Shown piece by piece: positions 1-64,000 of a stretch of 64,000 nucleotides of DNA. The notes beneath the pieces were generated by a model, which was not told where the DNA came from, did not search any database, and saw only the letters and a program-made list of their open reading frames with translations. The first letter of the stretch is position 1. Every line of letters starts with the position of its first letter. This stretch comes from a virus (lineage: Duplodnaviria; Heunggongvirae; Uroviricota; Caudoviricetes). Location: the IMG/VR virus record IMGVR_UViG_2737471844_000002, positions 10,565 through 74,564 of that record. The stretch is one strand, 5' to 3'. Position numbers and translations under genes: made by a program.

Positions 1-124
1 TACATGATGTTATCAAGGAAGCACTGAGAAATGACTACAACGGCGTGAATATTTTTTCTGAAAACGTTGCGCCTCGCGCACATAACACAAATTAATCTGT
101 AAATATCACTGAGGTAATTTAATT

Positions 125-769
125 ATGACGACTGAAAATAAAGTTAAGCAATACACGAAAACTCAAGCGCCTGAAGGTTACTGGGTGGATGCCCGTGGCG
201 TAATGACACCTGAAAGCCTTATCAAAGATATTGACCGCGACCGCGAGCAGCTGGTCGGTGAGCTTGTGGAGATGGTGATTGCTGCCTCCGCCTCACTGCG
301 TGAACTGAAACTGCGTGCGTTTGGTGATATTCAGGCGTTTATTGACCTGTCGGCGGAGAAATACGGCGCTGTGAAAGGCGGCAAAAAAGGCAATATCACG
401 CTTTACAGCTTTGACGGGCGTTACAAGATTCAGCGCGCCATGCAGGACCGTATCGCGCTTGATGAACGCATTCAGACCGCGAAGGCACTGATTGATGACT
501 GCCTGGCTGACTGGACGGAAGGAGCGCGCCCTGAAATTAAAGCCATCATCAGTGAGGCATTCAGCACGGACAAGGAAGGCAACATTAACACCGGGCGCGT
601 TCTGGCTCTGCGTCGTCTCGATATTACGGAGGAACGCTGGGATAACGCCATGAAACTGATTGGTGAAGCCGTCCAGGTGGTTGGCAGCAGAAGCTATATC
701 CGCGTGTATGAGCGCGTCGGTGATTCCGACGAATACCGCGCAATCCCGCTTGATATTGCAGGGGTTTAA
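125..769 (+). CDS. Mu-like phage early-region protein (DUF3164-like)
   Basis: 214-aa ORF; sequence character matches the conserved DUF3164-type proteins of Mu-like early regions (family recalled from memory, no search run). Confidence 0.5.
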   Translation: MTTENKVKQYTKTQAPEGYWVDARGVMTPESLIKDIDRDREQLVGELVEMVIAASASLRELKLRAFGDIQAFIDLSAEKYGAVKGGKKGNITLYSFDGRYKIQRAMQDRIALDERIQTAKALIDDCLADWTEGARPEIKAIISEAFSTDKEGNINTGRVLALRRLDITEERWDNAMKLIGEAVQVVGSRSYIRVYERVGDSDEYRAIPLDIAGV

Positions 770-770
770 C

Positions 771-1004
771 ATGCATCAGGATATCAAAGAGTACAGAGCC
801 GGAAATAGTTGCGCGGCGTATTCGCTGGGCGCGTCCAGAGCAGAACAACGCGGCGATTATGACGAGGCAGAAAAACTGTGGCGCAAGGCAGCGCAAAGCC
901 CGTGTAGCACCCTGCGCCGCATCTGGGCTGAACATCGTGCGGAGTTCTGCGCTAACGCTCACCTGAAAGGATGGAAGCCGCCTCATGAACGCGAAGAACT
1001 TTAA
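771..1004 (+). CDS. hypothetical protein
   Basis: 78-aa ORF from ATG 771 immediately after the previous stop; no recognisable domain. Confidence 0.3.
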   Translation: MHQDIKEYRAGNSCAAYSLGASRAEQRGDYDEAEKLWRKAAQSPCSTLRRIWAEHRAEFCANAHLKGWKPPHEREEL

Positions 1005-1176
1005 TAAGCAGTATCCGGTAGGGGCTCGCTTCATGCACACTGCACATCCTGCGTTGCGTGGTGGTCGTGTAGTGAAAACCGTTTCACCTGCCAGAGATTT
1101 TAAATGTGGTTGTGTGGTTGAAATTAATGTCGAGCCTTATTTCGTAAAAGTCGAAACACTGAAAGCACCGCATTAA
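985..1176 (+). CDS. hypothetical protein
   Basis: 63-aa ORF overlapping the previous stop by 20 nt; no recognisable domain. Confidence 0.25.
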   Translation: MNAKNFNKQYPVGARFMHTAHPALRGGRVVKTVSPARDFKCGCVVEINVEPYFVKVETLKAPH

Positions 1177-1454
1177 TTTAATTTGTTTTTAATTGTTATT
1201 TAAAACAGGCGTAAACCCGCCAGGGCTGGCTTACGCCTGAATCTGAGGAAGTTTATTTATGAATATTGCTAAGCAAAAAAAATTCGCCCACGAAATTAAT
1301 CTGACAATCGTTTGTTTTAATCGTCTTGCGACCAGTTCTCAATCGACAGCAGATGTTCATCCAGCGCCGCAGCCAGAACGAACTCCCCACGTTCCTGAAG
1401 GCCGTGCCGGAAGTTGCGTAATTCAGAATTCAGGATGCTGAGGTTCAGACGACC

Positions 1455-2165
1455 ATGAAAGATAAATACATTGCCAAAATCAAAAAACTGTTACGCCTTG
1501 CCAGAGGAACATCAAGCCCGGAAGAAGCCGCTAACGCTATTGCAAAAGCCCAGGCTTATATGCGCCAGCATGGCATCAGCGAAAACGACGCGGAATTGTT
1601 CGATATTCAGGAGGCTGCCAGCGCGGGTGCCCCCAGTAATGCTGTGATTTCGCCGCGCTATATGCATGTTCTGTGTAGTCTGGTCAGCAATGCCTTCGGG
1701 GTTGAATGTTATATCTCCTTTAAATATCTGGAATCTGGTTCACTCAAACGTTACGTGCGTTTTTATGGTCCTGACAGCCGCCCGGAAATTGCGGCCTACG
1801 CGTTTGATGTGCTTTCCCGTCAGATGATGGCAGAGCGCAAGAAATATCAGGATAAACACTGCAAACGTTGTGGTCCGTCCACGCGGGTGGCCCGTGGCGA
1901 CCAGTTCTGCGAAGGCTGGGTCTTTGGTGCCCGTGATGTCATTGCGGTGTATGACGTCTCCCCGGAAGAAAAAATCCGCCTTGAGCTTTACAGAAAGAAC
2001 CTGTACAGCACTAAGGGGCTGCGTGACGGGGATATGCGCACAGCTAAAGCGTGCCGGGGTGCAGAGTTTGCCGCTACTGCCGGTTTTATCGCCGGGAAAA
2101 ACGCCAGACTGCATCAGGGGGTTAATGGTCAGAGCAACAGACCGCTGGCACTGGGGAGGGGATAA
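1455..2165 (+). CDS. phage protein with DUF2786-like N-terminus
   Basis: 236-aa ORF; N-terminal KKLLRLARGTSSPEEAANAIAKAQ motif typical of DUF2786-family phage proteins; CKRCG cysteine pair suggests metal binding. Confidence 0.4.
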   Translation: MKDKYIAKIKKLLRLARGTSSPEEAANAIAKAQAYMRQHGISENDAELFDIQEAASAGAPSNAVISPRYMHVLCSLVSNAFGVECYISFKYLESGSLKRYVRFYGPDSRPEIAAYAFDVLSRQMMAERKKYQDKHCKRCGPSTRVARGDQFCEGWVFGARDVIAVYDVSPEEKIRLELYRKNLYSTKGLRDGDMRTAKACRGAEFAATAGFIAGKNARLHQGVNGQSNRPLALGRG

Positions 2166-2167
2166 CG

Positions 2168-2395
2168 ATGGCTTTTAAACTTCTCAGTGTTACCGAAGCA
2201 ATATACCAGCCGCCCGGAGAACGCCACGAATACAGGATGAATGACGGCAGCGCGGCGGTTGAGTTTCCCAAATATCCGGGGGCTTCCCGGTGGCGGTTCT
2301 ATGACAGTGTGGGACGCCGGATTATTAAAAGAACTGTGCACAACGCCATGAAAGCCGCCGTAGAGCGTCATAAAAGGAGGTTTAACTGTAAATGA
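2168..2395 (+). CDS. hypothetical protein
   Basis: 75-aa ORF tightly packed after upstream gene. Confidence 0.3.
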   Translation: MAFKLLSVTEAIYQPPGERHEYRMNDGSAAVEFPKYPGASRWRFYDSVGRRIIKRTVHNAMKAAVERHKRRFNCK

Positions 2396-2622
2396 ATATT
2401 GAGTTTTATGAACGCAATGGTACCGCAGTTATCACTATCTCCTGCTGGTTCTGGGAATTTCGCCGTTACTGGCGGGTTGTGGATGCGGCTTTGTTTGTGG
2501 CTCCTGACGCGATACACGAAAGCAGTGGCGGCATTTTAATGATAACCGTCATCACCGGTAAAACGGTCCCGATGTTACGGGCGTTTAAAGTGGCAAAACA
2601 GGAGGCTGGCAATGGTCATTGA
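2392..2622 (+). CDS. hypothetical protein
   Basis: 76-aa ORF, start overlaps upstream stop (translational coupling). Confidence 0.3.
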   Translation: MNIEFYERNGTAVITISCWFWEFRRYWRVVDAALFVAPDAIHESSGGILMITVITGKTVPMLRAFKVAKQEAGNGH

Positions 2623-2902
2623 TAAAACGATAACGATAGATATAGCCATGAATGCAGGCATCGCTCTTCTCGGTTGGTGTTACATCATGCTCCGCGCCGG
2701 GATGTGGCTGTCCCTTGTATTCCTGAAAACATGGAATAAGCACCGTAAACAGACGCAGCAGCAGAAGGCAATGAATGCGTTTTTTGAGGCCTTCGATATC
2801 GACAGCATAGAGCCAGGAGAACCAACCCGCGTTATCCCCGTAGGTGATGTCGTGATTTTGGTATACCGAAGTGAAAAAAATAAACAGGAGGCGGCGCAGT
2901 GA
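2612..2902 (+). CDS. hypothetical membrane protein
   Basis: 96-aa ORF with a hydrophobic N-terminal segment (GIALLGWCYIMLRAGMWLSLVFL). Confidence 0.3.
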   Translation: MVIDKTITIDIAMNAGIALLGWCYIMLRAGMWLSLVFLKTWNKHRKQTQQQKAMNAFFEAFDIDSIEPGEPTRVIPVGDVVILVYRSEKNKQEAAQ

Positions 2903-3060
2903 ACCAGCAAACCAGAATAAGCGATAAGAGCCTGACCAGACTGATTGCCGATGCGGACAAGGTGCTGGAGCGAAACACCCCCGTTGCCGATGAGGAATGG
3001 TGGCAGGATTTCCGGGCCGCAATGCTGGAACTTCAGGAACGTCGTCGGGAGGAGTTGAAG

Positions 3061-3323
3061 TGAGTGAATTAAAGTGTCGAATTAATGGCAATCAGATAGA
3101 ACCGTGTGCGGTACTGGCAAAAGCACTCGAATATGGAAATCCAGCCTTTAAGAGTAAAGGCATATTTATCCCGGAACGCGTGAATATAAACACCGGCGAG
3201 CCAGGCTTAGACATTGCTCAAATTCACTCCGGCCAATATGTCGGTCGTGGTGTTGCCATGTGTTTTTGCCCGTTCTGTGGTGAAAGTCTGAAAACATGGA
3301 AAAAGGAGGCAACCAGTGAGTGA
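3061..3323 (+). CDS. hypothetical zinc-ribbon-like protein
   Basis: In-frame GTG at 3061 within track ORF 2997-3323; CPFCG motif near C-terminus; start uncertain. Confidence 0.3.
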
Positions 3324-3942
3324 AGTTAACTATCAGGCACTGCGTGAGGTGGCAGAGGCCGCGAAGGGGGATACGACGTGGCAGAACCTACAGGCTTTTC
3401 ATGCTGCGGCTACGCCGGAGGTTGTGCAGGCGTTGCTGGATGAAAACGAAAGACTGTGTCGAGATCTGATAGCTCGTAATGGTGAGATTGAAGGGCTTCG
3501 GGAGTGGGCAGAAGAACTGGAGGCACGGGAGGTGGCTTTGCCAGTAGCGTCATGCATTGTTGAAGATGGATGCATGTGTGTTGATGGGTTCAGTGAGTAT
3601 GTAGGTCACTCGCTGCCTGATGGAATGCATGAGCTTTATGCTGCCCCGCCAGCGCCCGTAGTGCCTGCATCACTGGAATCAGAGCCGGTGGCGTGGACTG
3701 ATGAAGAGGAACTGCGCGATGTCAAGCAGTATGGTCTCGGTGAGATATTTCAGTACCCGCCAGATAAATACGCAGACTCGCGTCGTGTAATCCCGCTGTA
3801 TCGCGAGCTGCCAGTGCCGGTAGTGCCGGATGAAATGTATTGGCAGGATGCGCCAGTTGAAGGCAGCAGCAAAGCTGCTGCATACGCTACAGGTTGGAAC
3901 GCTTGCCGCGCTGCCATGTTTAAAGGAAAAGGAGGTGCGTAA
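3316..3942 (+). CDS. hypothetical phage protein
   Basis: 208-aa ORF overlapping upstream stop; no recognisable domain. Confidence 0.4.
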   Translation: MSEVNYQALREVAEAAKGDTTWQNLQAFHAAATPEVVQALLDENERLCRDLIARNGEIEGLREWAEELEAREVALPVASCIVEDGCMCVDGFSEYVGHSLPDGMHELYAAPPAPVVPASLESEPVAWTDEEELRDVKQYGLGEIFQYPPDKYADSRRVIPLYRELPVPVVPDEMYWQDAPVEGSSKAAAYATGWNACRAAMFKGKGGA

Positions 3943-4312
3943 TGCGTGTCGCGTTTATCGGTTTATTACCATACCCGACTCGTTTTTGGGCTTCTGCGTT
4001 AATGACAAAGCCGCATGTCCTGATGGCTGACAGCATCATCCCTGCACCGAAACGCCGTACAGGCATTGCGGCGGCGAGACGAGCAGCAAAGAAACGCAGG
4101 AGAACAAAACGATGAAAAACCGTAAGGCAAAAATTCTGTTAGCTCGCAGAAACGGTGTTGGGGTCTGGCGATGGTTGAGGATTAGTAACAGACGAGTGAG
4201 GTTGACGGGGTGTTGCGGGGTGATGTTGTACAGCTGTTGCAAAAAGCCCAGCGCGGCGCAAAACCGCTGGAAGAATCACACTAACGCAAAGTAATTAAAT
4301 AATAACCAATAA

Positions 4313-4359
4313 CAGACCAAAACATATGTTTTGGTCTGCCAAAAGTGATGTTTTGGTCA
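4313..4359. promoter_or_regulatory. palindrome cluster (candidate operator)
   Basis: 26-bp perfect palindrome cagaccaaaacatatgttttggtctg at 4313-4338, followed by a further ccaaaag...ttttggtc inverted pair; four TTTTGGTC-like half sites in alternating orientation. Confidence 0.35.
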
Positions 4360-4361
4360 TT

Positions 4362-4640
4362 ATGAAGATTGAACAAATCGGAATGGCAGCTTTCAGGCAA
4401 CAGGCTGAAAGCGGTGGCGTGGATGAGTTCGTCGTGCAGCGGTTCAGTGGTGTGTATCACCTCTTCGCTGTGAATCGCCGCGCCGGGGTGTCCTATTTTC
4501 TACAGGAACGCCGTGGCGATTACAAGACGTGGCTGTCTCTTGACCGTGCCGCCGCGTTCCTGTCAGGGATTGGCGTTTCACGTTTTACCGTGCGTTTTGA
4601 GGATAATAAACATGCTGAAAAAGATGATCGGGGCCATTAA
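4362..4640 (+). CDS. hypothetical protein
   Basis: Internal ATG 4362 (MKIEQIG...) of track ORF 4326-4640; lies directly downstream of the palindrome cluster. Confidence 0.3.
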   Translation: MKIEQIGMAAFRQQAESGGVDEFVVQRFSGVYHLFAVNRRAGVSYFLQERRGDYKTWLSLDRAAAFLSGIGVSRFTVRFEDNKHAEKDDRGH

Positions 4641-5010
4641 AGCCGGTCAGGCGTATCTGGGGTGGGATGATGCCCTTTATCGCCAGACGCTGGCCCGCCT
4701 GACAGGTAAAACAAGCACCACACGCTGCAACCTCGATGAACTGCGCATCATCCGGGAATACATGCACGAACAGGGATTTCCGCGCAAAGCGCCCGCCGGT
4801 AAAGGTCGCCGCCCCCGTGTTGCAATGAGCAGAAAATCAGTATTATCCAAAATTGAAGCGTTGCTGGCTGATGCCGGTCGTTCCTGGGTGTATGCGGAAG
4901 GACTGGCATCTCACATGTATAAGCAACATGTGATCGAATGGCTGACAGATGATCAGCTGTTTGGGGTGATGGTGGCGCTGGTAAAAGATTCAAGAAGGAG
5001 AAATCAATGA
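4612..5010 (+). CDS. GemA-like (Mu gp16-like) regulatory protein
   Basis: ATG 4612 with gagga SD-like sequence upstream; 132-aa product resembles the Mu GemA/DUF1018 family (from memory). Confidence 0.5.
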   Translation: MLKKMIGAIKAGQAYLGWDDALYRQTLARLTGKTSTTRCNLDELRIIREYMHEQGFPRKAPAGKGRRPRVAMSRKSVLSKIEALLADAGRSWVYAEGLASHMYKQHVIEWLTDDQLFGVMVALVKDSRRRNQ

Positions 5011-5510
5011 TGAAAAAATGGTTGTTTTGTTTAGTAGGGGTTATTTTATCTTTTCCTGCAGCGGCTGAATGGTACGCAGGTGTACAGGAAGATGCATTCA
5101 ACGAACAAAAAACAGCTATGCTGGTTGAGTTAGATAATGGTCGCTTTGGTGTTGTTTTTGATTGCAACAGTGATGGTTTATTCGTATCAGTTGTAGAAAA
5201 ATCAAAGAAAACTGAAAGTGTAACCAAAGAGCTTCCCGTTGATCTAATTTTCAGGATAGATAACCACCCAGCAGTGAAAATGACTGGGGTATTTACACGA
5301 CGAAATGAAAATTTGTACGGGTATAGATCGGATGATGCCAGTAGCATCAAGGAATTGTTATCTTACTTACGTAAAGCAAATGATCGTATTTTAGCCGGTG
5401 CTAAATTTTCTGATGAAAAAAGAGGGATATCGTTTGATATCACGCCAATCGGCTCCACATCAGGTGTTAATAAATTCATCAAAGCCTGTAACATCACGAT
5501 TCCAGAGTAA
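5007..5510 (+). CDS. secreted protein of unknown function (moron)
   Basis: 167-aa ORF with a signal-peptide-like N-terminus (MMKKWLFCLVGVILSFPAAAEW); visibly AT-rich relative to flanking genes; followed by its own terminator. Confidence 0.55.
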   Translation: MMKKWLFCLVGVILSFPAAAEWYAGVQEDAFNEQKTAMLVELDNGRFGVVFDCNSDGLFVSVVEKSKKTESVTKELPVDLIFRIDNHPAVKMTGVFTRRNENLYGYRSDDASSIKELLSYLRKANDRILAGAKFSDEKRGISFDITPIGSTSGVNKFIKACNITIPE

Positions 5511-5520
5511 CCTAATAGCC

Positions 5521-5547
5521 GCCCCTGCCATGCAGGGGCTTTTTTTG
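5521..5547 (+). terminator. rho-independent terminator
   Basis: gcccctgcc atg caggggc hairpin followed by a run of seven T. Confidence 0.6.
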
Positions 5548-5552
5548 TGGTC

Positions 5553-5580
5553 TGTACAGGCGATCATGTATGGCTATAAT
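5553..5580 (+). promoter_or_regulatory. candidate sigma-70 promoter upstream of mor-like gene
   Basis: tgtaca (5553-5558), 16-nt spacer, tataat (5575-5580); about 30 nt upstream of ATG 5610. Confidence 0.3.
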
Positions 5581-5609
5581 AACAGTAAGTTACTACCGGA
5601 GACGCCATC

Positions 5610-6077
5610 ATGCAGACCTTCAGTGAAACAGATCTTCGCGATGCACAGGCACTGCTACCCGATTCCGTGCAGCAACTGATTAGCGTGATTGGCTTCCCCG
5701 CCCTGACCCGGTTAATCCGTTCTTTTGGTGGCGTGACGTTAAGCGGTAAAACCGGCGCACACGCCGAACGCACCGGCGGTGTCCATGCCCTGTTACATGA
5801 CGTGCTGACCGAAGACGAAATCAACAAACTGATCCGCTTTCTTGGCGGTGCGCCGTTTTATATTCCCCGTTGCGATCATGCGTTACGTGCCCTGCGTAAC
5901 TCCCGTTTTATGGCTGATTTACAGCAACATATAAAAGGCGGATGCTCACACCGGCAGGCGCTGGCACTGCTTTGTCCACGTTACGGAATTTCAGACCGGT
6001 ACGCATGGCAACTGATACACCGACGACAAAAACAGACTTCGCTGAAAAGCCCCACCCAGGTGGGGCTTTTTGATTAA
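5610..6077 (+). CDS. Mor/C-family transcriptional activator
   Basis: 155-aa ORF; product resembles the Mu Mor / C late-activator family with a C-terminal HTH-like region (from memory). Confidence 0.55.
   Translation: MQTFSETDLRDAQALLPDSVQQLISVIGFPALTRLIRSFGGVTLSGKTGAHAERTGGVHALLHDVLTEDEINKLIRFLGGAPFYIPRCDHALRALRNSRFMADLQQHIKGGCSHRQALALLCPRYGISDRYAWQLIHRRQKQTSLKSPTQVGLFD
6048..6072 (+). terminator. rho-independent terminator overlapping the mor-like stop
   Basis: agccccacc cagg tggggct hairpin followed by ttttt; overlaps the last codons of the ORF. Confidence 0.45.
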
Positions 6078-6102
6078 TGGGCCTCAGAAAAAGGAGACAC
6101 TT

Positions 6103-6381
6103 ATGACCAACTATACGGCCCTTGCCGAGTATACGGCCTACTCAGAGCAGGCCCGGGATGCTGCCGGACGCCGCTTCGCTTATATGAAAAATCTGTCCAG
6201 CCAGCTAAACCGAATGGCCGAACAACCGGATATGATTGTTCATGAAGAAGCGTTGCAGTGTGCCATTGCTGATATTATCGCCAGTGAAAACGAGATGCGA
6301 GCCGCTCTGGAAAAAGCAAACGCCTCTGCTCCGCTTTGCAATAAACCTCTTATTACGCCGGATTCCCTTTCCCGCTTCTGA
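6103..6381 (+). CDS. hypothetical protein
   Basis: ATG 6103 (MTNYTALAEY...) within track ORF 6070-6381; no recognisable domain. Confidence 0.3.
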   Translation: MTNYTALAEYTAYSEQARDAAGRRFAYMKNLSSQLNRMAEQPDMIVHEEALQCAIADIIASENEMRAALEKANASAPLCNKPLITPDSLSRF

Positions 6382-6403
6382 TTTATCACCCCGCCACGGT
6401 GGG

Positions 6404-6427
6404 GTGCTGAACTCCCCCAGCAGTACC
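6404..6427 (+). promoter_or_regulatory. conserved late-operon element, copy 1 (upstream of lysis genes)
   Basis: gtgctgaactcccccagcagtacc; shares the GTGCTGAACWCCCYC core with copies at 14500 and 26443; preceded by the dyad ccccgccacggtgggg. Confidence 0.45.
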
Positions 6428-6500
6428 TGCCACTCCATACCGCCTATCCTGTCCACTCAGTCTGTAAAACACGCAGGGATAACACTCACAGGAGAATTTC

Positions 6501-6893
6501 ATGTCTGAACCCATTTCAGGCAGCGGCGCGGTGGCACTGACCATTGGCGGTGCCGGTGTGTACGGCCTTATCACCAATACCGATTTCGGTGTGGTCGTGG
6601 GCGCATTTGCCGGGGCGCTGTTTGTGGTCACCCAGCAAAAAGAAATCCCGGTCTGGCGCATGATTATCCACCTGATTATCGCGTTTGTGGTCGGCGTTCT
6701 GGGGGCCGGTGTGGCGGCGTCACTGATGCAGTGGCTGACCCACTACAACGACAAACCCCTCGACGCGTTATGTGCGGTCGGTGTCTCGGCGCTCTCAATC
6801 AAGATTCTGACGTTTATTTATAAACAGGATATTTCATCGCTGTTTGGCCTGTTTTCACGGCTGCGCGGCGGAGGGGGTGAAAATGGTAAGTAG
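6501..6893 (+). CDS. holin-like membrane protein
   Basis: 130-aa ORF with several hydrophobic helices, immediately upstream of the endolysin. Confidence 0.4.
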   Translation: MSEPISGSGAVALTIGGAGVYGLITNTDFGVVVGAFAGALFVVTQQKEIPVWRMIIHLIIAFVVGVLGAGVAASLMQWLTHYNDKPLDALCAVGVSALSIKILTFIYKQDISSLFGLFSRLRGGGGENGK

Positions 6894-7179
6894 CGTTGCC
6901 GGCATTGTTAACGTCTGGCTGTGTGTCGCCATTGTGTTCGGGTTGTTCGTGTACCGCCGTAAAGGGGCTGTTCATAAACCTGCGGTCACCTGGGCGGCGT
7001 ACTGGCTGATGCTCTGGTACGCCATCATCCCGTTCCGCTGGTTGTTTGGTACGTACACCCACTCCAGCTGGCTGGTTGTGGCGCTTAATCTGGTGTTCTG
7101 TGCGCTCATCGTGTGGGCGCACGGGAATTTGTCGAAAATCCTTTCGTTACTGAGGCATCCACATGAAATCAAAAGATGA
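6883..7179 (+). CDS. membrane protein (holin/antiholin candidate)
   Basis: ATG 6883 preceded by ggagggggtga SD; about three predicted TM segments; overlaps the endolysin start. Confidence 0.35.
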   Translation: MVSSVAGIVNVWLCVAIVFGLFVYRRKGAVHKPAVTWAAYWLMLWYAIIPFRWLFGTYTHSSWLVVALNLVFCALIVWAHGNLSKILSLLRHPHEIKR

Positions 7180-7708
7180 CATTTTTGATGAAGTCCTGGG
7201 CAAAGAAGGCGGTTACGTCAATCACCCGGATGATAAGGGCGGCCCGACCAAATGGGGCATTACGGAAAAAGTCGCCCGCGCCCACGGATACCGTGGCGAT
7301 ATGCGTGAGTTAACCCGCGAACAGGCGCTGGATATCCTTGAAGCCGATTACTGGTATGGCCCGCGATTTGACCAGGTCGCCGCATTATCCCCTGATATTG
7401 CCGCAGAGCTGTGTGATACCGGTGTGAATATGGGGCCAACCGTGGCGTCCAGAATGCTTCAGCGCTGGCTGAACGTTTTCAACCTGCGCGGCAGGCTGTA
7501 CCCGGATATGGATACAGACGGACGCATCGGACCTCGCACCATCAGTGCATTGCGCGCCTTCCTGAATAATCGCGGTCAGGACGGTGAGCGGGTGATGCTG
7601 ACGGCCCTGAACTGCACGCAGGGTGACCGCTATCTGGAACTGGCAGAGAAACGCGAGGCTAACGAATCGTTTGTTTATGGCTGGCTGAAGGAGCGCGTGG
7701 CGGTATGA
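7163..7708 (+). CDS. endolysin, GH108-like muramidase with peptidoglycan-binding domain
   Basis: N-terminal FDEVLGKEGGYVNHPDDKGGPTKWGIT matches the GH108 signature (EGGY..P.D.GG.T..GIT); C-terminal half resembles a PG-binding domain. Confidence 0.7.
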   Translation: MKSKDDIFDEVLGKEGGYVNHPDDKGGPTKWGITEKVARAHGYRGDMRELTREQALDILEADYWYGPRFDQVAALSPDIAAELCDTGVNMGPTVASRMLQRWLNVFNLRGRLYPDMDTDGRIGPRTISALRAFLNNRGQDGERVMLTALNCTQGDRYLELAEKREANESFVYGWLKERVAV

Positions 7709-7887
7709 CGCGTCAGCACTGGACACACAGAACGCCACGTAAAGCCGCGCGCTGTGTTCTGGCCCTGTTTCTGGTGATGTTGCTTCCGGTGGGATGCACA
7801 GACATTAACAGGGCGGGCCAGCTGTTTGACGCGGCGGCGCAGGTCTGCCGGATTGTTGATGGCATCCGGCAGTGTTCGCAGAACTGA
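7705..7887 (+). CDS. putative lipoprotein (spanin candidate)
   Basis: 60-aa ORF with signal-like N-terminus and LLPVGC near-lipobox; position directly after the endolysin. Confidence 0.3.
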   Translation: MTRQHWTHRTPRKAARCVLALFLVMLLPVGCTDINRAGQLFDAAAQVCRIVDGIRQCSQN

Positions 7888-7908
7888 TTTTTTTGAAGGT
7901 CTGACACA

Positions 7909-8115
7909 GTGAGCATTATCAGATTTACAGAATGCGCAGGTTCAGGGAGCACCAGCGCTGTCATGGTAGTCGCTGAACGCATCACCCATTTTTACCGTCA
8001 GTGTGGTGCATATGGTGGCACGATCATTGAGCTGGATACCGGGAAAAACGTGTATGTTCTTGAAAATCCCGACAAAGTTAAATGCCTGATTGAACAGGCT
8101 CAGAAGGTCACTTAA
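7909..8115 (+). CDS. hypothetical protein
   Basis: 68-aa ORF. Confidence 0.3.
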   Translation: MSIIRFTECAGSGSTSAVMVVAERITHFYRQCGAYGGTIIELDTGKNVYVLENPDKVKCLIEQAQKVT

Positions 8116-8615
8116 TGGCGTGGTCACAGGATATCAGGGACAAAGTCCGTAACGGGTACATCTTTGACCAGCTTCCGCTGGATATCGTCGCCATGAAGTA
8201 CGCCGTGCCGCACGACACCGCGCGGCGCTGGAAAACGCAGGCGATGAAGAACGGCGATGACTGGGACAAGCTGCGGGCCGCGCACGCGCTCGCCGGTGAC
8301 GGGCTGGAAAGTGTCGCCCGCACCGTGCTTATCAGTCTGGTGGTGAAGTGTCAGACGACGCTTGAACGGCTGAACCAGAACCCGGACATCCCGCCGCAGG
8401 AGTCCGTCGAACTGCTGGCGAGTCTGTCTGACAGCCTCAGTAAGGCGGTGGCCAGCAGTAAAAAAATCCTGCCGGAAACCGACCGGCTCGCCACGGCACT
8501 GGAAGTGGTGCAGCGGCTCGGCGCGTTCATCAGGGACCGTCACCCGGCGCAGTATGCCCCGTTTCTTGAGGTGCTCGAAAGCTTCGCTAAAGAGCTTGAG
8601 GATAATTTCAGTTAA
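8115..8615 (+). CDS. Mu gp27-like small terminase subunit (DUF1804-like)
   Basis: 166-aa ORF just upstream of the large terminase; N-terminal region resembles Mu-like gp27 proteins (from memory). Confidence 0.5.
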   Translation: MAWSQDIRDKVRNGYIFDQLPLDIVAMKYAVPHDTARRWKTQAMKNGDDWDKLRAAHALAGDGLESVARTVLISLVVKCQTTLERLNQNPDIPPQESVELLASLSDSLSKAVASSKKILPETDRLATALEVVQRLGAFIRDRHPAQYAPFLEVLESFAKELEDNFS

Positions 8616-8661
8616 CCACAGCGGCCCGGTTTTCCGGGCCGTCTGATATTCGGGATTTGTA

Positions 8662-9402
8662 ATGCAAAAACAGATTATTGGTAACGCAACGTTGTATTGC
8701 GGTGATGTTCTTGATGTGCTGCCGGCGTTATCTGAACGTTTTGATGCCGTCATTACCGACCCGCCTTACAGCAGTGGTGGCACACACAAATCAGACCGCA
8801 GTATGGCCCCTTCGGACAAGTATGTCGGTCACACCCACTATGCCGAGTTCAGCGGGGATAACCGCGACCAGCGCAGCTGGGCATACTGGAGCACCCTGTG
8901 GATGTCCGGGGCTGCCCGCCTTGTGCGCCCCGGTGGTTATTTCATGGTGTTCAGTGACTGGCGACAGCTTCCCACCATGACCGACGTTTTTCAGGCCGGT
9001 GGTGTGCTGTGGCGTGGTCTGGTTGTCTGGGATAAAACGCAGGCTTCCCGTGCGCCACACACTGGCTATTTCCGGCATCAGGCCGAGTATGTGGTCTGGG
9101 GCAGCAACGGAAAACTCGACAAATGCCCGCACGGTGGCCCGTTCCCGGGTGTGATTACGCAGCGTGTTGTCCCGTCCGCAAAACTGCACATGACCGCAAA
9201 GCCGGTTCAGCTGATGGCCGAGCTGGTTAAACCGCTGGCACCGGATGCGCACGTTCTCGATCCGTTTATGGGAAGTGGCACCACCGCCATCCCTGTACTT
9301 GCCCGTGGCGGACGGTTTACCGGCATTGAAATGACTAACCAGTATTTTGATATCGCCTGCGCACGTATCGAAAAAGCGCAGGCAGAAGCAGCGCAGGTGT
9401 GA
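8662..9402 (+). CDS. DNA methyltransferase (amino-MTase, DPPY motif)
   Basis: 246-aa ORF with catalytic DPPYS motif preceding the AdoMet-binding DPFMGSGTT motif (beta-class order); sits between the small and large terminase genes. Confidence 0.75.
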   Translation: MQKQIIGNATLYCGDVLDVLPALSERFDAVITDPPYSSGGTHKSDRSMAPSDKYVGHTHYAEFSGDNRDQRSWAYWSTLWMSGAARLVRPGGYFMVFSDWRQLPTMTDVFQAGGVLWRGLVVWDKTQASRAPHTGYFRHQAEYVVWGSNGKLDKCPHGGPFPGVITQRVVPSAKLHMTAKPVQLMAELVKPLAPDAHVLDPFMGSGTTAIPVLARGGRFTGIEMTNQYFDIACARIEKAQAEAAQV

Positions 9403-9403
9403 C

Positions 9404-11044
9404 GTGGCAAAACGTAAACTTTCCATTAAAGAGTTTCAGAGAAGCCTGCAGGAGTACATCGCCAACCTCCGCCAGACCATCGAGGCTGAATGTCTGGGGT
9501 TCGATGTTAACCCGCAGGCCACACAGGCCCGCCGGGCGGCAGTCTGCGACCCGGTGACGGGCTACGATTATTTTGTCGAAAACTATTTTCCGCACTATGT
9601 CCGCAACCCGGCAAAAAGTGAGCTGCATAAATACCTGTTCAGCCGTCTGCCACAGGTTGTGGCAAGCCCGGACCCGGAGAACGACGCCATCGCCGCGCCC
9701 CGTGGTGAAGCAAAATCCACGCTGGTGACGCAGCTGTTTACCCTGTGGAACATTATCCGGGCCATTAAGCATTACCCGGTCATCATTATGGACAGTATCG
9801 ACCAGGCTTATCCGATGCTGGAAGCCATTAAGGCTGAACTGGAATTTAACCCCCGTTTAAAAAACGATTTCCCGGAAGTGTGCGGACAGGGCCGTGTCTG
9901 GCGTATGGGGACCATCGTCACGGCCAACAATATCAAGGTAACCGTTGCCGGTAGTGGTAAAAAACTGCGTGGTCTGCGCCACGGCCCGTACCGTCCTGAC
10001 CTGGTCATCCTCGACGACATCGAGAACGACGAGATGGTGCGTAACCCGGAGCAGCGCGACAAGCTGCATGACTGGCTCACCAGAACCGTGATGCCGCTGG
10101 GCGAGGCTGGCGGTAAAACCGATATTATTTATATCGGAACCATCCTGCATTACGACTCCGTGCTGTCGCGCACACTCAATAACCCGATGTGGAAAACGGC
10201 CCGCTTTAAGGCGGTCATTCAGTGGCCTGCCAACATGAAGCTGTGGGACGAGTGGGAAGAACTCATCCGCAACAAACAGCCAGAAGCGGCGGAGGCACTT
10301 TATCAGCAGAACGAAGCCGACATGCTCGCCGGGTCGGTGGTGTCATGGGCGGCGCGCCCACTGCTGGCGCTGATGAAAATCCGTGTCCGTGACGGTCACG
10401 ACACCTTTGATTCTGAATACCAGAACGACCCGGTCAGCGGTGAAGATGCGCTGTTTGCGGGCTGCATTAAGTTCTGGGTTAACCGTCTTGATGAATGGGT
10501 GTTTTATGGTGCTGTTGACCCCAGTCTCGGGAAGAAGAATAAAAACCGCGACCCGTCGGCCATTCTCGTGGGGGGCTTTAACCGTTTTACCGGCATTCTG
10601 GATGTGGTTGAAGCCGATATCCGCCGACGTCTGCCAAACAAACTTATCGAAGACGTGATTAAGTATCAGCGGGAATACCACTGTCTGTGCTGGTCGTTTG
10701 AGTCCGTCCAGTTTCAGGAGTTTCTGCGTACCGTGCTGGTTGAGCGTTCGGCGGCGCTGGGCGTGCCGGTTCCGGCGCTGCCGGTCATCCCGCTGGAGGA
10801 TAAGGCGCTGCGCATTGAGTCCCTTCAGCCGCATATGGCCAACGGCCTGATTCGTATCAGCCACACACATCAGACGCTGATTGACCAGCTGCGCCACTAC
10901 CCCAAAGCCGACCACGATGATGGCCCGGACTGTCTGCACATGCTGTGGACGCTGGCGGTATCGCGCAGCGCAAAATTTCAGATTCACACCCCACGCAGCA
11001 CCGGGCGTGACCGTGGCGGGCGTTTTGGTTCAGGAGGATGGTAA
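9404..11044 (+). CDS. terminase large subunit (Mu gp28-like)
   Basis: Large ORF; GTG 9404 chosen because it follows the MTase stop (the track ATG at 9347 overlaps the MTase); Mu-type terminase sequence character. Confidence 0.8.
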   Translation: MAKRKLSIKEFQRSLQEYIANLRQTIEAECLGFDVNPQATQARRAAVCDPVTGYDYFVENYFPHYVRNPAKSELHKYLFSRLPQVVASPDPENDAIAAPRGEAKSTLVTQLFTLWNIIRAIKHYPVIIMDSIDQAYPMLEAIKAELEFNPRLKNDFPEVCGQGRVWRMGTIVTANNIKVTVAGSGKKLRGLRHGPYRPDLVILDDIENDEMVRNPEQRDKLHDWLTRTVMPLGEAGGKTDIIYIGTILHYDSVLSRTLNNPMWKTARFKAVIQWPANMKLWDEWEELIRNKQPEAAEALYQQNEADMLAGSVVSWAARPLLALMKIRVRDGHDTFDSEYQNDPVSGEDALFAGCIKFWVNRLDEWVFYGAVDPSLGKKNKNRDPSAILVGGFNRFTGILDVVEADIRRRLPNKLIEDVIKYQREYHCLCWSFESVQFQEFLRTVLVERSAALGVPVPALPVIPLEDKALRIESLQPHMANGLIRISHTHQTLIDQLRHYPKADHDDGPDCLHMLWTLAVSRSAKFQIHTPRSTGRDRGGRFGSGGW

Positions 11045-11047
11045 TTA

Positions 11048-12643
11048 ATGGCACAGCTTGTTGATATTTACGGACGCCCGCTGAAACGTGAGGCACTCAA
11101 AACCACGCAGACGGTCAGAGTGGCGGAACGGCTGCGCATTTATCCAGACCACCCGTCGCGTGGTCTGAACATCAGAAAACTGCCGCGCATTCTGGAAGCC
11201 GCCGAGCGTGGTTATCTTCCTGCGCAGGCGATGCTGTTTGCGGATATGGAAGAGCGTGACGGGCACCTGTTCGCCGAGATGGAAAAGCGCAAAAAAGCGT
11301 TGCTGACGCTGGACTGGTCGGTGGAGCCGCCCCGCAATACCTCGAAGGCAGAAAAGGAGCTGGCCGCCGCCGTGGATGAATGGCTGCACGGCATCCCGGA
11401 CATGGAGGACATCATCCTCAACGGGATGACCAGTGTCGGTTACGGCTTCAGCTGTCAGGAAATCAGCTGGGCGTTCGTGGATAAAACGTGGTTACCGGAT
11501 GCGGTGACGCTGCGCCCGCATAACTGGTTCATTACCCTGCCGGAACACAATGACGAACTCCGGCTGGATGACGGCGGTCGCGGGGAAGACGGTAAGGACG
11601 GTTCCGCGCTGTGGCCGTTCGGCTGGCTGGTTCACCGTTACAACGCCCGGTCGGGATTTCTGGGTTCATCCGGTCTGTTCCGCGTACTGGTCTGGCCGTA
11701 TCTGTTCAAAAACTTTGCGCTGCGTGATATGGCGGAATTCCTGGAGATTTACGGCCTTCCGGCGCGTATTGCGTACTATGCACAGGGCACCAGTGACGAA
11801 GACCGGGACAACATTCTCGAAGCCCTGGTCAATCTGGGCCATGAAGCGGTGGCAGCCCTGCCGCAGGGTAACGAGATTGAGTTCAAGGAGGCCGCGTCCG
11901 GCGGACCGGAGGCGTTCATGTCGATGGTGGAATGGGCAGAGCGCACCACCTCAAAAGCAATTCTGGGCAGTACGCTGACCAGCCAGGCTGACGGTAAAAC
12001 CTCCACCAACGCGCTGGGTAATGTGCATAACGAGGTCCGGCACGACATTCTGGCCGCCGATGCGCGCCAGCTGTCCGGCATGTTCAGCAGCCTGATACAG
12101 ATGATGGCCAGCCTGAACGGCTGGCAGGATATCCCGCCACGCCGTCTGCCGCGTCTGGTGTTTGATGTGCAGCAGGAAGCCGACATTAAGGGCGTGGCGG
12201 AAGCCGTCAGTGTGCTGGTCAACAGTGTGGGGATGAAGGATATCCCGGCGTCGTGGGTGCGCAAAAAAACCGGTATCCCCACCCCGAAAGACGGCGAAGA
12301 GGTGCTGGTGCCGGTGGCACAGCGTCTCCCTGTGCAGGCGGGCCTCAGCCAGCTGCGTGAGCGGATGAATGTTGCCGCACTCAGTCAGCAGGACAACGGG
12401 GAGGACGACCTGGCACAGAACGCCATCGACCGGGCAGAGCTTCCGGCAGAGGCCATCGCGCAGGGGATGAACGAACTGGTGGCCCCACTGGTGCAGGCCA
12501 TACAGGAAGGCCGGGATGCAGACGAGGCCATGAACATACTGGCGGAAGCCTGGCCGGAACTGCCGGATGACACGCTGCGGCAGTTGCTGACGCAGGCATT
12601 CTTTGTGGCGGATATCTGGGGGCGACTGAATGCCGACAGCTGA
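11048..12643 (+). CDS. portal protein (Mu gp29-like, DUF935)
   Basis: 531-aa ORF immediately after the terminase; Mu-type portal sequence character. Confidence 0.8.
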   Translation: MAQLVDIYGRPLKREALKTTQTVRVAERLRIYPDHPSRGLNIRKLPRILEAAERGYLPAQAMLFADMEERDGHLFAEMEKRKKALLTLDWSVEPPRNTSKAEKELAAAVDEWLHGIPDMEDIILNGMTSVGYGFSCQEISWAFVDKTWLPDAVTLRPHNWFITLPEHNDELRLDDGGRGEDGKDGSALWPFGWLVHRYNARSGFLGSSGLFRVLVWPYLFKNFALRDMAEFLEIYGLPARIAYYAQGTSDEDRDNILEALVNLGHEAVAALPQGNEIEFKEAASGGPEAFMSMVEWAERTTSKAILGSTLTSQADGKTSTNALGNVHNEVRHDILAADARQLSGMFSSLIQMMASLNGWQDIPPRRLPRLVFDVQQEADIKGVAEAVSVLVNSVGMKDIPASWVRKKTGIPTPKDGEEVLVPVAQRLPVQAGLSQLRERMNVAALSQQDNGEDDLAQNAIDRAELPAEAIAQGMNELVAPLVQAIQEGRDADEAMNILAEAWPELPDDTLRQLLTQAFFVADIWGRLNADS

Positions 12644-13796
12644 CGATGTTGACCTGGGTTATGCGTATACCCTGAAACCGGAAGAAGCGATTACGTATTT
12701 CGAAAGCAAGGGATACGTTATCGGCTTCCGCTGGCACGATGTGAGGGACATCGCCAGTGCCCGGGCGTTCACGGTGGCAGGCGTGCTGAAACTGGATGTT
12801 CTGAAGGATATCCGTGATGGCCTGACGACGACACTGGCTGATGGCGGGACGTTCCGGGAGTTTGCAGCACAACTGGAACCACTGCTGGAATCAAAAGGCT
12901 GGCTGGGTAAAAAGCTGATTGTGGACGAGGACACCGGCGAACTGCACGGCAGACAGCTGACGCCGCGCCGGTTGCGCACGATATTTGATACCAACATTCA
13001 GTCCGCCTATAACGCCGGGCGTTATCAGCAACAGATGGCGAACGTGGCTGACCGGCCTTATTTTGAGCGCGTGGCGGTGATGGACCTTCACACCCGCCCG
13101 AAACACGCCGCCCTGAACGGTTTTACCGCCCGGGCGGATGACCCGGTCTGGGAGTATTTCTACGCGCCGGACGGATACGGATGCCGCTGCCGTATCCGGG
13201 CGCGTTCAGCGTCTGATGTGGAGAAATACGGCCTGACGGTGCAGAGCAGCGAGGGGCGGCTGGTTGAGGTTGAACAGGAATATGGTCAGCCGGGCCAGAC
13301 CATCAGAACGATGGGGCTGAAGATGCCGGACGGCTCCGTGTATACCGCCGACCCGGGCTTCGGATTTAATCCCGGTCGGGTGGCATGGCAGCCGGAACCG
13401 GAAAAATACGATTACCGCAGCGCCCGCCAGTATGTCACCGGCACTCTGACCGGGCCGGATTTTGCCCGGGGACTGGCGAACGTCAGCGAACTGGATGCGC
13501 GCCAGCGATATCCGCTGGCCATCCGTTCACCGGAACAGGTCGCCGCCACGGGCGCTGCACGGCAGACGGTAAACCTTACGGCTGATGTCATGAAGCGCCT
13601 CAGTGCAGCAGACACGCCCCCGACCGCCGCCGACTATGTGCTGATGCAGCAGACCATCGAACGGGCGGAGCATGTCACACAGGACGGCAACGCGTGGCGG
13701 TATGCGTTACAGTCGGGCGACCGCTGGTCGGTGGTGACGGTGGAGGATGACGCGCTGACAGACTGGGTTATGCAGGATACCCCGGAGGCATCATGA
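12630..13796 (+). CDS. head morphogenesis protein (Mu F-like)
   Basis: 388-aa ORF overlapping the portal stop; resembles the Mu F / minor head family. Confidence 0.7.
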   Translation: MPTADDVDLGYAYTLKPEEAITYFESKGYVIGFRWHDVRDIASARAFTVAGVLKLDVLKDIRDGLTTTLADGGTFREFAAQLEPLLESKGWLGKKLIVDEDTGELHGRQLTPRRLRTIFDTNIQSAYNAGRYQQQMANVADRPYFERVAVMDLHTRPKHAALNGFTARADDPVWEYFYAPDGYGCRCRIRARSASDVEKYGLTVQSSEGRLVEVEQEYGQPGQTIRTMGLKMPDGSVYTADPGFGFNPGRVAWQPEPEKYDYRSARQYVTGTLTGPDFARGLANVSELDARQRYPLAIRSPEQVAATGAARQTVNLTADVMKRLSAADTPPTAADYVLMQQTIERAEHVTQDGNAWRYALQSGDRWSVVTVEDDALTDWVMQDTPEAS

Positions 13797-14344
13797 GCAA
13801 CGGTAAACTGGATATTAAGATTGATTTAAGCGCGTATAACACCACGCTGGGGAAACTGATTCGTTCCGTGAAGGACCGGCGCGACCTGATGACTGCGCTT
13901 GCGGGTTCCATGCTGGATGCGGTTGAGACTAACCTGGAACAACAGGGTCGCCCGAAATGGATGGGCTGGAGTCCGGCTTATGCGAAGCGGCGCGGCCCCG
14001 GGCAAATCCTTCAGAAGTCCGGGCGACTGGCCGCCAGTATCCGCTCTGCGGTTAACAATAACGAGGCCACGGTCGGGACAAACGTCCGTTATGCCCGTAT
14101 CCACAACGAAGGCGGCGAAATCCGCCATCAGGCACGGACGCAGAACCTGTATTTTAAGCAGTATAAAAACGGCAGCGTCAGCACCCGCTTTGTGAAAAAG
14201 CGCAACAGTAATTTTGTACAGAGCGCAACGGTCGGAGCGTATACGGTCAACATGCCCGCGCGCCCCTTTCTTCAGCTTGTACAGGACGACATCGACGAGC
14301 TGGAGAACACCGCAAACCGCTATTTTGCGCGTGTGATTGACTGA
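13793..14344 (+). CDS. virion morphogenesis protein (Mu G-like)
   Basis: 183-aa ORF, ATGA overlap with upstream gene. Confidence 0.65.
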   Translation: MSNGKLDIKIDLSAYNTTLGKLIRSVKDRRDLMTALAGSMLDAVETNLEQQGRPKWMGWSPAYAKRRGPGQILQKSGRLAASIRSAVNNNEATVGTNVRYARIHNEGGEIRHQARTQNLYFKQYKNGSVSTRFVKKRNSNFVQSATVGAYTVNMPARPFLQLVQDDIDELENTANRYFARVID

Positions 14345-14499
14345 ATGGCCAGAAACGCGCTGTAATCGCCTTTGACGACATAAACGCCTCACGGATGAGG
14401 CATTACAGCACCGCACCCCATAAATGCCGTCAGAATCGTTTTTAAAAGGGTTTTAAAAACGGTTTTATTTCCCCTTTTATCCTTTCGCGTTATGGCAGG

Positions 14500-14523
14500 G
14501 TGCTGAACACCCTCCACAGTACC
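14500..14523 (+). promoter_or_regulatory. conserved late-operon element, copy 2 (upstream of head protease gene)
   Basis: gtgctgaacaccctccacagtacc in the 200-bp intergenic region after G. Confidence 0.45.
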
Positions 14524-14544
14524 CCGTGTTCCCCTTCCGTCATC

Positions 14545-15669
14545 ATGTCGCGTATGAAGATGAACATTGCGGCGTTAAGCCTCGAAATTACTAAAGCAAC
14601 CCACAGCGAAATCCAGCTGTTTCCGGCGGGCGAGTTCAGCGCGGTGGATGGTCGCCCGTATACCGATGAAATCGAAAGCGGTAAATGGGTGCTGACTGCT
14701 GAACTGGCCGCGCAGCTTGTCGCGCAGGTGGCCGCCCGTACCACGCCTTTTGTCATTGATTACGAACATCAGACGCTGCGCGCCGTAAACAACGGCAAGC
14801 CCGCCCCGGCGGCGGGCTGGTTCAGCCAGGTGGAATGGCGAGAAGGTGCGGGCCTGTATGCCATCGGTGTGGAGTGGACGGATAACGCGGCGGCCATGAT
14901 TGCCGCCGGTGAGTACAAGTTTATTTCCCCTGTTTTTGCCTACAACAAGCGCGGCGAAGTGCTGGAGCTGTTACACGCTGCGCTGACCAATACCCCTGCG
15001 CTCGACGGTATGGACGCGGTCATGCTGGCTGCGGCCAGCCGTCTGGCGAGTCTGTCAACTGAAACGGAGACCACAACGGTGGATGAAGAACTGTTAAACG
15101 ATTTGCTGTCCAGTCTGCGCTGGATGCTTAACCTCCCGGTTACCTCAACGGCGGAAGATATTAAAAGCGAGCTGCAAAAGGTCGTTGACATGATTTCGAA
15201 CGGTCAGGGAACGGCGGCGGCATCCGTCAGCCTGCTGACCCTGCTGAATCAGAAAGACGAGCAAATCGCCAGTCTGTCAGCAAATGCCTATGACCCGACG
15301 AAGCATATCCCTCTGACGGCATATGAAGAACTTCAGGGACGTTATGCCGTACTGGCGCAACAGTCCGGTGAGGCCGAAGCCGGGGCACTGATTCAGGCGG
15401 CGCTGTCTGACGGGCGACTGCTTCCGGCCCAGGAAGACTGGGCAAAAGATTACGCCAGCCGCGATATCAACGGCTTTAAGTCCTGGCTGGATAACGCACC
15501 GAAACTTGTTGCGCTCAGTCAGACCCAGACCGGCGGCAAACCACCCAAAACGCCGTCACCGGCCCCGGCGCAGATTAAAACCGGCGATGACGTCGATGTC
15601 GATATCGCCATTTGTTCCATGATGGGCGTTGATCCAGAGGATGTCGCCCGTTACGCAGGAGATGAGTAA
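14545..15669 (+). CDS. head protease / scaffold (Mu I-like)
   Basis: ATG 14545 within track ORF 14500-15669; resembles Mu I protease-scaffold; start may be 14554 or 14560. Confidence 0.7.
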   Translation: MSRMKMNIAALSLEITKATHSEIQLFPAGEFSAVDGRPYTDEIESGKWVLTAELAAQLVAQVAARTTPFVIDYEHQTLRAVNNGKPAPAAGWFSQVEWREGAGLYAIGVEWTDNAAAMIAAGEYKFISPVFAYNKRGEVLELLHAALTNTPALDGMDAVMLAAASRLASLSTETETTTVDEELLNDLLSSLRWMLNLPVTSTAEDIKSELQKVVDMISNGQGTAAASVSLLTLLNQKDEQIASLSANAYDPTKHIPLTAYEELQGRYAVLAQQSGEAEAGALIQAALSDGRLLPAQEDWAKDYASRDINGFKSWLDNAPKLVALSQTQTGGKPPKTPSPAPAQIKTGDDVDVDIAICSMMGVDPEDVARYAGDE

Positions 15670-16065
15670 ATGGATCGCAATACCCCCTACCGTGACGGCG
15701 AACTGAACCCGGTGCCGGTTGCCGCTGCGACCGAAATTTTTGGCGGTCATATGGTGGCCGTTAACGCCTCCGGTTATGCCGTTCCGGCCAGTGCCACGGC
15801 CTCACAGATTACGCTGGGCGTGTCTGATGGCTGGGTGGATAACAGCAAGGGCAGCGATGGCGACGCCACCGTTCTGGTGCGTTGCGGCAAAGCCTTTCTG
15901 ATGGCGAACAGCACCTCAGATCCGGTCACGCAATCGCAGGTCGGCAAGCTGTGCTACGTGGAAGACAGCGTGACCGTGGCAAAAACCGACAACAGCAGCG
16001 CCCGTCCTGTCGCCGGGAAAGTGATCGGCATCGGTGACGATGGCGTCTGGGTTCATTTCAGTTAA
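15670..16065 (+). CDS. hypothetical head-associated protein
   Basis: 131-aa ORF between protease and major head genes. Confidence 0.35.
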   Translation: MDRNTPYRDGELNPVPVAAATEIFGGHMVAVNASGYAVPASATASQITLGVSDGWVDNSKGSDGDATVLVRCGKAFLMANSTSDPVTQSQVGKLCYVEDSVTVAKTDNSSARPVAGKVIGIGDDGVWVHFS

Positions 16066-16075
16066 GGAGCGAAAC

Positions 16076-16984
16076 GTGATAGTCAACGTTAAAAACGTCA
16101 AACAGATTTTTATCAATCTGAAGGCCACCTTCCAGAAAGCCTTCGACCAGTCGCCAACTGACTGGCAGAAGGTGGCAATGGAAGTGCCATCAAACGGCAA
16201 GGAAAACGACTACAGCTGGTTAAGTCGTTTCCCGAAAATGCGCGAGTGGATTGGTGACAAGGTCGTCAAATCACTGGCGGCATTTAACTACACCATCCGT
16301 AACAAGGACTGGGAAGCCACGGTTGAAGTCGATCGTAACGACATCGAGGACGACCAGATTATGGGCTATGCCCTTCAGGCGAAAGGGGCCGGACAGTCGG
16401 CAGCAGAGCTACCGGCAGATATTGTGGCGTCCCTTATCAGTAACGGTTTTACCAATCCCTGTTACGACGGTCAGATGTTCTTTGATACCGACCACCTGGT
16501 CGCCGGTAAATCGGTGTCCAACAAAGGCACCAGAAAACTCAAAGTTGGCTCGCTTGCCGAGGCGAAAGCCTCCTACGGTACCGCCCGTACGGCCATGCGT
16601 AGTCTGAAAGATGACGAAGGCGCATCCCTCAAAATTCGCCCGAATCTGCTGGTTGTGCCACCGGCGCTGGAGGATGACGCGAACTACCTGATGACCGCCG
16701 AGAAGTTCCCGGACGGCACGCCGAACCCGTACCGCAATACCGCCGAAGTGCTGGTGATGCCGGAGCTGGCGTCGGATTCTGCGTGGTTCCTGTTTGACAC
16801 CACCAAACCGGTGAAACCGCTGATTTATCAGCTGCGTAAAAAGCCTGTTTTTGTGGAGCAGACGGACTACAACAGCGACAACGTGTTCAAGCGTAAGAAG
16901 TTCCTGTTTGGTGCCGAAGCGCGCTGTAACGGCGGTTACGGCTTCTGGCAGATGGCATTTGGTTCTGATGGTACGACGGAGTAA
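16076..16984 (+). CDS. major head subunit (Mu T-like)
   Basis: GTG 16076 preceded by aaggagcg SD; 302-aa product resembles Mu gpT. Confidence 0.75.
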   Translation: MIVNVKNVKQIFINLKATFQKAFDQSPTDWQKVAMEVPSNGKENDYSWLSRFPKMREWIGDKVVKSLAAFNYTIRNKDWEATVEVDRNDIEDDQIMGYALQAKGAGQSAAELPADIVASLISNGFTNPCYDGQMFFDTDHLVAGKSVSNKGTRKLKVGSLAEAKASYGTARTAMRSLKDDEGASLKIRPNLLVVPPALEDDANYLMTAEKFPDGTPNPYRNTAEVLVMPELASDSAWFLFDTTKPVKPLIYQLRKKPVFVEQTDYNSDNVFKRKKFLFGAEARCNGGYGFWQMAFGSDGTTE

Positions 16985-16987
16985 TGC

Positions 16988-17329
16988 ATGGAAAAGGTGA
17001 TTGAAATTACCGCCCGCCGTGAGGGTTTTCGCCGCTGCGGTGTGGCACACAGTGCAACCACGAAGGCATGGCCTGTGGATGCGTTCACCCCGGAACAGCT
17101 GGCGGTGCTGAAGGCTGACCCCATGCTGATTGTGGTGGAGCGCGATAAAGCGTCCGGCCAGAACGACGCGGCCCAAAGTGATGAACTGGCCGCACAGCTG
17201 GATGCCGAGCGTCAGAAAGTCAGCGAACTGACGGCGCAACTGGAAGAAGAACGCCAGAAAGTCAGTGAACTGACCGCACAGCTGAACGCCGCACAGAAAA
17301 CACAAAAAGCGGACAAAAAGGAGAAGTAA
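16988..17329 (+). CDS. hypothetical protein with tandem coiled-coil repeat
   Basis: 113-aa ORF; ERQKVSELTAQL is encoded twice in tandem. Confidence 0.35.
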   Translation: MEKVIEITARREGFRRCGVAHSATTKAWPVDAFTPEQLAVLKADPMLIVVERDKASGQNDAAQSDELAAQLDAERQKVSELTAQLEEERQKVSELTAQLNAAQKTQKADKKEK

Positions 17330-17332
17330 CCC

Positions 17333-17764
17333 ATGTCTTACGCCACACCGGAACAGTTCATCAGGGCGTTCAGTGAACGCGAGGCGCGCACACTGACAGA
17401 TGAAGACATGACGGGATTCATCGACGAAGAAAAGCTGGCCTCCGCGCTTGCGCGTGCCAGTGCCCAGATTGATGGCTATCTGGTGGGGCGTTACCGGACC
17501 CCGTGGCCTGACAGCCCGGGGATTCTGGTGGGTTACTGCTGCGATATCGCCCGCTATCACCTGGCGACCGATTACCGTATCAGCTCAGAAGAAATTCAGA
17601 TGCGCTACCGGGACGCCATCCGCTTTCTGGAGAAAGTCGCGGCAGGACAAATCAACCTCGGGCGGGATACGTCCGGCAGTGTGATCCAGTCATCGTCACA
17701 GGTGCGTATCCGCTCCGGCTCCCGTCAGTTCGGGCGTGAGTCCACGCGGGGAGGTGCATTCTGA
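17333..17764 (+). CDS. Mu gp36-like protein (DUF1320-like)
   Basis: 143-aa ORF in the conserved position after the major head gene. Confidence 0.55.
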   Translation: MSYATPEQFIRAFSEREARTLTDEDMTGFIDEEKLASALARASAQIDGYLVGRYRTPWPDSPGILVGYCCDIARYHLATDYRISSEEIQMRYRDAIRFLEKVAAGQINLGRDTSGSVIQSSSQVRIRSGSRQFGRESTRGGAF

Positions 17765-17817
17765 TTACTGAAATTGAACGGGCGCTGGTTGAGCGTCTGC
17801 GTTGTGGTCTGGGGCAT

Positions 17818-18399
17818 ATGGTGCGGGAAGTCCGCACCTATGCCGGTGAACTGGATGAAGACCCGGGCCGGATTGTTCGCAGCCTTCCGGCAGCCTGGGT
17901 GACGTTCGGTGGTATCGTGAAAACCGAACGCTATTCCACGTCACGCCGGAAATACATTGCCACCGGACGCTTTGTGGTTGTGGTGGGTGATTACAACACC
18001 CGCAGCGAACAGAGCGCCAGACAGGGAGGCACCGTCCGGGATGAGGTCGGGACAAACCAGCTGGTTGAATCCGTCCGTCGCCTGCTGACCGGTCAGGATT
18101 TGGGACTGGAGATTGATTATTTCGAACCCGGGCGGGTCAGGACGCTGTTTAACACCGGCGTGGCAGAGCGGGCAATGTCCGTGTTTGCCTGTGAGTTCGA
18201 TACCCGCTGGGTGGAGCACGCGCTGGAGAACGGCAAATGGCCGGAGCGTGGCGCAGAAGCGGACCGCCTCTTCAACCGCTACTACGGCAGGCTGTCAGAC
18301 CCTGCCCCGGATTTACTGCGAATTGGTACGCAATACGGTGCAGATATCTGTGGTCTGGATGAATTAAGAGAGCAACAGCATGAACAAAATGAAGGTTAA
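17818..18399 (+). CDS. Mu gp37-like protein (DUF1834-like)
   Basis: 193-aa ORF; the reading frame is open upstream to 17740 with no canonical start, so the N-terminus is uncertain. Confidence 0.5.
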   Translation: MVREVRTYAGELDEDPGRIVRSLPAAWVTFGGIVKTERYSTSRRKYIATGRFVVVVGDYNTRSEQSARQGGTVRDEVGTNQLVESVRRLLTGQDLGLEIDYFEPGRVRTLFNTGVAERAMSVFACEFDTRWVEHALENGKWPERGAEADRLFNRYYGRLSDPAPDLLRIGTQYGADICGLDELREQQHEQNEG

Positions 18400-18622
18400 G
18401 GCGGCTCCCGGGGTGAAGTTCCCGATGGAGGATAACGCCCGGAAATACATCACCACGGAAGCGGTGACCGTTGAGAACACCGCTTATTACCGGCGCGCCG
18501 TTCAGGACGGTGACCTGATTCTGGTGAAAGATGAGCCTGAAATCACCGTGACGGCTGAACAGGACGCCGTGCAGGTAAAAGCGAAGGCGAAGAGAGAGAA
18601 ACAGGTGGATTCCGATGAGTGA
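18380..18622 (+). CDS. Mu gp38-like protein (DUF2635-like)
   Basis: 80-aa ORF immediately before the sheath gene. Confidence 0.45.
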   Translation: MNKMKVKAAPGVKFPMEDNARKYITTEAVTVENTAYYRRAVQDGDLILVKDEPEITVTAEQDAVQVKAKAKREKQVDSDE

Positions 18623-20036
18623 AATTCAGTTTGACACCATTTCGGGCGGTATCCGTAAGCCCGGTGTGCATTTTGAGTTTAATACCCGGCTGGCCGTTAA
18701 CACGCTGCCGGGTAATGAACAGCGTGTTCTGGTGATTGGCCCGATGCTGTCAGGCGGCACCGCCACGCCCCTGAATGCCGTTTCCGTGTATTCCGAAGAC
18801 GAAGCGGATTTGTATTTCGGGGCCGGTTCGCTGGCCGCTGCAATGGCGCGCGCGGCCATTAATGCCAACAGCTATCTGCAACTGGATGTTATCGGTATTG
18901 CAGACAGTGGCGCAGGAAAGGCAGCAACCGGCGCGGTTACCGTCAACGGTACGGCAATCAGCAGCGGAACACTGTCGGTATGGGTTGCCGGTGAGCAGGT
19001 TTCGGTGGATGTGGAAACCGGTGATGGACCGTCGAAAATCATTCCGGCACTGGTGGAAGCAATGACGCATACGCCCTCGCTTCTGGTGACGGGGGAATAC
19101 AAATCGGAAGCCTCTCAGCTGACGGTGACCACCCGGACCAAAGGAGCCTGGGGGAATGACATCACCCTGTCAGCATCCACCACGGCAGGTGGTCTGACCG
19201 TGAGCGCCACGCCGATGGCGAACGGTGAAATGGACCCGGATATTCAGCCCGCACTGGATGCGGTCTTTGCCGCCGGTCACAACATTCTGATTTGTCCGTT
19301 CAGTACCACGCCAGCCCTTGCCGCCCTGAAGCAGCATCTGGAGAAAACCGGGAACGCGATGGAACAGCGCGGCGCGATTGGCTGTGTGGGCTGGACGGGC
19401 AGTCTCGGAAACGGGATCACCCTGGCAGCAGGTGTGAACAGCGGGCGCGTGTCCGTCCCCTGGTATCGCGGCTCCGTGAAGCTGCCAGCGGTGCTGGCCG
19501 CCATCTACGGCGCTGTGATGGCGGGCGAGGAAGACCCGGCGCGTCCGCTGAACTCGCTGGCACTGTCCGGACTGGATGTGGTCGCCATGTCACAGCGTGA
19601 AAGCCGTAACGAGCAGGAAAACGCCCTGCATAACGGCCTGACGCCGGTTGAGGTTGGCCCGGGTAACACGGTGCAGATTGTGCGTGCGGTCAGTACATAC
19701 ACGGTTAACGCACAGGGCGTGACTGACGTCTCGTTACTGGATATCACGTCCATCAGAACGCTGGACTACACCCGCAAGGCGTGTCGCGAGCGCATCAGCC
19801 TTCGCTTCCCGCGCGAAAAACTCAGCACCCGCACTATCGCCAAAGTGGAAAGCGAACTGTATGACGTGCTGATCAAGCTGGAGGAAGCGGAGATTCTGGA
19901 GAACGTGGAAGCGAACAAGGCAAAGCTGCGCGTTCAGCGAAACGGGAAAGATGCAAACCGTCTCGACTGCGTGGTTCCGGCGGATGTGGTTAACGGCCTG
20001 CATGTGTTTGCCGGCCGCATCGACATGATTTTGTAA
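18615..20036 (+). CDS. tail sheath protein (Mu L-like)
   Basis: 473-aa ORF; contractile-tail sheath sequence character. Confidence 0.8.
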   Translation: MSEIQFDTISGGIRKPGVHFEFNTRLAVNTLPGNEQRVLVIGPMLSGGTATPLNAVSVYSEDEADLYFGAGSLAAAMARAAINANSYLQLDVIGIADSGAGKAATGAVTVNGTAISSGTLSVWVAGEQVSVDVETGDGPSKIIPALVEAMTHTPSLLVTGEYKSEASQLTVTTRTKGAWGNDITLSASTTAGGLTVSATPMANGEMDPDIQPALDAVFAAGHNILICPFSTTPALAALKQHLEKTGNAMEQRGAIGCVGWTGSLGNGITLAAGVNSGRVSVPWYRGSVKLPAVLAAIYGAVMAGEEDPARPLNSLALSGLDVVAMSQRESRNEQENALHNGLTPVEVGPGNTVQIVRAVSTYTVNAQGVTDVSLLDITSIRTLDYTRKACRERISLRFPREKLSTRTIAKVESELYDVLIKLEEAEILENVEANKAKLRVQRNGKDANRLDCVVPADVVNGLHVFAGRIDMIL

Positions 20037-20048
20037 GGAGCGCGGTAA

Positions 20049-20423
20049 ATGTCCATTAAAGAATATGTCGGCTCGATTGTGCTGGAGGTGGACAGCCAGG
20101 AAATCGAGATCACCGACTTTGATGTTCAGATCAACACCGGGCGAAAGCTGGTCAAGACCATGAACAAAACCGGCAGGGCCAAAGGCTTTGCCCGTGGCAT
20201 TGCCACTTACGATATTTCTGTTTCGGCGGTTATCCCTGATACCAACGAGCCGGACTGGGAAAATCTGGAAGGTGTGAAAATCTCAATTTATCCGCTCAGT
20301 AACAGCGGTAAGCGCACCTCCTATCTGGACTGCTTTACTGTTGAAGTGGGTGAGAAATACACCGTCGACAGTGAAGCGAAAATTGATATCAAAATGGCTG
20401 CACTCAGGAAGGTGACGGGATGA
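20049..20423 (+). CDS. tail tube protein (Mu M-like)
   Basis: 124-aa ORF after the sheath gene. Confidence 0.7.
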   Translation: MSIKEYVGSIVLEVDSQEIEITDFDVQINTGRKLVKTMNKTGRAKGFARGIATYDISVSAVIPDTNEPDWENLEGVKISIYPLSNSGKRTSYLDCFTVEVGEKYTVDSEAKIDIKMAALRKVTG

Positions 20424-20803
20424 CTTTGATTAATACACAGACCGGCGAGCTGTCTGATGGCGTGGTGTTTAACGGCACCGTTCATAAAAACTTTGAGCTG
20501 CGTCTGCCGGTCATGCGTGATAACGGGCAGGCACTGGAAGAAACTGAAGAACGCTTTCAGACGGTGGATGGCTTCGCGGCGGATTATTACTACCGCTGTG
20601 CGGTGATGGCGGCAACGCTGGTCCGTCTGGGGGATATTCCGCAGGAAGAACTGACGGCGGAGCTGTTACACGACAACATGACGCCGGACGATTTTAATAT
20701 TCTGCTGGCATCACGCAACGTCCTGAAGGTAAAGCGGAACGGCGGGAATCCCGGCTCGCCGGACTCCGGCTCGCAGTCCTCATCCTCGGGCGCTACGGAA
20801 TAA
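20420..20803 (+). CDS. tail assembly chaperone (Mu gp41-like)
   Basis: 127-aa ORF between tube and tape measure; acidic, Ser-rich C-terminus. Confidence 0.5.
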   Translation: MTLINTQTGELSDGVVFNGTVHKNFELRLPVMRDNGQALEETEERFQTVDGFAADYYYRCAVMAATLVRLGDIPQEELTAELLHDNMTPDDFNILLASRNVLKVKRNGGNPGSPDSGSQSSSSGATE

Positions 20804-20817
20804 CCGAAGAGCAAATC

Positions 20818-20976
20818 ATGACCATGAGCCGTCCCGAGTTGGACGGCTGGCTTGCCGCCGTTGACAGGCTGAACGGCGGCGGCTCAGGAAGGAAGGACAC
20901 CTCACAGACCACCCGCCAGTCATTTAAATCCCTCAGAAAGAAACGCAGAAAAGGTAAGCAGAAAAATGGCCGGTAA
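20818..20976 (+). CDS. small basic ORF before tape measure (possible chaperone frameshift extension)
   Basis: 52-aa ORF; its frame is open back to 20698, overlapping the 3-prime end of the chaperone gene in the -1 frame; no canonical slippery heptamer found. Confidence 0.25.
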   Translation: MTMSRPELDGWLAAVDRLNGGGSGRKDTSQTTRQSFKSLRKKRRKGKQKNGR

Positions 20977-23248
20977 TTTCAAAGTTGGCATGACCCTGAC
21001 TGCGAAGGACGAAGCCTCGCAGGTTCTGGAAAAGGGACAAAAACAGGTTATCAAAGCCACCGAAGGTGTAACAAAGGCAACCCGGAAGGCAGGCGCAGAG
21101 CAGAAGCGTACCGAGCAGGAAAGCATTAACAGCACGAAAAAGGCCGCAAAAGAGATACAGCGTGCCGCCCGTGCCCGGGAAACGCTCGGTATTCGTGCAG
21201 AGCGTGAGATCCGGCGTGAAATTTATCTGACGGTTGCCAGTTATAACCGTCTGGCCCGCGCCGGTTTTGAATCTGCGCAGGAGCAGGAGCGCGCCATGCA
21301 GGCCACCCGGGAAAAAGCCCGGGCACTCAAGCGCGAACTGGATGGCGTTACTCAGGCTCAGATGAAGATGGCGAAAACGCCTGTTATCCCTGAACAGGGA
21401 CGTTTTGCCCGTGCGGCTGCATTTGGCGGGAATGCCGTGACAATAGGCGGAGGTATCGCGGCAGGTGCTGCCATTATGGCGCAGCCAGTCAAAAAGCAGA
21501 TGAGCTACGAACGCCAGCTGGCAATGATGGCCAATACCGCCTTCAGTGATGGCGGTCTGGAGGGGCGCAGGGCTGGTCTTGAGCAGATGAAAAGCAGCAT
21601 CCGTAACGCAGTGACCTATGGTGGCGGCACGAAAGAGGATGCGGCCGAAACGCTGGATGCCCTGCTGAAAGATGGCGGTATTTCATTTGAAACAGCCAGT
21701 AAGTGGCTGCCTGAACTGATGAAATACGCCACGGCTTCTGGTGCATCAGCGACAGACCTGGCTAATGTGATGCTTAAGGGCAAAAAGACGTTTGGATTCA
21801 GGGATGAAGATATTTCCACCGTTCTGAATATGGCAATTGCAGCGGGCAAAGAAGGCAGCTTTGAGCTGAGCGACATGGCCCGATGGTTATCTTCGCAGCT
21901 GGGGTCAGCGTCAGCTGCGGGGATGAGAGGCAAGGATGATTTTGTCAAGATTCTGGCACTGAATGAAGCTGCCGCCATCACGGCGGGAAGCAGTGATGAG
22001 GCCGGAAATAACGTGTTTAACCTGCTGGCTAAACTGACCAGCCACGATATTGAAACAGCGGCAAAGAGCATTGATTACAACGGTAAAGGAATTGATTTTT
22101 CCGGCACGCTGGTTCAGGCGCGTGAACATGGACTTGATCCGATAGATGCGCTGTCCAGCCTGATAGACAAAATCGTTGCCAGCGATAAACGCTTTCAGGA
22201 GTTGCAAAAGAAACTGGCCTCCGCCCGGGATAAGGGCGAGCAGACAGCTGTTTATGATTCGATGGCAAAACTCCTTGAAGGCTTTGGTGTCGGGAAACTG
22301 GTTGCAGACCAACAGGCGTTAAAAGCGTTGCTGGCTTACCGTAACAACCCGGAATACCGGAAAAAGGTTGAAGACGCGATTAATCAGCAGCGCACCCTGC
22401 CGGAAGGCCAGCGCGCGGGTGATGTGGATTTTAACTTCATATCCGGCCTCAATGACTTTAAAACCGAACAAGCTAAAAACACGTTTGAATTTTCACAAAT
22501 GGACAGCGTGAAAAAGCTGGCTGATGCGTCCGGTACTGTGGCCGATGCCATAAGCTGGGCGGGTGAAAAATTTCCGGGGCTGACCACAGCAGTGGTGGGT
22601 GCCACGACCGCCATTGAAGCGATGACCGCAGCGGCTCTGACATGGGCCGGGATCAAAATCCTGACCGGGGGTAAACCTGGTGGCAAGGCTGGCGAGGTTG
22701 TCGGTGATGTCATTGAAAACACGGTCAAAAAAGGCAAAGGATTTAAAATCCCCGGCATTGCCGGTAGCCTGCTTTCTTTCGGTGGCACCGTTACGGCACT
22801 GGCCACCGCAACCAGCCCGGAAGAAGACGCCGCCGTCGAAGGAAGCGAGGAGCGCTGGAAAAATATACGGGCTAAATATCCTCAGTGGCTGATTGATGCT
22901 GCCCGTGAAAAATATCAGCCGTGGTGGCAGTTTGGCGAAGGTTACTCAACAGAAAACGAGAAATGGATCCAGCAGTATCTTGACGAACTGAAAAAAACCG
23001 GGGTTATCGCCGGTGATTCTCTGCCGACACCAGAACAAGTCCGACAGCAAGCCGGAATGGCAGCGTCTGAAACGGCATCAAAGCAACCCAGACGCATCAC
23101 CCAGCCGGAATACCTCACGCACTGGGGACCACCTGCCAGCCCCATTAATTTCACCACACAACTGGTGCTCGATGGTCAGGTCATAGCGGAGGCAGTGAAC
23201 AAATACAACCTTCAGGACGGCAACAGAGGCACGGGAGGAACTTACTGA
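20966..23248 (+). CDS. tail tape measure protein
   Basis: 760-aa Ala/Gly-rich ORF in tape-measure position. Confidence 0.75.
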   Translation: MAGNFKVGMTLTAKDEASQVLEKGQKQVIKATEGVTKATRKAGAEQKRTEQESINSTKKAAKEIQRAARARETLGIRAEREIRREIYLTVASYNRLARAGFESAQEQERAMQATREKARALKRELDGVTQAQMKMAKTPVIPEQGRFARAAAFGGNAVTIGGGIAAGAAIMAQPVKKQMSYERQLAMMANTAFSDGGLEGRRAGLEQMKSSIRNAVTYGGGTKEDAAETLDALLKDGGISFETASKWLPELMKYATASGASATDLANVMLKGKKTFGFRDEDISTVLNMAIAAGKEGSFELSDMARWLSSQLGSASAAGMRGKDDFVKILALNEAAAITAGSSDEAGNNVFNLLAKLTSHDIETAAKSIDYNGKGIDFSGTLVQAREHGLDPIDALSSLIDKIVASDKRFQELQKKLASARDKGEQTAVYDSMAKLLEGFGVGKLVADQQALKALLAYRNNPEYRKKVEDAINQQRTLPEGQRAGDVDFNFISGLNDFKTEQAKNTFEFSQMDSVKKLADASGTVADAISWAGEKFPGLTTAVVGATTAIEAMTAAALTWAGIKILTGGKPGGKAGEVVGDVIENTVKKGKGFKIPGIAGSLLSFGGTVTALATATSPEEDAAVEGSEERWKNIRAKYPQWLIDAAREKYQPWWQFGEGYSTENEKWIQQYLDELKKTGVIAGDSLPTPEQVRQQAGMAASETASKQPRRITQPEYLTHWGPPASPINFTTQLVLDGQVIAEAVNKYNLQDGNRGTGGTY

Positions 23249-24597
23249 TGGGCTGGGCTGAAAACCTGCAAAACGCCTCCTTTCGTGGCGTGCAGTTTGA
23301 TGTGCTGAACACGGATGAACAAATCAGCCGCGACCATGCGGTCTATGAATACCCGTTTGTTGACGGGGCGGATTTGCACGACCTCGGACGCAAGGCGCGA
23401 CCGTTCCGCATGACGGCGTTCCTGTGGGGAGAGTATTACGAATATAAACTTGAAAAGCTGATCGCCGCCCTGGACGAAGGCGGTGCTGGTGAGCTGATTC
23501 ACCCGGTTTATGGCTCCGTACCATCGGTGATTGTGACCGGCTACAGTATTCGCCATGACGCAGAAAGCCCGGACAGCTGCACCATCGACATGAGTTTTCT
23601 GGAGAACCGCACCGGCAGCGCGTTGTTCAGCACCCCGTTACCGGAGCTGTTTGCACAGCAGTTATTTGAAGAACTGGATAAGTTACTGGCACAGTTAAGC
23701 GAATTATTTGACGCTGTTACGGCCCCATTAAAGACCATTAACAGCGTGATTAAAAAAATCCAGACGGTACGCGCCACGCTGGTGAATACCCTGCTGACGT
23801 TCAAAAGCGATTTTCTCTCATCCATCGACAATATGATGTCGCTGGCCAGCGAACCAGGAAAGTTCATCGGCGGGCTGGCAGAGGTGCTGGAAATCCACAC
23901 GTCAGATGTCGGGCACGCGGTGCCGGTGCTGGAGCGTACTGATTCCGCCACCACGACCGGACTGACCGGGGAAGACAGCGTCGCCAGTTCTGCGACAGTG
24001 ATGACCTGCTGGAATGAGGTGATGGCAGATATGGATGAGCTGGTCGCGCTGCCGGTCGCACTGGTCAGCGGTGATAAAACGCCGTCTGTGGCACTTCCGC
24101 CGGATGCGTCCGTGGAAGACGTGCAGGACGTGAAAGCGGCTTATGCGGTTTTGGCAGCCTCAGAGCTGGCCAGCGTGGCGACGGCGATACTGTCAGATGA
24201 GGCCCAGTCAGAGCCGCTTATACCGGCGGATATCGGGCGACTGGTCGGGGATGTGCGCACCCGCTTACAAGCAGCCATCACGCTGTTCCGTGAACGCTAT
24301 GAAGGCGAACGCGAACGGATAACCGAAACCGCATCACCGCTGGGGCTGATGTACCCGGAAATCATTCAGAGCATGAAGAACGTGGCGGCATCCGTGCAGG
24401 ATGTCGGCCTGCTGGTTCTGTCTCGCCGCCCACCACTGACGCAGAAACAGGTGCAGGCGGACAGTTGCCTGCTGTTGCTGGCGTGGCAGTGGTACGGTGA
24501 TTACAGCCGTGCGGCAGAGCTGCAACGTCTGAACCCGCAGCTGCGTGACCCGAACAACATAACTGCCGGGATGGTGATTAATGCCTATGCAAAATAA
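23248..24597 (+). CDS. DNA circularization protein (Mu N-like)
   Basis: 449-aa ORF; resembles Mu gpN. Confidence 0.7.
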   Translation: MGWAENLQNASFRGVQFDVLNTDEQISRDHAVYEYPFVDGADLHDLGRKARPFRMTAFLWGEYYEYKLEKLIAALDEGGAGELIHPVYGSVPSVIVTGYSIRHDAESPDSCTIDMSFLENRTGSALFSTPLPELFAQQLFEELDKLLAQLSELFDAVTAPLKTINSVIKKIQTVRATLVNTLLTFKSDFLSSIDNMMSLASEPGKFIGGLAEVLEIHTSDVGHAVPVLERTDSATTTGLTGEDSVASSATVMTCWNEVMADMDELVALPVALVSGDKTPSVALPPDASVEDVQDVKAAYAVLAASELASVATAILSDEAQSEPLIPADIGRLVGDVRTRLQAAITLFRERYEGERERITETASPLGLMYPEIIQSMKNVAASVQDVGLLVLSRRPPLTQKQVQADSCLLLLAWQWYGDYSRAAELQRLNPQLRDPNNITAGMVINAYAK

Positions 24598-25792
24598 CGA
24601 TGACAAAATCAGCCTGGTCATTGCCGGAAGGTCGCATTCTGACTGGAGCAGTTATCGTATTGACAGCGATTTCCTGAAAGCCGCCGACGGCTGGCAGCTT
24701 CAGCTGGGACTGCCTGAAAAGGTGTTCCCGGCGGATATCGTCCGGGGTGCGCCGGTCCGTTTGCAGGTGGGAGACGAGACGGTCCTCAGTGGTCGCGTGG
24801 ACAGCGTGCGCCGCAGTGTATCCCGTCAGAGCTGCACGCTGACCCTGTCCGGGCGTGATGATGCCGCCATCCTGGTGGACTGTGCCGCACCGGTGTTCAG
24901 CGCCAATCAGCTGACGCTGGACGAGGTCATCGACAGGATTGTCAGACCGCTGGGGATACAGCGCATCCGTATTCAGGCGTCCGGTGTGTCACGTAATGAC
25001 AAGGTCGTTATAGAGCCGGGGATGCGTGCGTGGGATGCACTGGCTAAAGCTGCCGCCGGTCGCGGCTTATGGCCGTGGTTTGAGCCTGACGGTACGCTGG
25101 TTGTGGGTGGCCCTGACTACACCACCACGCCGGTGGATACACTGATTATGAAGCTGGACGGCACCGGGAACAACTTGATGGAGCTGGACGATACCCGGTC
25201 CATTAACGGCTGTTTCTCCGAGCTGACGGTGCTGGCCCAGAGCCACGCCCGCCGCGCAGACAGCAAGAAACAGGTGGCCGTGGTGCCGCTGGATATCTGG
25301 AACGAGGACGGCAGCGTGCGCACATTATCCGGGCAGGACAGCGGTAATACAGGCAGTGGTCAGACAGGCATTCATAACATGAAAGCCGTGGCCACCGACC
25401 CCACCGTGGATTATTACCGCCCGCAGATAATCACCCAGGGCGACACCAGTAACATGGAGCAGGTGAACTGGCGCGCAAAAAAAATGATGAGTGATGCCCG
25501 CCTGTCGGGGCTGGATATCGTCGCACTGGTTGCAGGCCATCGCACGGCGGATGGTGTCCTGTGGCAGCCCGGCCAGCGTGTGCGGATTGTCAGCGAACCC
25601 CACGGCATCGATGCCATTTTTTTTCTGATGGGCCGCGAGTTCAGCGGAGGCCGGAGCGGGCAGACAACCCGGCTCCGCTTTAAGGAGGATGGCGTGTGGA
25701 TACCTGATGCCTTCCCGCGCGAGAAGAAACGCCATCACCGCAGGGGCAAAAAGAAAAAAGAGGTCGCCATTGTTAAGGTCTGGGAGAAATGA
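24581..25792 (+). CDS. tail protein (Mu P-like)
   Basis: 403-aa ORF overlapping the N stop. Confidence 0.7.
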   Translation: MPMQNNDDKISLVIAGRSHSDWSSYRIDSDFLKAADGWQLQLGLPEKVFPADIVRGAPVRLQVGDETVLSGRVDSVRRSVSRQSCTLTLSGRDDAAILVDCAAPVFSANQLTLDEVIDRIVRPLGIQRIRIQASGVSRNDKVVIEPGMRAWDALAKAAAGRGLWPWFEPDGTLVVGGPDYTTTPVDTLIMKLDGTGNNLMELDDTRSINGCFSELTVLAQSHARRADSKKQVAVVPLDIWNEDGSVRTLSGQDSGNTGSGQTGIHNMKAVATDPTVDYYRPQIITQGDTSNMEQVNWRAKKMMSDARLSGLDIVALVAGHRTADGVLWQPGQRVRIVSEPHGIDAIFFLMGREFSGGRSGQTTRLRFKEDGVWIPDAFPREKKRHHRRGKKKKEVAIVKVWEK

Positions 25793-26442
25793 TGTGGGAC
25801 AAGGTTAATCAGCGCATACAGCAGGCACTGGCCGCCGTTCGCCAGGCATTCAGGGTGGTGACCGGTACGGTGGACAGTTCGACCAAAGTACAGCTACTTC
25901 AGCTGAACGGGCTGGCAGGCGAACAGCTGGACGGTGCGGAGTATTTTCAGCATTACGGCCTCACCACATCCCCGCCGCCCGGCTCGATGGGTATTGCCGT
26001 TCCGCTGAATGGTAATACCTCCCATACCGTCGTCGTGGCCACAGAGCACGGCGCATATCGCCTGACGGAACTGAAACCCGGCGAGGTGGCGCTGTATACC
26101 GACGAAGGCGCGAAAATCGTACTGAAGCGCGGGCGGGTTATTGAGCATGAATGTGATGTTTATCGCGTGAAATGCAAACGCTATGAGGTTGAGGCAGAGG
26201 AGAACGCCGCATTCACGACACCGTTACTGACAGTCAGCGATAAGCTGACTGTGGAAGGTAAAATCACCGGCAACGGTGGCATGGCCATCCGTGGAGGCAA
26301 GAAATACGCTGCCACCTTTGAAGGCAATATCAACCATGTGGGCGGTGTGATTACCTCCGTTGACGTCACCATTAATGGCGTTAAAATCGGAACACACAAA
26401 CACGATACCCCTCACGGCATATCCGGCCTGCCGCATAATTAA
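25789..26442 (+). CDS. baseplate hub/spike protein (Mu gp45-like, gpV family)
   Basis: 217-aa ORF with ATGA coupling to upstream gene. Confidence 0.6.
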   Translation: MMWDKVNQRIQQALAAVRQAFRVVTGTVDSSTKVQLLQLNGLAGEQLDGAEYFQHYGLTTSPPPGSMGIAVPLNGNTSHTVVVATEHGAYRLTELKPGEVALYTDEGAKIVLKRGRVIEHECDVYRVKCKRYEVEAEENAAFTTPLLTVSDKLTVEGKITGNGGMAIRGGKKYAATFEGNINHVGGVITSVDVTINGVKIGTHKHDTPHGISGLPHN

Positions 26443-26466
26443 GTGCTGAACACCCTCACCTGATTC
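26443..26466 (+). promoter_or_regulatory. conserved late-operon element, copy 3 (upstream of baseplate genes)
   Basis: gtgctgaacaccctcacctgattc starting immediately after the gp45-like stop. Confidence 0.4.
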
Positions 26467-26495
26467 TGACCTGTCCATGCTGCCAGACTGGCGGC

Positions 26496-26846
26496 ATGGA
26501 CCAGACGATTTCACCTGCAACCGGCGACTACGAACGCCGCCGGATTTACACACTCCATAACGCGGTTTATCTGCGACTGGCGACACCGCTTGGCAGTTAC
26601 TGGGCGGATGCGTCGCTGGGGTCACGCCTGCACGAGCTGAAGCGGGAAAAAGACGTTCCCCGTGTTCACAGACTGGCGGCGCAGTATGCCAGCCAGGCAC
26701 TTCAGCCACTGCTCGATGACGGGCGGGCAAAATCCATTACCGTTGACACGAAAGCGGGCCAGCGCGGCTGGCTGTTGCTGTTAATCACCGTCACGGATAA
26801 CGCGGGCACACCGCAGACGTTTGAACACCCTGTGAGGATTATGTAA
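26496..26846 (+). CDS. baseplate protein (Mu gp46-like, gpW/gp25 family)
   Basis: 116-aa ORF. Confidence 0.55.
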   Translation: MDQTISPATGDYERRRIYTLHNAVYLRLATPLGSYWADASLGSRLHELKREKDVPRVHRLAAQYASQALQPLLDDGRAKSITVDTKAGQRGWLLLLITVTDNAGTPQTFEHPVRIM

Positions 26847-27925
26847 TGCCGTTTCCTGTTCCGGGCGTTGCTGAAAACACAGAACGCCAGCTACGTGATA
26901 TCGCTAACGCCCTGCCGGGAGAAACCATAGACACCGGCGCTGACAGCGATTACCGCATTCGTGCAAATGCTGTATCCGGCGTGGCGGAGGGGCTTTTTAT
27001 GCATCAGGGATGGATCCTCCGTCAGGTGTTTCCTGACACGGCAGACCCTGAATATCTGGAGCTGCACTGTCGCACGCGCAATGTTTTTCGTAAAAAAGCA
27101 ACGGCCTCATCCGGTCCGGTGGTGATTACCGGCACACCCGGTAAGACGCTGCCAGCCGGTGCGGAAATTCGTGGTGAAGGTGTCAGCGTGGCCACCACAG
27201 CAGACTGCACCATCGGTGATGAAGGCAGCGCAGAGGTGACGGTAAAAAGCACCGCTACGGGGGCACAGACGAACGCATCCGCGACGCAGACGGCAACGCT
27301 GGTCAGTCCGCCGGAAGGCATCAACAGCACGGTGACGATTAAATCCCTGACCGGCGGAACGGACAGGGAAAGCGACGCTGACCTGCTGGCGCGTTATCTG
27401 GATATTCTGCGCAGGCCGCCCGCTGGCGGTAATAAATATGATTACAAACGCTGGGCGCTGGAGGTGGATGGCGTTACGTCTGCATATGTGGAGCCATTGC
27501 GCAGAGGGAAAGGTACTGTTGATGTGGCCATTACGTCAGCCAATGACATCCCCTCGCAGGAACTGATTAATGCCGTGCTGGCACATATTGAGGAAGTCCG
27601 CCCGGTGACAGCGAAGGACACGATGGTACTGGCTCCGACGAAAAAAGCCGTTGATTTCGTTGTCCGGGTAAAAACCAGCGGCCTGACCGTTGAGCAGATA
27701 AAACCGCAGATAACTGGCGTTATCACGGATTTCATGAACCGACTGGCGCCGGGGCAGGAATTAATTATTTCACAACTGGAAACCCAGATTTCACTCATTT
27801 CCGGTGTGAGTGACAGAAAAATAATCACGCCTGACGGGAATGTAAAAGCCGTGATTAATGCGTCAACGTGGGAATGGTTGCGTCCGGGGGATATTGATAT
27901 TCAGCCATTTCCCCGGGAGGGTTAA
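26846..27925 (+). CDS. baseplate protein (Mu gp47-like, gpJ family)
   Basis: 359-aa ORF. Confidence 0.7.
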   Translation: MPFPVPGVAENTERQLRDIANALPGETIDTGADSDYRIRANAVSGVAEGLFMHQGWILRQVFPDTADPEYLELHCRTRNVFRKKATASSGPVVITGTPGKTLPAGAEIRGEGVSVATTADCTIGDEGSAEVTVKSTATGAQTNASATQTATLVSPPEGINSTVTIKSLTGGTDRESDADLLARYLDILRRPPAGGNKYDYKRWALEVDGVTSAYVEPLRRGKGTVDVAITSANDIPSQELINAVLAHIEEVRPVTAKDTMVLAPTKKAVDFVVRVKTSGLTVEQIKPQITGVITDFMNRLAPGQELIISQLETQISLISGVSDRKIITPDGNVKAVINASTWEWLRPGDIDIQPFPREG

Positions 27926-27928
27926 TTC

Positions 27929-28501
27929 GTGAATACAGTCGATTTATTCCGCGCCATGCTGCCGCCGGTCAGTTATGACCTGAACGGGAAATATATTTCC
28001 GCGGAGCTGACAGCCGAGGCTAACGTCATGGAGGCCGTGAAGGCCTCAGCGGCGCGCGTTCTGGCACAAATCACCCCGTTGCAGGCATCGATGACGCTGT
28101 CCGACTGGGAGCGCGTGTACGGTGTTGTCCCCCGTGAAGGGGCAACCCAACAGGAGCGGCGGCAGAACATCCTGGTAAAAATGGCGGCAACGGGCGGGCT
28201 GTCCATTCCCTATTTTAAAAATCTGGCCGCAAGCCTGGGATACACCATAACGATAACCGAACCACGAGCCTTTCGCACCGGGGTAAATCGTTGCGGTGAC
28301 CGTCTGTTTATCCCTGAAATGCGCTGGGTATGGCAGGTCAATGTTATTGGTGCAAAAACGCCGGTATACCGTTTCAGAACGGGCGCATCTGCAACAGGTG
28401 AGCCGCTGACGGCCTTTGGTGAATCCATTTTAGAAAATACCTTTAAAGACCTTAAACCGGCTTTTACAGACTGTTATTTCACGTATGAGGATAAGCAGTA
28501 A
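27929..28501 (+). CDS. tail protein (Mu gp48-like, gpI family)
   Basis: 190-aa ORF, GTG start. Confidence 0.55.
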
Positions 28502-29430
28502 TGCAGAATTTAATTCCTCCGGTGAATACGCCGGATCAATTGTTTCACGATGGTGACCCCACTCAGGGCATTGAGGGCACTATTGTTTATGCTGAACACA
28601 TGAATAATCAGCAGGGAGCCATTCGTGACCTGCAACAGGAAATTATTAATGTGCTCCGTGCGGCTGATATATCACCGGACCCGAAGAAACAAAATCAACT
28701 GCTTGATGCTATATCGCAATATGTCGGGAAAAAAGTTCCTGACGCATCATTAACGAAGAAGGGCATCGTTCAGCTCAGTAGCGCAACAGACAGTGATTCA
28801 GAAACGGAAGCAGCCACACCAAAGGCAGTAAAATCACTGGCGGAAAAAATAACAGAATTGCAGGGAGTGGCTTTACCGGTAGGTACCCCAATACCGTGGC
28901 CGTCTGATTCAGTGCCACCCGGCTATGCCTTAATGCAGGGGCAGAGCTTTGATAAAGGCTCTTACCCTAAACTTGCAGCTGCCTACCCATCCGGGATTAT
29001 CCCGGATATGCGGGGCTGGACAATTAAGGGTAAGCCTGCCAGTGGTCGTGCTGTATTGTCTCAGGAGCAGGACGGCATTAAATCACACGCCCACAGTGCC
29101 AGTGCATCCAGTACGGATTTGGGGACGAAAACCACATCGTCGTTTGACTACGGAACTAAATCAACAAATAACACAGGTGGTCATAATCACGGTGTTGGTG
29201 AAAATGTTTCTGTCAGTGCCGGCAGTGGCAAAACAGTAAATATGAGTACCGGCACCGTAAATCTTTACACCAAATCTGCTGGCGCTCATGCGCACACTGT
29301 CGGCATTGGTGCTCATGTGCACACTGTTGCTATTGGTTCACACGGACACACCGTCACTGTTAACGCTACTGGTAACGCAGAAAACACCGTCAAAAACATC
29401 GCATTTAACTATATTGTGAGGCTTGCATAA
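28501..29430 (+). CDS. tail fibre protein
   Basis: 309-aa ORF; C-terminal half is near-identical to the C-terminus of the P2-like H protein at 51456-53588, including His-x-His repeats and the [18 protein letters not shown] end. Confidence 0.7.
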
Positions 29431-30005
29431 TGACTTTTAAAATGAGCGATAAAGCACGGACCATGCGTGTATTTAATTTTCTTGAAGATACAAAAGAATT
29501 TATCGGCAGTGGTGACGCTTATATACCGCCTCATACCGGATTACCCGCAAACTGTACGGATATTGTACCGCCGGAAATTCCCGAAGGTTTTACGGCAATG
29601 TTTGATACTGCTGACAATTCATGGCGTCTGGTAGAAGACCATCGGGGGGAAACAGTTTATTCAACGGAAACCGGAAATGCAGTCCCGATATCTGAACTGG
29701 GGGAACTTCCTGAAAATGTCACATTTATTGCACCAGACGGAGAATACCAGCGCTGGGATGGCAGTCAGTGGGTGACGGATGAAGAGGCGAAGCGTGATGC
29801 GCTGATTAATCAGGCGGCAGAAAAGAAAACCAGCCTGCTGAAACAGACTGGAGAACAAATCGCAATCTTACAGGATGCTGTTGATTTTGGTGAAGCAACA
29901 CCAGAGGAACAGGAGCAACTGACAGCCCTCAGAAAATTACGAATAAAGTTAAATCGTATTCAACCGGAAAATGCACCAGATATCGACTGGTCAGACTTTG
30001 AATAA
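29430..30005 (+). CDS. tail fibre assembly protein
   Basis: 191-aa ORF; homologous to the P2-like G product at 53588-54187 (shared [14 protein letters not shown] motif). Confidence 0.7.
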   Translation: MTFKMSDKARTMRVFNFLEDTKEFIGSGDAYIPPHTGLPANCTDIVPPEIPEGFTAMFDTADNSWRLVEDHRGETVYSTETGNAVPISELGELPENVTFIAPDGEYQRWDGSQWVTDEEAKRDALINQAAEKKTSLLKQTGEQIAILQDAVDFGEATPEEQEQLTALRKLRIKLNRIQPENAPDIDWSDFE

Positions 30006-30050
30006 ATTCCACAGCCGCCAGCAGGCGGCTTTTTATCATTCAGAGGCTCT

Positions 30051-31475
30051 ATGTCTGTATTAATTTCAGGGGCGCTGATTAATGGCGCTGGCGTTCCGAT
30101 GGCGGAATGCAAAATTTATTTAGATGCACTGGTTAATACCAGTGAAGTGGTCACTGAGTCATTTGCGGTTATTGAAACCGATGCGGCGGGACAGTATGCC
30201 TTTGAAGCACAAAAAGGCAAATACACCGTACACATCAAGCAAAAGAACGGCCCCAAGTGCTGCGTGGGTGACATTTCGGTTTACGACGACTCAAAGCCCG
30301 GCACGCTGAACGACTTTCTGACTGCCCTTGATGAAAGCGATTTAAAGCCGGATGTAGTGAAACGCTTTGAGGAACTGGCGCAACAGGCACAGCAGAGCGC
30401 GGAAGCCGCCGCTGGCAGCGAACAACAGGCAGGACAACACGCCACTGATGCACAGCAGATTAAGGCCGACTGTCAGGCGCTGGCGAAAGACGTACAGCAG
30501 AACGCCGACGCGGTTGCGGAGGGTAAACAACAGGTCGAAAATCTGGTCTCACAGGTTGAGAATGCCGCCGAGGAGGTAAAAAAGGACGCTGAAGCTGCTA
30601 AACAGGCCGCATCTGATGCAGAGCATGTCAGGGAGGATATTGACACCGCGTTATCTGCGACACTGAAAACGGCGAATCGTTTATCAGAGCTGGCTGATGA
30701 AGGTGAAGAGGCTCAGCAGGAATCCCGTGATAATCTTGGACTGAAAAGCGCTGCCACAATGACGCCACAGAGCGACATTCGTGACCGGACTGAAGGTCGT
30801 CTGGCGACACCTGGCGCATTTGGTTTTGGGCATATTTTTTTGCCCGCAGAGCGGATCCGTTTTAACACAGAGGATGATTTTCTGTCCTGGGTAAGGAATG
30901 CGACGCCGGGTGAATATTTTGTTGAGGGTGGCAGTAAAATCATATCCGGAGGTGTGTTGTTTAACGGGGTGGTCAGCATCCGGTGGGTTGAGGCACGCAA
31001 TAATCCACCGGAACCGCGATATACATCAAAGGCCATTATTTTCTACGGTATCAATGGCGATGTTTATTACAGCCGCTACTGGACAACAGGTAATGGTTAT
31101 CTGACTGGCTGGGAAAATCTGAAAATTACCTCACAGGACATTATCTCTCTTCTGTCCGGTATTGCTCCCGGTACCACGGACGGCTGGTACGGTGCAGGCA
31201 GTCTTGTACTGGCGGCTTATAACGGTAAGGGAGACGCAGACACCGACCGCCGGATAAAACGCGGTTACAGCTATCCGGGGTCACGCCTGAGCGCGGTTGA
31301 ATTTATGTGTCACGGCACGACCGGTAGCGGGGTTGGATATAACGGCAGCGTTTCCGTATATGTGCGGAGTTCTGGTGGTGGTATGCCGGGGTCATATCGG
31401 GCACTGTCAGGTGATGGGCTCGGGTCTGCCGGGTCAGCCAGTGTCATGATTGGTTTGTTCATACGTATTGCGTAG
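30051..31475 (+). CDS. side tail fibre protein (Phage_fiber_N / Stf-like)
   Basis: 474-aa ORF; N-terminus resembles lambdoid side-tail-fibre N domains, followed by an Ala/Gln-rich coiled segment. Confidence 0.65.
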   Translation: MSVLISGALINGAGVPMAECKIYLDALVNTSEVVTESFAVIETDAAGQYAFEAQKGKYTVHIKQKNGPKCCVGDISVYDDSKPGTLNDFLTALDESDLKPDVVKRFEELAQQAQQSAEAAAGSEQQAGQHATDAQQIKADCQALAKDVQQNADAVAEGKQQVENLVSQVENAAEEVKKDAEAAKQAASDAEHVREDIDTALSATLKTANRLSELADEGEEAQQESRDNLGLKSAATMTPQSDIRDRTEGRLATPGAFGFGHIFLPAERIRFNTEDDFLSWVRNATPGEYFVEGGSKIISGGVLFNGVVSIRWVEARNNPPEPRYTSKAIIFYGINGDVYYSRYWTTGNGYLTGWENLKITSQDIISLLSGIAPGTTDGWYGAGSLVLAAYNGKGDADTDRRIKRGYSYPGSRLSAVEFMCHGTTGSGVGYNGSVSVYVRSSGGGMPGSYRALSGDGLGSAGSASVMIGLFIRIA

Positions 31476-31482
31476 GTGTTTT

Positions 31483-32049
31483 ATGGAAATAAAACGCATC
31501 GAAAATGCGCGTTATCTTGAAAATGGCGCGATTGACTGCGGGGTGTTGTTTGATGGCATGGATGAACCGGTTCCGTATACGGCAACTGCCACGGATACAG
31601 CAGAGACAGGGCAGCGAGTCTGGCAGGAGCTGCAAAGTGGGAGATGGGGAGAAATAACGCCGTTCACCGTCACGCCAGAGATGCTGGAAGCAGCAAAAGC
31701 AGCCAAACGCCGGGAAATTGAAGCATGGCGCACAGAACAGGAGGCGCAGCCATTCATTTTTGAATGGAACGGCCATAGCTGGAACGGGGGACCGGATTCT
31801 ATGGCCCGTCTTTACCCGGTGGTGATGTCAGCAAAATCAGTCACGGCACGGAAATCTATGGTATGGGGTGATGCGGAAAATCAGCAGGTAAAGTTGTCAA
31901 TGCAACAACTGGATGAACTGCTTACTGCAATGGTTCAGGCGCAGGTCGATCGCAATGACGAGATTTATCGCCGTCAGCGGGAGATGAAGGAAACACTGGC
32001 GGGGCTGGATGACCTGAACACCATCAGAAGTCTGCCCATCAGTGAATAA
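31483..32049 (+). CDS. tail fibre assembly protein (Tfa-like)
   Basis: ATG 31483 within track ORF 31450-32049; Tfa-like sequence character. Confidence 0.6.
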   Translation: MEIKRIENARYLENGAIDCGVLFDGMDEPVPYTATATDTAETGQRVWQELQSGRWGEITPFTVTPEMLEAAKAAKRREIEAWRTEQEAQPFIFEWNGHSWNGGPDSMARLYPVVMSAKSVTARKSMVWGDAENQQVKLSMQQLDELLTAMVQAQVDRNDEIYRRQREMKETLAGLDDLNTIRSLPISE

Positions 32050-32062
32050 AAACGTAAGTGGT

Positions 32063-32142
32063 CAAATAAAGTGCTGTATCACCTTATTTTGCGCTTTATT
32101 CTGGATTTTTTTTATTATGTCAACCGTTCAAAATAAAGCGCT
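32063..32142. repeat. three AAATAAAGYGC motifs in alternating orientation at the Mu-like / P2-like junction
   Basis: caaataaagtgc (32063), gcgctttatt on the complementary strand (about 32091), caaaataaagcgc (32128); AT-rich 130-bp intergenic region. Confidence 0.3.
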
Positions 32143-32183
32143 AAATAGTCCAGAAAAAATCGCGAAGTTACACACGCGGCGCG

Positions 32184-34727
32184 GTGGATGAAGCCATGGC
32201 CTCGCTGCGCCTGCTGCCGTCCTATCTGCGCGATCCGCTTATTCGCCACCTCTCCTTCCTTCGCAAAAAACAGGAAGCCGATCGCCGGAAAGGCAAAAAG
32301 AGCTGGCAGGCGGAACGCTATGCACGCGGAACCCTGCGCAAAATATTCGAACGTCTGGATCGCACTGACGGACGCTGGCTGACACCGGGTTATCGCTCCC
32401 TTGCCGGACGCGAACGCCTGGACGATTTGCTTTACCTGCCGCAGCTCAACAAACACCAGATACAGACGTTGGCCACCATGACGGCGGCGATGTTCAGCAG
32501 CACCTTCGAAAAGCTCTGCGATGGCTTTGGCGCCAGAGATGGCGAGCTGACCATGGATGTAATGTTGAAGGCTTACCGGATGCTGGCTCGTATCGCATTA
32601 CGCCTGCACATCATGCCGCCACATTACGAAGCCCTGAACAAGAGCGAACCGGATACGGAACTGCTGCCGGGCGCAATCCTTCGCCTGACCTGTGCGGACT
32701 GGTGGAAACGCAAACTGTGGCTGTTACGTTGCGAGTGGAGAGAAGAACAACTCCGCGCCGCCTGTCTGGTTTCCAGAAAAACATCGCCTTATCTGAGCCA
32801 GGACGCGTTAAGCGAGTTTCGCGCACAGCGCGAGAAAACACGCGATTTCCTGAAAAGTTTCATGCTGGAAAACGAAGACGGGTTCACGATTGATCTCGAG
32901 ACAGTGTATTACGCGGGAGTAAGTAACCCGGTTCACCGTAAGGCAGAAATGATGGCCACCATGAAGGGGCTGGAACTTCTGGCCGAAGCCCGTGGTGACA
33001 AAGCGGTGTTTCTGACTGTCACCTGCCCGTCAAAATACCACGCAACAACGGAGAACGGTCATCCGAATCCCAAATGGAACGGGGCCACCATGCGCGACTC
33101 CAGCGATTACCTGGTTAACACGTTTTTTGCGGCGGTCCGCAAGAAACTGAACCGCGACGGCCTGCGCTGGTATGGCATCCGCACGGTGGAGCCTCACCAT
33201 GACGGCACCGTGCACTGGCATATGATGGTCTTTGCCCATCCGGAAGAAATCGACACCATTGTGTCCCACACCCGCGATATTGCCATTCAGGAAGATCGTC
33301 ACGAGCTGGGCGATGATATTACTCCGCGCTTTAAGGCGGAGTATGTCGACGGCTCAAAAGGCACGCCAACCAGCTACATCGCCACCTACATCGGAAAAAA
33401 CCTGGACAGCCGCGCCGTGGATGGCATCGCCCCGAAAACAGGCAAACCACGCGTTGACCACGAAACCGGAAAATCAATGGCCGAGAGCGTGGAGCGCGCC
33501 ATCGGCTGGGCGCGCCTTCACCGGGTCCGCCAGTTCCAGTTCTTTGGCATCCCCTCCCGTCAGGTGTGGCGTGAACTGCGCCGCCTTGCCAGCCAGATGG
33601 CACGCAACCCGGAAGGCCCGCAACGGCTGAAGGACGACGCAATGGATGCGGTACTCGCTGCCGCTGATGCCGGGTGTTTTGCCTCCTACATTGAAAAACA
33701 GGGTGGCGTACTTGTTCCACGCAAGGACTACCTGATTCGCACCGCCTACGACCTCGCAGATGAGCTGAACGATTACGGCGAACAGAGCGTACAGATTTAC
33801 GGGATCTGGTCACCACTCATCGGGGAATCCTCCCGTGTGTGCACGCACCCGGATAACTGGAAGCTGGTAAGACGTAAACCGGAAGCGGAAGACAGCGCCC
33901 GCGAAAATTGTTTTGACCTTCAGGGCGGCCCTGCCGCCCCTTGGACTCGTGGCAATAACTGTCCCCGTGTACAGGAAACGGACAACAACGGGACAGAACA
34001 GCCGGAAGAACGGCCAGCACCGTGGCCGCAGCTTCCTGACGGCGTTGATGTGGATGAATGGATGCGCTCACTGAAACGGCACGAACGCCGGGCGCTGATG
34101 CGTTCGCTGCGTGACAAACAGGCCAAAAACAGCAGTGATGAAATGCAGAACTGGACACAGAGCCGCAAACAGCCACAGCCTTTGCCTGATAAACACGAAT
34201 TACTCGCTAAAGAATGGCGGGAGTCTGCCGAATCTCTCGGCCTGCATATCGGTGAACAGCAGATGCAGCACCTGTTACGGGGCGGCAGCCTGTACGTTGA
34301 CGGCAGCATCATTGCACCGCAGGGATTTGAAATTGTACGCAAACCGGATACCCGCCCGGACAGCCGAATCACGCAGCTCTGGCAGCGCCTGAGCCGTAAT
34401 CACGGCGTAAGCAGCACGGAGATCCGCCATAACCCGGTCGCCAGCTATCTGGCACAGCTCGGGGCATCAGACCCCGAAGCCGCCGCACGCCTGGCATCCA
34501 CACTTCAGCAGGACCAGAACACCATGAAAACACCCGTTACCGTGCTTTCTGACATGCTGCGCGCCATTCGTGACGCAGAGCACGCACAGAGAATCAGTGA
34601 AACCACTGAACACGCCCGCCGCAAAGCAGACCTGCTGCGGGGTAGCCTGACCAGTGGCAACAAAAAACAGACAGAAACGGGATTCACAAATCCCGCAAAT
34701 GAGCAAAAAACGCGCCGCGATATATGA
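32184..34727 (+). CDS. A: P2-type replication initiation endonuclease gpA
   Basis: 847-aa ORF (GTG 32184 or ATG 32196); contains the rolling-circle initiator signatures VEPHHDGTVHWHMM and YIATYIGKNLD (paired Tyr). Confidence 0.8.
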   Translation: MDEAMASLRLLPSYLRDPLIRHLSFLRKKQEADRRKGKKSWQAERYARGTLRKIFERLDRTDGRWLTPGYRSLAGRERLDDLLYLPQLNKHQIQTLATMTAAMFSSTFEKLCDGFGARDGELTMDVMLKAYRMLARIALRLHIMPPHYEALNKSEPDTELLPGAILRLTCADWWKRKLWLLRCEWREEQLRAACLVSRKTSPYLSQDALSEFRAQREKTRDFLKSFMLENEDGFTIDLETVYYAGVSNPVHRKAEMMATMKGLELLAEARGDKAVFLTVTCPSKYHATTENGHPNPKWNGATMRDSSDYLVNTFFAAVRKKLNRDGLRWYGIRTVEPHHDGTVHWHMMVFAHPEEIDTIVSHTRDIAIQEDRHELGDDITPRFKAEYVDGSKGTPTSYIATYIGKNLDSRAVDGIAPKTGKPRVDHETGKSMAESVERAIGWARLHRVRQFQFFGIPSRQVWRELRRLASQMARNPEGPQRLKDDAMDAVLAAADAGCFASYIEKQGGVLVPRKDYLIRTAYDLADELNDYGEQSVQIYGIWSPLIGESSRVCTHPDNWKLVRRKPEAEDSARENCFDLQGGPAAPWTRGNNCPRVQETDNNGTEQPEERPAPWPQLPDGVDVDEWMRSLKRHERRALMRSLRDKQAKNSSDEMQNWTQSRKQPQPLPDKHELLAKEWRESAESLGLHIGEQQMQHLLRGGSLYVDGSIIAPQGFEIVRKPDTRPDSRITQLWQRLSRNHGVSSTEIRHNPVASYLAQLGASDPEAAARLASTLQQDQNTMKTPVTVLSDMLRAIRDAEHAQRISETTEHARRKADLLRGSLTSGNKKQTETGFTNPANEQKTRRDI

Positions 34728-34768
34728 AGCGCGCACAAAACAGGCGAAAGCGGGATTTAAAAATCCCG
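34677..34768. promoter_or_regulatory. two CGGGATT-N4-AATCCCG palindromes (candidate ParR centromere/operator)
   Basis: cgggattcacaaatcccg at 34677-34694 and cgggatttaaaaatcccg at 34751-34768, just upstream of parM. Confidence 0.35.
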
Positions 34769-34803
34769 TAAACGGTTAATTAACCAACATAAGGAAAATC
34801 GAC

Positions 34804-35763
34804 ATGAAAATTTGTATCGACGACGGCTCCACCAACATCAAGCTGGCATGGACTGAAAACGGCGAACGCCGCAACGCCATCAGCCCGAACAGCTTCAAGT
34901 CGGAATGGTCTGCGCCGTTCGGTGGCTCGCAGCCTGCGAACTACATGCTTGATGGCGTGCGCTATGGTTTTGATCCGGTCAGCGATCGCTTTGTCCAGAC
35001 GACCGACACGCAATACCAGTACAGCGATGTGAATGTCATTGCCATTCATCACGCGCTGGTCAAATCAGGCATCACGCCACAGGAAGTGGATGTTGTTGTC
35101 ACCCTGCCACTGAGCGAATATTTCGACACTAACGCCCAGCCGGACATGGCCAACATCAACCGCAAAAAAGCGAACGTTATGCGCCCGGTGGAGTACCAGA
35201 ACGGTGAGGCATTCACTATCCGTAACGTGCGGGTTATGCCTGAATCCATTCCGGCTGGCTTTAAGGCACTGGCTGACATGAGTCCGTTTGAATCCCTGCT
35301 GATTGTGGATTTGGGCGGAACCACGCTGGATGTGGCAAAGGTTCAGGGGCAACTGGCAGGTATCAGCCAGGTGTTTTGCGATCCACACGTAGGCGTTTCT
35401 CTGATGGCCGATGCCGTACTGTCGGTGATGGCCACTAACGGTATGCGCACCAGTCACCACATAGCCAATACCATTATCGAACATCGCCATGATGAAGCCT
35501 GGCTGCGCCAGCACATCCACAATGACGCGCATTACGCCAGCCTGATGGCGGTTATTCGTGAAAAGGAAGAAACACTGAAACAACGTGTTATCCGCGCGCT
35601 GGCGGTTTTTTCGGGTTACGGGCGGGTGATGGTTGTCGGTGGAGGGGCGGAGATTGTGGCACCCGCTATCCGCGAAGCCTGCGGAGTTAATGCGACTTTC
35701 ATCGCGGACGGGGTGCCACAGTTTGCTCTGGTTAATGGGCTGTACGCAATGGACAAGGAGTAA
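34804..35763 (+). CDS. parM: ParM/StbA actin-like segregation ATPase
   Basis: 319-aa ORF; strong resemblance to plasmid R1 ParM (MKICIDDGSTNIKL, YSDVNVIAIHHAL, LLIVDLGGTTLD). Confidence 0.8.
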   Translation: MKICIDDGSTNIKLAWTENGERRNAISPNSFKSEWSAPFGGSQPANYMLDGVRYGFDPVSDRFVQTTDTQYQYSDVNVIAIHHALVKSGITPQEVDVVVTLPLSEYFDTNAQPDMANINRKKANVMRPVEYQNGEAFTIRNVRVMPESIPAGFKALADMSPFESLLIVDLGGTTLDVAKVQGQLAGISQVFCDPHVGVSLMADAVLSVMATNGMRTSHHIANTIIEHRHDEAWLRQHIHNDAHYASLMAVIREKEETLKQRVIRALAVFSGYGRVMVVGGGAEIVAPAIREACGVNATFIADGVPQFALVNGLYAMDKE

Positions 35764-35767
35764 ACCA

Positions 35768-36079
35768 ATGACGACTCCAACCAGACGGATAAGTTTCTAT
35801 CTGAAGCCCACCGCCGTCAAGAACGAAGGAGAAGCATGCGCCTGGCTGGACAGCCTTACACCAGAAGCCCGCAAAAGCGGCCAACGCGTGGCTTTTCTGG
35901 CCGGGCTGGCACTTCTGAAAATGAATCCGGCAGAGGCTTACCGACTGGCTGCATGGGCTGATGATGAGGTGTTATCAGTGACACAAACCAAGACAGAACG
36001 CCCCGCGTCACAGCCAGTATCAACCGCACAGATAACCAGTCAGATGGCCGGAAATATCCGGGCGTTATTTCCTGAATAA
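35768..36079 (+). CDS. parR: ParR/StbB-like partition adaptor
   Basis: ATG 35768 five nt after the parM stop; 103-aa product with N-terminal RISFYLKP...LDSLTPEARKSGQ pattern resembling R1 ParR. Confidence 0.5.
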   Translation: MTTPTRRISFYLKPTAVKNEGEACAWLDSLTPEARKSGQRVAFLAGLALLKMNPAEAYRLAAWADDEVLSVTQTKTERPASQPVSTAQITSQMAGNIRALFPE

Positions 36080-36122
36080 CATCAGGGCGTATTCGCCCTG
36101 CCACCAATCCCATAACATAAAG

Positions 36123-36152
36123 AACGGGGTGCAAATCACTATGCACCCCGTT
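36123..36152. promoter_or_regulatory. 11-bp perfect inverted repeat
   Basis: aacggggtgca, 8-nt loop, tgcaccccgtt; in the AT-rich gap between parR and the ATPase gene; no T-run follows on the plus strand. Confidence 0.3.
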
Positions 36153-36457
36153 CCAATACAAACCATCAGAAGATCTACACATCTTTCTCAAATGGCCAAG
36201 TAATCGAGCTGGTTCAGGAATAAGCAGGCTGCCAACACAAGTGAAGGAGATAAAACTGTAGAACTGATCAATCGTTGGAAACAAGTATTGACAGTATGTT
36301 CGAGTAACCCAACTGGATAGATTTTATGCTGATTATCCATACAGTAAAAAAGTGAGGATACTCTTTGAATTACGCCAGCAAGAGTGGTAACATTAGTCAA
36401 TGATTTTCATTAATGTAGTTACCAGCTTACACAAGCTGATGTTTTATTGGGGGTTTT

Positions 36458-37540
36458 ATGGTAAACGTGAGGGAGGATGAACTTTTCAAACTCATCGAGC
36501 AAGGCATCAAAGGCAACGCAAATGCATTTACACTCCTATGCAGAAAGATGATTAACAACATCCGTAAAAATGATGAGGCTTTAGCTTCTAAGCTGGCTTC
36601 GTTAGTTGCTGAGGGAACAGTATTACGTGGGGCATCTAGTAAGGCTCCTATGCCTGTGGATGGAGACTCCAGACGAAACCTTTTGCAGGAAACATCTGTC
36701 AACGCAATTGTTGAAGAACCTGTATGGAATACGGATATCTCAAAGAAGCTGGAGTCAATTGTTAACGAAAGAGAGAATGCGGTTTCTTTGTTCAAAGCTG
36801 GTCTTGAACCTGTGAAGACGGTTTTACTTTCTGGCCCGCCAGGCGTAGGCAAAACAATGTCCGCACATTGGCTTGCTGCAAAGTTAAATTTACCTCTTTT
36901 AACATTGGATCTCTCATCTGTAATGAGTTCTCTTTTGGGAAAAACAGGTAATAATATTAAATCCGTTATGGATTATGCCAAAGAGAAACCATGTGTCCTT
37001 TTGCTTGATGAATTTGATGCTGTTGCAAAAAGACGTGATGATGACAGGGACGTTGGAGAATTAAAACGTTTAGTTACTGTACTCCTACAGACCATAGATG
37101 AGTGGCCAGCGACCTCGCTTCTTGTTGCTGCGACTAATCACCCTGATATCTTAGATCCGGCTGTTTGGCGTCGATTTGAGCACATCCTTAAATTTAATAT
37201 GCCATCAGTAGAACTGATAGATAGATATTTAGTCAATCATAATATTGAACCTGAACTATCTAAAAAACTTGCACCATTATTAGATGGCATGTCCTTTGCC
37301 ATCATTAACCGTATTTTGAATTTCTCCAAAAAGAATGAGGTACTTAGAAATATTCCATTTGAAAGCTCATTAATAGAAGCCGTAATTACGGAGAGGGTTT
37401 CATTGGATGAGTTTAGCGATAATGATCTCAATATAATTAAATATCATTTTGACGGTTTTTCAAATAGGAAGATAGCTGAATTAGTTGGTGTTTCACATCC
37501 AACAATCGCGAATAAATTACAAAAGTGGGGGATTAAATGA
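36458..37540 (+). CDS. AAA+ ATPase with C-terminal HTH domain
   Basis: 360-aa ORF; Walker A GPPGVGKT, Walker B LLLDEFD, sensor/Arg-finger region ATNHPDILDPAVWRRFE; C-terminal GFSNRKIAELVGVSHPTIANKLQKWG helix-turn-helix; AT-rich. Confidence 0.8.
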   Translation: MVNVREDELFKLIEQGIKGNANAFTLLCRKMINNIRKNDEALASKLASLVAEGTVLRGASSKAPMPVDGDSRRNLLQETSVNAIVEEPVWNTDISKKLESIVNERENAVSLFKAGLEPVKTVLLSGPPGVGKTMSAHWLAAKLNLPLLTLDLSSVMSSLLGKTGNNIKSVMDYAKEKPCVLLLDEFDAVAKRRDDDRDVGELKRLVTVLLQTIDEWPATSLLVAATNHPDILDPAVWRRFEHILKFNMPSVELIDRYLVNHNIEPELSKKLAPLLDGMSFAIINRILNFSKKNEVLRNIPFESSLIEAVITERVSLDEFSDNDLNIIKYHFDGFSNRKIAELVGVSHPTIANKLQKWGIK

Positions 37541-39741
37541 TGGAAAGGAACTTACTTTTAGGTAACGGTCATGTTCTGACAAAAAAGGAACCTTTGCCTA
37601 AAGGAAGGGATGGTAAGCGCTATCCCTATACTCTTGAAGAAGTAAGGGAGCATTTAAACCCAGAGATTGATACTTTACTCTCACGCTTTCGCAGTTTGGA
37701 TGATGCGGCTAAGCCAAGGGGGGAGAGTGTATTCAATTTAACTTTACACCCAGCGTTTTTGGGTAAAAGCTACTTTCCGGAAGGATTGCTTAGAGCGACA
37801 GGTTTACGGGATGTCGGTAGCCGTCAGGTAATCATTCGCCCACGGAAAGCGGCACGTCAGTGCGATCAGAATAAGGACTTAGTAACGGCGCAACTGTTTG
37901 TTAGCGGTGATGATGATGCCGTTATAAGATTTAAGGAAATTTTAAATTCCCCTACAGCTCCGAAGGGCGTACAAAAGGATTTGATCGAAATTGAAAGTGT
38001 TAGCTTTTTTGAAGGAAAAGAGAGAGCACGCAATTTTGAGCATGCGAAAAGTGATTTGATAAAATTTGAAGTGGTTCTTCATGCTGGGGTTGAAGACGAT
38101 GATATCGTTAAAGCCTATATTAGCTATGCGGCACAATATGATGTCTCTGTTGATTACAAAAGTAGAATCCAAGTTGGTGGGCTGACTTTCATCGTTGCAC
38201 ACGCGCGACCTGAAGATATGAAAAAAACACTCGATTTTTCATTAATCCGCGTTGTGCGGCCGATGCCGTCTCTCAGGTGTACTCAGCCGAACATTGTCAG
38301 AAAGTTATCTAATATAGTTACACCGGAGCTCCCTAATTCTAAAGCTGTTCTTGAATCCGAACGTATTGCCATTTTTGATGGTGGCTTGGGGACAGCTGAC
38401 TTGAGTAATTGGGTTACGGAATACGTGTATCCAGACACCAAAGAAACAAGCGGATTATTATTGCAGCACGGTAATGAAGTGACATCCACTTTCTTATTCG
38501 GACGTGTCGAGGAAAATGCACCTTCTTTTAAAAGACCGTTTATGAATGTAGATCATTATAGAGTTCTTTCACCGACATCAGGTGACAATGGCAATTGGGA
38601 TTTATTTGATGTCCTTAAGAAAATACAGTCCGTTCTTGATAGTGGTGACTATAAGTTCGCTAATCTAAGTATTGGTCCTCATCTTCCAATTGGTGATGAT
38701 GAGGTTCATGTATGGACTGCTGTTTTAGACCAAATCTGTGCTAAGCATGGGATATTACTTACTGTTGCTGTTGGGAATGATGGCAATGAGGACGGTGATG
38801 CAGCGAGAATACAACCTCCTTCCGATATGGTAAACGCGCTAGCGATTGGTGCTGCTGATCGTAGCGGTGAAAAATGGGGGCGGGCACCATATAGCTGTAT
38901 TGGGCCAGGCAGAAGCCCCGGATTCGTTAAACCTGATGGTGTTATTTTTGGTGGAAGCGACGACGAGCCTTTTTACACTTACAACCCTCTGCTTGGTTCT
39001 ATAGTTGGAGTTCAAGGAACCAGTTATGCCTCTCCATTAGCATTGAGAACGGCCGCTGGAGTTGCGGCTCTATCAGGAACTCCATTGAACACCATTGCAT
39101 TGAAAGCGTTGCTTGTTCATCATGCTGAAACATCAAGAAAATATTCGCGTGAACATATCGGTTGGGGACGGTTTAGTGAGGATCCTAACGTTTTAATCGA
39201 TTGTCCAAATGATACTGCTACAGTAATTTACTATGGTTCATTAGCAAAAAATAAATATTTAAGGGCACCGATCCCATTCCCTGATGTTCCCTTTGACGAA
39301 GCATTTGAGCTTACCGCTACTTTATGCATTCAAACCCCAGTAGATCCTGAACATTCAGTAAACTATACAAGGGCCGGTATGCAGGTAACTTTCCGCCCAA
39401 GATTCGGCCTTGACGATACCGATACAGATGATTTCTTTGGTCAAAAAAGCCAGTATAAGACTGAAAGGGAGTGTAGGAGTGAAGGTCATAAATGGGAAAC
39501 TTGTTTGCACAGAAGCAAAAAGTTCAGTGCTGATACATTATTAAGCGATCCAGTTTTTGATATACGGTATCATGCCCGAGATTCTTCGCGCCATGTTAAG
39601 GGAGTTTCAGCCCCTGATATGCAATATGCGATGGTAATAAGCGTAAGGGTAAAAGACTTTGATTTATATAATGTTATTCGCCAGCGATATACAATTCTGA
39701 ATCCTATTCAACTGCGCACACAAATTTCTCTCGACACGTAA
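37537..39741 (+). CDS. S8 subtilisin-like serine protease with N- and C-terminal extensions
   Basis: 734-aa ORF with ATGA overlap to the ATPase gene; catalytic triad motifs IAIFDGGLG (Asp codon 38377-38379), LQHGNEV (His codon 38467-38469), GTSYASP (Ser codon 39022-39024) in canonical D-H-S order and spacing. Confidence 0.8.
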   Translation: MMERNLLLGNGHVLTKKEPLPKGRDGKRYPYTLEEVREHLNPEIDTLLSRFRSLDDAAKPRGESVFNLTLHPAFLGKSYFPEGLLRATGLRDVGSRQVIIRPRKAARQCDQNKDLVTAQLFVSGDDDAVIRFKEILNSPTAPKGVQKDLIEIESVSFFEGKERARNFEHAKSDLIKFEVVLHAGVEDDDIVKAYISYAAQYDVSVDYKSRIQVGGLTFIVAHARPEDMKKTLDFSLIRVVRPMPSLRCTQPNIVRKLSNIVTPELPNSKAVLESERIAIFDGGLGTADLSNWVTEYVYPDTKETSGLLLQHGNEVTSTFLFGRVEENAPSFKRPFMNVDHYRVLSPTSGDNGNWDLFDVLKKIQSVLDSGDYKFANLSIGPHLPIGDDEVHVWTAVLDQICAKHGILLTVAVGNDGNEDGDAARIQPPSDMVNALAIGAADRSGEKWGRAPYSCIGPGRSPGFVKPDGVIFGGSDDEPFYTYNPLLGSIVGVQGTSYASPLALRTAAGVAALSGTPLNTIALKALLVHHAETSRKYSREHIGWGRFSEDPNVLIDCPNDTATVIYYGSLAKNKYLRAPIPFPDVPFDEAFELTATLCIQTPVDPEHSVNYTRAGMQVTFRPRFGLDDTDTDDFFGQKSQYKTERECRSEGHKWETCLHRSKKFSADTLLSDPVFDIRYHARDSSRHVKGVSAPDMQYAMVISVRVKDFDLYNVIRQRYTILNPIQLRTQISLDT

Positions 39742-39748
39742 TTTTTAT

Positions 39749-39771
39749 GGCCGCGAAAGCGGCCTTTTTTC
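39749..39771 (+). terminator. rho-independent terminator
   Basis: ggccgc gaaa gcggcc hairpin followed by tttttt, 8 nt after the protease stop. Confidence 0.6.
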
Positions 39772-40077
39772 TGTAATTTTTTTATGAATTTACATGCACG
39801 ATAGTGCACAAATTTGCACAATTTTTTTGAACGAATTTTTGCCCTTCTGGCCCGCGTGGCGGCTGGATCCGTCAGGGATCCGTGCGTGCACAAAAAAACG
39901 CGCTTTTTCTGCGCGCAGGTGACGGGGGAACAGCCCGCGTTTCAGGGGGTAAATAGCATTCCCTGAACGATGTCGCAGCGACACAACAGAATGGCTGTAT
40001 TTCTCACGCTGAACGTGAAAAAGGCGTGAGGGATTCTGATTTGATGGGGTGAAAGGTAAGGCCGTCAAAATCGCACT

Positions 40078-40096
40078 GAGGCGGCGAAGAACATGC
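40078..40096. other. candidate P2-type cos site
   Basis: gaggcggcgaagaacatgc resembles the recalled P2 cohesive-end sequence and lies in the expected position upstream of Q. Confidence 0.3.
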
Positions 40097-40193
40097 AGTC
40101 AACGCGGTGGGATTGCGTAAAAGTCTGACCGCCGATGATGGCAATAAGCAGAAAAGCGTCGTGAAATTATCTGATTGATACAGGAGCTGGAGA

Positions 40194-40222
40194 GCCGGGG
40201 CATAAATTTTTTATGCCCCGGC
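40194..40222 (-). terminator. hairpin downstream of Q (possible terminator)
   Basis: gccggggcata aatttttt atgccccggc inverted repeat about 25 nt beyond the Q stop. Confidence 0.35.
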
Positions 40223-40246
40223 GAAGCAGCAGACAAGCGAAGCGCG

Positions 40247-41293
40247 TCAGGATGTGGGCTGGGTATCTAACAGTGCGTAAGGGTTAAAGCGGATCACCTC
40301 TTCGCCAAGCCAGTCATTGATGTGCTTCATGGCCTCCATGACGGGCATCAGCTCGTTAATTGCGTAAACCCGCGCGGCCTTCTCCACATCACCAAACGCA
40401 CTTTTTTCACCCGGCATCGCCCCCATCAGTTGCGGCGGAACGCGGTGCGCAGCCAGCACATCATCACGGGATGCCGCCTTAACATTCATGAACTCATCCT
40501 TTGCGGTGATCTGCTGGAACGGCAAAATTTGCACACCTTCTTTGCCACCGTTGGGCGCATGAATGAGCACGTTTTTAAATGCACCACCACCACGCGCACC
40601 CTGTAACGTTTCTTTCAGGGAGTCCATGCTTTCGCGGTTTACCTGCGCTGCACCGATGTAGATGATGCACCCGGCGTGGGATCCGTTGTCGTAATACAGT
40701 TTTCTGAACATGTCCGCCGAATGAGACAGGCTGGCCGAGAGTAATGCGCCGAGATATTCCGGCATGCCGTAGATTTCCTGGTTAATGTCAGGATTCATCA
40801 GGTGGCACACTTTGCCAGGGCGAAACTGAAACGCATCCTTGCCATCCTGCACATACCACCATGATTCAAGATCGCTTCCGCGTCGCATGTATTTCGCCAG
40901 GGCGTGCCGTAATTTAAGCGGTTCGCCGAGCATATTGCTTCGAAGCTCAAGGAATGCGTTACCGAACACAAACCAGTCCAGCGCCAGCGCCGAGAAATCC
41001 TGCCGGGAAAGCAGCGGGTGCGGAATATAGCAGCCGAGCAATACATTGCGCTTAAAGTAAAGCGCAGACTGATGCCAGGACGTTTGCCGGGCAGCTCTTG
41101 CCAGACCGTACCAGTCCACCGGGGTTTCATACCACCGCCCGTTATCAGCACAGTACATATTGTCCAGCAGGTCATGCCCGGTCAGGCGATAAGGACCATC
41201 AAATGTGAATGCACTGAGCGATGATTCTTTCCTGAGCGCATCAGCGAGATCAATGCGTGAACTCATGCGCACTTTTTTATTTTTTCTGCTCAT
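40247..41293 (-). CDS. Q: P2-type portal protein gpQ
   Basis: 348-aa ORF; start codon overlaps the P stop (ATGA); P2 Q-like sequence and position. Confidence 0.8.
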   Translation of the reverse strand: MSRKNKKVRMSSRIDLADALRKESSLSAFTFDGPYRLTGHDLLDNMYCADNGRWYETPVDWYGLARAARQTSWHQSALYFKRNVLLGCYIPHPLLSRQDFSALALDWFVFGNAFLELRSNMLGEPLKLRHALAKYMRRGSDLESWWYVQDGKDAFQFRPGKVCHLMNPDINQEIYGMPEYLGALLSASLSHSADMFRKLYYDNGSHAGCIIYIGAAQVNRESMDSLKETLQGARGGGAFKNVLIHAPNGGKEGVQILPFQQITAKDEFMNVKAASRDDVLAAHRVPPQLMGAMPGEKSAFGDVEKAARVYAINELMPVMEAMKHINDWLGEEVIRFNPYALLDTQPTS

Positions 41294-43044
41294 CAGAACT
41301 CCATAACCGTGAAACGCTCGTTTTCTCCTTCGCCGCCAATCGGTTCGTTAATGACAGCAAGCATGGTTGCCCACGCAAGGTCGCCGTGGCTGATCCCCCT
41401 CGCGCGGTCCGTTTCGTAAGTGATAAAGCCGCCCGGTGTTTTCACCTTACGCACGGCGTTAAAGGCCGCGACCAGCTCGCGTTCGGCGCGATCGTATTCC
41501 CAGCGCCCGGCACGCATTATTTGCAGCATTTTCAGTACCAGCGACCGTTTTGATGACAGCGTGAAGGTGTACGGAATAGCAGCAGGGAAAAACCGTTTCA
41601 CTATCTGATAAACAGCCTCCCCGTTCCCGCCCGTCACATCAATGCCGATGTGTTCCACGTTGTAGCGACACGTGAACTCTTCAATGACTCTGGCCTGTTC
41701 TTCAAACTCCAGCCCCTGAACGCGTCGCGTCTCCACCGTTCGAAAACGGCCACCAGGAACAGCCGGAGGAACCACCACGGACAAAGCGCCGCTGTCGCCG
41801 TTGCCACTGCTGCCGTTTGCGTCATACCCAATCCATACCGGACGATTCCCCATCGGGCGGGGAGCAAAAGGTTTCCAGTCTTTCCAGTCGTCGTATCCGT
41901 CAACACCGCAGCCAATCAGGATATTCAGGTTAAATGCCGATTCCCCTTCGCGGACAAACTCACACATATAGAGATTGAGGAACTCGTCTTCGGTGTTTTC
42001 ATCACGAATTTCGTCGATATCGGTGTGTTTCCAGCCGTGATTAACCACATCTTCCAGCGTGACAATTTGCCGCCATGTCCGGTCAGGGCAGATAAGCCCG
42101 TTATGCAGCGTTTTCCAGTCCACAAAAAAACGCTGGCGTTTATGCGAGGCCTTTTTCTCGTTCCAGCGGTCGCCATTCCAGTAGGCGTATGCCTCGTGCG
42201 TTTCGGTGGATGGCGTGGAGAAGTAGGTGCGCCGCAGTCCGCTGAGGGTTGCCATAGCGCCAGCCACCTTGCGCAGTTCAGCAAAGCGACTGACCCAGAA
42301 AAATTCATCAAAATAAAAATTGCCCGTATAGGACTGTGCCGACGCAGCAGAAGTGCCGAGAAAATGCAGCTCTGCGCCGTTGGAGAGGATGATTTTATCG
42401 CCCCCTTTCAGCTCCACATCAACTTCAGCCGCGGCCTTCTGAATAATGCTTTTAAACTGGAACGCCTGACGACGCGACGCAGACAAAAAAATCTGGTTAC
42501 GCTGGTAAGGTTGCGCCACATCGTCACGCAGCGCCATCAGCAGCGCTTCCTGTGCAAAATACCAGGTCGCCCCAATCTGTCGGGATTTCAGGATCATCCT
42601 GTTACGTATCCCGGCTTCCCTGCAAAGGGTCAGGGAGTCAAACCAGCCCCGCTGATGCCACTCCAGCCTGCTGATGATTTTTTCCCGCAGTGCGGCAATC
42701 TGTTCCGGCGTGAAATGATTTTTGAGTTTTTTCGCCCGGCCTTTCTTTCCTGCGGCCATCACATCCGGCTGGCCATCATGCAGCTTTTTAAGCTGCCGGG
42801 TCAGCAGGTCTATTTCCTTAAAGTCACCGCCTGTTTTATTCTGTTTTTCAGTAAGCTGGATGAGGCGCGCATCGATGGACTGCGTGACACGCTGCACGGG
42901 TGGCGTTTCATCCCACTGGTCGCGTTTTTTCCACGCATAAATCGTGTTCGGGTTTATTCCCATCAGACGTGATATTTCTGCGGGCGGATAACCCTGCCAG
43001 TAAAGTTGCCGCGCACGCTGGCGCACAAAAGCGTCCTGAATCAT
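41293..43044 (-). CDS. P: P2-type terminase ATPase subunit gpP
   Basis: 583-aa ORF; divergent from O as in P2. Confidence 0.85.
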   Translation of the reverse strand: MIQDAFVRQRARQLYWQGYPPAEISRLMGINPNTIYAWKKRDQWDETPPVQRVTQSIDARLIQLTEKQNKTGGDFKEIDLLTRQLKKLHDGQPDVMAAGKKGRAKKLKNHFTPEQIAALREKIISRLEWHQRGWFDSLTLCREAGIRNRMILKSRQIGATWYFAQEALLMALRDDVAQPYQRNQIFLSASRRQAFQFKSIIQKAAAEVDVELKGGDKIILSNGAELHFLGTSAASAQSYTGNFYFDEFFWVSRFAELRKVAGAMATLSGLRRTYFSTPSTETHEAYAYWNGDRWNEKKASHKRQRFFVDWKTLHNGLICPDRTWRQIVTLEDVVNHGWKHTDIDEIRDENTEDEFLNLYMCEFVREGESAFNLNILIGCGVDGYDDWKDWKPFAPRPMGNRPVWIGYDANGSSGNGDSGALSVVVPPAVPGGRFRTVETRRVQGLEFEEQARVIEEFTCRYNVEHIGIDVTGGNGEAVYQIVKRFFPAAIPYTFTLSSKRSLVLKMLQIMRAGRWEYDRAERELVAAFNAVRKVKTPGGFITYETDRARGISHGDLAWATMLAVINEPIGGEGENERFTVMEF

Positions 43045-43198
43045 TGCTCCCCCTGAGTCATTACAGGAAGATTACCCGCGCGCGAAACCGTTCTCCTTAA
43101 CCCCCTGTTCTGGCCGTTTTCTTACAACAAAAGCCCTTTGTATCAGCCTGTTACGCTTTGCCATCATGACTGAAGAACCAGTCAGAGGGGCAAAAACT

Positions 43199-44035
43199 AT
43201 GGCTAATGAAAAAAAGACATCCCGCAAAAAGTTTCGCGTGGCTGTCTCCGGATCAACTGTTGATGGCCGCGAAATCAGCCCGGTACATCTGCGTGAAGCC
43301 GCCGAGAACTTCAACCCGGATGTTTACGCTGCCCGCGTGAACGTTGAGCACTATCTCTCGCCATGCCCGTCAAGCGAATTTTCCGCAATGGGCGATGTCA
43401 CCGCGCTGAGTACGGAAGATATTACGGAAGGCCCGCTGGCCGGACGTACTGCGCTGTATGCAGAAATCGAACCGACCGAGCGCATGAAGCAGCTTGTCGC
43501 TGACGGCAAGAAAATCTATTCCAGTATCGAACTGCACCCGCAGTTCTCCGTTAACGGGCGCGCCTATCTGGTCGGGCTGGCGATGACCGACACCCCGGCA
43601 AGCCTGGGCACTGAGCGCCTGAAATTTACGGCACAGCAACGTCAGGCGGTGATGACGTTCAACAGTGTCCAGGGTGAAGCACCGCTTATCTCCGAAGCCA
43701 TCGAGTCTGAAATCATCGAAATGGCAGAACAACGCCAGGAAGAAGGCACCCAGTGGTTTAACCGCGTAATGGGGATTATTGGTCGTGGCCGCAAAGCGGA
43801 TGGCGCCAGTTTCTCCCGTATTCAGGAAGCGGTGGAAGGTGTCGCAACGTCACAGGCCGACATTATCGACCGTTTTAATGTGCTGGAAACCCGCCATCAG
43901 CAGGACAGCCAGAAAATCACTTTACTGACCACAGAGCTGGCAGCACTGAAGGAAAAACTGCGCACGCAGGACGGCGATCCGCAGAACCGGTTCACCGCAA
44001 CAGGTGCAGCCTCCGACCAGCTGGCTGACTTCTGA
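43199..44035 (+). CDS. O: capsid scaffolding protein gpO
   Basis: ATG 43199 with gagggg SD upstream (track ATG 43166 is an alternative); 278-aa product close to P2 gpO length. Confidence 0.75.
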   Translation: MANEKKTSRKKFRVAVSGSTVDGREISPVHLREAAENFNPDVYAARVNVEHYLSPCPSSEFSAMGDVTALSTEDITEGPLAGRTALYAEIEPTERMKQLVADGKKIYSSIELHPQFSVNGRAYLVGLAMTDTPASLGTERLKFTAQQRQAVMTFNSVQGEAPLISEAIESEIIEMAEQRQEEGTQWFNRVMGIIGRGRKADGASFSRIQEAVEGVATSQADIIDRFNVLETRHQQDSQKITLLTTELAALKEKLRTQDGDPQNRFTATGAASDQLADF

Positions 44036-44058
44036 TAAGACAAAGGAGCAAATTTTTT

Positions 44059-45111
44059 ATGAATCTGGTGATGTCAGATATTACCCGCAACAAGCTGGGT
44101 TGCTATATGGCGCAGCAGGCGTCGCTTAATAATATCCCGGTTTCCGCACTGGTATCGCGATTTACCGTAGAACCCTCGGTGCAGCAGCGTTTTGAAAACG
44201 CCTCAAAGGAAAGTACCGAATTTACGAAAAGAATTAACGTGATCGGCGTGACCGACCAGAAAGGCGAAAAAATCCTCCCGGATACCACAGGACCGATTGC
44301 GCGCACGAATACCAGTTATGACGGCACAAAACGCCGTAACCCGAATAACGTGGTTGATCTGAAAAACCGCAAATACCAGTGCGAACAGGTGAACTACGAC
44401 ACGTTTATTTCGTATCCGCAGCTTGATGCCTGGTCGGCACACCCTGATTTTCAGTCCCGCATCAGCGCACAGATTGCCCGACAGGTGGCACTTGACCGCA
44501 TCATGATCGGTTTCAACGGCACGTCTCACGCGGATGAGTCCAACTTCAGCACCAACAAGTTGCTTCAGGACGTTAACGTGGGGTGGCTGGAGCACATCAG
44601 AACCGACGCCAGCGAACGCGTTATGAATGACGTGACGCTGACCTCCCGTAACATGGACAACACCGTGGCGCACGCGGGTAAGTATGCGAACGCTGATGCA
44701 CTGGTACAGGACGCGCGCTCATCCCTGCTGGATGAATGGCACAAGGAAGCTGACGACCTCGTGGTGATTATGGGGCGCAACCTGTTTAACTCGCTGCGTC
44801 TGCCCGTGCTGAACAGCATCAGCGGCCAGAATCCCAATGCGGAATTACTTGCCGGGCAGCTCATTCTGTCATCGCGCACCATTGGCGGTCTGGGCGTGTT
44901 CCTTGCGCCGTTCTTCCCGGATTCAACGATGCTGATCACCTCGTTCAACAACCTGTCGATTTACTGGCAGAAAGGTTCAATGCGTCGTCTGATGAAAGAT
45001 GAACCGGAATACAACCGCATCGCCACCTACCAGTCCATCAATGACGCTTATGTCGTTGAAGACTATGGCAAGTGCGCGATGGTCACTGGCCTGAAGTTCG
45101 CCGACAGCTAA
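44059..45111 (+). CDS. N: major capsid protein gpN
   Basis: 350-aa ORF with aaaggag SD; strong resemblance to P2 gpN (FTVEPS..., FNGT..., LQDV.VGWL...). Confidence 0.8.
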   Translation: MNLVMSDITRNKLGCYMAQQASLNNIPVSALVSRFTVEPSVQQRFENASKESTEFTKRINVIGVTDQKGEKILPDTTGPIARTNTSYDGTKRRNPNNVVDLKNRKYQCEQVNYDTFISYPQLDAWSAHPDFQSRISAQIARQVALDRIMIGFNGTSHADESNFSTNKLLQDVNVGWLEHIRTDASERVMNDVTLTSRNMDNTVAHAGKYANADALVQDARSSLLDEWHKEADDLVVIMGRNLFNSLRLPVLNSISGQNPNAELLAGQLILSSRTIGGLGVFLAPFFPDSTMLITSFNNLSIYWQKGSMRRLMKDEPEYNRIATYQSINDAYVVEDYGKCAMVTGLKFADS

Positions 45112-45156
45112 TCAACTCACGGCGGGCATCATGCCCGCCTGTAACGGAGAGAAAAA

Positions 45157-45957
45157 ATGATTACTCCTGCACAGCAACACTGGCAGAACGTGATGGCACA
45201 GCGCGCAGGCCGGGCGAATGAAGGCGTGGACCACGCCGCGCGTACCGCGCATGAAGAGGTGCTGTATCGTCTGCGTCTGGCACAGGCCCGGCTTAAGGGC
45301 GTACAGGCCAGAAGCGCCAAAGCCGCCATCAAAAAAGAGTTGTTGCCGGACTTTTCCGGCTGGATTGAGGGAACACTGGAGGCTGACGGCGGGCAGCAGG
45401 ATGAAGTGATTGCCACGCTGATGGTGTGGGCGATTGACTGCGGCGATCTTCCGCTGGCGCTGCGTATTGGTGCATATGTGGTCCGTCACAACCTCATCAT
45501 GCCGGATAACTTTGGACGTACTGCTGCTACGGTACTGACCGAAGAAATCTGCAACCCGGTACTGACGCAGGCCGGGACGGATGCCGACGCGGATTTGTCC
45601 GCCTTTATCGAACCACTGGATACCCTCCGGGAGATTGTCGCCGACCAGGACATGCCGGACGAAGTGCGCGCCAAATTATGCAAGGCGTGCGCCTTTGCCC
45701 GCCGTGGCCTGACCGATGCGGACAGCATGGCCTCATCACTGAAGCTGCTGCGCGAAGCGATGCACCTGAACCCGAACGCAGGTGTGAAACGCGAGATTGC
45801 AACCCTTTCCCGCGCTCTGAAAAAAGCCGATTCCGCAGCCGCACCAGAAGATGCCAGCACACCGCAGGCGCAGGACGAAAGCAGCAAAAGTAAAAAGACA
45901 ACGCGGAAGCCTGCAACACGAAAAACCACCGCGACGCAGAAGGCGAAGCGCGGTTAA
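45157..45957 (+). CDS. M: terminase endonuclease (small) subunit gpM
   Basis: 266-aa ORF; shares MPDEVRAKL... and AGVK.EI... blocks with P2 gpM. Confidence 0.75.
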   Translation: MITPAQQHWQNVMAQRAGRANEGVDHAARTAHEEVLYRLRLAQARLKGVQARSAKAAIKKELLPDFSGWIEGTLEADGGQQDEVIATLMVWAIDCGDLPLALRIGAYVVRHNLIMPDNFGRTAATVLTEEICNPVLTQAGTDADADLSAFIEPLDTLREIVADQDMPDEVRAKLCKACAFARRGLTDADSMASSLKLLREAMHLNPNAGVKREIATLSRALKKADSAAAPEDASTPQAQDESSKSKKTTRKPATRKTTATQKAKRG

Positions 45958-46049
45958 CGACTGACCCCGTCAGCGGGCGGCGTGCGCGGTGTTCCGGTTT
46001 GACTCCGTGACCGTTTACACCGCGCACCCACCGCCCGATTTTTTCAGGA

Positions 46050-46553
46050 GTGAACCCCATGAGTATGGTTGCCAGAACCAACCCCGGACCCGCAGAGGAC
46101 GACATCACCGATACCGATGATGGTGATACCAGTATTTCAGCGGGTGCATTCTGGCCGGATATTGTGCTGCGTGAGCTGCGTCTGGCGGTACGACTGCCGG
46201 GGCGCGTGACCACCTCCCGCCTGCTGCATACCGCCACCGGAGCTGTGGCACACGTTACCCGCGAGCTGGAAGCATGGCAGCAGGAACAGCAGGCGGCTGG
46301 CCATCAGACGCTGGCCGATGTTCCGGCACCCGTAATTAACGGAGAAAGCGTCAATCTCTGGCACTGGCGCAATGCTGTTTATACCGCCACGCGCGCCCTG
46401 ATTCTGGAGCGTTATCGTGATGCAGACACAACGGACAAGGGCGACCGCCGGGCGGACGCACTGGATATACAGACATCGGATTTGTGGCGTGATGTGAGCT
46501 GGGCCATCTCTGACATTCTGTGCCGCCCGCGAATCTTTGCGGAGTTGTGCTGA
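46050..46553 (+). CDS. L: head completion/stabilization protein gpL
   Basis: 167-aa ORF; P2 gpL-like size and position. Confidence 0.75.
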   Translation: MNPMSMVARTNPGPAEDDITDTDDGDTSISAGAFWPDIVLRELRLAVRLPGRVTTSRLLHTATGAVAHVTRELEAWQQEQQAAGHQTLADVPAPVINGESVNLWHWRNAVYTATRALILERYRDADTTDKGDRRADALDIQTSDLWRDVSWAISDILCRPRIFAELC

Positions 46554-46753
46554 TGAAAGTGAAGGCACTGGAAGGCGACACCGTGGATTCGCTCTGTTTC
46601 CGGTACTACGGCACGACGCAGGGCGTCACCGAAAAGGTGCTGGATGCTAACCCCGGACTCTGTCAGCAGGTATTTCTGGACGCCGGGCAGGACGTGGAGA
46701 TGCCGGAGCCGGAGAAGAAGAAACGAGAAATGATTCAGTTGTGGGGGGAGTAG
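46553..46753 (+). CDS. X: tail protein gpX
   Basis: ATG 46553 overlapping the L stop (tgATGa); 66-aa product. Confidence 0.65.
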   Translation: MKVKALEGDTVDSLCFRYYGTTQGVTEKVLDANPGLCQQVFLDAGQDVEMPEPEKKKREMIQLWGE

Positions 46754-47079
46754 CAGTGAGCACCATTCAAACAGGGATCACAGAGCAGGTTATTGCGTGG
46801 CTCTTTGACCACCTGCCAACGGTGTATGCAGTAGGCGCGGCAGTCAGCATTTCCGCGCTGATGAGTCTTTATGACGGACGAACACTGGTTCAGACCGTAA
46901 CGGGATCGCTGGCGTGCGGCGTTCTTGCCATGGCCGTGGCCGGGTCGTTGCGCTTCTTCGGGTTTCCTGAAGATGCTGTGACGTTTATCGGCGCATCAAT
47001 CGGTTTTATGGGGGCAGAGAAAGCACGCGACAAGGTTATTGCGGCCTTTAATCGCAGGGTGAAGGAGAAGGACGAATGA
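46741..47079 (+). CDS. Y: holin (gpY-like)
   Basis: GTG 46741 or 46756; product has two hydrophobic helices and a charged C-terminus; directly upstream of the endolysin. Confidence 0.6.
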   Translation: MGGVAVSTIQTGITEQVIAWLFDHLPTVYAVGAAVSISALMSLYDGRTLVQTVTGSLACGVLAMAVAGSLRFFGFPEDAVTFIGASIGFMGAEKARDKVIAAFNRRVKEKDE

Positions 47080-47468
47080 GCAACACATTTAAATTCAGCA
47101 GCCGGAGCGAAAATAATTTGCAGGGCGTAAATCCTGATCTGGTGAAAGTGACCCGGCGGGCACTGGAAATCTCGGAAGTGGATTTTGGTATCACCGAAGG
47201 GTTGCGCAGCCGTTACCGCCAGAAGCAACTGGTGGCCACGGGTAAGAGCCAGACCATGAACAGCCGCCACCTTACGGGTCATGCCGTGGATGTTGTGGCT
47301 TATATCGGCAGCCAGGTGTCATGGGAATGGCCGCTGTACGAAAAAATCGCAACCGCATTCAGACAGGCCAGCCGGGAACTGAATATTCCGGTGGAATGGG
47401 GCGGCGACTGGAAGACCCTGAAAGACGGACCGCATTTTCAGTTACCACACGGAGCCTATCCGGCATGA
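47076..47468 (+). CDS. endolysin, M15-family peptidoglycan peptidase
   Basis: 130-aa ORF; zinc-peptidase motifs SRHLTGHAVD and EWGGDW...DGPHFQ typical of M15 L-alanyl-D-glutamate peptidases (not the P2 lysozyme type). Confidence 0.6.
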   Translation: MSNTFKFSSRSENNLQGVNPDLVKVTRRALEISEVDFGITEGLRSRYRQKQLVATGKSQTMNSRHLTGHAVDVVAYIGSQVSWEWPLYEKIATAFRQASRELNIPVEWGGDWKTLKDGPHFQLPHGAYPA

Positions 47469-47872
47469 AGCTCTGGCCCACGCTTGGCGTCGCTTTCCTT
47501 CTGATTGCCGCATGGGGAACATCCATGCGTCTGTCGTGGTCGCTGGGCCGGGAGAACGCCAGAAACGAAGCGCAGGCCAGCACCCTGAAAAGTACCGTCG
47601 ACACCCTGAATATCATCAGCACCGGGGTACAGGATATGCAGCAGGTGCTGGCGCAACTCCGCGTGGAAAATCAGCAACGCAATCAGGACGGAGAAGCCAG
47701 ACGTGAACAGCTACGCAACGATATTGCAAAAGATGAATGCGCCCACGCTTTGCCTGACGCTCGTTTTACTGACAGGTTGCGCAGGCACGCAGAACGCGCC
47801 ACGGCCAGCGCCGTCAGTCCGGCTTATACCGCAGACGCTGACCATACCGGTAACGCCTCCCCCCTTCCCTGA
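47465..47872 (+). CDS. lysB: i-spanin (Rz / LysB-like)
   Basis: ATG 47465 overlapping the endolysin stop; N-terminal TM helix then coiled-coil periplasmic domain. Confidence 0.55.
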   Translation: MKLWPTLGVAFLLIAAWGTSMRLSWSLGRENARNEAQASTLKSTVDTLNIISTGVQDMQQVLAQLRVENQQRNQDGEARREQLRNDIAKDECAHALPDARFTDRLRRHAERATASAVSPAYTADADHTGNASPLP

Positions 47873-48023
47873 TACTCCCACATGGGGAAATCTCGGTATA
47901 TGGGGCGACCGCCTTCTGGATGCACTGGAAACCTGTAACGCGGATAAACGGGCCATTGAATTACTGGAACAGCGCAGGCTGCAACGACTGAACAACGAGG
48001 ATAACAACCATGCTGAAAACTGA
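47733..48023 (+). CDS. lysC: o-spanin lipoprotein (Rz1 / LysC-like)
   Basis: Begins inside lysB in the +1 frame; canonical lipobox LLTGC followed by a Pro-rich mature region. Confidence 0.5.
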   Translation: MNAPTLCLTLVLLTGCAGTQNAPRPAPSVRLIPQTLTIPVTPPPFPDTPTWGNLGIWGDRLLDALETCNADKRAIELLEQRRLQRLNNEDNNHAEN

Positions 48024-48477
48024 TTCCCTGCGTGAAGCCATGACCCGTTCATGCCGATGGTGTCAGGCCAACCCGGAAAAATTCACCATTTTCGTGGAGA
48101 GCGGCAATATTGAAACGACCGGAGAAACTCCCTCGTTTGTTTACCACTATCAGATGGTGATGTTTGTCATGGATTACGCCGGAGAGCTGGACGACCTCAC
48201 GCTGCCGCTGCTGGCGTGGTTATCCGAAAATCAGCCACAGTTGTTGCTCAATCCGGAGCGTAATCAGGACATCAAATTTTCTGCCGTTATCAATGACGAT
48301 GACAGCGCCGATCTCCTGTTTACGCTCCCCCTGCGGGAACGCGTTCGCATCACGCGCAGCAGTCAGGGTACACCGCAGGCAGAACACCTGCCGGAGCCAG
48401 AACCCCGCCTGCCCTCTTCCGCAGGCGACTGGTCGTATGTATTCCAGGATGTGACGTGGGGTGAAAGCGATGGATAA
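48010..48477 (+). CDS. R: tail completion protein gpR
   Basis: 155-aa ORF, identical length to P2 gpR, conserved position. Confidence 0.7.
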   Translation: MLKTDSLREAMTRSCRWCQANPEKFTIFVESGNIETTGETPSFVYHYQMVMFVMDYAGELDDLTLPLLAWLSENQPQLLLNPERNQDIKFSAVINDDDSADLLFTLPLRERVRITRSSQGTPQAEHLPEPEPRLPSSAGDWSYVFQDVTWGESDG

Positions 48478-49105
48478 GGCATTCATCCGCGTGGATGAAA
48501 CCTTTGAGGCCATCCGCGACAGCCTGAATCAGCAGGCCATCAATAACATCGCCAGAAAGCTGGCACAGGATTTACGCCGCGCCCAGCAGGCGCGCATCCG
48601 GTCACAGAAAGCGCCGGACGGGACCGCATGGACACCACGCAGACGCCGCGTAACCCGGATACAGGAGCGCATTCGCTTTATCTGGAATAACGAAGCACGC
48701 ACGCTGAAAAACTGGCATTACGACACGGGGAAATACGGGCGAACCATCACCGGGTGGGATGAGGATAAAAACAGCATCCGCACGTTTTACCGGGATGACA
48801 TCGACCGCTTTCTGAAAATACGCACCCGGCGCATCAACCAGGACAGCACAAAGCGCGTTCCCATGTTCGTAAAACTGCGCACCGCCCGCTACCTGAAAGC
48901 CCGTGCAGATGCTTCCGGTGTGACGGTGGGTTACAGCGGCGTGGCCGCACGTATTGCACGCGTTCATCAGTTCGGTGAGCGCGATCAGGTTGCGCCGGGC
49001 ATTTTCACCGATTACCCGGTACGTGAGCTGCTGGGTATCAGCCAGGCAGATGAGCGCCTGATTTATAACACGGTGCTGGGCCGGATTGCGGAGGCTGTAC
49101 GGTGA
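48461..49105 (+). CDS. S: tail completion / virion morphogenesis protein gpS
   Basis: ORF overlapping the R stop; start may be ATG 48470. Confidence 0.65.
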   Translation: MKAMDKAFIRVDETFEAIRDSLNQQAINNIARKLAQDLRRAQQARIRSQKAPDGTAWTPRRRRVTRIQERIRFIWNNEARTLKNWHYDTGKYGRTITGWDEDKNSIRTFYRDDIDRFLKIRTRRINQDSTKRVPMFVKLRTARYLKARADASGVTVGYSGVAARIARVHQFGERDQVAPGIFTDYPVRELLGISQADERLIYNTVLGRIAEAVR

Positions 49106-49683
49106 GCGCAGAACTCATGCGACTGCTGAGCAACATCATCCGCACCGGGATCATCTCTGAAGTTGATGAGAAGTCCTGGCGCGTGCGCGTTCGCAGCGGC
49201 GAACTGGAAACAGGCTGGTTGCGCTGGAATACCACGCGCGCGGGAGCCTTCAATGTGTGGCTGCCGCCATCACCCGGCGAACAGGTGGTAATTGCCTGCA
49301 TTGGCGGCAACCCGGAAACCGCCATGATAATTGGCAGCCTATGGAGTGATGCCAGTCCGGCACCCGGCAAAAGCCTGAAAGAAATCGTGGTCAGCGCGCC
49401 GGATGGCGCGGTGTTCCGCTACGACGCGGACGCAGGCGCACTGAGTGCCAGCGGCATGAAAACGGCCACTTTGCAGGCATCCGTCAGCGTGAAACTGGAT
49501 ACGCCCGTCGTGGAATGCACAAACCTTCTGAGAACAGCGACGCTTGACGTCACAAAAGGAGGAAAGATGAGCGGCAATATCACGCACAGCGGCGGCAACT
49601 TCACCTCAAACGGCATTACCGTGCATACGCATAAACACGGTGGCGTGAAAGGCGGCAGCGATTCGACAGGAGGCCCGCAGTGA
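49102..49683 (+). CDS. V: baseplate spike protein gpV
   Basis: 193-aa ORF; P2 gpV-like. Confidence 0.75.
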   Translation: MSAELMRLLSNIIRTGIISEVDEKSWRVRVRSGELETGWLRWNTTRAGAFNVWLPPSPGEQVVIACIGGNPETAMIIGSLWSDASPAPGKSLKEIVVSAPDGAVFRYDADAGALSASGMKTATLQASVSVKLDTPVVECTNLLRTATLDVTKGGKMSGNITHSGGNFTSNGITVHTHKHGGVKGGSDSTGGPQ

Positions 49684-50030
49684 CAACCCGCTACACAGGA
49701 ATGAATCCGGACGGGACGGGAAACCTGAACGATACGGAGCACCTGAAACAGTCAGTCAGGGACATCCTGACCACCCCGCTGGCAAGCCGGGTTATGCGAC
49801 GGGAATATGGCAGCCTTGTGCCTGATTTGATTGACGAACCCATGAATAACACCACGCGTCTGCAATGCATGAGTGCTGCCGTGATTGCGCTGACACGATG
49901 GGAACCCCGCATTGCCCTGGACGCCATCGACGTTGTCTGGAAAGCGGGAGGCCGCGCCGGGGTGACGCTGTCGGGCACTGTCATGCAGACCATGCAGAAT
50001 GTTGAATTAACCATCACGCTGAGGGAGTAA
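49680..50030 (+). CDS. W: baseplate wedge protein gpW
   Basis: 116-aa ORF, ATGA coupling; P2 gpW-like size. Confidence 0.75.
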   Translation: MTTRYTGMNPDGTGNLNDTEHLKQSVRDILTTPLASRVMRREYGSLVPDLIDEPMNNTTRLQCMSAAVIALTRWEPRIALDAIDVVWKAGGRAGVTLSGTVMQTMQNVELTITLRE

Positions 50031-50033
50031 ATC

Positions 50034-50930
50034 ATGCCCGCCGTTGACCTTTCCCAGTTACCGGAACCCGCCATCATCGCGGAGCCTGACTTTGAAGCAA
50101 TTCTGGCTGACACAAAGGCCATGATGATTGCGGCTTATCCCGCCGAACAGCGTGAAGCCGTTTCCGCCGCGCTGGAGCTGGAATCGGAACCCCTTAACGT
50201 TATCGCTCAAACCATGTCGTTTCGTGAAATGCTGTTACGCCAGCGGGTTAACGAGGGTGCACGCGCCTGCATGTTAAGCCACAGCGCCGGGACAGACCTG
50301 GACAACCTCGCGGGCAATATGAACACAAAGCGCCTGGTTATCACTCCGGCAACGGATACCACCGACGCGGTGATGGAGAGCGACACCTCGCTGAGACTGC
50401 GGGCGCAGCGGGCGTACGACGGCCTGAGTGTTGCTGGCCCGTCAGGTGCATACGAGTATTTTGCCCGCAGCGCCAGCGGTCTGGTGCGTGATGCGCGGGC
50501 TATCAGTCCGTCTCCGGCAAATGTGACGGTTTCCATCCTGTCCACTGAAGGCGACGGCACGGCAACGGAGGCGTTGCTTAATACCGTTCGCGCCGTTCTG
50601 AATGCAGAGGATACCCGCCCGGTGGCCGACCGCCTGACCGTACAGAGCGCCAGCATCGTGACATGGCGGCTGAATGCAAAACTGTACTTTTACCCCGGTC
50701 CGGAATCCGAACCTATTCTGGCCGCGGCGGAATCGTCGTTCAGGAAGTGGCTGTCTGAGCAGGGGCTTATCGGTCAGGACGTGGCGTTGTCAGCCATTGC
50801 TGCCGCACTGCATGTGCACGGTGTGCAACGCGTGGAGATAATCGAACCCACACAAAATATGGCCATCAGCGACATACAGGCGGCGCGCTGTGAGTCATTC
50901 ACCATCAGCGAAGGTGGGCGTAATGAGTAA
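50034..50930 (+). CDS. J: baseplate protein gpJ
   Basis: 298-aa ORF. Confidence 0.8.
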   Translation: MPAVDLSQLPEPAIIAEPDFEAILADTKAMMIAAYPAEQREAVSAALELESEPLNVIAQTMSFREMLLRQRVNEGARACMLSHSAGTDLDNLAGNMNTKRLVITPATDTTDAVMESDTSLRLRAQRAYDGLSVAGPSGAYEYFARSASGLVRDARAISPSPANVTVSILSTEGDGTATEALLNTVRAVLNAEDTRPVADRLTVQSASIVTWRLNAKLYFYPGPESEPILAAAESSFRKWLSEQGLIGQDVALSAIAAALHVHGVQRVEIIEPTQNMAISDIQAARCESFTISEGGRNE

Positions 50931-51453
50931 TTCACTGTTACCGCCATCAGCCAGCAATTTCATGCATTGTGCCGAAGCTGTCGGAACGCGCATTACAGAC
51001 ATTCCGGTAGACCTCAACACGCTGTGGTCGCCGGACACCTGCCCGGTGCATCTGCTGCCTTATCTCGCCTGGGCATTTTCCGTTGACCGCTGGGATCGCA
51101 ACTGGCCGGAAGAGACAAAGCGACAGGTGATTCGTGATGCATGGCTGATACACCGACACAAAGGGACCATCAGCGCACTGCGCCGGGCCATTGAGCCGCT
51201 GGGATACCTCATTCGCGTGTCTGAGTGGTGGGAGTTCGGCGGAGAACCGGGAACATTTACTGTTGAAGTCGGCACGCTGGACAGTGGCGTGACGGAGGAA
51301 ATGTATCTGGAAATGGAGCGGTTGATTGCTGATGCCCGCCCGGTCAGCCGCCACATGACAGGGCTGAATATCATTCAGGAGATTCAGGGAGATATTTTCG
51401 CGGCGGCAGCAACTTACGACGGCGAAGTCATTACCATTTATCCGGACGATTAA
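50923..51453 (+). CDS. I: baseplate protein gpI
   Basis: ATG 50923 overlapping the J stop; 176 aa, same length as P2 gpI. Confidence 0.75.
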
Positions 51454-51455
51454 GC

Positions 51456-53588
51456 ATGAGTACCACAACACGTAAATTTAAAACCGTTATCACCGATACG
51501 GGTGCCAAAAAATTAGCTCAGGCAGCCGCGCCAGATGGTAAGCCTGTCCGCCTGACTCATATGGCCGTGGGCGACGGTGGCGGTACATTGCCCACACCAG
51601 ACAGTAAGCAGACCCGTCTGGTGCATGAGGTGTGGCGACATACTGTTAATCGCGTCATCCTGGACGCAACACATCAGAACCGCATTATTGCAGAGCTGGT
51701 TATTCCTCCAGAAACGGGCGGATTCTGGATCCGGGAAATTGGTGTGTTTGATGAGCACGGCGATTTAATCGCGGTGGGCAATACTGCCGAAAGTTACAAG
51801 CCAGCCGTTGCCGAAGGGTCCGGTCGTGCACAAACATTTCGCACCATTCTGACCGTATCCAGCACTGCCACTGTGGCGCTTACCGTGGATAACACCATGG
51901 TGATGGCCACAGTGGATTACGTGGATAACAAACTGAAAGAGCATGAACAGTCACGACGTCACCCGGATGCCTCGCTGACCGCAAAAGGCTTTGTTCAACT
52001 CAGTAGCGCCACTAACAGCGATTCTGAAACGCTGGCTGCAACGCCGAAAGCGGTTAAGGTCGCGTATGATCTTGCTAACGGAAAATATACAGCGCAGGAT
52101 GCCACAACAGCGCGAAAAGGCCTTGTCCAGCTTAGTAGTGCAACCAACAGTACATCTGAAACGCTGGCGGCAACATCAAATGCAGTAAAAGCTGCCTATG
52201 ACAATGCTGAAAAACGTCTGCAGAAAGCTAAGAATGGTGAGGATATCTCTGACAAAGACACCTTTACGAAAAATATCGGTGCCTGCCGTGCATATAGTGC
52301 AGAGCTGAATATTGGTGGAGATAGTGAAGCATGGACAACTGCGCAGTTGATTTTTTGGCTAGAGAGTCAGGGGGCATTTAACCATCCTTACTGGATGTGC
52401 AAAGGCTCATGGGCTTATGCAAGTAATAAGGTCATTACAGATACAGGTTGCGGAAATATTTGTCTTGCAGGTGCTGTTGTGGAAGTTATTGGCACCCGCG
52501 GCGCAATGACCATACGCATTACCACACCGAGTACATCCAGCGGTGAAGGCATCCCTAATGCTCAATTTACTTATATTAATCATGGTGATGCTTATGCTCC
52601 TGGCTGGCGAAGGGACTATAACTCCAGGAATAAGCCAACAGCATCAGAGATCGGGGCGTTACCGTCAGATGGGACAGCAGTATCGTCAGTTAATCTGGCT
52701 TCAAAAGGTCGGCTGACCGCCCTGACAGATAATATGCAGGGGGCCACAGGTCTGGAGTTATACGAGGCGTATAACAACGGATATCCAACAGCGTATGGAA
52801 ATATCATTCACCTGAAAGGGATGACAGCCGTTGGCGAAGGCGAATTACTCATCGGCTGGAGTGGTATAAGCGGTGCTCATGCTCCGGCATTTATTCGTTC
52901 ACGACGGGATACGACCGACGCAAACTGGTCGCCGTGGGCGCAGCTTTACACCTCGGCTCATCCTCCTGAAGAGTTTTATCCAGTCGGTGCACCGATTCCG
53001 TGGCCATCAGATACCGTTCCGTCTGGTTATGCCCTGATGCAGGGGCAGACTTTTGACAAATCTGCATACCCGAAACTTGCAGTCGCTTATCCGTCAGGCG
53101 TGATCCCTGATATGCGTGGCTGGACTATCAAGGGCAAACCTGCCAGTGGTCGTGCCGTATTGTCTCAGGAACAGGACGGCATTAAATCGCACACCCACAG
53201 CGCCAGCGCATCCAGTACTGATTTGGGGACGAAAACCACATCGTCGTTTGATTACGGTACTAAAACGACCAGTTCATTTGATTACGGCACAAAAACCACA
53301 AATAGCGCAGGAGCTCATTCACACAATATACCTGTTGGTCACACTGGCGCGGGGAATGGTGTATCAGCCGGTTATAACGCTGCGTTAGGTACTGGTACCA
53401 CGTCGAGCGCAGGAGGGCATGCTCACAATGTATATATCGGTGCCCATAACCACACTATCGGCATTGGTGCTCATGCCCATTCTGTCATTATTGGTCCCCA
53501 CGGACACACCATCACCGTTAATGCTACGGGGAACGCAGAAAACACCGTAAAAAACATCGCATTTAACTATATTGTGAGGCTTGCATAA
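51456..53588 (+). CDS. H: tail fibre protein gpH
   Basis: 710-aa ORF; P2 gpH-like N-terminus ([21 protein letters not shown]...); internal tandem repeats; C-terminal tip shared with the Mu-like fibre at 28501-29430. Confidence 0.85.
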
Positions 53589-54187
53589 TGACATTCAGAA
53601 TGAGTGAACAATCACGGACCATAAAAATTTATAATCTGCTGGTCGGAACCAATGAATTTATTGGTGAAGGTGATGCATACATTCCACCTCATACAGGTCT
53701 GCCTGCAAATAGTACTGATATTGCTCCGCCAGATATTCCAGCTGGCTTCGTGGCTGTTTTCAACAGTGATGGGGCGTCCTGGCATCTCGTTGAAGATCAT
53801 CGTGGTAAAACGGTTTATGACGTGGCTTCCGGCGACGCGTTATTTATTTCTGAACTCGGTCCGTTACCGGAAAATGTCACCTGGTTGTCGCCGGAAGGGG
53901 AATATCAGAAGTGGAACGGCATAGCCTGGGTGAAGGATACGGAAGCAGAAAAAGTGTTCCGGATACGGGAGGCGGAAGAAACAAAAAACAGCCTCATGCA
54001 GGTAGCCAGTGAGCATATTTCGCCACTTCAAGATGCCGTAGATTTGAATATTGCAACAGAGGAAGAAACATCGTTACTGGTGGCATGGAAGAAGTATCGA
54101 GTGCTGCTGAACCGTGTTGATACATCAAGAGCACCGGATATTGAGTGGCCAGCTTCCCCAGTGGAATCAAGGAGTAAACAAGCATAA
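53588..54187 (+). CDS. G: tail fibre assembly protein gpG
   Basis: 199-aa ORF; ATGA coupling to H. Confidence 0.8.
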
Positions 54188-54251
54188 AGGCTTTCATTTC
54201 AAACCATTGTAGTCCAGTTTTTTGTATAGTACCCTGCTCATTACGGATGAC

Positions 54252-55460
54252 ATGTGTGATTTGGAATTTCAGGGTACCATTATGAATGTTATTTCATCGT
54301 TAAAACAGCTTAACAGACAGCGAAATATTAAAACAAAAAAGATAAAGACGAAGGCCAGACTGGCATTTCTAAAAATGCGATACAGAAGGAAAACATCATT
54401 ACAGCCGGATAGTTATAAAACAGTGTGCATTTTCATGCACATGCAAGCCATTGGTGACGGCATCGTTACCTCAGGGTTTATTAAACAACTTCAAAAATCC
54501 GGTATGGTGGTATATGTGATAGCACCTTCAAGAGTATCATTCCTCTTTACTGACATTGTTGGCGTGGATGCCTTTATATCTTACGAGAAAAATAAATTTA
54601 ACGAACTAAAAGCAAAGATAAAAAAACTGAATGTAGATCTTGTTGTTGACTTCTCAAATTTTGATAACACAGCGATAACCAGATTGCAAACACTACATTT
54701 ACTTAGACCTAAACACTCTATCTGTTTTAATCATCCTGCCGTAACTATTTTTGATACAAATATAATCGATAATCGTTCCATTCACACATCTGAAAGAATG
54801 AAAAAAGTTTTATCTTTACTAAAGATAAAAAATAATAATTATGCTGCAGCGCTTAATTTTGACAACAAAATATATGAACCAGCAAATATTGTTGCAAATG
54901 AATTCAGGAAAAAAAACAAAAAATTAGTTATATTTAACCCTTATGGCTCTCAGAATAGCAGAACCTTATCTGATGAACAGATAAAAAAAGTACTAGCTTA
55001 CCTTAATAACCTTAAGGGATATCACACAATAGTTTTTAATATGGGAAAACAGATTAATCACAATGGATTGGATAATGTGTCTCTATCTCCATTTTCTGAT
55101 GCCGGATGTTCATTTGCATTGGTTCGCCATGCTGATTTTGTTATAACTGTAGATACTGCCATTGTACATTTAGCCAGTGCATTAAACATTAGACAATACT
55201 GTATATATAATAACAGAATGCATGAAGGAAAATTCGAAAATAATATTGTGTGGGGGCCAAACAGCAAATTAGCGACTCAACTCACCACATCCGAACATCT
55301 AAGGTCTGAAGGGGGCGACGATATGCATAAATTCGACATAATGATCTTAATTAATGCTATCAAACAAGATTTGACAAACGATATACCGAATTACCACTCG
55401 GATTTAGGTTGTAAAAATAGTTCCAGAAACCCAGAATTAGAAAGTAGCAATTCTTTATAA
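54252..55460 (+). CDS. GT9-like glycosyltransferase (heptosyltransferase fold), moron
   Basis: Track ORF begins at TTG 54222; ATG 54252 or 54282 more likely; strongly AT-rich; C-terminal VDTAIVHLASALN and central FNPYGSQNSRTL motifs resemble WaaC/WaaF-type LPS heptosyltransferases. Confidence 0.55.
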   Translation: MCDLEFQGTIMNVISSLKQLNRQRNIKTKKIKTKARLAFLKMRYRRKTSLQPDSYKTVCIFMHMQAIGDGIVTSGFIKQLQKSGMVVYVIAPSRVSFLFTDIVGVDAFISYEKNKFNELKAKIKKLNVDLVVDFSNFDNTAITRLQTLHLLRPKHSICFNHPAVTIFDTNIIDNRSIHTSERMKKVLSLLKIKNNNYAAALNFDNKIYEPANIVANEFRKKNKKLVIFNPYGSQNSRTLSDEQIKKVLAYLNNLKGYHTIVFNMGKQINHNGLDNVSLSPFSDAGCSFALVRHADFVITVDTAIVHLASALNIRQYCIYNNRMHEGKFENNIVWGPNSKLATQLTTSEHLRSEGGDDMHKFDIMILINAIKQDLTNDIPNYHSDLGCKNSSRNPELESSNSL

Positions 55461-55556
55461 AGTAGAAACCTCAACAGTTTTATCAGGACCTACGATATAT
55501 TATATAACAACAAGCCGCCCATTACCCAATATGAAGGTATTGGCGGCAATGTAAAA

Positions 55557-56051
55557 TCAGAACAGTCCTTTAACTGAACTGGCCGCGCTGTTAAGAGATG
55601 ATGTCACCTTATCTTTGAAGCCGGACAGCATATCGCTGAACGATGAGGATTGCAGGCGCTCCCGCAAATCCTCATCACAGCGTTCAAGGGTCAGTGAAAA
55701 TTCTATCTTTTTCGCCTTACCGTAGCGATCAAACTCGGAACGGGTCGTATTCGTTCCGGTCAGGACATACATGCCGTAAATCAGCCCGACACCATCAATC
55801 AAAGGCCAGGGTCGTCCTGTATACGCCTGCGTGGTCAGCAGCGACAGCGACACTTCGCCACCTGTAATTTCAGGATAAAGCACACCAGAAAGCACGATGC
55901 GATCATCACCTGCACCGATATACTGCCAGCTTGCTGAACGGTTAACGCGTTCATTTTTCACATGCCGCCAGCTTTTGTTTTGCTGTAACTGCTGATGCGG
56001 CAGCGTGCGCAGCTCAAAAACAAACATGCCGTAGATCATCATCATGGCCAT
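55557..56051 (-). CDS. U: tail protein gpU
   Basis: 164-aa ORF on the minus strand; P2 gpU-like size. Confidence 0.75.
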   Translation of the reverse strand: MAMMMIYGMFVFELRTLPHQQLQQNKSWRHVKNERVNRSASWQYIGAGDDRIVLSGVLYPEITGGEVSLSLLTTQAYTGRPWPLIDGVGLIYGMYVLTGTNTTRSEFDRYGKAKKIEFSLTLERCDEDLRERLQSSSFSDMLSGFKDKVTSSLNSAASSVKGLF

Positions 56052-56057
56052 GACTCC

Positions 56058-58901
56058 TCAATCTTTATCGTAAAAACTTCCACGCCCGGCACGGGCGCGC
56101 CGTTCCATTTCTGCCCTGACCATTTCACCGACCAGTTTCGCCAGTTCGCGGGGATTCTGCGTAACAACGTTATGCAGATGAACATGAATTTCACCGCCAA
56201 ATCCGGAGGCAACAGGCTCCCGGTTACGGGAAGTTGCAGGAACTGATGCCACTGGCGATCGTATGGCCTCTGCCACCGGGCGGGAGCTGGCCGCAACAAC
56301 AGGGACCAGCGCCGGAGGCAGCGGAGCCGGAACCACAGGTGTGATATTAATTGCGGGGGCAGGCTTACTGACCTGCGCAATCTTCCGCTCCTGCCACTCC
56401 CCACGAACAGCAAGTGCTCGGGGCAGGTTCTTAAAGACAATATCGCCGGGGCCAATGCGTTTTTTCGTCTCATCAACCAGCTTACCTGTGTTATCAGCAA
56501 TTTTGCTGAGTCTGCGTAGCGTCCCGGTATTGCTGTCTGTGAGCGGTTTGTTGTCTTTGGGTTTATCACCTCCGGTGCCATTGCCATTTTCCACAGGCTT
56601 CGGCGGATTGATTTTCGCCAGGTCCCCCTGAAGCAAGGCAACCTTGTCCTGAAGAATGGCCGCACGCTGTGCGTCTTCGATTTTCTTGCGCGCCCTTTCC
56701 GCTTCATCCGGAAGGACGCCAAGTTTTTCAAGTATCCACGCCAGCGTATCCAGTAGCATTTTTGCAGGTGTCAGAACAAGTTGTAACGCACCGCCAAGAA
56801 CGTTACCGAATATCTCGCCAGCACTGGTACATTTATCCAGCGTTTCCTTGCTGGACTCCATCGGTGACAGCAGCGATTTAAACCAGTTAAACACCTGGCT
56901 GATCCCGCTTCCGATTGCGTCAAAAACAGGACCAAACCGTTCAAAGGTTTCGCGCAACGGGGTCAGCCTTTCCATAATCCCGCTGAACACCCCGGCAAAA
57001 AATGCCCTGATGGGATCCCAGTATTTCCAGATAAGAACGGCAGCTCCGGCAAGCGCAGCCACGATAAGACCAACCGGACTGAACAACGCCCCGATAGCGC
57101 CTCCCAGTAAAGAAACGGAACCCGTCACCATTCCCCATAGTGCTGGCAGGACCCTGACAGCATTCATTGATCCGGTCAGGAGAGAAAAACCAAGACGCAG
57201 TTTTGCCAGCGGGCCAGCAAGCACACCAATAGCCAGCGACAACGAGCCAACCGTTGCAGTCATTGCCAGCAGCGCACCGCCTGCTATCAGTAGCTGGCGC
57301 GTCAGTGCCGGATGGGCCTGCGCCAGCGCCGTCACCCTTGATACCACCCGCGTGAGCCACTGCGTGACAGAACGCAGCGGACCGTCAATCAGATCTGCAA
57401 TGCGGATGCGCAACCCTTCCCATGCACTGCCGAGTGATTTCAGATCGCCGTCAAGGTTGTTGGCCATAACCTTTGCTGTGCGTTCAGCCTCACCGCGCGC
57501 GCCTTCAAGTTCTTTTCTCAGTTTGGGTAAGGAACCGTCACCCGCTGCATCAACGAGCGCCATAAACGATGTGAAAGCCTCTTCTCCGGCAATGTCCTTA
57601 AAGAACGATACCCGGTCAACTTCCCCGTATTTGCGGGTGGCTTTATAAAGGTCGGCCAGCACATCTTCCATCGGGCGCATTTTGCCGTTCGCGTCAGAGA
57701 CTGCCACACCGAGCTCTTTCAGCGCCTCTGCTGCTGCCTTTGGCGGTGATGCCAGACGAGCCAGGCTGGCACGCATTGCCGTCCCGGCATCACTCCCTCT
57801 GATACCCATATTCGCCAGCACGCCCGCCATCGCTGCGGCCTGCTCCAGCGATATTCCCAGCTTACCCGCCGCCGGACCTGCATATTTCATGGTTTCGCCC
57901 AGTGCGCGAAGGTCAGTGTTGGTACGGGTAAACGCTGCGGTGAGCGTGTCGCCAACCCGGTCCATCTGGTCAGCAGAAAGGCCGAACTGCGTCAGGATAT
58001 TTGAGCCAATATCCGCCGTCTCGCCGAGATCCATGCCGCCAGCCGTTGCCATGCTCAGCACGCCCGGAAGCGCAGCCTGAATGGCCTGCGGTGTGAAGCC
58101 CGCCATTGCAAGAAATGCCTGCCCACTGGCGGCATCGCCTGCGGTGAACTGCGTTTCAGAGCCAAGTTTTAACGTCTGCTCACGCAGCGCCTTAAACTGC
58201 GGGCTGTTTTTGTCGATTCGCGTCAGAGCCTGAACGCGGGACATCTCTTTCCCGAACCCAATCGCGGGCTGCAAAAAACGCCCGGCAGCATAGCCGCCCG
58301 CCGCTGCCGCACCTGTTGCCAGTGCACCACCTGTTTTCAGTTTTCCCGCGGTTTCCTGCGCGCGCGAATACCGCTCACGCGCCCGCGTTACACGCGCAAG
58401 CGCCTGCCGTTCGCGTTCAAGCTGGTTGTTGTACTGTTCGGTGCGTCTGATGGCCTGCTGGATGGTGTTATCGCTGCCTGTCAGGGAAATGCCGTGGCGT
58501 TTCAGCTCTCCGCCAAGCTCCCGCATTTTCTGAATTTCCCGTGTGCGCGATTCATTCAGGCGTTCAAGCCGGGTGCTTAACTGCTGCATCAGCTTTTGTT
58601 GTTTTTCGCTGAGCACTGTACCCGTGCGTTGTAACTGATTAAGGGCGTTAAGCTGGCGTCGTGCTTTCACGATACCCGCATCCGCTTTACTGACAGCGTC
58701 GCGGGCGCGCTCAAATGATCGCGCCTGACGCTCGAGATTTTTGATCGCCCCCTGCGTTCGCTGGATGGAGTCACCAAACTGCCCCATCAGGCGGCGTGCG
58801 TTTTCGGCAGGTCGGGTCAGCCTGTCAACGGCGCTGAAAGCGACCCGGATATCAAGAGTCTTCATTGTCTGCATTCCCGCTGCGAAGTGCCGCCCGCTCA
58901 C
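56058..58901 (-). CDS. T: tail tape measure protein gpT
   Basis: 947-aa ORF on the minus strand; Ala-rich, coiled-coil N-terminus. Confidence 0.8.
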   Translation of the reverse strand: MSGRHFAAGMQTMKTLDIRVAFSAVDRLTRPAENARRLMGQFGDSIQRTQGAIKNLERQARSFERARDAVSKADAGIVKARRQLNALNQLQRTGTVLSEKQQKLMQQLSTRLERLNESRTREIQKMRELGGELKRHGISLTGSDNTIQQAIRRTEQYNNQLERERQALARVTRARERYSRAQETAGKLKTGGALATGAAAAGGYAAGRFLQPAIGFGKEMSRVQALTRIDKNSPQFKALREQTLKLGSETQFTAGDAASGQAFLAMAGFTPQAIQAALPGVLSMATAGGMDLGETADIGSNILTQFGLSADQMDRVGDTLTAAFTRTNTDLRALGETMKYAGPAAGKLGISLEQAAAMAGVLANMGIRGSDAGTAMRASLARLASPPKAAAEALKELGVAVSDANGKMRPMEDVLADLYKATRKYGEVDRVSFFKDIAGEEAFTSFMALVDAAGDGSLPKLRKELEGARGEAERTAKVMANNLDGDLKSLGSAWEGLRIRIADLIDGPLRSVTQWLTRVVSRVTALAQAHPALTRQLLIAGGALLAMTATVGSLSLAIGVLAGPLAKLRLGFSLLTGSMNAVRVLPALWGMVTGSVSLLGGAIGALFSPVGLIVAALAGAAVLIWKYWDPIRAFFAGVFSGIMERLTPLRETFERFGPVFDAIGSGISQVFNWFKSLLSPMESSKETLDKCTSAGEIFGNVLGGALQLVLTPAKMLLDTLAWILEKLGVLPDEAERARKKIEDAQRAAILQDKVALLQGDLAKINPPKPVENGNGTGGDKPKDNKPLTDSNTGTLRRLSKIADNTGKLVDETKKRIGPGDIVFKNLPRALAVRGEWQERKIAQVSKPAPAINITPVVPAPLPPALVPVVAASSRPVAEAIRSPVASVPATSRNREPVASGFGGEIHVHLHNVVTQNPRELAKLVGEMVRAEMERRARAGRGSFYDKD

Positions 58902-59088
58902 GCCAGCTAACCACTTCGCCGGGCGTCATCATGAAGATTTCGGCGGGCGACCAGTTAAAAATAACGGCAATATCTGCCACAAAGTCTTCTATGTGCTCAA
59001 AGCACACAACCGTGATCAGGCTTCCGTCGCCTGTTCGTTCTTCCCGCCAGAGTCCGCACCGCTCAAAAAATTTACGGCAACCACACAT
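58852..59088 (-). CDS. E-prime frame of tail chaperone (expressed as E+E-prime by -1 frameshift)
   Basis: ORF in the -1 frame relative to E, overlapping the E 3-prime end and the T start; a slippery heptamer lies in the overlap. Confidence 0.55.
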   Translation of the reverse strand: MCGCRKFFERCGLWREERTGDGSLITVVCFEHIEDFVADIAVIFNWSPAEIFMMTPGEVVSWRERAALRSGNADNEDS

Positions 59089-59381
59089 AACTGAATAAAG
59101 TCACTGGATGCCATTTTTTTGATCGTCACTTCATCCAGTCGCGGTGATGTCACGCGTGACAGCAGAGTAAACATGGATTCCGCTTTCAGATTCAGCACAT
59201 CAGACAGCGACAAATCTCGCAGAGATCCAGCCTGCTCAATAGCCCCGGTAATCTCCACATACGTGATTTTTTCGCCGCCTCGCTCAATTGGTTGGGTAAG
59301 TTTTACACCACGTTCACTGGTTTCTTTCACAGTGTCAGCAACTACCGTGTTTTCGGTATCGATGTTTTTCGTCTCTTTCAT
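59016..59381 (-). CDS. E: tail assembly chaperone gpE
   Basis: 121-aa ORF between FII and T on the minus strand. Confidence 0.6.
   Translation of the reverse strand: MKETKNIDTENTVVADTVKETSERGVKLTQPIERGGEKITYVEITGAIEQAGSLRDLSLSDVLNLKAESMFTLLSRVTSPRLDEVTIKKMASSDFIQLCVVAVNFLSGADSGGKNEQATEA
59034..59040 (-). other. programmed -1 frameshift slippery heptamer T_TTT_TTG
   Basis: On the coding (minus) strand the E frame reads aaT TTT TTG agc (N F L S); shifting -1 gives TTT TTT GAG (F F E), which matches the KFFE start of the E-prime frame. Confidence 0.55.
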
Positions 59382-59435
59382 CAGGAAATTCCTTTCAGTC
59401 AGAGGCGACGCACTGCGCCGCCTGCATATTACTTA

Positions 59436-59948
59436 TCAGCCAAGCCCGAGCGCGGAACGGATGCGATCGGGCACAATGTCCTTGCCGTCCTTCCGGTAAA
59501 TGAAGTTCAGCAGGTCAATCTCCCACAACGGGCGATCGTTAACACTCAGCTTGTAGTAGGTGTTTTTAATGGCGTAAGTGTGTGATGTGGCTTCGCCCTG
59601 TTTGGCTTCCCCCATATCAATTTCCGTCACACGTCCGCGCATTTCGACTTCATACAGGTCGCTTTCTGCATCGGTGTAGTATTCACCCGCAAAACGCAGC
59701 AGCGTGCCGTCAATCGTGCCGCCATACTTAAGGAACAGCTCACGAACTGCGCCCCCCATGACAAAGCTCGCATCAAGCGCGGAGTCGTCCAGACCGAGAT
59801 CAATACTTACCGCACCCATCATGCCACCACCCCGGTAGCTGTCGGTTTTGCGCGTCAGCTTAGGCAGAGTGACGGACGTCACCTTACCCACTTCGTTTTC
59901 ACCATCCACAAACAGCGTAAAAAAGCGAAGATGTTTTGGTACAGCCAT
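59436..59948 (-). CDS. FII: tail tube protein gpFII
   Basis: 170-aa ORF; P2 FII-like. Confidence 0.8.
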   Translation of the reverse strand: MAVPKHLRFFTLFVDGENEVGKVTSVTLPKLTRKTDSYRGGGMMGAVSIDLGLDDSALDASFVMGGAVRELFLKYGGTIDGTLLRFAGEYYTDAESDLYEVEMRGRVTEIDMGEAKQGEATSHTYAIKNTYYKLSVNDRPLWEIDLLNFIYRKDGKDIVPDRIRSALGLG

Positions 59949-61132
59949 CAGGCACCTCCCAGCACCGCAAATGCGGGACCAAAGAATTCATCAGTAAACG
60001 ACTGGTAAAGCTCCATGTCTTCCAGCGGGGGAACAGGCGTATATTTGTAGCGAATACGCACGCGCCCCTGACGTAAATTCGTGGTGCCGTTATCCACCAC
60101 GTCATACCAGCACGACGCCCCAATCAGTTTCCCGGCAGTAACCAGTGAATCCAGTTTTGCCCTGATGGCACTGATAACATCTTTCACGTTCGCAGGCGTC
60201 AGTGGACTGTCGATGGTTTCAAACTGCGCTTCCGCAATTGAATCAGCCAGCACCTGTGCGGTTCGGGTATACACCTCAAAGATGTAGGCGTTCGTTTCCG
60301 GTGTGCGGTTGCCCCAGAAGCGGAACCCGTTGCGACGAATAATGGTCGTGATTTCTTTGTTGTTGAGGCTGTTGGCATCACTGTCTTCGGCCTGCAACGA
60401 CCAGAACACATGCCTGGACATCCCCAGCACATTTTTAACCGGAACGTTGGACAGCGATTTGTGCCAGCCCTGCTCATGGTCAATGTACGCACGAAGGCCG
60501 CACGCATAGGCAGGCGCGGGGAACGTTTCGTTTTTGCCACTTTTCGGGTTGTAGGCGATGAAGTCCGGCCATAAGAGCATCACCTCACGTTCGTTGAATT
60601 TCTGGCGGTAGGTAATCGCCTCAGCCATCGTGTTACAGCCGTGACATGAGGCATACACAAACGCGCGCAGTTTACCCGCAATCACGCACAGGGATTTTGT
60701 TACCGCCTCCGTGTCCAGCTCCGGCGCGGCCAGAATACGCGGACGGTATCCGATGCTTTCATCCTGCTCTGCAACAAGCAGCGCATACATCCCCGTATAG
60801 CTGCCGTCAGATTCAGAACCACCGATAACCAGTTGATCCTGCGTTTTTCCGTCTTCTTCTTTGTGTTCAGCCACGCGAACGACGATCACCTTTGTGCTCA
60901 CCTGGTCTGCGATGGCCTTAAGCGCACGATAAAGCGTCCCCGTTGTTCCGCATTTTCCCAGCACGTCATTGACGCGGGTCAGCAGTGTGGGCTTGTTCAG
61001 CGGGAACAGCTCCGCATCCGCATCATCCGCCGTTGCCACGATACCGATAACACTGGAATCAACATCATTAATCGCTGTTACCAGGTCGGTACTTTCCGTA
61101 ACACGGGCACCATGAAAACGAGTTTCACTCAT
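59948..61132 (-). CDS. FI: tail sheath protein gpFI
   Basis: 394-aa ORF; strong resemblance to P2 FI (KLRAF.Y.S..GC.T..E...YRQ.F..RE.M..WPDF, GWHK.LSNV, LIRR.GFRFWGNRT). Confidence 0.85.
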   Translation of the reverse strand: MSETRFHGARVTESTDLVTAINDVDSSVIGIVATADDADAELFPLNKPTLLTRVNDVLGKCGTTGTLYRALKAIADQVSTKVIVVRVAEHKEEDGKTQDQLVIGGSESDGSYTGMYALLVAEQDESIGYRPRILAAPELDTEAVTKSLCVIAGKLRAFVYASCHGCNTMAEAITYRQKFNEREVMLLWPDFIAYNPKSGKNETFPAPAYACGLRAYIDHEQGWHKSLSNVPVKNVLGMSRHVFWSLQAEDSDANSLNNKEITTIIRRNGFRFWGNRTPETNAYIFEVYTRTAQVLADSIAEAQFETIDSPLTPANVKDVISAIRAKLDSLVTAGKLIGASCWYDVVDNGTTNLRQGRVRIRYKYTPVPPLEDMELYQSFTDEFFGPAFAVLGGA

Positions 61133-61289
61133 AGCTTCAGCCCCTTGTATCCGTTAAATGATTCGGCAACAATCATCACCCACCACGCGCGTAATCTCAC
61201 CCCTGCGCCATTCTCCCGCCACGGCGACAACAAAAAGCAGTAACCCCCTCCGCACGCACATGCGACCATGCCGCACAGGGAGGGAACAG

Positions 61290-62399
61290 ATGACCGACAC
61301 CACCATGCAATTGCTCAGTCAGGGCACAGACCCCGTGAAAATGCCGGATTTTGATATTCTCGCGGAGGGTAAAACGCTGTCAGGCGTGGCAGAGCGCCTG
61401 ATGAGCCTGTCACTGACCGACAACCGGGGATTTGAGGCGGACCAGCTCACCATCACGCTGGATGATGCGGATGGTCAGTTGCAGCTACCGCCACGGGGCG
61501 CGCGCCTGACGGTTCTCATTGGCTGGAAGGGAGAACCGCTGACAGAAAAAGGCACTTACATTGTTGATGAAATCGCTCACGAAGGACCGCCGGACAGGCT
61601 GACTGTTTCAGCCAGAAGCGCAGATTTTCGGGATGAATTTAACGTTAAACGTGAGGTGTCCTGGCATGATGTGACCGTTGAGAGTGTGGTATCCGCCATC
61701 GCTCATCGGTATGGTCTGAAACCGCAAATCAGCGAAATGCTGATGGATATCGAAATCGACCACGCCGACCAGACCGAAGAAAGCGACATGTCCTTTCTTA
61801 CGCGCATGGCGGAAATGCTGGGCGCAATCACCACCGTAAAAAGCGGCAATCTGTTATTCATCATGCCAGGTGGTGGCGTGAACGCACAGGGCCAGCCGTT
61901 GCCCTCGTTCGCCATTACACGCAGCAGCGGCGATCGCCATCAGTTCCGTATTGCTGACCGCGAGGCGTATACGGGGGTACGCGCCTACTGGCTTGATCTT
62001 AATTACGGGAAAAAGAAAAAAGTCAGCGTGAAACGCCGCAAACCGCCAAAACCCAAAAAGGAGAAAAGCAGCAGCCGTGAAGGTGATTATATGGAAGGCG
62101 CGGAAGGCAATGTGTTTGTGTTACGCAAGACTTATCAGAACGAGCAGGCAGCAAGACGCGCAGCGGCGGCAAAGTGGCAGCAACTACAACGCGGAGCCGC
62201 ATCATTCTCCATCACGCTGGCACGTGGACGAGCAGAACTCTACCCCGAAATGCATGGCACGGTAACAGGATTTAAAAGCGAGATTGATAATCAGGACTGG
62301 ATTATTGCAAAAGCCGAGCACACCATTGATAACAGTGGCTTTACCACGCAGCTTGAGCTTGAAGCCAAAATCCCGGAATGGATAGCAGAAACAGAGTAA
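61290..62399 (+). CDS. D: tail protein gpD
   Basis: ATG 61290 preceded by cagggaggg SD (track start 61158 is probably too far upstream); P2 gpD-like; on the opposite strand to FI-U. Confidence 0.75.
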   Translation: MTDTTMQLLSQGTDPVKMPDFDILAEGKTLSGVAERLMSLSLTDNRGFEADQLTITLDDADGQLQLPPRGARLTVLIGWKGEPLTEKGTYIVDEIAHEGPPDRLTVSARSADFRDEFNVKREVSWHDVTVESVVSAIAHRYGLKPQISEMLMDIEIDHADQTEESDMSFLTRMAEMLGAITTVKSGNLLFIMPGGGVNAQGQPLPSFAITRSSGDRHQFRIADREAYTGVRAYWLDLNYGKKKKVSVKRRKPPKPKKEKSSSREGDYMEGAEGNVFVLRKTYQNEQAARRAAAAKWQQLQRGAASFSITLARGRAELYPEMHGTVTGFKSEIDNQDWIIAKAEHTIDNSGFTTQLELEAKIPEWIAETE

Positions 62400-62513
62400 A
62401 CAACTTAGATGCATTAGCCCTGACATTTGCTAACGCGCTTACAGCAAGAATCATAACCAATCTGACAGCCTACCCGGTGTCAAAATCAGAAGAGCCTTAC
62501 ATTAGAATATGTT

Positions 62514-62532
62514 AATTTGTAGCAAACAAATT
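62514..62532. promoter_or_regulatory. inverted repeat (candidate operator) upstream of moron gene
   Basis: aatttgt agcaa acaaatt, 7-bp arms, within an AT-rich promoter-like region. Confidence 0.3.
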
Positions 62533-62593
62533 TACACACAAATGATTACTGCTGAAATAGCCCCCATAAATACCATGTCAAAGGATCCATGTT

Positions 62594-63259
62594 ATGAATA
62601 TGCAAATTTTTATCGCACCAGCAGCCACAGTTGCTGCAGTCTGCCTTGCTGCATATTTTGCTTTACGAAATGAACGTAAAAAGAAAGCACTTGAGATTAG
62701 AACAACTCAACTAGATCGAATATCAGAGCTAGTAAACCGAGCATCTACCAATTTGATGCAATATACAGGTACTCTTGCCTCTATACTGGAAGCGCACGCC
62801 AAAGATAATTATCTACCGAACAAAAAATTTGACATTAATGTAATTAGCAAATGGAAAGATTGCCTCGATGAGAGTGAGGTCTGGGCGATTGATAGACAGC
62901 AACTAAGAACATGTCAGCACAGTCTGGAGTTTCATCGTGAAAAAGAATGGGCTGAATGGAAAAAAATAATTCCACCATTACTTGATAAAATTGACCAATT
63001 TTTTCTCATATCTAAGCCAGGGCAACCTGTTACGTTTATAAATGGCCAAAACAAAACAGCTGATGAACTACTTGTTTTCTCAAGATATTTGAGAAAACAA
63101 ACAGCAGAAATTGAATCAGTACGTCAGCTGTTACTTTCTCAAATGAGAGAGGAATTCATCGAGTTAACTAGCTTTGAACCTGTCACAATGTTTAGCTTAT
63201 TTAAATCAATAAAGAAAAATGTCATGCAATTTTTCTGTATCAGTGCTCTTAAAAATTGA
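62594..63259 (+). CDS. membrane-anchored protein of unknown function (moron between D and ogr)
   Basis: 221-aa ORF; single N-terminal TM helix (IFIAPAATVAAVCLAAYFAL); strongly AT-rich; own terminator downstream. Confidence 0.5.
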   Translation: MNMQIFIAPAATVAAVCLAAYFALRNERKKKALEIRTTQLDRISELVNRASTNLMQYTGTLASILEAHAKDNYLPNKKFDINVISKWKDCLDESEVWAIDRQQLRTCQHSLEFHREKEWAEWKKIIPPLLDKIDQFFLISKPGQPVTFINGQNKTADELLVFSRYLRKQTAEIESVRQLLLSQMREEFIELTSFEPVTMFSLFKSIKKNVMQFFCISALKN

Positions 63260-63274
63260 CGCTCTGTTGCAAGC

Positions 63275-63297
63275 AACCCCAGTGTTAAACTGGGGTT
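63275..63297 (+). terminator. terminator-like hairpin
   Basis: aaccccagt gttaa actggggtt (9-bp stem) followed by attcttgc; flanked by an extra gcaag/cttgc pair. Confidence 0.5.
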
Positions 63298-63408
63298 ATT
63301 CTTGCTAAGAGACCTTTCTACGGCATCAGTAAACAAAACGAACTATCAGTTGGAGTCTGAGCAAGTTCAGCCTAAACTAGCGACAGCACTACGTTAAGGG
63401 AGGTCGCT

Positions 63409-63669
63409 ATGTTCCGTTGTCCGCTTTGTGGCGCATCTGCCCGTATCCGCACCAGTCGTCCGGAAAATGATTCAAACACCGTGCGGCAAAAGTATTACCA
63501 GTGTAACAACCTGGAATGCGGCGTATGCTTCTCAACACTGGAAGCTTTCCATAAATTCACATCGAAACACGCCTCCGGCATCCACTCTTCAGAAGATATC
63601 CCGTGGCATGAGCTGCCAGCTTCACACAGGGGAAACAATCAGATGAGCTTGCCTTTACCTCAGAATTAA
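63409..63669 (+). CDS. ogr: Ogr/Delta-family zinc-finger late transcription activator
   Basis: 86-aa ORF starting MFRCPLCG...RTSR...YYQCNNLECG; matches the Ogr C-x2-C ... C-x4-C zinc finger. Confidence 0.75.
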   Translation: MFRCPLCGASARIRTSRPENDSNTVRQKYYQCNNLECGVCFSTLEAFHKFTSKHASGIHSSEDIPWHELPASHRGNNQMSLPLPQN

Positions 63670-63859
63670 CAGGCAGAATTGCCGGAGTAACAAAAAAGCG
63701 ATAGATTACGCGCGGGTGCCTTTCGGCTGATGGTCGGAGGGAATACCCGAAGGCCAGATGTGGAAAGGCCCCGGAAAACATCTCTGTTTAACCGAGGCCC
63801 TAACCGCATTACCTTGACAAGTGAAAGGTTAGCGCCTCTCCGGAAAAGGAGCAAGTGCT

Positions 63860-64000
63860 ATGTCGCAAAAATCGCTTACGGCCATCACGTTCTGCGTGAC
63901 GGCAATCCTCATCATCTGGATGTTGCACGGTTCGCTGTGTGAAATACGGATGAGCTTCTGGGGAGCGGAGTTTGCGGCGTTCTTACAGTGTAAGCAGTAA
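63860..64000 (+). CDS. Hok/Gef-family type I toxin-like small membrane protein
   Basis: 46-codon ORF (below the ORF-track cutoff) with aaaaggag SD; hydrophobic helix then SLCEIR...EFAAFLQCKQ, resembling the Hok family (cf. HokA SLCELH...ELAAFLACK); overlapped by track ORF 63730-63942 in another frame (mok-like). Confidence 0.5.
   Translation: MSQKSLTAITFCVTAILIIWMLHGSLCEIRMSFWGAEFAAFLQCKQ

Follow-up and report, generated by a model that had tools for sequence, protein, structure and literature searches.

The locus lies in the early ("semi-essential") part of a Mu-like prophage, a region in which every gene is on the + strand. From 5' to 3', the element analysed here is preceded by genes for DUF3164, an ANR-family regulator and DUF2786, an Ead/Ea22-like gene, and two small ORFs; it is followed by a 92-aa ORF, GemA, a 167-aa ORF, a terminator-like hairpin, a promoter-like site, and Mor. 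The window, i.e., the whole 64-kb stretch of DNA that was analysed, has the following features around the element:

4112..4294, + strand: 60-aa ORF upstream (phrog_1380, E 3e-29), belonging to another mosaic module
4298..4312, + strand: AT-rich leader AATAATAACCAATAA, which travels with the element
4313..4338, strand not applicable: dyad 1, a perfect 26-bp palindrome, CAGACCAAAACAT abutting ATGTTTTGGTCTG
4337..4358, strand not applicable: dyad 2, TGCCAAAA-GTGATG-TTTTGGTC, 8-N6-8, an imperfect copy of dyad 1
4315-4322 (- strand), 4329-4336 and 4351-4358 (+ strand): copies of TTTTGGTC
4362..4640, + strand: 92-aa ORF (MKIEQIGM...; phrog_7844), with its ATG 3 nt past dyad 2
4612..5010, + strand: GemA-like gene (Pfam PF06252, E 9e-18), overlapping the 3' end of the 92-aa ORF and part of one conserved block with it
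5521..5539, + strand: strong terminator-like hairpin, GCCCCTGC...GCAGGGGC then T7, just 5' of the Mor gene
5553-5580: promoter-like site TGTACA-16-TATAAT, after the 5521-5539 hairpin
5610-6077: Mor gene

Judging by its sequence, the hairpin at 5521-5539 would end a unit made up of the 92-aa ORF, gemA, and the 167-aa ORF. The GemA-like ORF starts at 4612, which is 253 nt downstream of the element. No recognisable Shine-Dalgarno sequence precedes ATG4362, and the first 24 nt of the 92-aa ORF show unusually high conservation at synonymous sites.

The 60-aa ORF module is common to lambdoid, phiV10, and P1-like phages, and marks the left edge of the module that contains the element. Specifically, positions 3928-4279 constitute a mosaic module that is also found in Stx-converting lambdoid phages, phiV10, and P1-like phages, and the similarity stops at 4279. 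Upstream of the element, sibling Mu-like prophages have sequences of at least four unrelated types, and homology returns 0-15 nt before the palindrome (~4299-4313); therefore, the element is part of the module headed by the 92-aa gene.

Anatomy of the twin dyads

Read directly from the sequence, the perfect palindrome spans 4313-4338, running from c4313 through agaccaaaacat and atgttttggtct to g4338, with 13-nt arms and no spacer. Its core at 4315-4336 is an 8-N6-8 site, GACCAAAA-CATATG-TTTTGGTC, and the centre of the window copy is AT-rich. The stretch CCAAAAGTGATGTTTTGGTC (4339-4358) is a 20-nt direct repeat of 4317-4336, with 85% identity and a start-to-start distance of 22 nt; the starts and the centres of the two dyads are both 22 bp apart. 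Exact TTTTGGTC is present in three copies in the window, all of them inside the element and within 44 bp, and TGCCAAAA at 4337-4344, whose reverse complement is TTTTGGCA, supplies the fourth half-site. The A/T tracts at 4319-22, 4329-32, 4341-44, and 4351-54 give A4/T4 phasing at 10-12 bp. With their half-sites, fixed spacer, and integral number of helical turns, the two 8-N6-8 dyads, 22 bp apart, have the layout of a tandem operator.

An earlier, sequence-only reading of this DNA reported a perfect 26-bp palindrome with four TTTTGGTC-like half-sites in a Mu-like early region, upstream of GemA. This description is confirmed: three half-sites are exact and the fourth is TTTTGGCA, the Pfam match is to PF06252, and the ORF at 4362 is next to the element. 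That reading also considered chance unlikely, which holds for the element but is overstated for the palindrome alone. When the window was randomised 60 times with a first-order Markov model, 3 of the resulting sequences contained a perfect 13-nt arm with a loop of up to 8; thus, the palindrome by itself is only moderately improbable. The TTTTGGTC 8-mer is not enriched across the 64-kb window (3 observed versus 2.9 expected). The full dyad GACCAAAA-N6-TTTTGGTC, with up to three mismatches, is found in the window only at these two adjacent places (0.41 expected), and at least two full-dyad matches anywhere were obtained in 4 of 100 shuffles of the window. The non-randomness is settled by the adjoining second copy and by the conservation data described below.

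Several known classes of repeats and sites do not fit the element. It is not a dispersed repeat of the REP/BIME-like, MITE, or "stoperator" type, being a single locus in the window and occupying a median of one place per E. coli genome. Mor/C-dependent promoters are recognised by an activator dyad near -43, a -35-less promoter, and reuse of the dyad at several late promoters. A middle or late promoter of this kind was rejected: there is no further copy in the 64-kb window at up to three mismatches, and the -10-like boxes are located upstream of the dyads. A plasmid-type centromere or iterons were rejected as well, with just two units and neither ParA nor ParB in the vicinity; the sole link is the weak "ParC" similarity of the 92-aa protein described below. 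The centre of dyad 1 contains an ATG, and a leader mini-ORF or an N-terminal extension starting there was also discarded: the frame shifts in several haplotypes, and the ATG is missing in E2348/69 (AGTATT) and in L036 (CATACG).

Linkage to the 92-aa gene and selection on the arms

Of 5,426 complete E. coli genomes, 58 carry the element, together with the 92-aa gene and a gemA of this type, at 60 places; EPEC E2348/69 is one of them, with the element in prophage PP9 at about 2,724,993-2,725,038 of NC_011601. All three are also present in ~20 IMG/VR contigs and 7 metagenome contigs. The 92-aa protein family consists of 13 clusters, all from Mu-like prophages of Enterobacterales. Throughout the E. 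coli genome and IMG/VR scans, the element was seen only beside the 92-aa gene, directly upstream of it. The IMG/VR scan with GACCAAAA-N6-TTTTGGTC returned sibling prophages, lone chance matches, and one unrelated high-GC contig; in this contig, a similar palindrome recurs at many sites. When IMG/VR was scanned with the L024-type dyad, ACCAAAT-N6-ATTTGGT, the matches listed were chance ones. Neither the gene nor the element occurs in isolated-phage records, where all matches end at 4279, and phage Mu has neither of them. Scans of genomes, metagenomes, and viral contigs, by protein or by alignment, revealed no lineage past L006, L007, L024, L025, L028, and L030.

Prophages of Salmonella, Citrobacter koseri, and Serratia encode GemA proteins 64-76% identical to that of the window and have no 92-aa gene; there are no such dyads before their gemA, nor any palindrome of 6 bp or longer directly 5' of it. 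The element is thus tied to the 92-aa gene and not to gemA. A site for GemA autoregulation is accordingly disfavoured, the dyads being missing in these relatives. The sequence-only reading placed the element by both the 4362 ORF and the GemA-like gene; the positions are right, and of the two it is the 4362 ORF that the element is tied to. It also proposed a search for the motif elsewhere: the rest of the window has no further copy, nor does the left-end operator region of a sibling prophage, and related prophages conserve the motif.

The homologues L024, L025, L006, L030, L028, and L007 have 55-76% aa identity to the 92-aa protein. In L024, L025, L006, and L030 (62-76% aa identity), the pattern CCAAA[A/T]-N..-[A/T]TTGG occurs twice, with a 22-nt period and in a gapless 44-nt frame, and a gapless 48-column alignment of 17 sequences includes all lineages except L007. 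The symmetry of dyad 1 is maintained via changes on both sides: there are four such pairs, and the covariation is 0.145 compared to 0.075 in shuffled data, with 0 of 500 shuffles as high; the covariation under the nested model is 0.114 compared to 0.084 in shuffles. No covariation is seen in dyad 2, where 5 of the 17 sequences have broken inner pairs; in the relatives, its left arm and outer TGG are kept, whereas the inner right arm drifts to a GGA-containing, Shine-Dalgarno-like sequence. The stop codon (TAA) of the upstream ORF is inside the dyad 2 centre in L024, L025, and L028. In Leminorella (L028), the 92-aa gene is intact in two prophage copies and the inner arms are decayed.

For closely related copies, variability was scored in 17 distinct E. 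coli-type haplotypes, and the sequences of arms and centres were examined in 24 haplotypes. The numbers of variable columns in the 17 haplotypes are:

Arms: 3 of 34 columns
6-nt centres: 7 of 12 columns
Codon third positions of the 92-aa ORF: 49 of 93 columns
Codon first and second positions of the 92-aa ORF: 20 of 186 columns

The arms are significantly less variable than the third positions (Fisher test, p = 4e-6) and the centres (p = 0.001). The variability of the arms is similar to that of codon positions 1/2, and the variability of the centres is similar to that of synonymous sites. The core arms CCAAAA/TTTTGG do not vary at all in the 24 haplotypes. In the same haplotypes, there are seven centres of dyad 1 (CATATG, CATGTG, CATGTT, TATATG, CATGTA, CATACG, and AGTATT) and six centres of dyad 2 (GTGATG, GTAGTG, GTAATG, GCGATG, GCAATG, and ATGATG). 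Most sibling copies have a centre that is not perfectly palindromic (CATGTT, CATGTA, and CATACG). The sole substitution inside a stem is A4316G, found on two backgrounds. E2348/69 carries the paired changes C4323A and G4328T, and the change TC>CA at 4357-4358 in L023, in the right arm TTTTGGCA, converts dyad 2 into a perfect 8-N6-8 palindrome. The length of the centre is constant in every intact copy; the lone indel is a 1-nt deletion in L032, in which the 92-aa gene is frameshifted.

The element is functional, because the arms are invariant, the centres are free, and the spacing is fixed. This substitution pattern indicates that purifying selection maintains the element, a cis-acting feature of the 92-aa gene. 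It should be noted that the sequence-only reading named absence of conservation in related elements as the observation that would speak against it; conservation is present, and it has the pattern of a functional dyad.

Operator, RNA leader, and other readings

Given this conservation and its linkage to the 92-aa gene, the element is most likely a control element of that gene. As to its mode of action, we tentatively favour a tandem operator for a dimeric DNA-binding protein that would control the 92-aa-gene/gem module. The two 8-N6-8 inverted-repeat sites, GACCAAAA-N6-TTTTGGTC and TGCCAAAA-N6-TTTTGGTC, would serve as a paired operator, and both would face the same side of the DNA because their centres are 22 bp, i.e., two helical turns, apart. 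Binding would gate the 92-aa ORF, gemA, and the 167-aa ORF, a unit that starts 3 nt downstream and would end at the terminator at 5521-5539; a weak, -35-less promoter may be located just upstream of the dyads. The most economical guess is autoregulation by the 92-aa product, because the element is never inherited apart from the 92-aa gene, although a host factor or another phage protein could play this role. The operator is favoured because the half-site is used four times, the spacing is kept exactly, and the motif outlives RNA stability; we infer that the selected property is protein binding to DNA. An argument against the operator is that the element is inside what is normally a single long early operon; it is therefore transcribed, and its RNA will fold. 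Invariant arms, free centres, and changes on both sides of dyad 1 would be shown equally by a hairpin. The sequence-only reading offered a dimeric-regulator site or a structured RNA, and the functional-dyad conservation fits both and demonstrates neither. We also counted against the operator the decay of the inner arms in L028 alongside an intact gene, the absence of the motif elsewhere, the weak promoter predictions described below, and the lack of a binding-protein candidate.

With respect to proteins that could bind the element, the 92-aa product matches no Pfam domain, and its fold is eL38-like/FtsH-N-like rather than HTH, RHH, or any other known DNA-binding type; the 92-aa/gemA module likewise encodes no HTH, RHH, or AbrB-type regulator. 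All ten family members tested have weak, consistent matches to the NCBIfam model "ParC family partition-associated protein" (best E 3e-5); the 92-aa protein itself scores 17.7 bits, far below the cutoff of 95. ParC is an IncP-9 plasmid protein without ascribed function (PMC12421886). An operator for the c repressor or Ner was rejected, the left end of the sibling prophage L033 carrying different motifs, namely CGTACTTT[TG]G sites (c-type) and a CCGATAATC-N6-GATTATCGG dyad (Ner-like, 9-N6-9). No match to CCAAAA-N6-TTTTGG better than chance was detected in the left-end control region of L033. Because the left-end motifs differ and the "ParC" matches are weak, no binding protein can be named.

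Promoter predictions near the element are weak and inconsistent, and none of them appears robust. The window has a -10-like AATAAT (4298-4303) with ATCACA (4275-4280) at a spacing of 17; this match scores 9/12 and ends 10 nt before dyad 1. An xATAAT-like box is found 8-11 nt 5' of the palindrome in most upstream types, with no conserved -35, which is weak evidence. Among the individual types, L010 has a promoter-like match at a position that is not conserved, the promoter-like scan of L009 gave no match, L030 has a terminator-like hairpin followed by TTAACC-16-TATATT overlapping dyad 1, and L007 has a perfect TATAAT 7 nt 5' of the inverted repeats, with no -35. [quoted passage not shown] Hfq RIL-seq of lysogenic cultures of EPEC E2348/69 captured the mRNA of a gemA homologue in 71 chimeras with the sRNA PasB (PMC8550237, table S3). 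The prophage from which this mRNA derives is a carrier of the element; therefore, the module mRNA is present in lysogenic cultures. The supplements of PMC11481537, PMC8550237, and PMC10687069 contain no mapped 5' or 3' ends near 2,724,97x-2,725,02x of E2348/69.

The strongest competitor, which we regard as rather unlikely, is an mRNA leader: the four arms would fold on the early polycistronic transcript and gate translation of the 92-aa ORF, or act as an RNase III-type processing or stability signal. Two conformers are predicted to be isoenergetic, tandem hairpins (1:2 + 3:4) at -21.0 kcal/mol and a nested fold (1:4 + 2:3, internal loop) at -21.6 kcal/mol, the latter with an 11-bp lower stem, a 3x3 internal loop, and a 6-bp upper stem; both bury 45 nt ending 3 nt before AUG4362. 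In E. coli-type copies, the + strand fold reaches -21.6 to -24.4 kcal/mol, with z of -3.7 to -4.5, whereas in the distant homologues (L024, L006, L030, L007, and L028) it is not significant (z of -1.2 to +0.5), and the sequence motif and its exact spacing persist in such homologues. Some substitutions are those expected of a stem: A4316G gives G.U on the + strand, C4323T gives U.G, C4323A and G4328T in E2348/69 are compensatory, and TC>CA in L023 adds two pairs to hairpin 2. However, wobble-type changes are very few over 17 pairs, although ~55% of neutral sites are variable; furthermore, dyad 2 lacks covariation and has the broken inner pairs noted above, the loop length does not vary in any intact copy, and the use of one arm sequence in two hairpins is structurally unneeded. 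A leader would be in keeping with the lack of a Shine-Dalgarno sequence at ATG4362 and with the synonymous conservation of the first 24 nt of the ORF. It would also agree with the position of TAA inside the dyad 2 centre in L024, L025, and L028, a geometry fit for translational coupling via hairpin melting. The resemblance of the 92-aa protein fold to the rRNA-binding eL38 is a weak hint of RNA binding. Since no convincing promoter is predicted, the element is probably transcribed normally from the early promoter, which is another point for the leader. Rfam contains no such family; the best match (19.5 bits versus a gathering score of 55.8) is to an unrelated plastid family.

The remaining explanations are all improbable. 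A leftward (- strand) intrinsic terminator, which we consider a very doubtful assignment, would consist of a 13-14-bp hairpin with the U-rich tail UUAUUGGUUAUU and would stop antisense transcription from the right or end a small antisense RNA over the 5' end of the 92-aa gene. Three upstream types (window, L010, and L009) have a - strand terminator in the consensus scan, the - strand fold is more stable (-28.5 kcal/mol, z -6.6), and the conserved + strand box TAATCAA/TAACCAA joins the U-rich tail. However, there is no - strand gene to feed this hairpin and no - strand promoter-like site in 4200-4800 or 3500-6500, most types have just 3-5 U in the first 8 nt of the tail, and dyad 2, together with the selection on its arms, is left unexplained. 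On the + strand, neither hairpin is followed by a U-tract and the scan found no Rho-independent terminator at the element. Still less credible is a supercoiling-sensitive DNA structure, a cruciform or bend that would couple expression of the gem module to superhelicity. The window palindrome is perfect and spacerless, with an AT-rich centre and phased A4/T4 tracts, and published work connects GemA with supercoiling and with gyrase, whose activity it is reported to lower (PMC9769972 and PMC12407980, citing Ghelardini 1994 and Abbes 2001). Yet, most sibling copies are imperfect at the centre, implying a higher cost of cruciform extrusion, and are nonetheless maintained; the dyads of the distant homologues are poor. 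The least credible of all is the absence of any function of its own, i.e., either a 22-nt tandem duplication carried along by the 92-aa gene or a scar left by recombination where two mosaic modules meet. The element is located exactly on a mosaic boundary, its two units are direct repeats, and it is decayed in Leminorella where the gene is intact. Neutrality is incompatible with constrained arms next to drifting centres, the arms being conserved like non-synonymous positions and the centres changing at the synonymous rate; in addition, the symmetry of dyad 1 is maintained by changes on both sides.

A further reading, to which we assign only a slim chance, is that the twin dyads are a structure-level switch, either a bistable RNA leader that is a translational operator for the eL38-like/ParC-like protein, or a supercoiling-sensitive cruciform for the gem module. 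If true, this would open the gem region of transposable phages to molecular study for the first time and would provide the first function for the ParC-like protein family. The gem region is reported to alter host supercoiling, gene expression, and cell division and to be expressed even in lysogens, and has been called molecularly uncharacterised (PMC12407980).

Relation to known control elements

The element appears to be a control site that is specific to its module, maintained by selection, and placed where the gem region begins; the prophage family that carries it is found in ~1% of complete E. coli genomes. The element could be used as bait for its regulator, and simple mutations could probe the switching of the 92-aa gene and gemA. 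If the adjacent ParC-like protein binds the element, this would be the first activity for a family conserved on IncP-9 plasmids; otherwise, it would be an ordinary operator-like site.

Paired inverted repeats are well known in operators of small regulatory modules. Aca1 binds two inverted repeats in anti-CRISPR promoters of Mu-like Pseudomonas phages, and paired palindromes are found in the toxin-antitoxin operators phd/doc and mqsRA and in the Arc/Mnt operators of P22. Like these, the element consists of adjacent inverted repeats with a small co-inherited gene downstream, and has identical half-sites approximately two helical turns apart, conserved arms, and free centres. It differs from them in that there is no HTH, RHH, or AbrB-type regulator in the module and no clear sigma-70 promoter over the dyads. 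From the RNA side, RNase III substrates are typically ~20 bp, and T7 early mRNA and lambda sib are known intercistronic sites. The predicted nested fold resembles the T7 R1-R5 RNase III sites, lambda sib, and RBS-masking hairpins in being intercistronic and abutting a start codon; compared to T7 R1-R5 and lambda sib, its stems are A-U rich and shorter, the fold is not kept in distant homologues, and there is no Rfam family.

Within Mu-like phages, the left-end operators (c O1-O3 and the Ner dyads) come from the same kind of phage, and the Ner-like site of the sibling prophage is also an N6-spaced dyad; however, their sequence is unrelated, and the element is ~8 kb into the early region, not between c and ner. 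The dyad before gemA in phage Mu, GGCGGTG-TTGCAG-CACCGCC, ~20 nt before the gene, is unrelated in sequence, GC-rich, present in one copy directly before gemA, and has no 92-aa homologue beside it; nevertheless, it is likewise an inverted repeat (7-N6-7) at the gem entrance. The element is most likely a familiar kind of control feature.

Invariant stretch within the 92-aa ORF and the segment upstream of the element

Among the 17 haplotypes of the E. coli-type copies, the 92-aa ORF (4362-4640, + strand) contains a 28-nt stretch with zero variation (4500-4528), nine synonymous positions included. The stretch overlaps one arm of a 16-nt inverted repeat (4502-4517 / 4548-4563) that is 88% complementary. 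The invariance may mark a second element within the ORF, or it may only reflect constraint on the codons of the RRGDYKTW motif. On the other side of the twin-dyad element, the segment 3928-4279, which holds the two small ORFs that follow the Ead/Ea22-like gene, has 76-90% identity to DNA of Stx1/Stx2-converting lambdoid phages, phiV10, RCS47 and P1-like phages. The segment is a module swapped among transposable, lambdoid and P1-type phages.

Related prophages

A single chromosome of Leminorella grimontii (CP146357.1) carries two copies of a related Mu-like prophage (L028 and L029). In both, the dyad element is decayed, and the 80-aa homologue is separated from gemA by an HNH endonuclease gene and a further ORF. 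Two regions of other prophages are as follows:

L033 3390-3520: c/ner intergenic region, left end of the sibling prophage of E. coli 20KM0223N
NC_011601 2725604-2725688: E2348C_2648 chimera site, E. coli E2348/69, homologue of window ~4920-5005

In the c/ner region the repeat CGTACTTT[TG]G occurs three times, and there is a 9-N6-9 dyad with perfect arms, CCGATAATC-GAATTT-GATTATCGG; together, these are likely to be the repressor and Ner-type operators of the prophage family. As for E2348/69, 71 Hfq-dependent RIL-seq chimeras join the PasB sRNA to the 3' end of E2348C_2648, the gemA homologue, which is located in prophage PP9, while PasB is encoded by another prophage, PP6 (PMC8550237, table S3). 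This is an sRNA-mRNA interaction across prophages, at the junction of the gemA homologue with the next gene.

Other palindromes and hairpins

The high-G+C viral contig IMGVR_UViG_3300035661_000038 (81,955 bp), unrelated to the window prophage, has at least 17 nearly identical copies of a 22-26 bp palindrome, scattered genome-wide, with the consensus (GAC)GACCAAAA[A/G]G[C/T][G/A]CCTTTTGGTC(GTC). It looks like a genome-wide repeat, regulatory or terminator in nature. The half-site of the twin-dyad element happens to occur in this palindrome as well. Loci of this contig, and further long perfect hairpins of the window, are as follows:

L065, L067, L069, L072, L073, L087, L089, L093, L096: palindrome loci, IMGVR_UViG_3300035661_000038
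14437-14461: hairpin, window
36122-36153: hairpin, window
40194-40222: hairpin, window
63072-63100: hairpin, window

The mor gene and comparison with phage Mu

The 3' end of the Mor ORF carries a palindrome with 12-bp arms (6045-6070), AAAAGCCCCACC-CA-GGTGGGGCTTTT, with A and T runs on its flanks; it looks like a bidirectional terminator. Shortly upstream of the gene, at 5521-5580, there is a strong intrinsic-terminator-like hairpin, GCCCCTGC..GCAGGGGC, followed by T7; immediately after it comes TGTACA-16-TATAAT, which scores 10 of 12 and is the region's best sigma-70-like site.

In phage Mu, a GC-rich inverted repeat of 7-N6-7 layout, GGCGGTG-TTGCAG-CACCGCC (L005 3195-3214), lies ~20 nt 5' of gemA and adjoins the divergent gp15 gene; its sequence is unrelated to that of the twin-dyad element. 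The mor gene of the window phage seems to stand apart from the early/gem unit, with a predicted promoter of its own, and in both respects the window phage seems to differ from Mu.

What the first reader, a model, noticed from the sequence alone, without database searches (positions are those of the whole stretch)
5007..5547. AT-rich secreted-protein moron with its own terminator between the GemA-like and Mor-like genes
This ORF is conspicuously AT-rich within an otherwise GC-balanced early region. It encodes a protein with a clear signal-peptide-like N-terminus and no recognisable domain, and is followed by a strong rho-independent terminator. Its composition and placement suggest a horizontally acquired cargo gene expressed from the prophage, for example a periplasmic superinfection-exclusion or host-interaction factor.
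Basis: partly seen in the sequence, partly recalled or inferred. Interest (0 to 1): 0.5.

Follow-up and report, generated by a model that had tools for sequence, protein, structure and literature searches.

The report
Swappable exported-protein gene in Mu-like prophage
This is a real, AT-rich accessory gene in a Mu-like E. coli prophage: it encodes a small protein exported to the periplasm, sits in a slot where related prophages carry other exported proteins or nothing, and has no known function, so it is a fairly ordinary phage cargo gene.

Summary
ORF 5007-5510 (+) is the lowest-GC stretch of the Mu-like prophage (0.379 vs 0.55). It lies between gemA and mor and is followed by a strong hairpin and T-run. 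It has a Sec-type signal peptide and no Pfam domain.

The slot is polymorphic. In 58 complete E. coli genomes with 95-96% identical flanks:
- 23 carry an unrelated 158-aa protein with the same signal peptide
- 12 carry a 112-aa exported protein
- 5 carry a distant homologue
- 18 are empty
- none carries this allele

The terminator remains in the empty allele, so it is not the gene's own. The gene overlaps the gemA stop (ATGA) and no promoter was detected, so it is probably the last early-operon cistron rather than prophage-expressed.

Function is inferred only. My best guess is a periplasmic binder of an envelope component that blocks phage entry (about 0.3). It is a new member of a known kind, of moderate-low interest.

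The parts
4612..5010 (+). gemA (Mu gp16-like), the gene before the slot. Its last ~8 codons differ between slot alleles and here contain the ribosome-binding site of the cargo gene.
   Evidence: Pfam GemA E 9e-18. It is 98.5% identical to GemA of the E2348/69 and E. marmotae prophages. Divergence of the 3' end is seen in alignment A1.
4995..5000 (+). Shine-Dalgarno sequence AAGGAG, 6 nt before the ATG at 5007 and inside gemA.
   Evidence: Read from the sequence. The empty allele (C5) and the TUM1881 allele have a different gemA 3' end without it.
5007..5510 (+). Cargo ORF 'X': 167 aa, AT-rich, member of PHROG 19473. Its start codon overlaps the gemA stop (ATGA at 5007-5010).
   Evidence: dN/dS is 0.10 against the 80% allele. 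218 homologous cluster representatives.
5007..5066 (+). Predicted Sec/SPase I signal peptide (residues 1-20, cleavage AAA|EW). The first 41 nt are identical to the start of an unrelated cargo gene in E2348/69.
   Evidence: Rule-based features and family conservation: -3 Ala in 62/94, -1 Ala in 80/94, +2 Trp in 94/94. Shared 5' end.
5067..5507 (+). Mature domain (147 aa, about 16.4 kDa, pI 5.6). Predicted beta-sandwich with two helices, IalB/MotY-N-like. Cys53 and Cys161 are conserved and presumed to form a disulfide.
5521..5547 (+). Intrinsic terminator (hairpin 5521-5539, then T7). It is a backbone feature that ends the gemA/X transcript.
   Evidence: It is retained in the empty-slot allele and in two other alleles. 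The GPEC349 allele has a different hairpin in its place.
5553..5580 (+). Sigma-70-like promoter match TGTACA-16-TATAAT upstream of mor. It marks the right-hand conserved flank of the slot.
   Evidence: 10 of 12 positions. It is invariant in the four loci aligned in A1 and reads the same in the GPEC349 locus. The same hexamers are present in the Salmonella relative. This is a consensus match only.
5610..6077 (+). mor (Mor/C-family transcription activator), the gene after the slot.
   Evidence: Pfam Mor E 1e-6 and PHROG 836 E 1e-42. It is 97-98% identical across slot alleles.

Best explanation
ORF 5007-5510 is a mobile accessory gene cassette. It is moron-like, but it has no promoter of its own that I could detect. 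It sits in a recombination hot spot at the 3' end of the early operon of a Mu-like E. coli prophage, between gemA and the terminator that precedes mor.

Shown:
- The gene is real and under purifying selection.
- It is compositionally foreign.
- Its alleles are far older than the backbone they sit in.
- The slot alternates between this family, two unrelated genes and an empty state.
- All four cargo types begin with a signal peptide.

Inferred from sequence and model (about 0.85): the product is exported by Sec and cleaved after Ala20. It folds in the periplasm into a roughly 16-kDa, disulfide-bonded beta-sandwich of the IalB/MotY-N type. That fold is known from periplasmic proteins associated with envelope machines.

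Inferred from anatomy (about 0.65): in this lineage it is translated from the early lytic transcript, coupled to gemA by the ATGA overlap. It would then appear soon after infection or induction, not in the quiescent lysogen.

Guess (about 0.3): it binds a periplasmic or envelope component and so blocks entry of superinfecting phages or protects the infected cell envelope. This would resemble the early exclusion proteins of other phages.
For: Gene reality and selection:
- PHROG 19473, E 2e-53.
- 218 cluster representatives at E <= 1e-3, mostly 160-175 aa.
- dN/dS 0.10 over 62.8 synonymous and 39.2 non-synonymous differences against the 80% allele.

Foreign composition:
- It is the lowest-GC window of the prophage.
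- Homologues have GC 0.34-0.43 in every context where it was measured.

Cassette exchange:
- X has dS 1.09, against 0.14-0.15 for gemA and mor.
- Identity break points lie inside the signal peptide and near codon 150.
- Slot census of 58 complete genomes by span of the match: 23, 12, 5 and 18 empty.
- The exact allele is always found as gemA-X-mor in draft assemblies.

Mobility: homologues occur
- before gemA in other Mu-like phages (L010, L012, L013)
- between the tape measure and the Mu gp43-like gene in Morganella, Sodalis and L014
- in a lambdoid immunity region (L015, L017)
- in chromosomal sites (L004, L011)
.

Export: the signal-peptide rule and the conserved Cys pair.

Early-operon placement:
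- ATGA overlap, Shine-Dalgarno inside gemA, and no promoter match upstream.
- The terminator is retained in the empty allele.

Precedent: accessory genes at fixed variable regions of Mu-like phages, and morons that give phage resistance (PMC4378225, PMC9936078, PMC10884400).
Against: - There is no experimental or homology evidence for any function. PADLOC found nothing, and the molecular role of IalB itself is unknown (PMC7327166).
- The promoter scan is a simple consensus search and could miss a weak or non-sigma-70 promoter inside gemA.
- In one relative (L013) the homologue is flanked by terminators with a promoter-like site between them. Prophage expression is therefore plausible in some lineages.
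- Signal-peptide cleavage was judged by rules, not by SignalP or experiment.
- The disulfide is inferred from conservation. Model coordinates could not be inspected.
- A soluble periplasmic protein is not an obvious way to block a phage that uses LPS as its receptor.
Confidence: 0.55

Rival explanations
1. It is a lysogenic-conversion factor. The gene would be expressed from the resident prophage from an undetected promoter. It would benefit the bacterium by altering envelope physiology or the interaction with an animal host, as the name 'invasion-associated' of its structural relative IalB suggests.
For: - The fold resembles IalB.
- AT-rich exported morons are classic conversion genes (background in PMC4378225).
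- In L013 the homologue looks like an autonomous unit: terminator, promoter-like site, ORF, terminator.
- In a lambdoid prophage it lies in the immunity region, which is expressed in lysogens.
- The chromosomal copy in Ewingella has its own upstream region and terminator.
Against: - In this window the ORF is fused to gemA by an ATGA overlap and has no promoter match.
- It matches the IalB Pfam model in none of 94 members.
- A soluble periplasmic protein has no evident route to the cell surface.
- The mechanism of IalB is itself unknown (PMC7327166).
Confidence: 0.2
2. It is a lytic-cycle helper. As an early periplasmic protein it would serve the phage's own development. Examples would be tuning lysis timing as a periplasmic antiholin does, remodelling or protecting peptidoglycan or Tol-Pal, or stopping progeny from adsorbing to debris.
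For: - It is the last cistron of the early operon.
- The lysis cassette (two holins and a GH108 endolysin) starts about 1 kb downstream (annotation).
- Structural relatives act at envelope machines. RgsG, an IalB-domain protein, was studied with the Tol-Pal system in the polar growth zone (PMC7327166). 8z5n_A is a flagellar-motor component in the basal-body LPHT ring.
Against: - 18 of 58 near-identical prophages have an empty slot, and 35 carry unrelated proteins. The function is therefore dispensable and not tied to this backbone.
- Homologues occur with different lysis cassettes and outside Mu-like phages.
Confidence: 0.15
3. It is an orphan periplasmic immunity protein. It would neutralise a periplasm-acting toxin from competitors, such as a type VI effector, a colicin or pesticin-like muramidase, or an incoming phage lysin.
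For: - It is small, exported, disulfide-bonded, AT-rich and mobile.
- Its alleles are highly diverse and old despite purifying selection.
- The slot alternates among several exported proteins.
Against: - No toxin gene is linked in any context examined.
- No structural match to known immunity or lysozyme-inhibitor folds. The top hits are IalB and the 8z5n_A motor protein only.
- No NCBIfam or PADLOC match.
Confidence: 0.08
4. It is a decaying or spurious ORF that merely hitch-hikes in AT-rich filler DNA.
For: - No Pfam, NCBIfam or PADLOC family matches, and PHROG 19473 has no assigned function.
- It is absent from all 5,426 complete E. coli genomes searched.
Against: - dN/dS is 0.10.
- There are 218 full-length homologous cluster representatives with invariant Trp and Cys.
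- The predicted fold is confident.
- It has a strong Shine-Dalgarno sequence.
- The exact protein is recorded in at least 106 blocks of the assembly collection.
Confidence: 0.02

Closest known systems
Phage morons, and the accessory 'regions of genomic plasticity' of Mu-like phages (Juhala/Hendrix concept; Cazares et al. 2014, PMC4378225)
   Same: It is a single ORF that is present or absent between two adjacent conserved genes in closely related phages. Its GC content is atypical and its source is unknown. The same family recurs at other moron sites, namely after the tape measure gene and in a lambdoid immunity region.
   Different: Here it has no detectable promoter and is translationally coupled to the upstream core gene. 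The downstream terminator belongs to the backbone. The slot behaves as an allelic cassette site with break points inside the ORF, rather than as a simple insertion.
IalB, invasion-associated locus B protein (PDB 3DTD; Pfam PF06776 / COG5342), including the periplasmic IalB-domain protein RgsG of Sinorhizobium
   Different: Sequence identity is only 13%. None of 94 family members matches PF06776, and the family profile does not find 3DTD at E <= 10. IalB is chromosomal and alphaproteobacterial. Its mechanism is unknown, so the resemblance transfers little function.
The Vibrio sodium-driven flagellar-motor component in PDB 8z5n chain A, which I take from memory to be MotY (T-ring)
   Different: That protein has 270 residues in the entry, and from memory it carries an OmpA-like peptidoglycan-binding C-terminal domain. 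X is a single domain. There is no sequence similarity, and E. coli has no T-ring.
Envelope-acting superinfection-exclusion proteins of phages (HK97 gp15 moron, T4 Imm/Sp, T5 Llp, lambdoid Cor), recalled from the literature and cited in PMC10884400
   Same: These are small accessory proteins targeted to the envelope. They are encoded by dispensable, often AT-rich genes. Some are made early in infection, and HK97 gp15 lies next to tail genes, as several X homologues do.
   Different: There is no sequence or structural similarity. The known examples are membrane proteins or lipoproteins, whereas X is predicted to be soluble. No phenotype data exist.

Membership tests
Phage moron (classical definition) | Present or absent between two adjacent genes in otherwise closely related phages | tested here: met
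   In strain C5, gemA and mor are separated by only 95 bp. The other alleles carry 112-174-aa ORFs between flanks that are 95-96% identical.
Phage moron (classical definition) | Nucleotide composition different from the neighbouring genes | tested here: met
   GC is 0.379 against 0.52-0.53 in the flanks. It is the lowest 504-bp window in 36 kb.
Phage moron (classical definition) | Own promoter | tested here: not met
   The scan found no sigma-70-like match between 4303 and 5553. The start codon overlaps the gemA stop. The scan is a consensus search only, so a weak promoter is not excluded.
Phage moron (classical definition) | Own terminator | tested here: inconclusive
   A strong terminator follows the ORF. 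A homologous hairpin (a few base differences) is present in the empty allele. The GPEC349 cassette has a different hairpin, and homologues elsewhere are also followed by terminators.
Phage moron (classical definition) | Expressed from the repressed prophage | not testable with these tools
   This needs transcript data from a lysogen.
PHROG 19473 (phage protein family, function unknown) | Significant full-length match to the family profile | tested here: met
   E 2.2e-53, residues 4-165 against profile positions 7-167 of 167. The TUM1881 homologue also matches, at E 5e-35.
IalB family (Pfam PF06776) | Sequence match to the family model at or above the gathering score | tested here: not met
   There is no IalB hit for the protein (E <= 0.1) or for any of 94 homologues (E <= 0.01). 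The profile search of PDB sequences does not find 3DTD at E <= 10.
IalB family (Pfam PF06776) | IalB fold | tested here: met
MotY (flagellar T-ring protein; identity of 8z5n_A assumed from memory) | N-terminal domain plus OmpA-like peptidoglycan-binding C-terminal domain (architecture recalled from memory) | tested here: not met
Sec/SPase I-exported periplasmic protein | n-h-c signal peptide with small residues at -3 and -1; no lipobox | tested here: met
   The N-terminus is MMKK, then a 13-residue hydrophobic core, then P-A-A-A|E. Across the family, -3 is Ala in 62/94 and -1 is Ala in 80/94, and 74 of 93 members pass a simple rule. The residue before Cys8 is Phe, so this is not a lipobox. SignalP was not available.
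Sec/SPase I-exported periplasmic protein | Experimental export or cleavage | not testable with these tools
   This needs a PhoA fusion, fractionation or N-terminal sequencing.
Known anti-phage defence or exclusion proteins | Match to a model of a described defence system | tested here: not met
   PADLOC-DB gave no hit at E <= 1 for X or for the two other cargo proteins tested, the E2348/69 and TUM1881 types.

The most novel reading that the evidence does not exclude
The gemA-mor junction of this prophage lineage may be a dedicated exchange site for exported proteins. All four cargo types found there carry signal peptides. Two unrelated mature domains share an identical signal-peptide-coding 5' end, which serves as a recombination arm. 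On this reading, the X family (PHROG 19473) would be a new class of soluble periplasmic phage effector built on the IalB/MotY-N fold. It would dock onto a conserved envelope machine, such as the flagellar P-ring, Tol-Pal or a DNA-entry route, to exclude competing phages. That would also give the first mechanistic handle on the IalB fold.
Probability: 0.15. Interest if true: 0.6.

Novelty: new member of a known kind. Interest (0 to 1): 0.33.

Why it matters
The finding adds one uncharacterised, fairly widespread family of exported prophage cargo proteins in Enterobacterales, and a well-defined polymorphic slot in a Mu-like prophage lineage that includes the prophage of EPEC strain E2348/69.

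The natural alleles are isogenic apart from the slot: empty, this family, or one of two other exported proteins. That makes a clean genetic test for what exported morons of transposable phages do. A phenotype would also give the first functional clue for the IalB-like fold.

Without a phenotype, it remains one more hypothetical phage accessory gene.

Tried and rejected
Searches that found nothing:
- INPHARED phages: no DNA match (megablast) and no protein match (tblastn) for the locus.
- Complete E. coli genomes: the mature-domain DNA gave no match even in distant mode.
- GTDB species-representative genomes: no confirmed relative.
- Pfam, NCBIfam and PADLOC: nothing for X or for its homologues that were scanned (Pfam: 94 homologues; NCBIfam and PADLOC: X and two other cargo proteins).
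- PDB sequence searches with two profiles returned only noise; the best hit was a de novo designed protein at E 0.04.
- BFVD viral structures gave only weak matches, TM <= 0.51, to unnamed phage proteins.
- Rfam found no RNA family over 4200-6500, only sub-threshold matches to the hairpin at the end of mor.
- Repeats flanking the cassette were only short chance-level matches. There is no sign of a site-specific recombination site.

Tools that could not be used as planned:
- The AlphaFold-database fold library was unavailable.

Ideas considered and rejected:
- Lipoprotein: there is no lipobox.
- The antisense 200-aa ORF 4748-5350 (-): I treat it as a by-product of AT-rich sequence, because the + frame shows dN/dS 0.10.
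- In-situ fast evolution as the cause of allele divergence: synonymous sites are as diverged as replacement sites would predict for old alleles (X dS 1.09 against 0.14 in the flanks).

Full report
**1. The observation**

The window carries an ATG ORF at 5007-5510 (+) encoding 167 aa. Its GC content is 0.379 and its GC3 is 0.321. The neighbours are much GC-richer: gemA is 0.524 and mor is 0.534. It is the lowest-GC 504-bp window anywhere in 1-36000 (mean 0.549, sd 0.044) and the only stretch there at or below 0.42.

The neighbours are a Pfam GemA (4612-5010, E 9e-18) and a Pfam Mor (5610-6077; PHROG 836 E 1e-42).

- The start codon overlaps the gemA stop codon (ATGA at 5007-5010).
- A Shine-Dalgarno sequence, AAGGAG, lies 6 nt upstream, inside gemA.
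- A sigma-70-like match (TGTACA-16-TATAAT, 5553-5580) lies between the terminator and mor.

**2. The gene is real and functional**

Pfam, NCBIfam and PADLOC give nothing. PHROG 19473, of unknown function, matches over its full length (E 2e-53). The word-indexed protein search found only close relatives: 99, 80, 57 and 54% identical, from Escherichia. It also found the family of a 34%-identical homologue from another E. coli prophage.

A profile of these eight sequences was searched exhaustively. It found 218 cluster representatives at E <= 1e-3 and 96 at E <= 1e-10. Nearly all are single-domain proteins of 160-175 aa. Where named, they come from Salmonella, Enterobacter, Ewingella, Sodalis and Morganella. 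None of 94 members matches any Pfam model.

Against the 80% allele, the gene has dN/dS 0.10, from 62.8 synonymous and 39.2 non-synonymous differences. It is therefore a protein-coding gene under purifying selection.

**3. The protein**

The N-terminus MMKKWLFCLVGVILSFPAAA|EW has the n-h-c layout of a Sec signal peptide with an A-x-A cleavage site. The residue before Cys8 is Phe, so there is no lipobox.

Across 94 homologues:
- position -3 is Ala in 62 and -1 is Ala in 80
- the Trp at +2 is invariant
- 92 have exactly two Cys in the mature part, Cys53 and Cys161, which are invariant or nearly so

This pattern fits a periplasmic, disulfide-bonded protein of about 16.4 kDa. The localisation is inferred from sequence, not measured.

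The shallower first model gave the same ranking.

Sequence-level membership of the IalB family was tested and not met. The molecular function of IalB is unknown. A Sinorhizobium IalB-domain protein, RgsG, is periplasmic and essential, and it was studied together with Tol-Pal in the polar growth zone (PMC7327166). The fold therefore says 'periplasmic protein of an envelope-associated kind', and little more.

**4. The slot**

Fifty-eight of 5,426 complete E. coli genomes carry the flanks at 95-96% identity, but none carries this ORF. Even a distant-mode search with the mature-domain DNA finds nothing. I classified the 58 by the length of the matched span and read one example of each class. The results are below.

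| Slot content | Genomes | Example |
|---|---|---|
| Unrelated, probably helical 158-aa protein whose first 41 nt, and hence signal peptide MMKKWLFCLVGVI, are identical to those of X | 23 | E2348/69 |
| 112-aa exported protein with a weak Sel1-like match (PHROG 5882) and a different terminator hairpin | 12 | GPEC349-628 |
| 174-aa distant homologue of X with another signal peptide (PHROG 19473, E 5e-35) | 5 | TUM1881 |
| Empty: gemA followed after 95 bp by mor | 18 | C5 |

All four cargo types are AT-rich (GC 0.38-0.43) and start with a signal peptide.

The alignment of four states shows where the variable region lies. It begins in the last codons of gemA, or for two alleles inside the signal peptide. 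It ends just before the terminator hairpin. The hairpin and the mor promoter-like site are retained in the empty allele.

In draft assemblies, the exact window protein is recorded in 106 blocks of the collection. In every contig read it lies in the order gemA-X-mor.

**5. Evolution**

Between the window and prophages carrying the 80% or 57% alleles, GemA and Mor are 97-98.5% identical with dS 0.10-0.15. X has dS about 1.09.

The identity profile is high until about 5030. It falls to 0.5-0.8 across the mature domain and recovers at about 5450. The alleles are therefore much older than the backbones that carry them. They have been swapped in by homologous recombination, with break points in the signal peptide and the C-terminal helix. 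The pattern does not fit rapid in-situ evolution. No flanking repeats suggest a site-specific mechanism.

**6. The family is a recurrent phage cargo gene**

Homologues of X occur in several settings:
- in the same gemA-X-mor position in a Salmonella Mu-like prophage with a different lysis cassette
- upstream of gemA, followed by a terminator, in three other Mu-like elements. In L013 the arrangement is terminator, promoter-like site, X, terminator, the textbook moron layout.
- between the tape measure gene and the Mu gp43-like DNA-circulation gene in Morganella, Sodalis and an IMG/VR contig
- in what I judge, from the protein sequences, to be the immunity region of a lambdoid prophage
- at chromosomal sites in Ewingella, and next to IS3 and glycosyltransferase genes

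In every context where it was measured the gene is AT-rich (GC 0.34-0.43).

The closest isolated phages by GemA are Pseudomonas phage VW-6B and two Klebsiella phages. None of them has X: the tblastn search of the phage collection found no match. In the two whose gemA region I read, VW-6B and ST405-OXA48phi1.1, gemA and mor overlap or abut.

**7. How it most likely works**

*Shown:* this is a dispensable, horizontally exchanged, selected gene for a protein with a signal peptide. It sits at the end of the gemA transcription unit.

*Inferred, about 0.85:* the protein is exported and folds as an IalB-like domain in the periplasm.

*Inferred, about 0.65:* in this lineage it is made from the early lytic transcript. 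The evidence is the ATGA overlap with gemA, the internal Shine-Dalgarno sequence, the absence of a promoter match, and the backbone terminator downstream. The Mu early operon is repressed in lysogens, which is established Mu biology that I recall rather than tested here. X would therefore act after infection or induction.

*Guess, about 0.3:* it binds an envelope component to block superinfecting phages or to protect the infected cell. The grounds are analogy with early envelope-targeted exclusion proteins, and with accessory genes of Mu-like Pseudomonas phages that give exclusion or defence (PMC9936078, PMC10884400, PMC4378225).

The rivals are:
- a lysogenic-conversion factor, 0.2
- a helper for the phage's own lysis or envelope remodelling, 0.15
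- an orphan immunity protein against periplasm-acting toxins, 0.08
- junk, 0.02, which is contradicted by selection and conservation

**8.

The description is right. So is the idea of a horizontally acquired secreted cargo gene. Two points need correction.

First, the terminator is not the gene's own in this lineage, because it persists when the slot is empty.

Second, the anatomy argues for early-lytic expression rather than prophage expression. That is not met: the gene is present in some syntenic relatives, but it is polymorphic there and always compositionally atypical.

**9. Novelty and interest**

Accessory genes at fixed variable sites of Mu-like phages, and AT-rich exported morons, are well known. 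This is a new, uncharacterised member of that kind. It has a fold assignment (IalB/MotY-N-like) that is not in the sequence-family libraries, and a well-resolved allelic slot.

The most unusual aspect is that every cargo in the slot is an exported protein, and that two unrelated mature domains share one signal-peptide-coding arm. Interest is moderate-low (0.33). It would rise to about 0.6 if the family proved to be a periplasmic anti-phage effector with a defined envelope target.

Noticed in passing
window 36458-39741 (+): This AT-rich pair of genes (GC about 0.40-0.43) encodes an AAA ATPase and an S8 subtilase. They match the IetA/IetS anti-phage defence system (PADLOC IetA E 4e-89, IetS E 7e-41). 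They lie between a P2-type replication gene A plus a ParM-like gene (32184-35763) and the portal and terminase genes (40247-43044, minus strand). This looks like cargo at a P2-like prophage defence hot spot.
   Followed up: partly
window 54222-55460 (+): This very AT-rich ORF (the 54001-55000 window has GC 0.35) encodes 412 aa with a weak glycosyltransferase family 9 (heptosyltransferase) match. It sits directly after a tail-fibre assembly gene (53588-54187) and before P2 gpU (55557-56051, minus strand). It may be an LPS-modifying moron of the P2-like prophage. PADLOC gave no hit.
   Followed up: partly
L001 3708-4184 (E. coli E2348/69, NC_011601.1 2725687-2726163); L029 2643-3122 (Klebsiella phage ST405-OXA48phi1.1): The commonest occupant of the gemA-mor slot is a 158-aa exported, probably helical protein with no family match (23 of 58 genomes). 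By eye it resembles a 159-aa signal-peptide protein encoded just after mor in an isolated Klebsiella Mu-like phage: both share S-C...Y-W...C motifs and a similar C-terminus. The mor gene of that phage record appears to be unannotated (ORF 2162-2632).
   Followed up: partly
L018 992-1330 (E. coli GPEC349-628): A fourth slot allele, in 12 of 58 genomes, encodes a 112-aa exported protein (PHROG 5882, E 2e-57) with a sub-threshold Sel1-repeat match. Unlike the other alleles, it has a different terminator hairpin (CCTTCGCAAACGCGGAGG followed by a T-run).
   Followed up: partly
window 5553-5580 and 6049-6071 (+): mor appears to be a self-contained unit. A promoter-like site that does not vary among the five slot states read lies upstream. 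A second GC-rich hairpin with a T-run (GCCCCAC-CCAG-GTGGGGC TTTTT) overlaps the last codons of mor. I read that hairpin from the sequence. The terminator scan did not list it, and Rfam gave only sub-threshold hits there.
   Followed up: no
L019-L022 and L014, about 6000-6500 in each: A second recurrent insertion site for the same protein family lies between the tape measure gene and the Mu gp43-like DNA-circulation gene of Mu-type tail modules (Morganella, Sodalis, one IMG/VR contig). In Morganella it is accompanied by Arc-like and Bro-N genes. In L014 it is accompanied by a second small exported ORF on the opposite strand. In the window's own prophage that site is unoccupied: 20966-23248 is followed directly by 23248-24597.
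   Followed up: partly
window 6103-6381 (+) and L013 6604-6894: A conserved ORF of about 93 aa (MTNY...AEY.AY...) follows mor in the window. In a distant Mu-like relative it lies between the X terminator and gemA. The small regulatory-region genes are therefore permuted between lineages.
   Followed up: no

Follow-up and report, generated by a model that had tools for sequence, protein, structure and literature searches.

In bacteriophage Mu, the middle promoter is activated by Mor and the late promoters by C. Both proteins bind an imperfect dyad of 16 bp, the centre of which lies at -43.5, and the promoters have a -10 but lack a -35 hexamer (PMC4390567, PMC2582627). In cryo-EM complexes of these activators, contacts are made to the alphaCTD, to region 4 of sigma70 and to the beta flap (bioRxiv 10.1101/2025.05.02.651988). 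The Mu Pm promoter contains two 5-bp inverted repeats with a G/C-rich 6-bp spacer, which together form the 16-bp element at -43.5 (PMC4390567). An A/T-rich stretch for the alphaCTD is located in Pm just upstream of the activator site.

Late promoters of the P2/P4 group are weak sigma70 promoters preceded by a partial dyad and activated by Ogr or Delta; these zinc-finger proteins bind a dyad centred near -55. The locus described here is similar to P2/P4 in having several late operons of a temperate phage with a common partial dyad and a small phage activator as the candidate reader, but both the protein family and the geometry are different, so the analogy is functional only.

The closest likeness is to Mu itself. 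The analysed stretch of 64 kb (hereafter the window) carries a Mu-like prophage with three copies of a repeated element, which very probably represent the upstream halves of three Mu-like late promoters, whereby the phage's own Mor/C-family activator would bind a dyad as it does in Mu. Multiple late operons, putative promoters with a -10 but without a -35 and a Mor/C-family activator gene immediately preceding the lysis operon are all arranged as in Mu (PMC2582627), while the recognition sequence is unrelated: TTAT..ATAA-type boxes in Mu versus GCTGAAC..CAGC here.

A repeated element ahead of three late operons

The 15-bp element, which the first-pass annotation had placed on the coding strand in front of three late operons, was recovered exactly three times in the window as GTGCTGAACWCCCYC, always on the + strand and always in intergenic position:

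6404-6418, + strand, copy 1, GTGCTGAACTCCCCC
14500-14514, + strand, copy 2, GTGCTGAACACCCTC
26443-26457, + strand, copy 3, GTGCTGAACACCCTC

Over the longer 24-nt spans, copies 1 and 2 had 20 of 24 identical bases and copies 2 and 3 had 18 of 24. When up to two mismatches were allowed, five matches were observed against 0.33 expected, and none of the 100 dinucleotide shuffles reached five. A scoring matrix trained with 31 sites from relatives, with zero window sequences included, placed the same three sites at the top of the window, with the fourth-best match reaching only 10.4 bits, and a score of 19.8 bits, the lowest of the three, was attained even once in only 3 of 300 shuffled windows. The matrix scan of the 64-kb window produced neither a fourth site nor a mom-type fourth promoter.

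Domain searches with Pfam confirmed the gene contexts assigned earlier (lysis, protease/head and baseplate/tail fibre). Two holins and a GH108 endolysin followed copy 1, and copy 2 was followed by the protease gpI and the major head protein gpT; Plys and PI have the same places in Mu, one ahead of the lysis genes and the other in the gap between G and I. Copy 3 was found in the 53 bp that separate gp45 (spike) from gp46, after which come Baseplate_J, gp48 and tail-fibre genes. The third putative promoter is thus inside the baseplate module, two genes downstream of gene P, in contrast to Mu, whose own PP lies at P and whose gp46 overlaps gp45 without any gap. The corresponding transcription units would include lysis, terminase, portal and gpG (about 6457-14344) from promoter 1, protease, head, tail and gp45 (14554-26442) from promoter 2, and gp46, baseplate and tail fibres (from 26496) from promoter 3.

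The CAGTACC sequence noted previously downstream of the first two copies was indeed present at 6421-6427 and 14517-14523, but it was retained neither at copy 3 nor in divergent relatives. The putative functional unit is GCTGAAC...CAGC plus the -10, and the CAGTACC shared by copies 1 and 2 is lineage-specific.

Proposed promoter geometry and the candidate activator

The elements and the hexamers associated with them were located as follows:

6406..6421, + strand, 16-bp element of site 1 (Plys-like), GCTGAACTCCCCCAGC, matrix score 20.9 bits
6445..6450, + strand, -10-like hexamer of site 1, TATCCT, at the same spacing as in all relatives
14502..14517, + strand, 16-bp element of site 2 (PI-like), GCTGAACACCCTCCAC, matrix score 19.8 bits
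14541..14546, + strand, -10-like hexamer of site 2, CATCAT, spaced as at site 1
26445..26460, + strand, 16-bp element of site 3 (gp46 promoter), GCTGAACACCCTCACC, matrix score 26.3 bits
26484..26489, + strand, -10-like hexamer of site 3, CAGACT, with TGc ahead of it (extended -10-like)

The conserved core was a 16-bp imperfect dyad, GCTGAAC-N-CCC-N-CAGC, with a nearly invariant left half and a degenerate right half, in which CAGC was replaced by CCAC at site 2 and by CACC at site 3. The element of site 1 contains the inverted repeat TGCTG-N8-CAGCA. In several relatives the dyad was perfect (GCTGA-N6-TCAGC), and their GCTGA-ACCCCC-TCAGC form corresponds exactly to the layout of Mu Pm. At all three window sites the hexamer occupied positions 41-46 when the T of TGCTGAAC is taken as position 1 (T1). 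The hexamers were weak, with 3-4 of 6 consensus matches, albeit with the key A2 and T6 present in all of them. The distance from the dyad centre to the first hexamer base was 31.5 bp at all sites, which puts the predicted dyad centre at -43.5, provided that the hexamer represents positions -12 to -7. This geometry matches the one published for Mor (at Pm) and for C (at Plys, PI, PP and Pmom). An alternative axis was evident in the E. coli lineage, where a second symmetry, GGGTG-CTGAA-CACCC, has its centre 4.5 bp further upstream (-48).

A two-hexamer consensus scan did not detect a sigma70 promoter with both hexamers at any of the three sites, and the -35 positions were occupied by AGTACC (sites 1 and 2) and TGATTC (site 3), none of which is a -35 hexamer. 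The upstream flanks consisted of an A/T-rich tract before site 2, CATAATTAA before site 3, but a GC hairpin before site 1; in the relatives the mean A+T fraction over 23 nt upstream of the element was 0.50.

Two features upstream of site 1 relate to the candidate activator:

5610..6077, + strand, Mor/C-family late activator gene, 155 aa (Pfam, PHROG, profile and BLASTP)
5521..5580, + strand, putative intrinsic terminator (5521-5539 plus T7), then a putative sigma70-like promoter TGTACA-16-TATAAT (5553-5580)

The 155-aa protein was recognized by Pfam PF08765 (Mor) at 29 bits with a cutoff of 24.9 and belonged to PHROG 836, "late transcriptional activator" (E = 1e-42). With the profile of its subfamily, E was about 1e-3 for the Mu C structures 9l0x and 9vw8 and 0.7 for the Mor structure 1rr7, and BLASTP against Mu Mor and Mu C gave E about 1e-4. 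Its identity to Mor and C was 19-28% (28% to C itself), and it carries insertions. This product is the presumed recogniser of the three sites. It is the single Mor/C-family member in the prophage, whereas the relatives from Xenorhabdus, Photorhabdus and Morganella have two paralogues. In Mu, Pm drives the second activator, C, in a three-step cascade with Mor acting before C; the prophage has one activator, whose gene follows its own putative terminator and sigma70-like promoter, the latter with 10 of 12 hexamer matches in the consensus scan. Two uncharacterised genes flank the activator gene, 5007-5510 (phrog_19473) and 6103-6381 (phrog_7152).

In the most likely mechanism, which is the established one for Mor and C in Mu, the single Mor/C-family protein would bind the dyad centred near -43.5, and the bound activator would replace the -35 contact and recruit sigma70 RNA polymerase. 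What we infer is which protein binds, that the promoters depend on it and where exactly transcription starts.

Predicted transcript starts and hairpins

At site 1 the start was predicted near 6457, which would produce a 44-nt leader with the Shine-Dalgarno sequence AGGAGA, followed by the holin ATG at 6501. At site 2 the predicted start was at or adjoining the A of the gene I start codon (ATG 14554), located 7 nt from the hexamer and lacking a Shine-Dalgarno sequence. The RefSeq start of the orthologous protease is the equivalent ATG, and in the relatives gene I likewise had the hexamer, 6-7 nt and ATGAAA without a Shine-Dalgarno sequence. The gp46 ATG (26496) was positioned 6 nt past the hexamer, again without a Shine-Dalgarno sequence, and in a set of 80 viral contigs most lineages showed the combination of hexamer, 6 nt and ATGGAC ahead of gp46. 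The hexamer-ATG spacing at gene I and gp46 was kept in many lineages. With a predicted start at the A of the ATG, the gene I and gp46 mRNAs would be leaderless, and transcripts from promoters 2 and 3 appear to begin at that A, in contrast to Mu PI and Plys, both of which have leaders.

In lambda, the cI transcript from PRM is leaderless, its first base being the A of the AUG, so that it can be translated without a Shine-Dalgarno sequence. The putative start at the A of the AUG is a point of likeness, but the putative promoters 2 and 3 would be activator-dependent ones for structural genes, and at gp46 a hairpin may mask the same AUG in the read-through RNA.

Hairpins were found next to two of the three sites:

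6387..6406, + strand, GC-rich hairpin CACCCCGC-CACG-GTGGGGTG with an 8-bp stem, beyond the stop codon of the small ORF 6103-6381
26475..26499, + strand, hairpin CCAUGCUGCC-AGACU-GGCGGCAUGG, whose loop contains the -10 and whose 3' arm contains the gp46 AUG

The gp46 hairpin had a folding energy of -24.9 kcal/mol (z = -5.8), and none of 200 shuffles was equally stable. In an alignment of 27 sequences, picked for a visible left arm, 94.4% of the cells were paired as compared to 26-39% with slid partners, and four pairs were changed on both sides, a covariation matched by none of 500 shuffles. The hairpin did not match any Rfam family. Since a transcript started at the AUG by the gp46 promoter would lack the 5' arm, the hairpin would be formed only in the RNA reading through from upstream. 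In such read-through RNA from the upstream operon the gp46 AUG, having no Shine-Dalgarno sequence, would be masked, and only the promoter-initiated transcripts, free of the 5' arm, would be translatable. We tentatively suggest, at rather less than even confidence, that in this prophage and in a broad set of Mu-like phages, not including Mu, the gene I and gp46 operons are expressed as leaderless mRNAs from activator-dependent promoters and that the gp46 hairpin gates the AUG. If true, this would couple translation of the baseplate/tail-fibre operon to activator-dependent initiation, and the leaderless starts together with the AUG-masking hairpin would add a translational layer to the classical transcriptional cascade. 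The literature searched contained no description of such an AUG-masking gating device for Mu-type late promoters.

The hairpin at 6387-6406 corresponds to the dyad which the first-pass annotation had seen ahead of copy 1. Its 3' arm overlaps the first three motif bases of this copy and no T-run follows. The fold of 6378-6425 had -17.7 kcal/mol (z = -2.3). The counterpart in E2348/69 was CACCCCGC-CGCC-GCGGGGTG, with a G.U pair changed to G-C, while in other relatives its place was taken by a palindrome that has CTGAA at its centre and arms of 12 bp.

Conservation in relatives and competing explanations

The element and its spacing were kept in relatives from Xenorhabdus, Photorhabdus, Morganella, Trabulsiella, Serratia and Lonepinella, with activators 37-55% identical and with randomised flanks. 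The hexamer was at 41-46 from T1 in 26 of the 31 training sites. In the remaining five, all gp46 promoters, it was closer by 1 nt, and at the sites of Lonepinella and Serratia it was again at 41-46. The information content was high only at positions 2-20 and at the A and T of the hexamer, while being near zero at positions 21-40 and in the upstream flank. The 20-bp element was 91% identical between promoters within a genome versus 75% between genomes, in contrast to the flanks, with 30-35% in both comparisons. The GACGAAC variant was present at both the lys and I promoters of Serratia, GCTGAAT at both the lys and I promoters of Lonepinella, and GCTGAAG at the I and gp46 promoters of one metagenomic phage. 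Within each genome the element undergoes concerted evolution, which would be expected if the protein that recognises it is encoded by the phage.

Late promoters with another reader, either a phage product (phrog_19473 or phrog_7152) or a host protein, are an unlikely explanation. Candidates for it do exist in the two uncharacterised genes flanking the activator gene, and the helix-turn-helix of the activator, too conserved across lineages for residue-to-base covariation, did not visibly covary with the site variants; however, the geometry is identical to that of Mor and C, and all relatives examined had a Mor homologue immediately ahead of the first site. Moreover, the small ORFs beside the activator gene were not kept in place, with a different gene inserted there in Trabulsiella, which argues against another phage product, while a host factor is hard to reconcile with genome-specific variants that a phage has at all of its late promoters. 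The position of all three copies at gene-module junctions, with strong GC-rich hairpins adjoining or overlapping sites 1 and 3, would also fit RNA-level or module-boundary elements, such as processing/stability sites, terminator-like insulators or recombination hot spots. This we regard as improbable: no common secondary structure included the motif at all three sites (z = -1.4 for the fold of site 2), no Rfam family was matched, and the conserved part was a linear DNA word with a hexamer at a fixed distance, the 20 nt between being free to vary, which is a promoter signature and not one of RNA structure.

GAAC is similar to the -35 core of promoters for ECF sigma factors, and the element might, accordingly, be the -35 part of an alternative ECF-type promoter, but the odds of this are very low, given that nothing was conserved 16-17 nt past GAAC (information at 21-40 about zero), that the conserved downstream element was the A2/T6 hexamer 32 nt after it, that the prophage showed no sigma gene and that the site variants tracked the phage and not the host. 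Least credible of all is a chance repeat or a functionless leftover duplication. Short repeats do arise randomly in 64 kb, but the shuffles predicted far fewer matches than observed, the matrix built without the window found exactly these three sites, and the element was kept in genera whose flanks are at random-level identity, so that the comparative data refute it as far as sequence analysis reaches. Late promoters with putative Mor/C-family sites, as originally suggested, remain the preferred reading, with which each of the sequence-level tests performed agreed.

The variants GCTGAAC, GCTGAAG, GCTGAAT and GACGAAC, each with its own activator, make a natural set for DNA reading by the Mor/C family, and structures of the Mor-RNAP and C-RNAP complexes are now available to interpret this series. 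For the prophage family itself, common but uncharacterised, the result is a proposed regulatory map that comprises a single activator, three late promoters with their recognition word and predicted starts, usable for the annotation of late operons and the design of prophage induction reporters. The family was found in 148 of 5,426 complete E. coli genomes, EPEC E2348/69 included, and also in several other enterobacterial genera.

Copies of the element and their layout

Zero-mismatch copies of GTGCTGAACWCCCYC were found at 6404, 14500 and 26443, all on the plus strand, with 0.33 matches (up to two mismatches) expected in shuffles. This agreed with the three near-identical copies reported in the first-pass annotation, as did the Pfam gene calls with its placement of the copies ahead of the lysis, protease/head and baseplate/tail-fibre genes; the CAGTACC common to copies 1 and 2 and the dyad preceding copy 1 were also present, every detail of the observation being confirmed.

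Features of the three sites and of the activator gene (position 1 is the T of TGCTGAAC)
Ahead of the activator gene (5610–6077): intrinsic terminator, then a sigma70-like promoter, TGTACA-16-TATAAT
6387–6406: hairpin with an 8-bp stem, the dyad ahead of copy 1
6404, + strand: copy 1, upstream of two holin genes and a GH108 endolysin gene (Pfam)
6445–6450, + strand: hexamer TATCCT of site 1, positions 41–46
14500, + strand: copy 2, upstream of the genes for a Mu-type gpI protease (gene I) and the gpT major head protein (Pfam)
14541–14546, + strand: hexamer CATCAT of site 2, positions 41–46
26443, + strand: copy 3, inside the 53-bp gp45–gp46 gap, followed by Baseplate_J, gp48 and tail-fibre genes (Pfam)
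26484–26489, + strand: hexamer CAGACT of site 3, positions 41–46

The conserved block occupied positions 2–17 (GCTGAAC-N-CCC-N-CAGC). Site 1 contained TGCTG-N8-CAGCA, and several relatives had a perfect GCTGA-ACCCCC-TCAGC, 16 bp in total, with 5-bp inverted repeats on either side of a C-rich spacer of 6 bp. The dyad centre lay 31.5 bp upstream of the -10-like hexamer, which places it at -43.5, provided that the hexamer corresponds to -12 to -7. The expected -35 positions read AGTACC, AGTACC and TGATTC at sites 1, 2 and 3, respectively, and a two-hexamer promoter scan gave no promoter at any of the three.

In Mu, Mor acts at Pm and C at Plys, PI, PP and Pmom; the site bound by each activator is an imperfect dyad of 16 bp with its centre at -43.5, and the promoters have a -10 hexamer and no -35 (PMC4390567, PMC2582627). 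The dyad register of Mu, and with it the comparison at -43.5, was taken from these published statements. In cryo-EM complexes, the activators contact alphaCTD, sigma70 region 4 and the beta flap (bioRxiv 10.1101/2025.05.02.651988). The layout of Mu corresponded point for point to that of the window sites, from which it is concluded that all three probably work as those of Mu do, i.e. as Mor/C-type activator-dependent promoters composed of dyad, spacer and -10 hexamer in identical geometry. For Mu, the principle has been in the textbooks since 1989. No description of this particular motif was found in the literature searched. The phage also differed from Mu: its recognition word is unrelated, a single activator is present instead of the Mor-to-C cascade, the third promoter precedes gp46, two genes 3' of gene P, and a mom-type fourth promoter is missing.

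Relatives and the candidate activator

Close relatives were present in 148 of 5,426 complete E. coli genomes, including E2348/69 (94.5% identity), and in 18 IMG/VR contigs; they keep the sites, which carries little weight at so small a distance. A megablast search with the region gave zero matches in 50,697 phage records, the characterised phages therefore being too distant for DNA comparison (they matched at the protein level only, at 41% or less), and a single-protein scan of species-representative genomes found no relative. When activator homologues were aligned and the alignment was used for the search, divergent relatives, with activators 37–55% identical, were recovered in Trabulsiella, Xenorhabdus, Photorhabdus, Intestinirhabdus, Buttiauxella, Morganella, Lonepinella and Serratia. 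Each had the element 3' of the activator gene and a second copy about 8 kb further on, directly ahead of gene I, with the hexamer at positions 41–46 in both. The second and third promoters were seen in many more lineages among the viral contigs retrieved via gene I (79) and gp46 (80), respectively.

Information content was near maximal at positions 2–15, moderate up to position 20, and about zero at positions 21–40 and in the upstream flank, with high values returning at the hexamer A and T. When a two-block matrix was built from 31 of the sites in relatives, with the window sequence and its close relatives excluded, this independent motif search over the window ranked the three sites top at 26.3, 20.9 and 19.8 bits, followed by 10.4 bits for the next best position. 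The matrix scan gave no fourth site in the window. A candidate at 7971 (CGCTGAACGCATCACCCA) was rejected: it lies within a coding region, has no C-rich spacer and was absent from the 15 best matrix matches, all of at least 3.9 bits.

Gene 5610–6077 belongs to the Mor/C family (PF08765 above cutoff; PHROG 836, 'late transcriptional activator'), and its subfamily profile matched Mu C among the solved structures (chains 9l0x and 9vw8). The 20-bp element was 91% identical among non-orthologous promoters of one genome vs 75% between genomes, the flanks being 30–35% identical in both comparisons. The lys and I promoters shared TGACGAACCCCATCATC in Serratia phages and TGCTGAATGsGGTCATC in the Lonepinella phage, while one metagenomic phage had GCTGAAG at both the I and gp46 promoters. 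The sites thus evolve in concert inside each genome, as predicted for a phage-encoded recognition protein.

That a different factor reads the same promoters is unlikely, since the concerted evolution within genomes counts against a host factor; residue-to-base covariation between the activator helix-turn-helix and the site variants was not visible, the region being too conserved. Very little likelihood is left for an element acting at the RNA level or marking module boundaries, because the 20-nt spacer is free to vary and there is no common fold. An ECF-type promoter is hardly credible and was dropped, as nothing is conserved at ECF spacing. The probability of chance is practically negligible: at least one score of 19.8 bits occurred in only three of 300 shuffled windows, a figure from the 300-shuffle run, a prior 20-shuffle control having had a few very high maxima. 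The earlier interpretation, late promoters read by the Mor/C-family protein, is well supported at the sequence level by geometry, relatives and protein family, the binding itself being predicted.

The number of Mor-family genes varied among the phages. Two paralogues about 600 bp apart, resembling Mor and C of Mu, were found in Xenorhabdus, Photorhabdus and Morganella relatives (locus L023, 8943–9353 and 10001–10444; likewise L024, L028 and L029), with TACTGAACACCTTC between them, directly 5' of the second gene and within a terminator hairpin. A single gene was present in the window phage and in the Trabulsiella, Intestinirhabdus and Buttiauxella relatives, the window activator being nearer to the second, lysis-proximal paralogue. 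In Tenebrionibacter and Edwardsiella (L025 9937–10016; L020, L021 168–275) a TGCTGAAC-type element was located upstream of the activator gene itself, followed in L025 by a TACCGT hexamer at the usual distance, which suggests either that the activator is positively autoregulated or that the gene order is different. Within 10 kb, L025 had neither of the Mu-type genes G and I.

Translation starts and the gp46 hairpin

At site 3 the hexamer was followed by six nucleotides and the gp46 ATG, and at site 2 by seven nucleotides and the ATG at 14554, which RefSeq uses as the start of the orthologue, with no Shine-Dalgarno sequence at either start. The same arrangement (hexamer, 6–7 nt, ATG) occurred in most lineages at gene I and gp46, regardless of the form of the upstream dyad. 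From this conserved spacing we infer that the gene I and gp46 transcripts would be leaderless, unlike those of PI and Plys in Mu, which have leaders; site 1 would have a normal 44-nt leader with AGGAGA. Nothing relevant on leaderless late mRNAs in Mu-like phages was found in the literature searched.

The gp46 start overlapped a hairpin, CCAUGCUGCC-AGACU-GGCGGCAUGG (26475–26499; -24.9 kcal/mol, z = -5.8), whose loop contains the -10 and whose 3' arm contains the AUG. In 27 gp46 upstream regions, picked for a visible left arm out of 50 distinct sequences, 94.4% of cells were paired vs 26–39% with slid partners, four pairs had changes on both sides, and the observed covariation was reached by none of 500 shuffles; 22 cells were G·U vs 15 other non-pairs. 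More distant lineages had other palindromes around the hexamer, and Rfam had no family matching this hairpin. Both arms are present only in read-through RNA, so the AUG might, speculatively, be masked unless transcription begins at the gp46 promoter. At gene I, AUG-including hairpins were found by an automated search in only 6 of 58 sequences, in part because of crude start-codon assignment, and no general claim is made for that gene. Potentially new are the predicted leaderless starts and the hairpin proposed to mask the AUG.

The 3' end of gp45 contained, 56 bp ahead of site 3, a sigma70-like match, TTGACG-16-TAAAAT (10/12; 26360–26387, plus strand). This match was retained only where the gp45 coding sequence was retained, and such matches in the region were below shuffle expectation; it is probably due to chance, albeit, if active, it would be a source of exactly the hairpin-containing read-through RNA.

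Other features near the sites and in the window

In some E. coli-lineage relatives (L006 10214–10242; also L015 and L016) site 1 sits within a perfect palindrome with 12-bp arms, CTGCTGGGGGTG-CTGAA-CACCCCCAGCAG (-25.7 kcal/mol, z = -5.0), which takes the place of the separate upstream hairpin of the window and could be the end mark of the activator transcript, a cruciform or a second binding register. Just 5' of site 2, the G–I intergenic region contained an A/T-rich element, CGTTTTTAAAAGGGTTTTAAAAACGGTTTTAT (14425–14470), conserved in Trabulsiella, Serratia, Xenorhabdus and Morganella relatives and aligning immediately right of the annotated strong gyrase site of Mu (L116 17900–17960); it may be a gyrase-site equivalent or an UP-like element of the gene I promoter.

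A clean intrinsic terminator (30013–30030, AGCCGCCAGCAGGCGGCT then TTTTT) followed the tail-fibre assembly gene, and past it, at 30051–32049, was a second tail-fibre-type gene pair (Prophage tail fibre N-terminal; DUF4376) without a TGCTGAAC-type promoter. The Mu-like prophage ended on the right at 32172 (...GAAGTTACACA). The adjoining 32173–52202 matched a P2-like prophage of E. coli VG35A2 at 98% identity, and the match began 253 bp into the replication endonuclease (gpA) gene of that prophage, so the Mu-like phage had transposed into a resident P2-like prophage, disrupting the replication gene. The P2-like prophage carried an AAA ATPase (weak STAND/NACHT-like matches, C-terminal HTH) paired with an S8 subtilase (36458–39741); the pair had the partition genes on one side and the portal gene on the other, a typical place for defence cargo. 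The sole Rfam match of the window at gathering score, IS009 (RF02111; 53931–54129, plus strand, 187 bits), was beyond this P2-like stretch, the fetched locus ending at 52202. Finally, the small ORF 16988–17329, 3' of the major head gene, contained three tandem 42-bp (14-codon) repeats, GAACTGxCxGCxCAxCTG... (17183–17308), which look as if they encode part of a head decoration or scaffold-like protein with a coiled-coil-like repeat.
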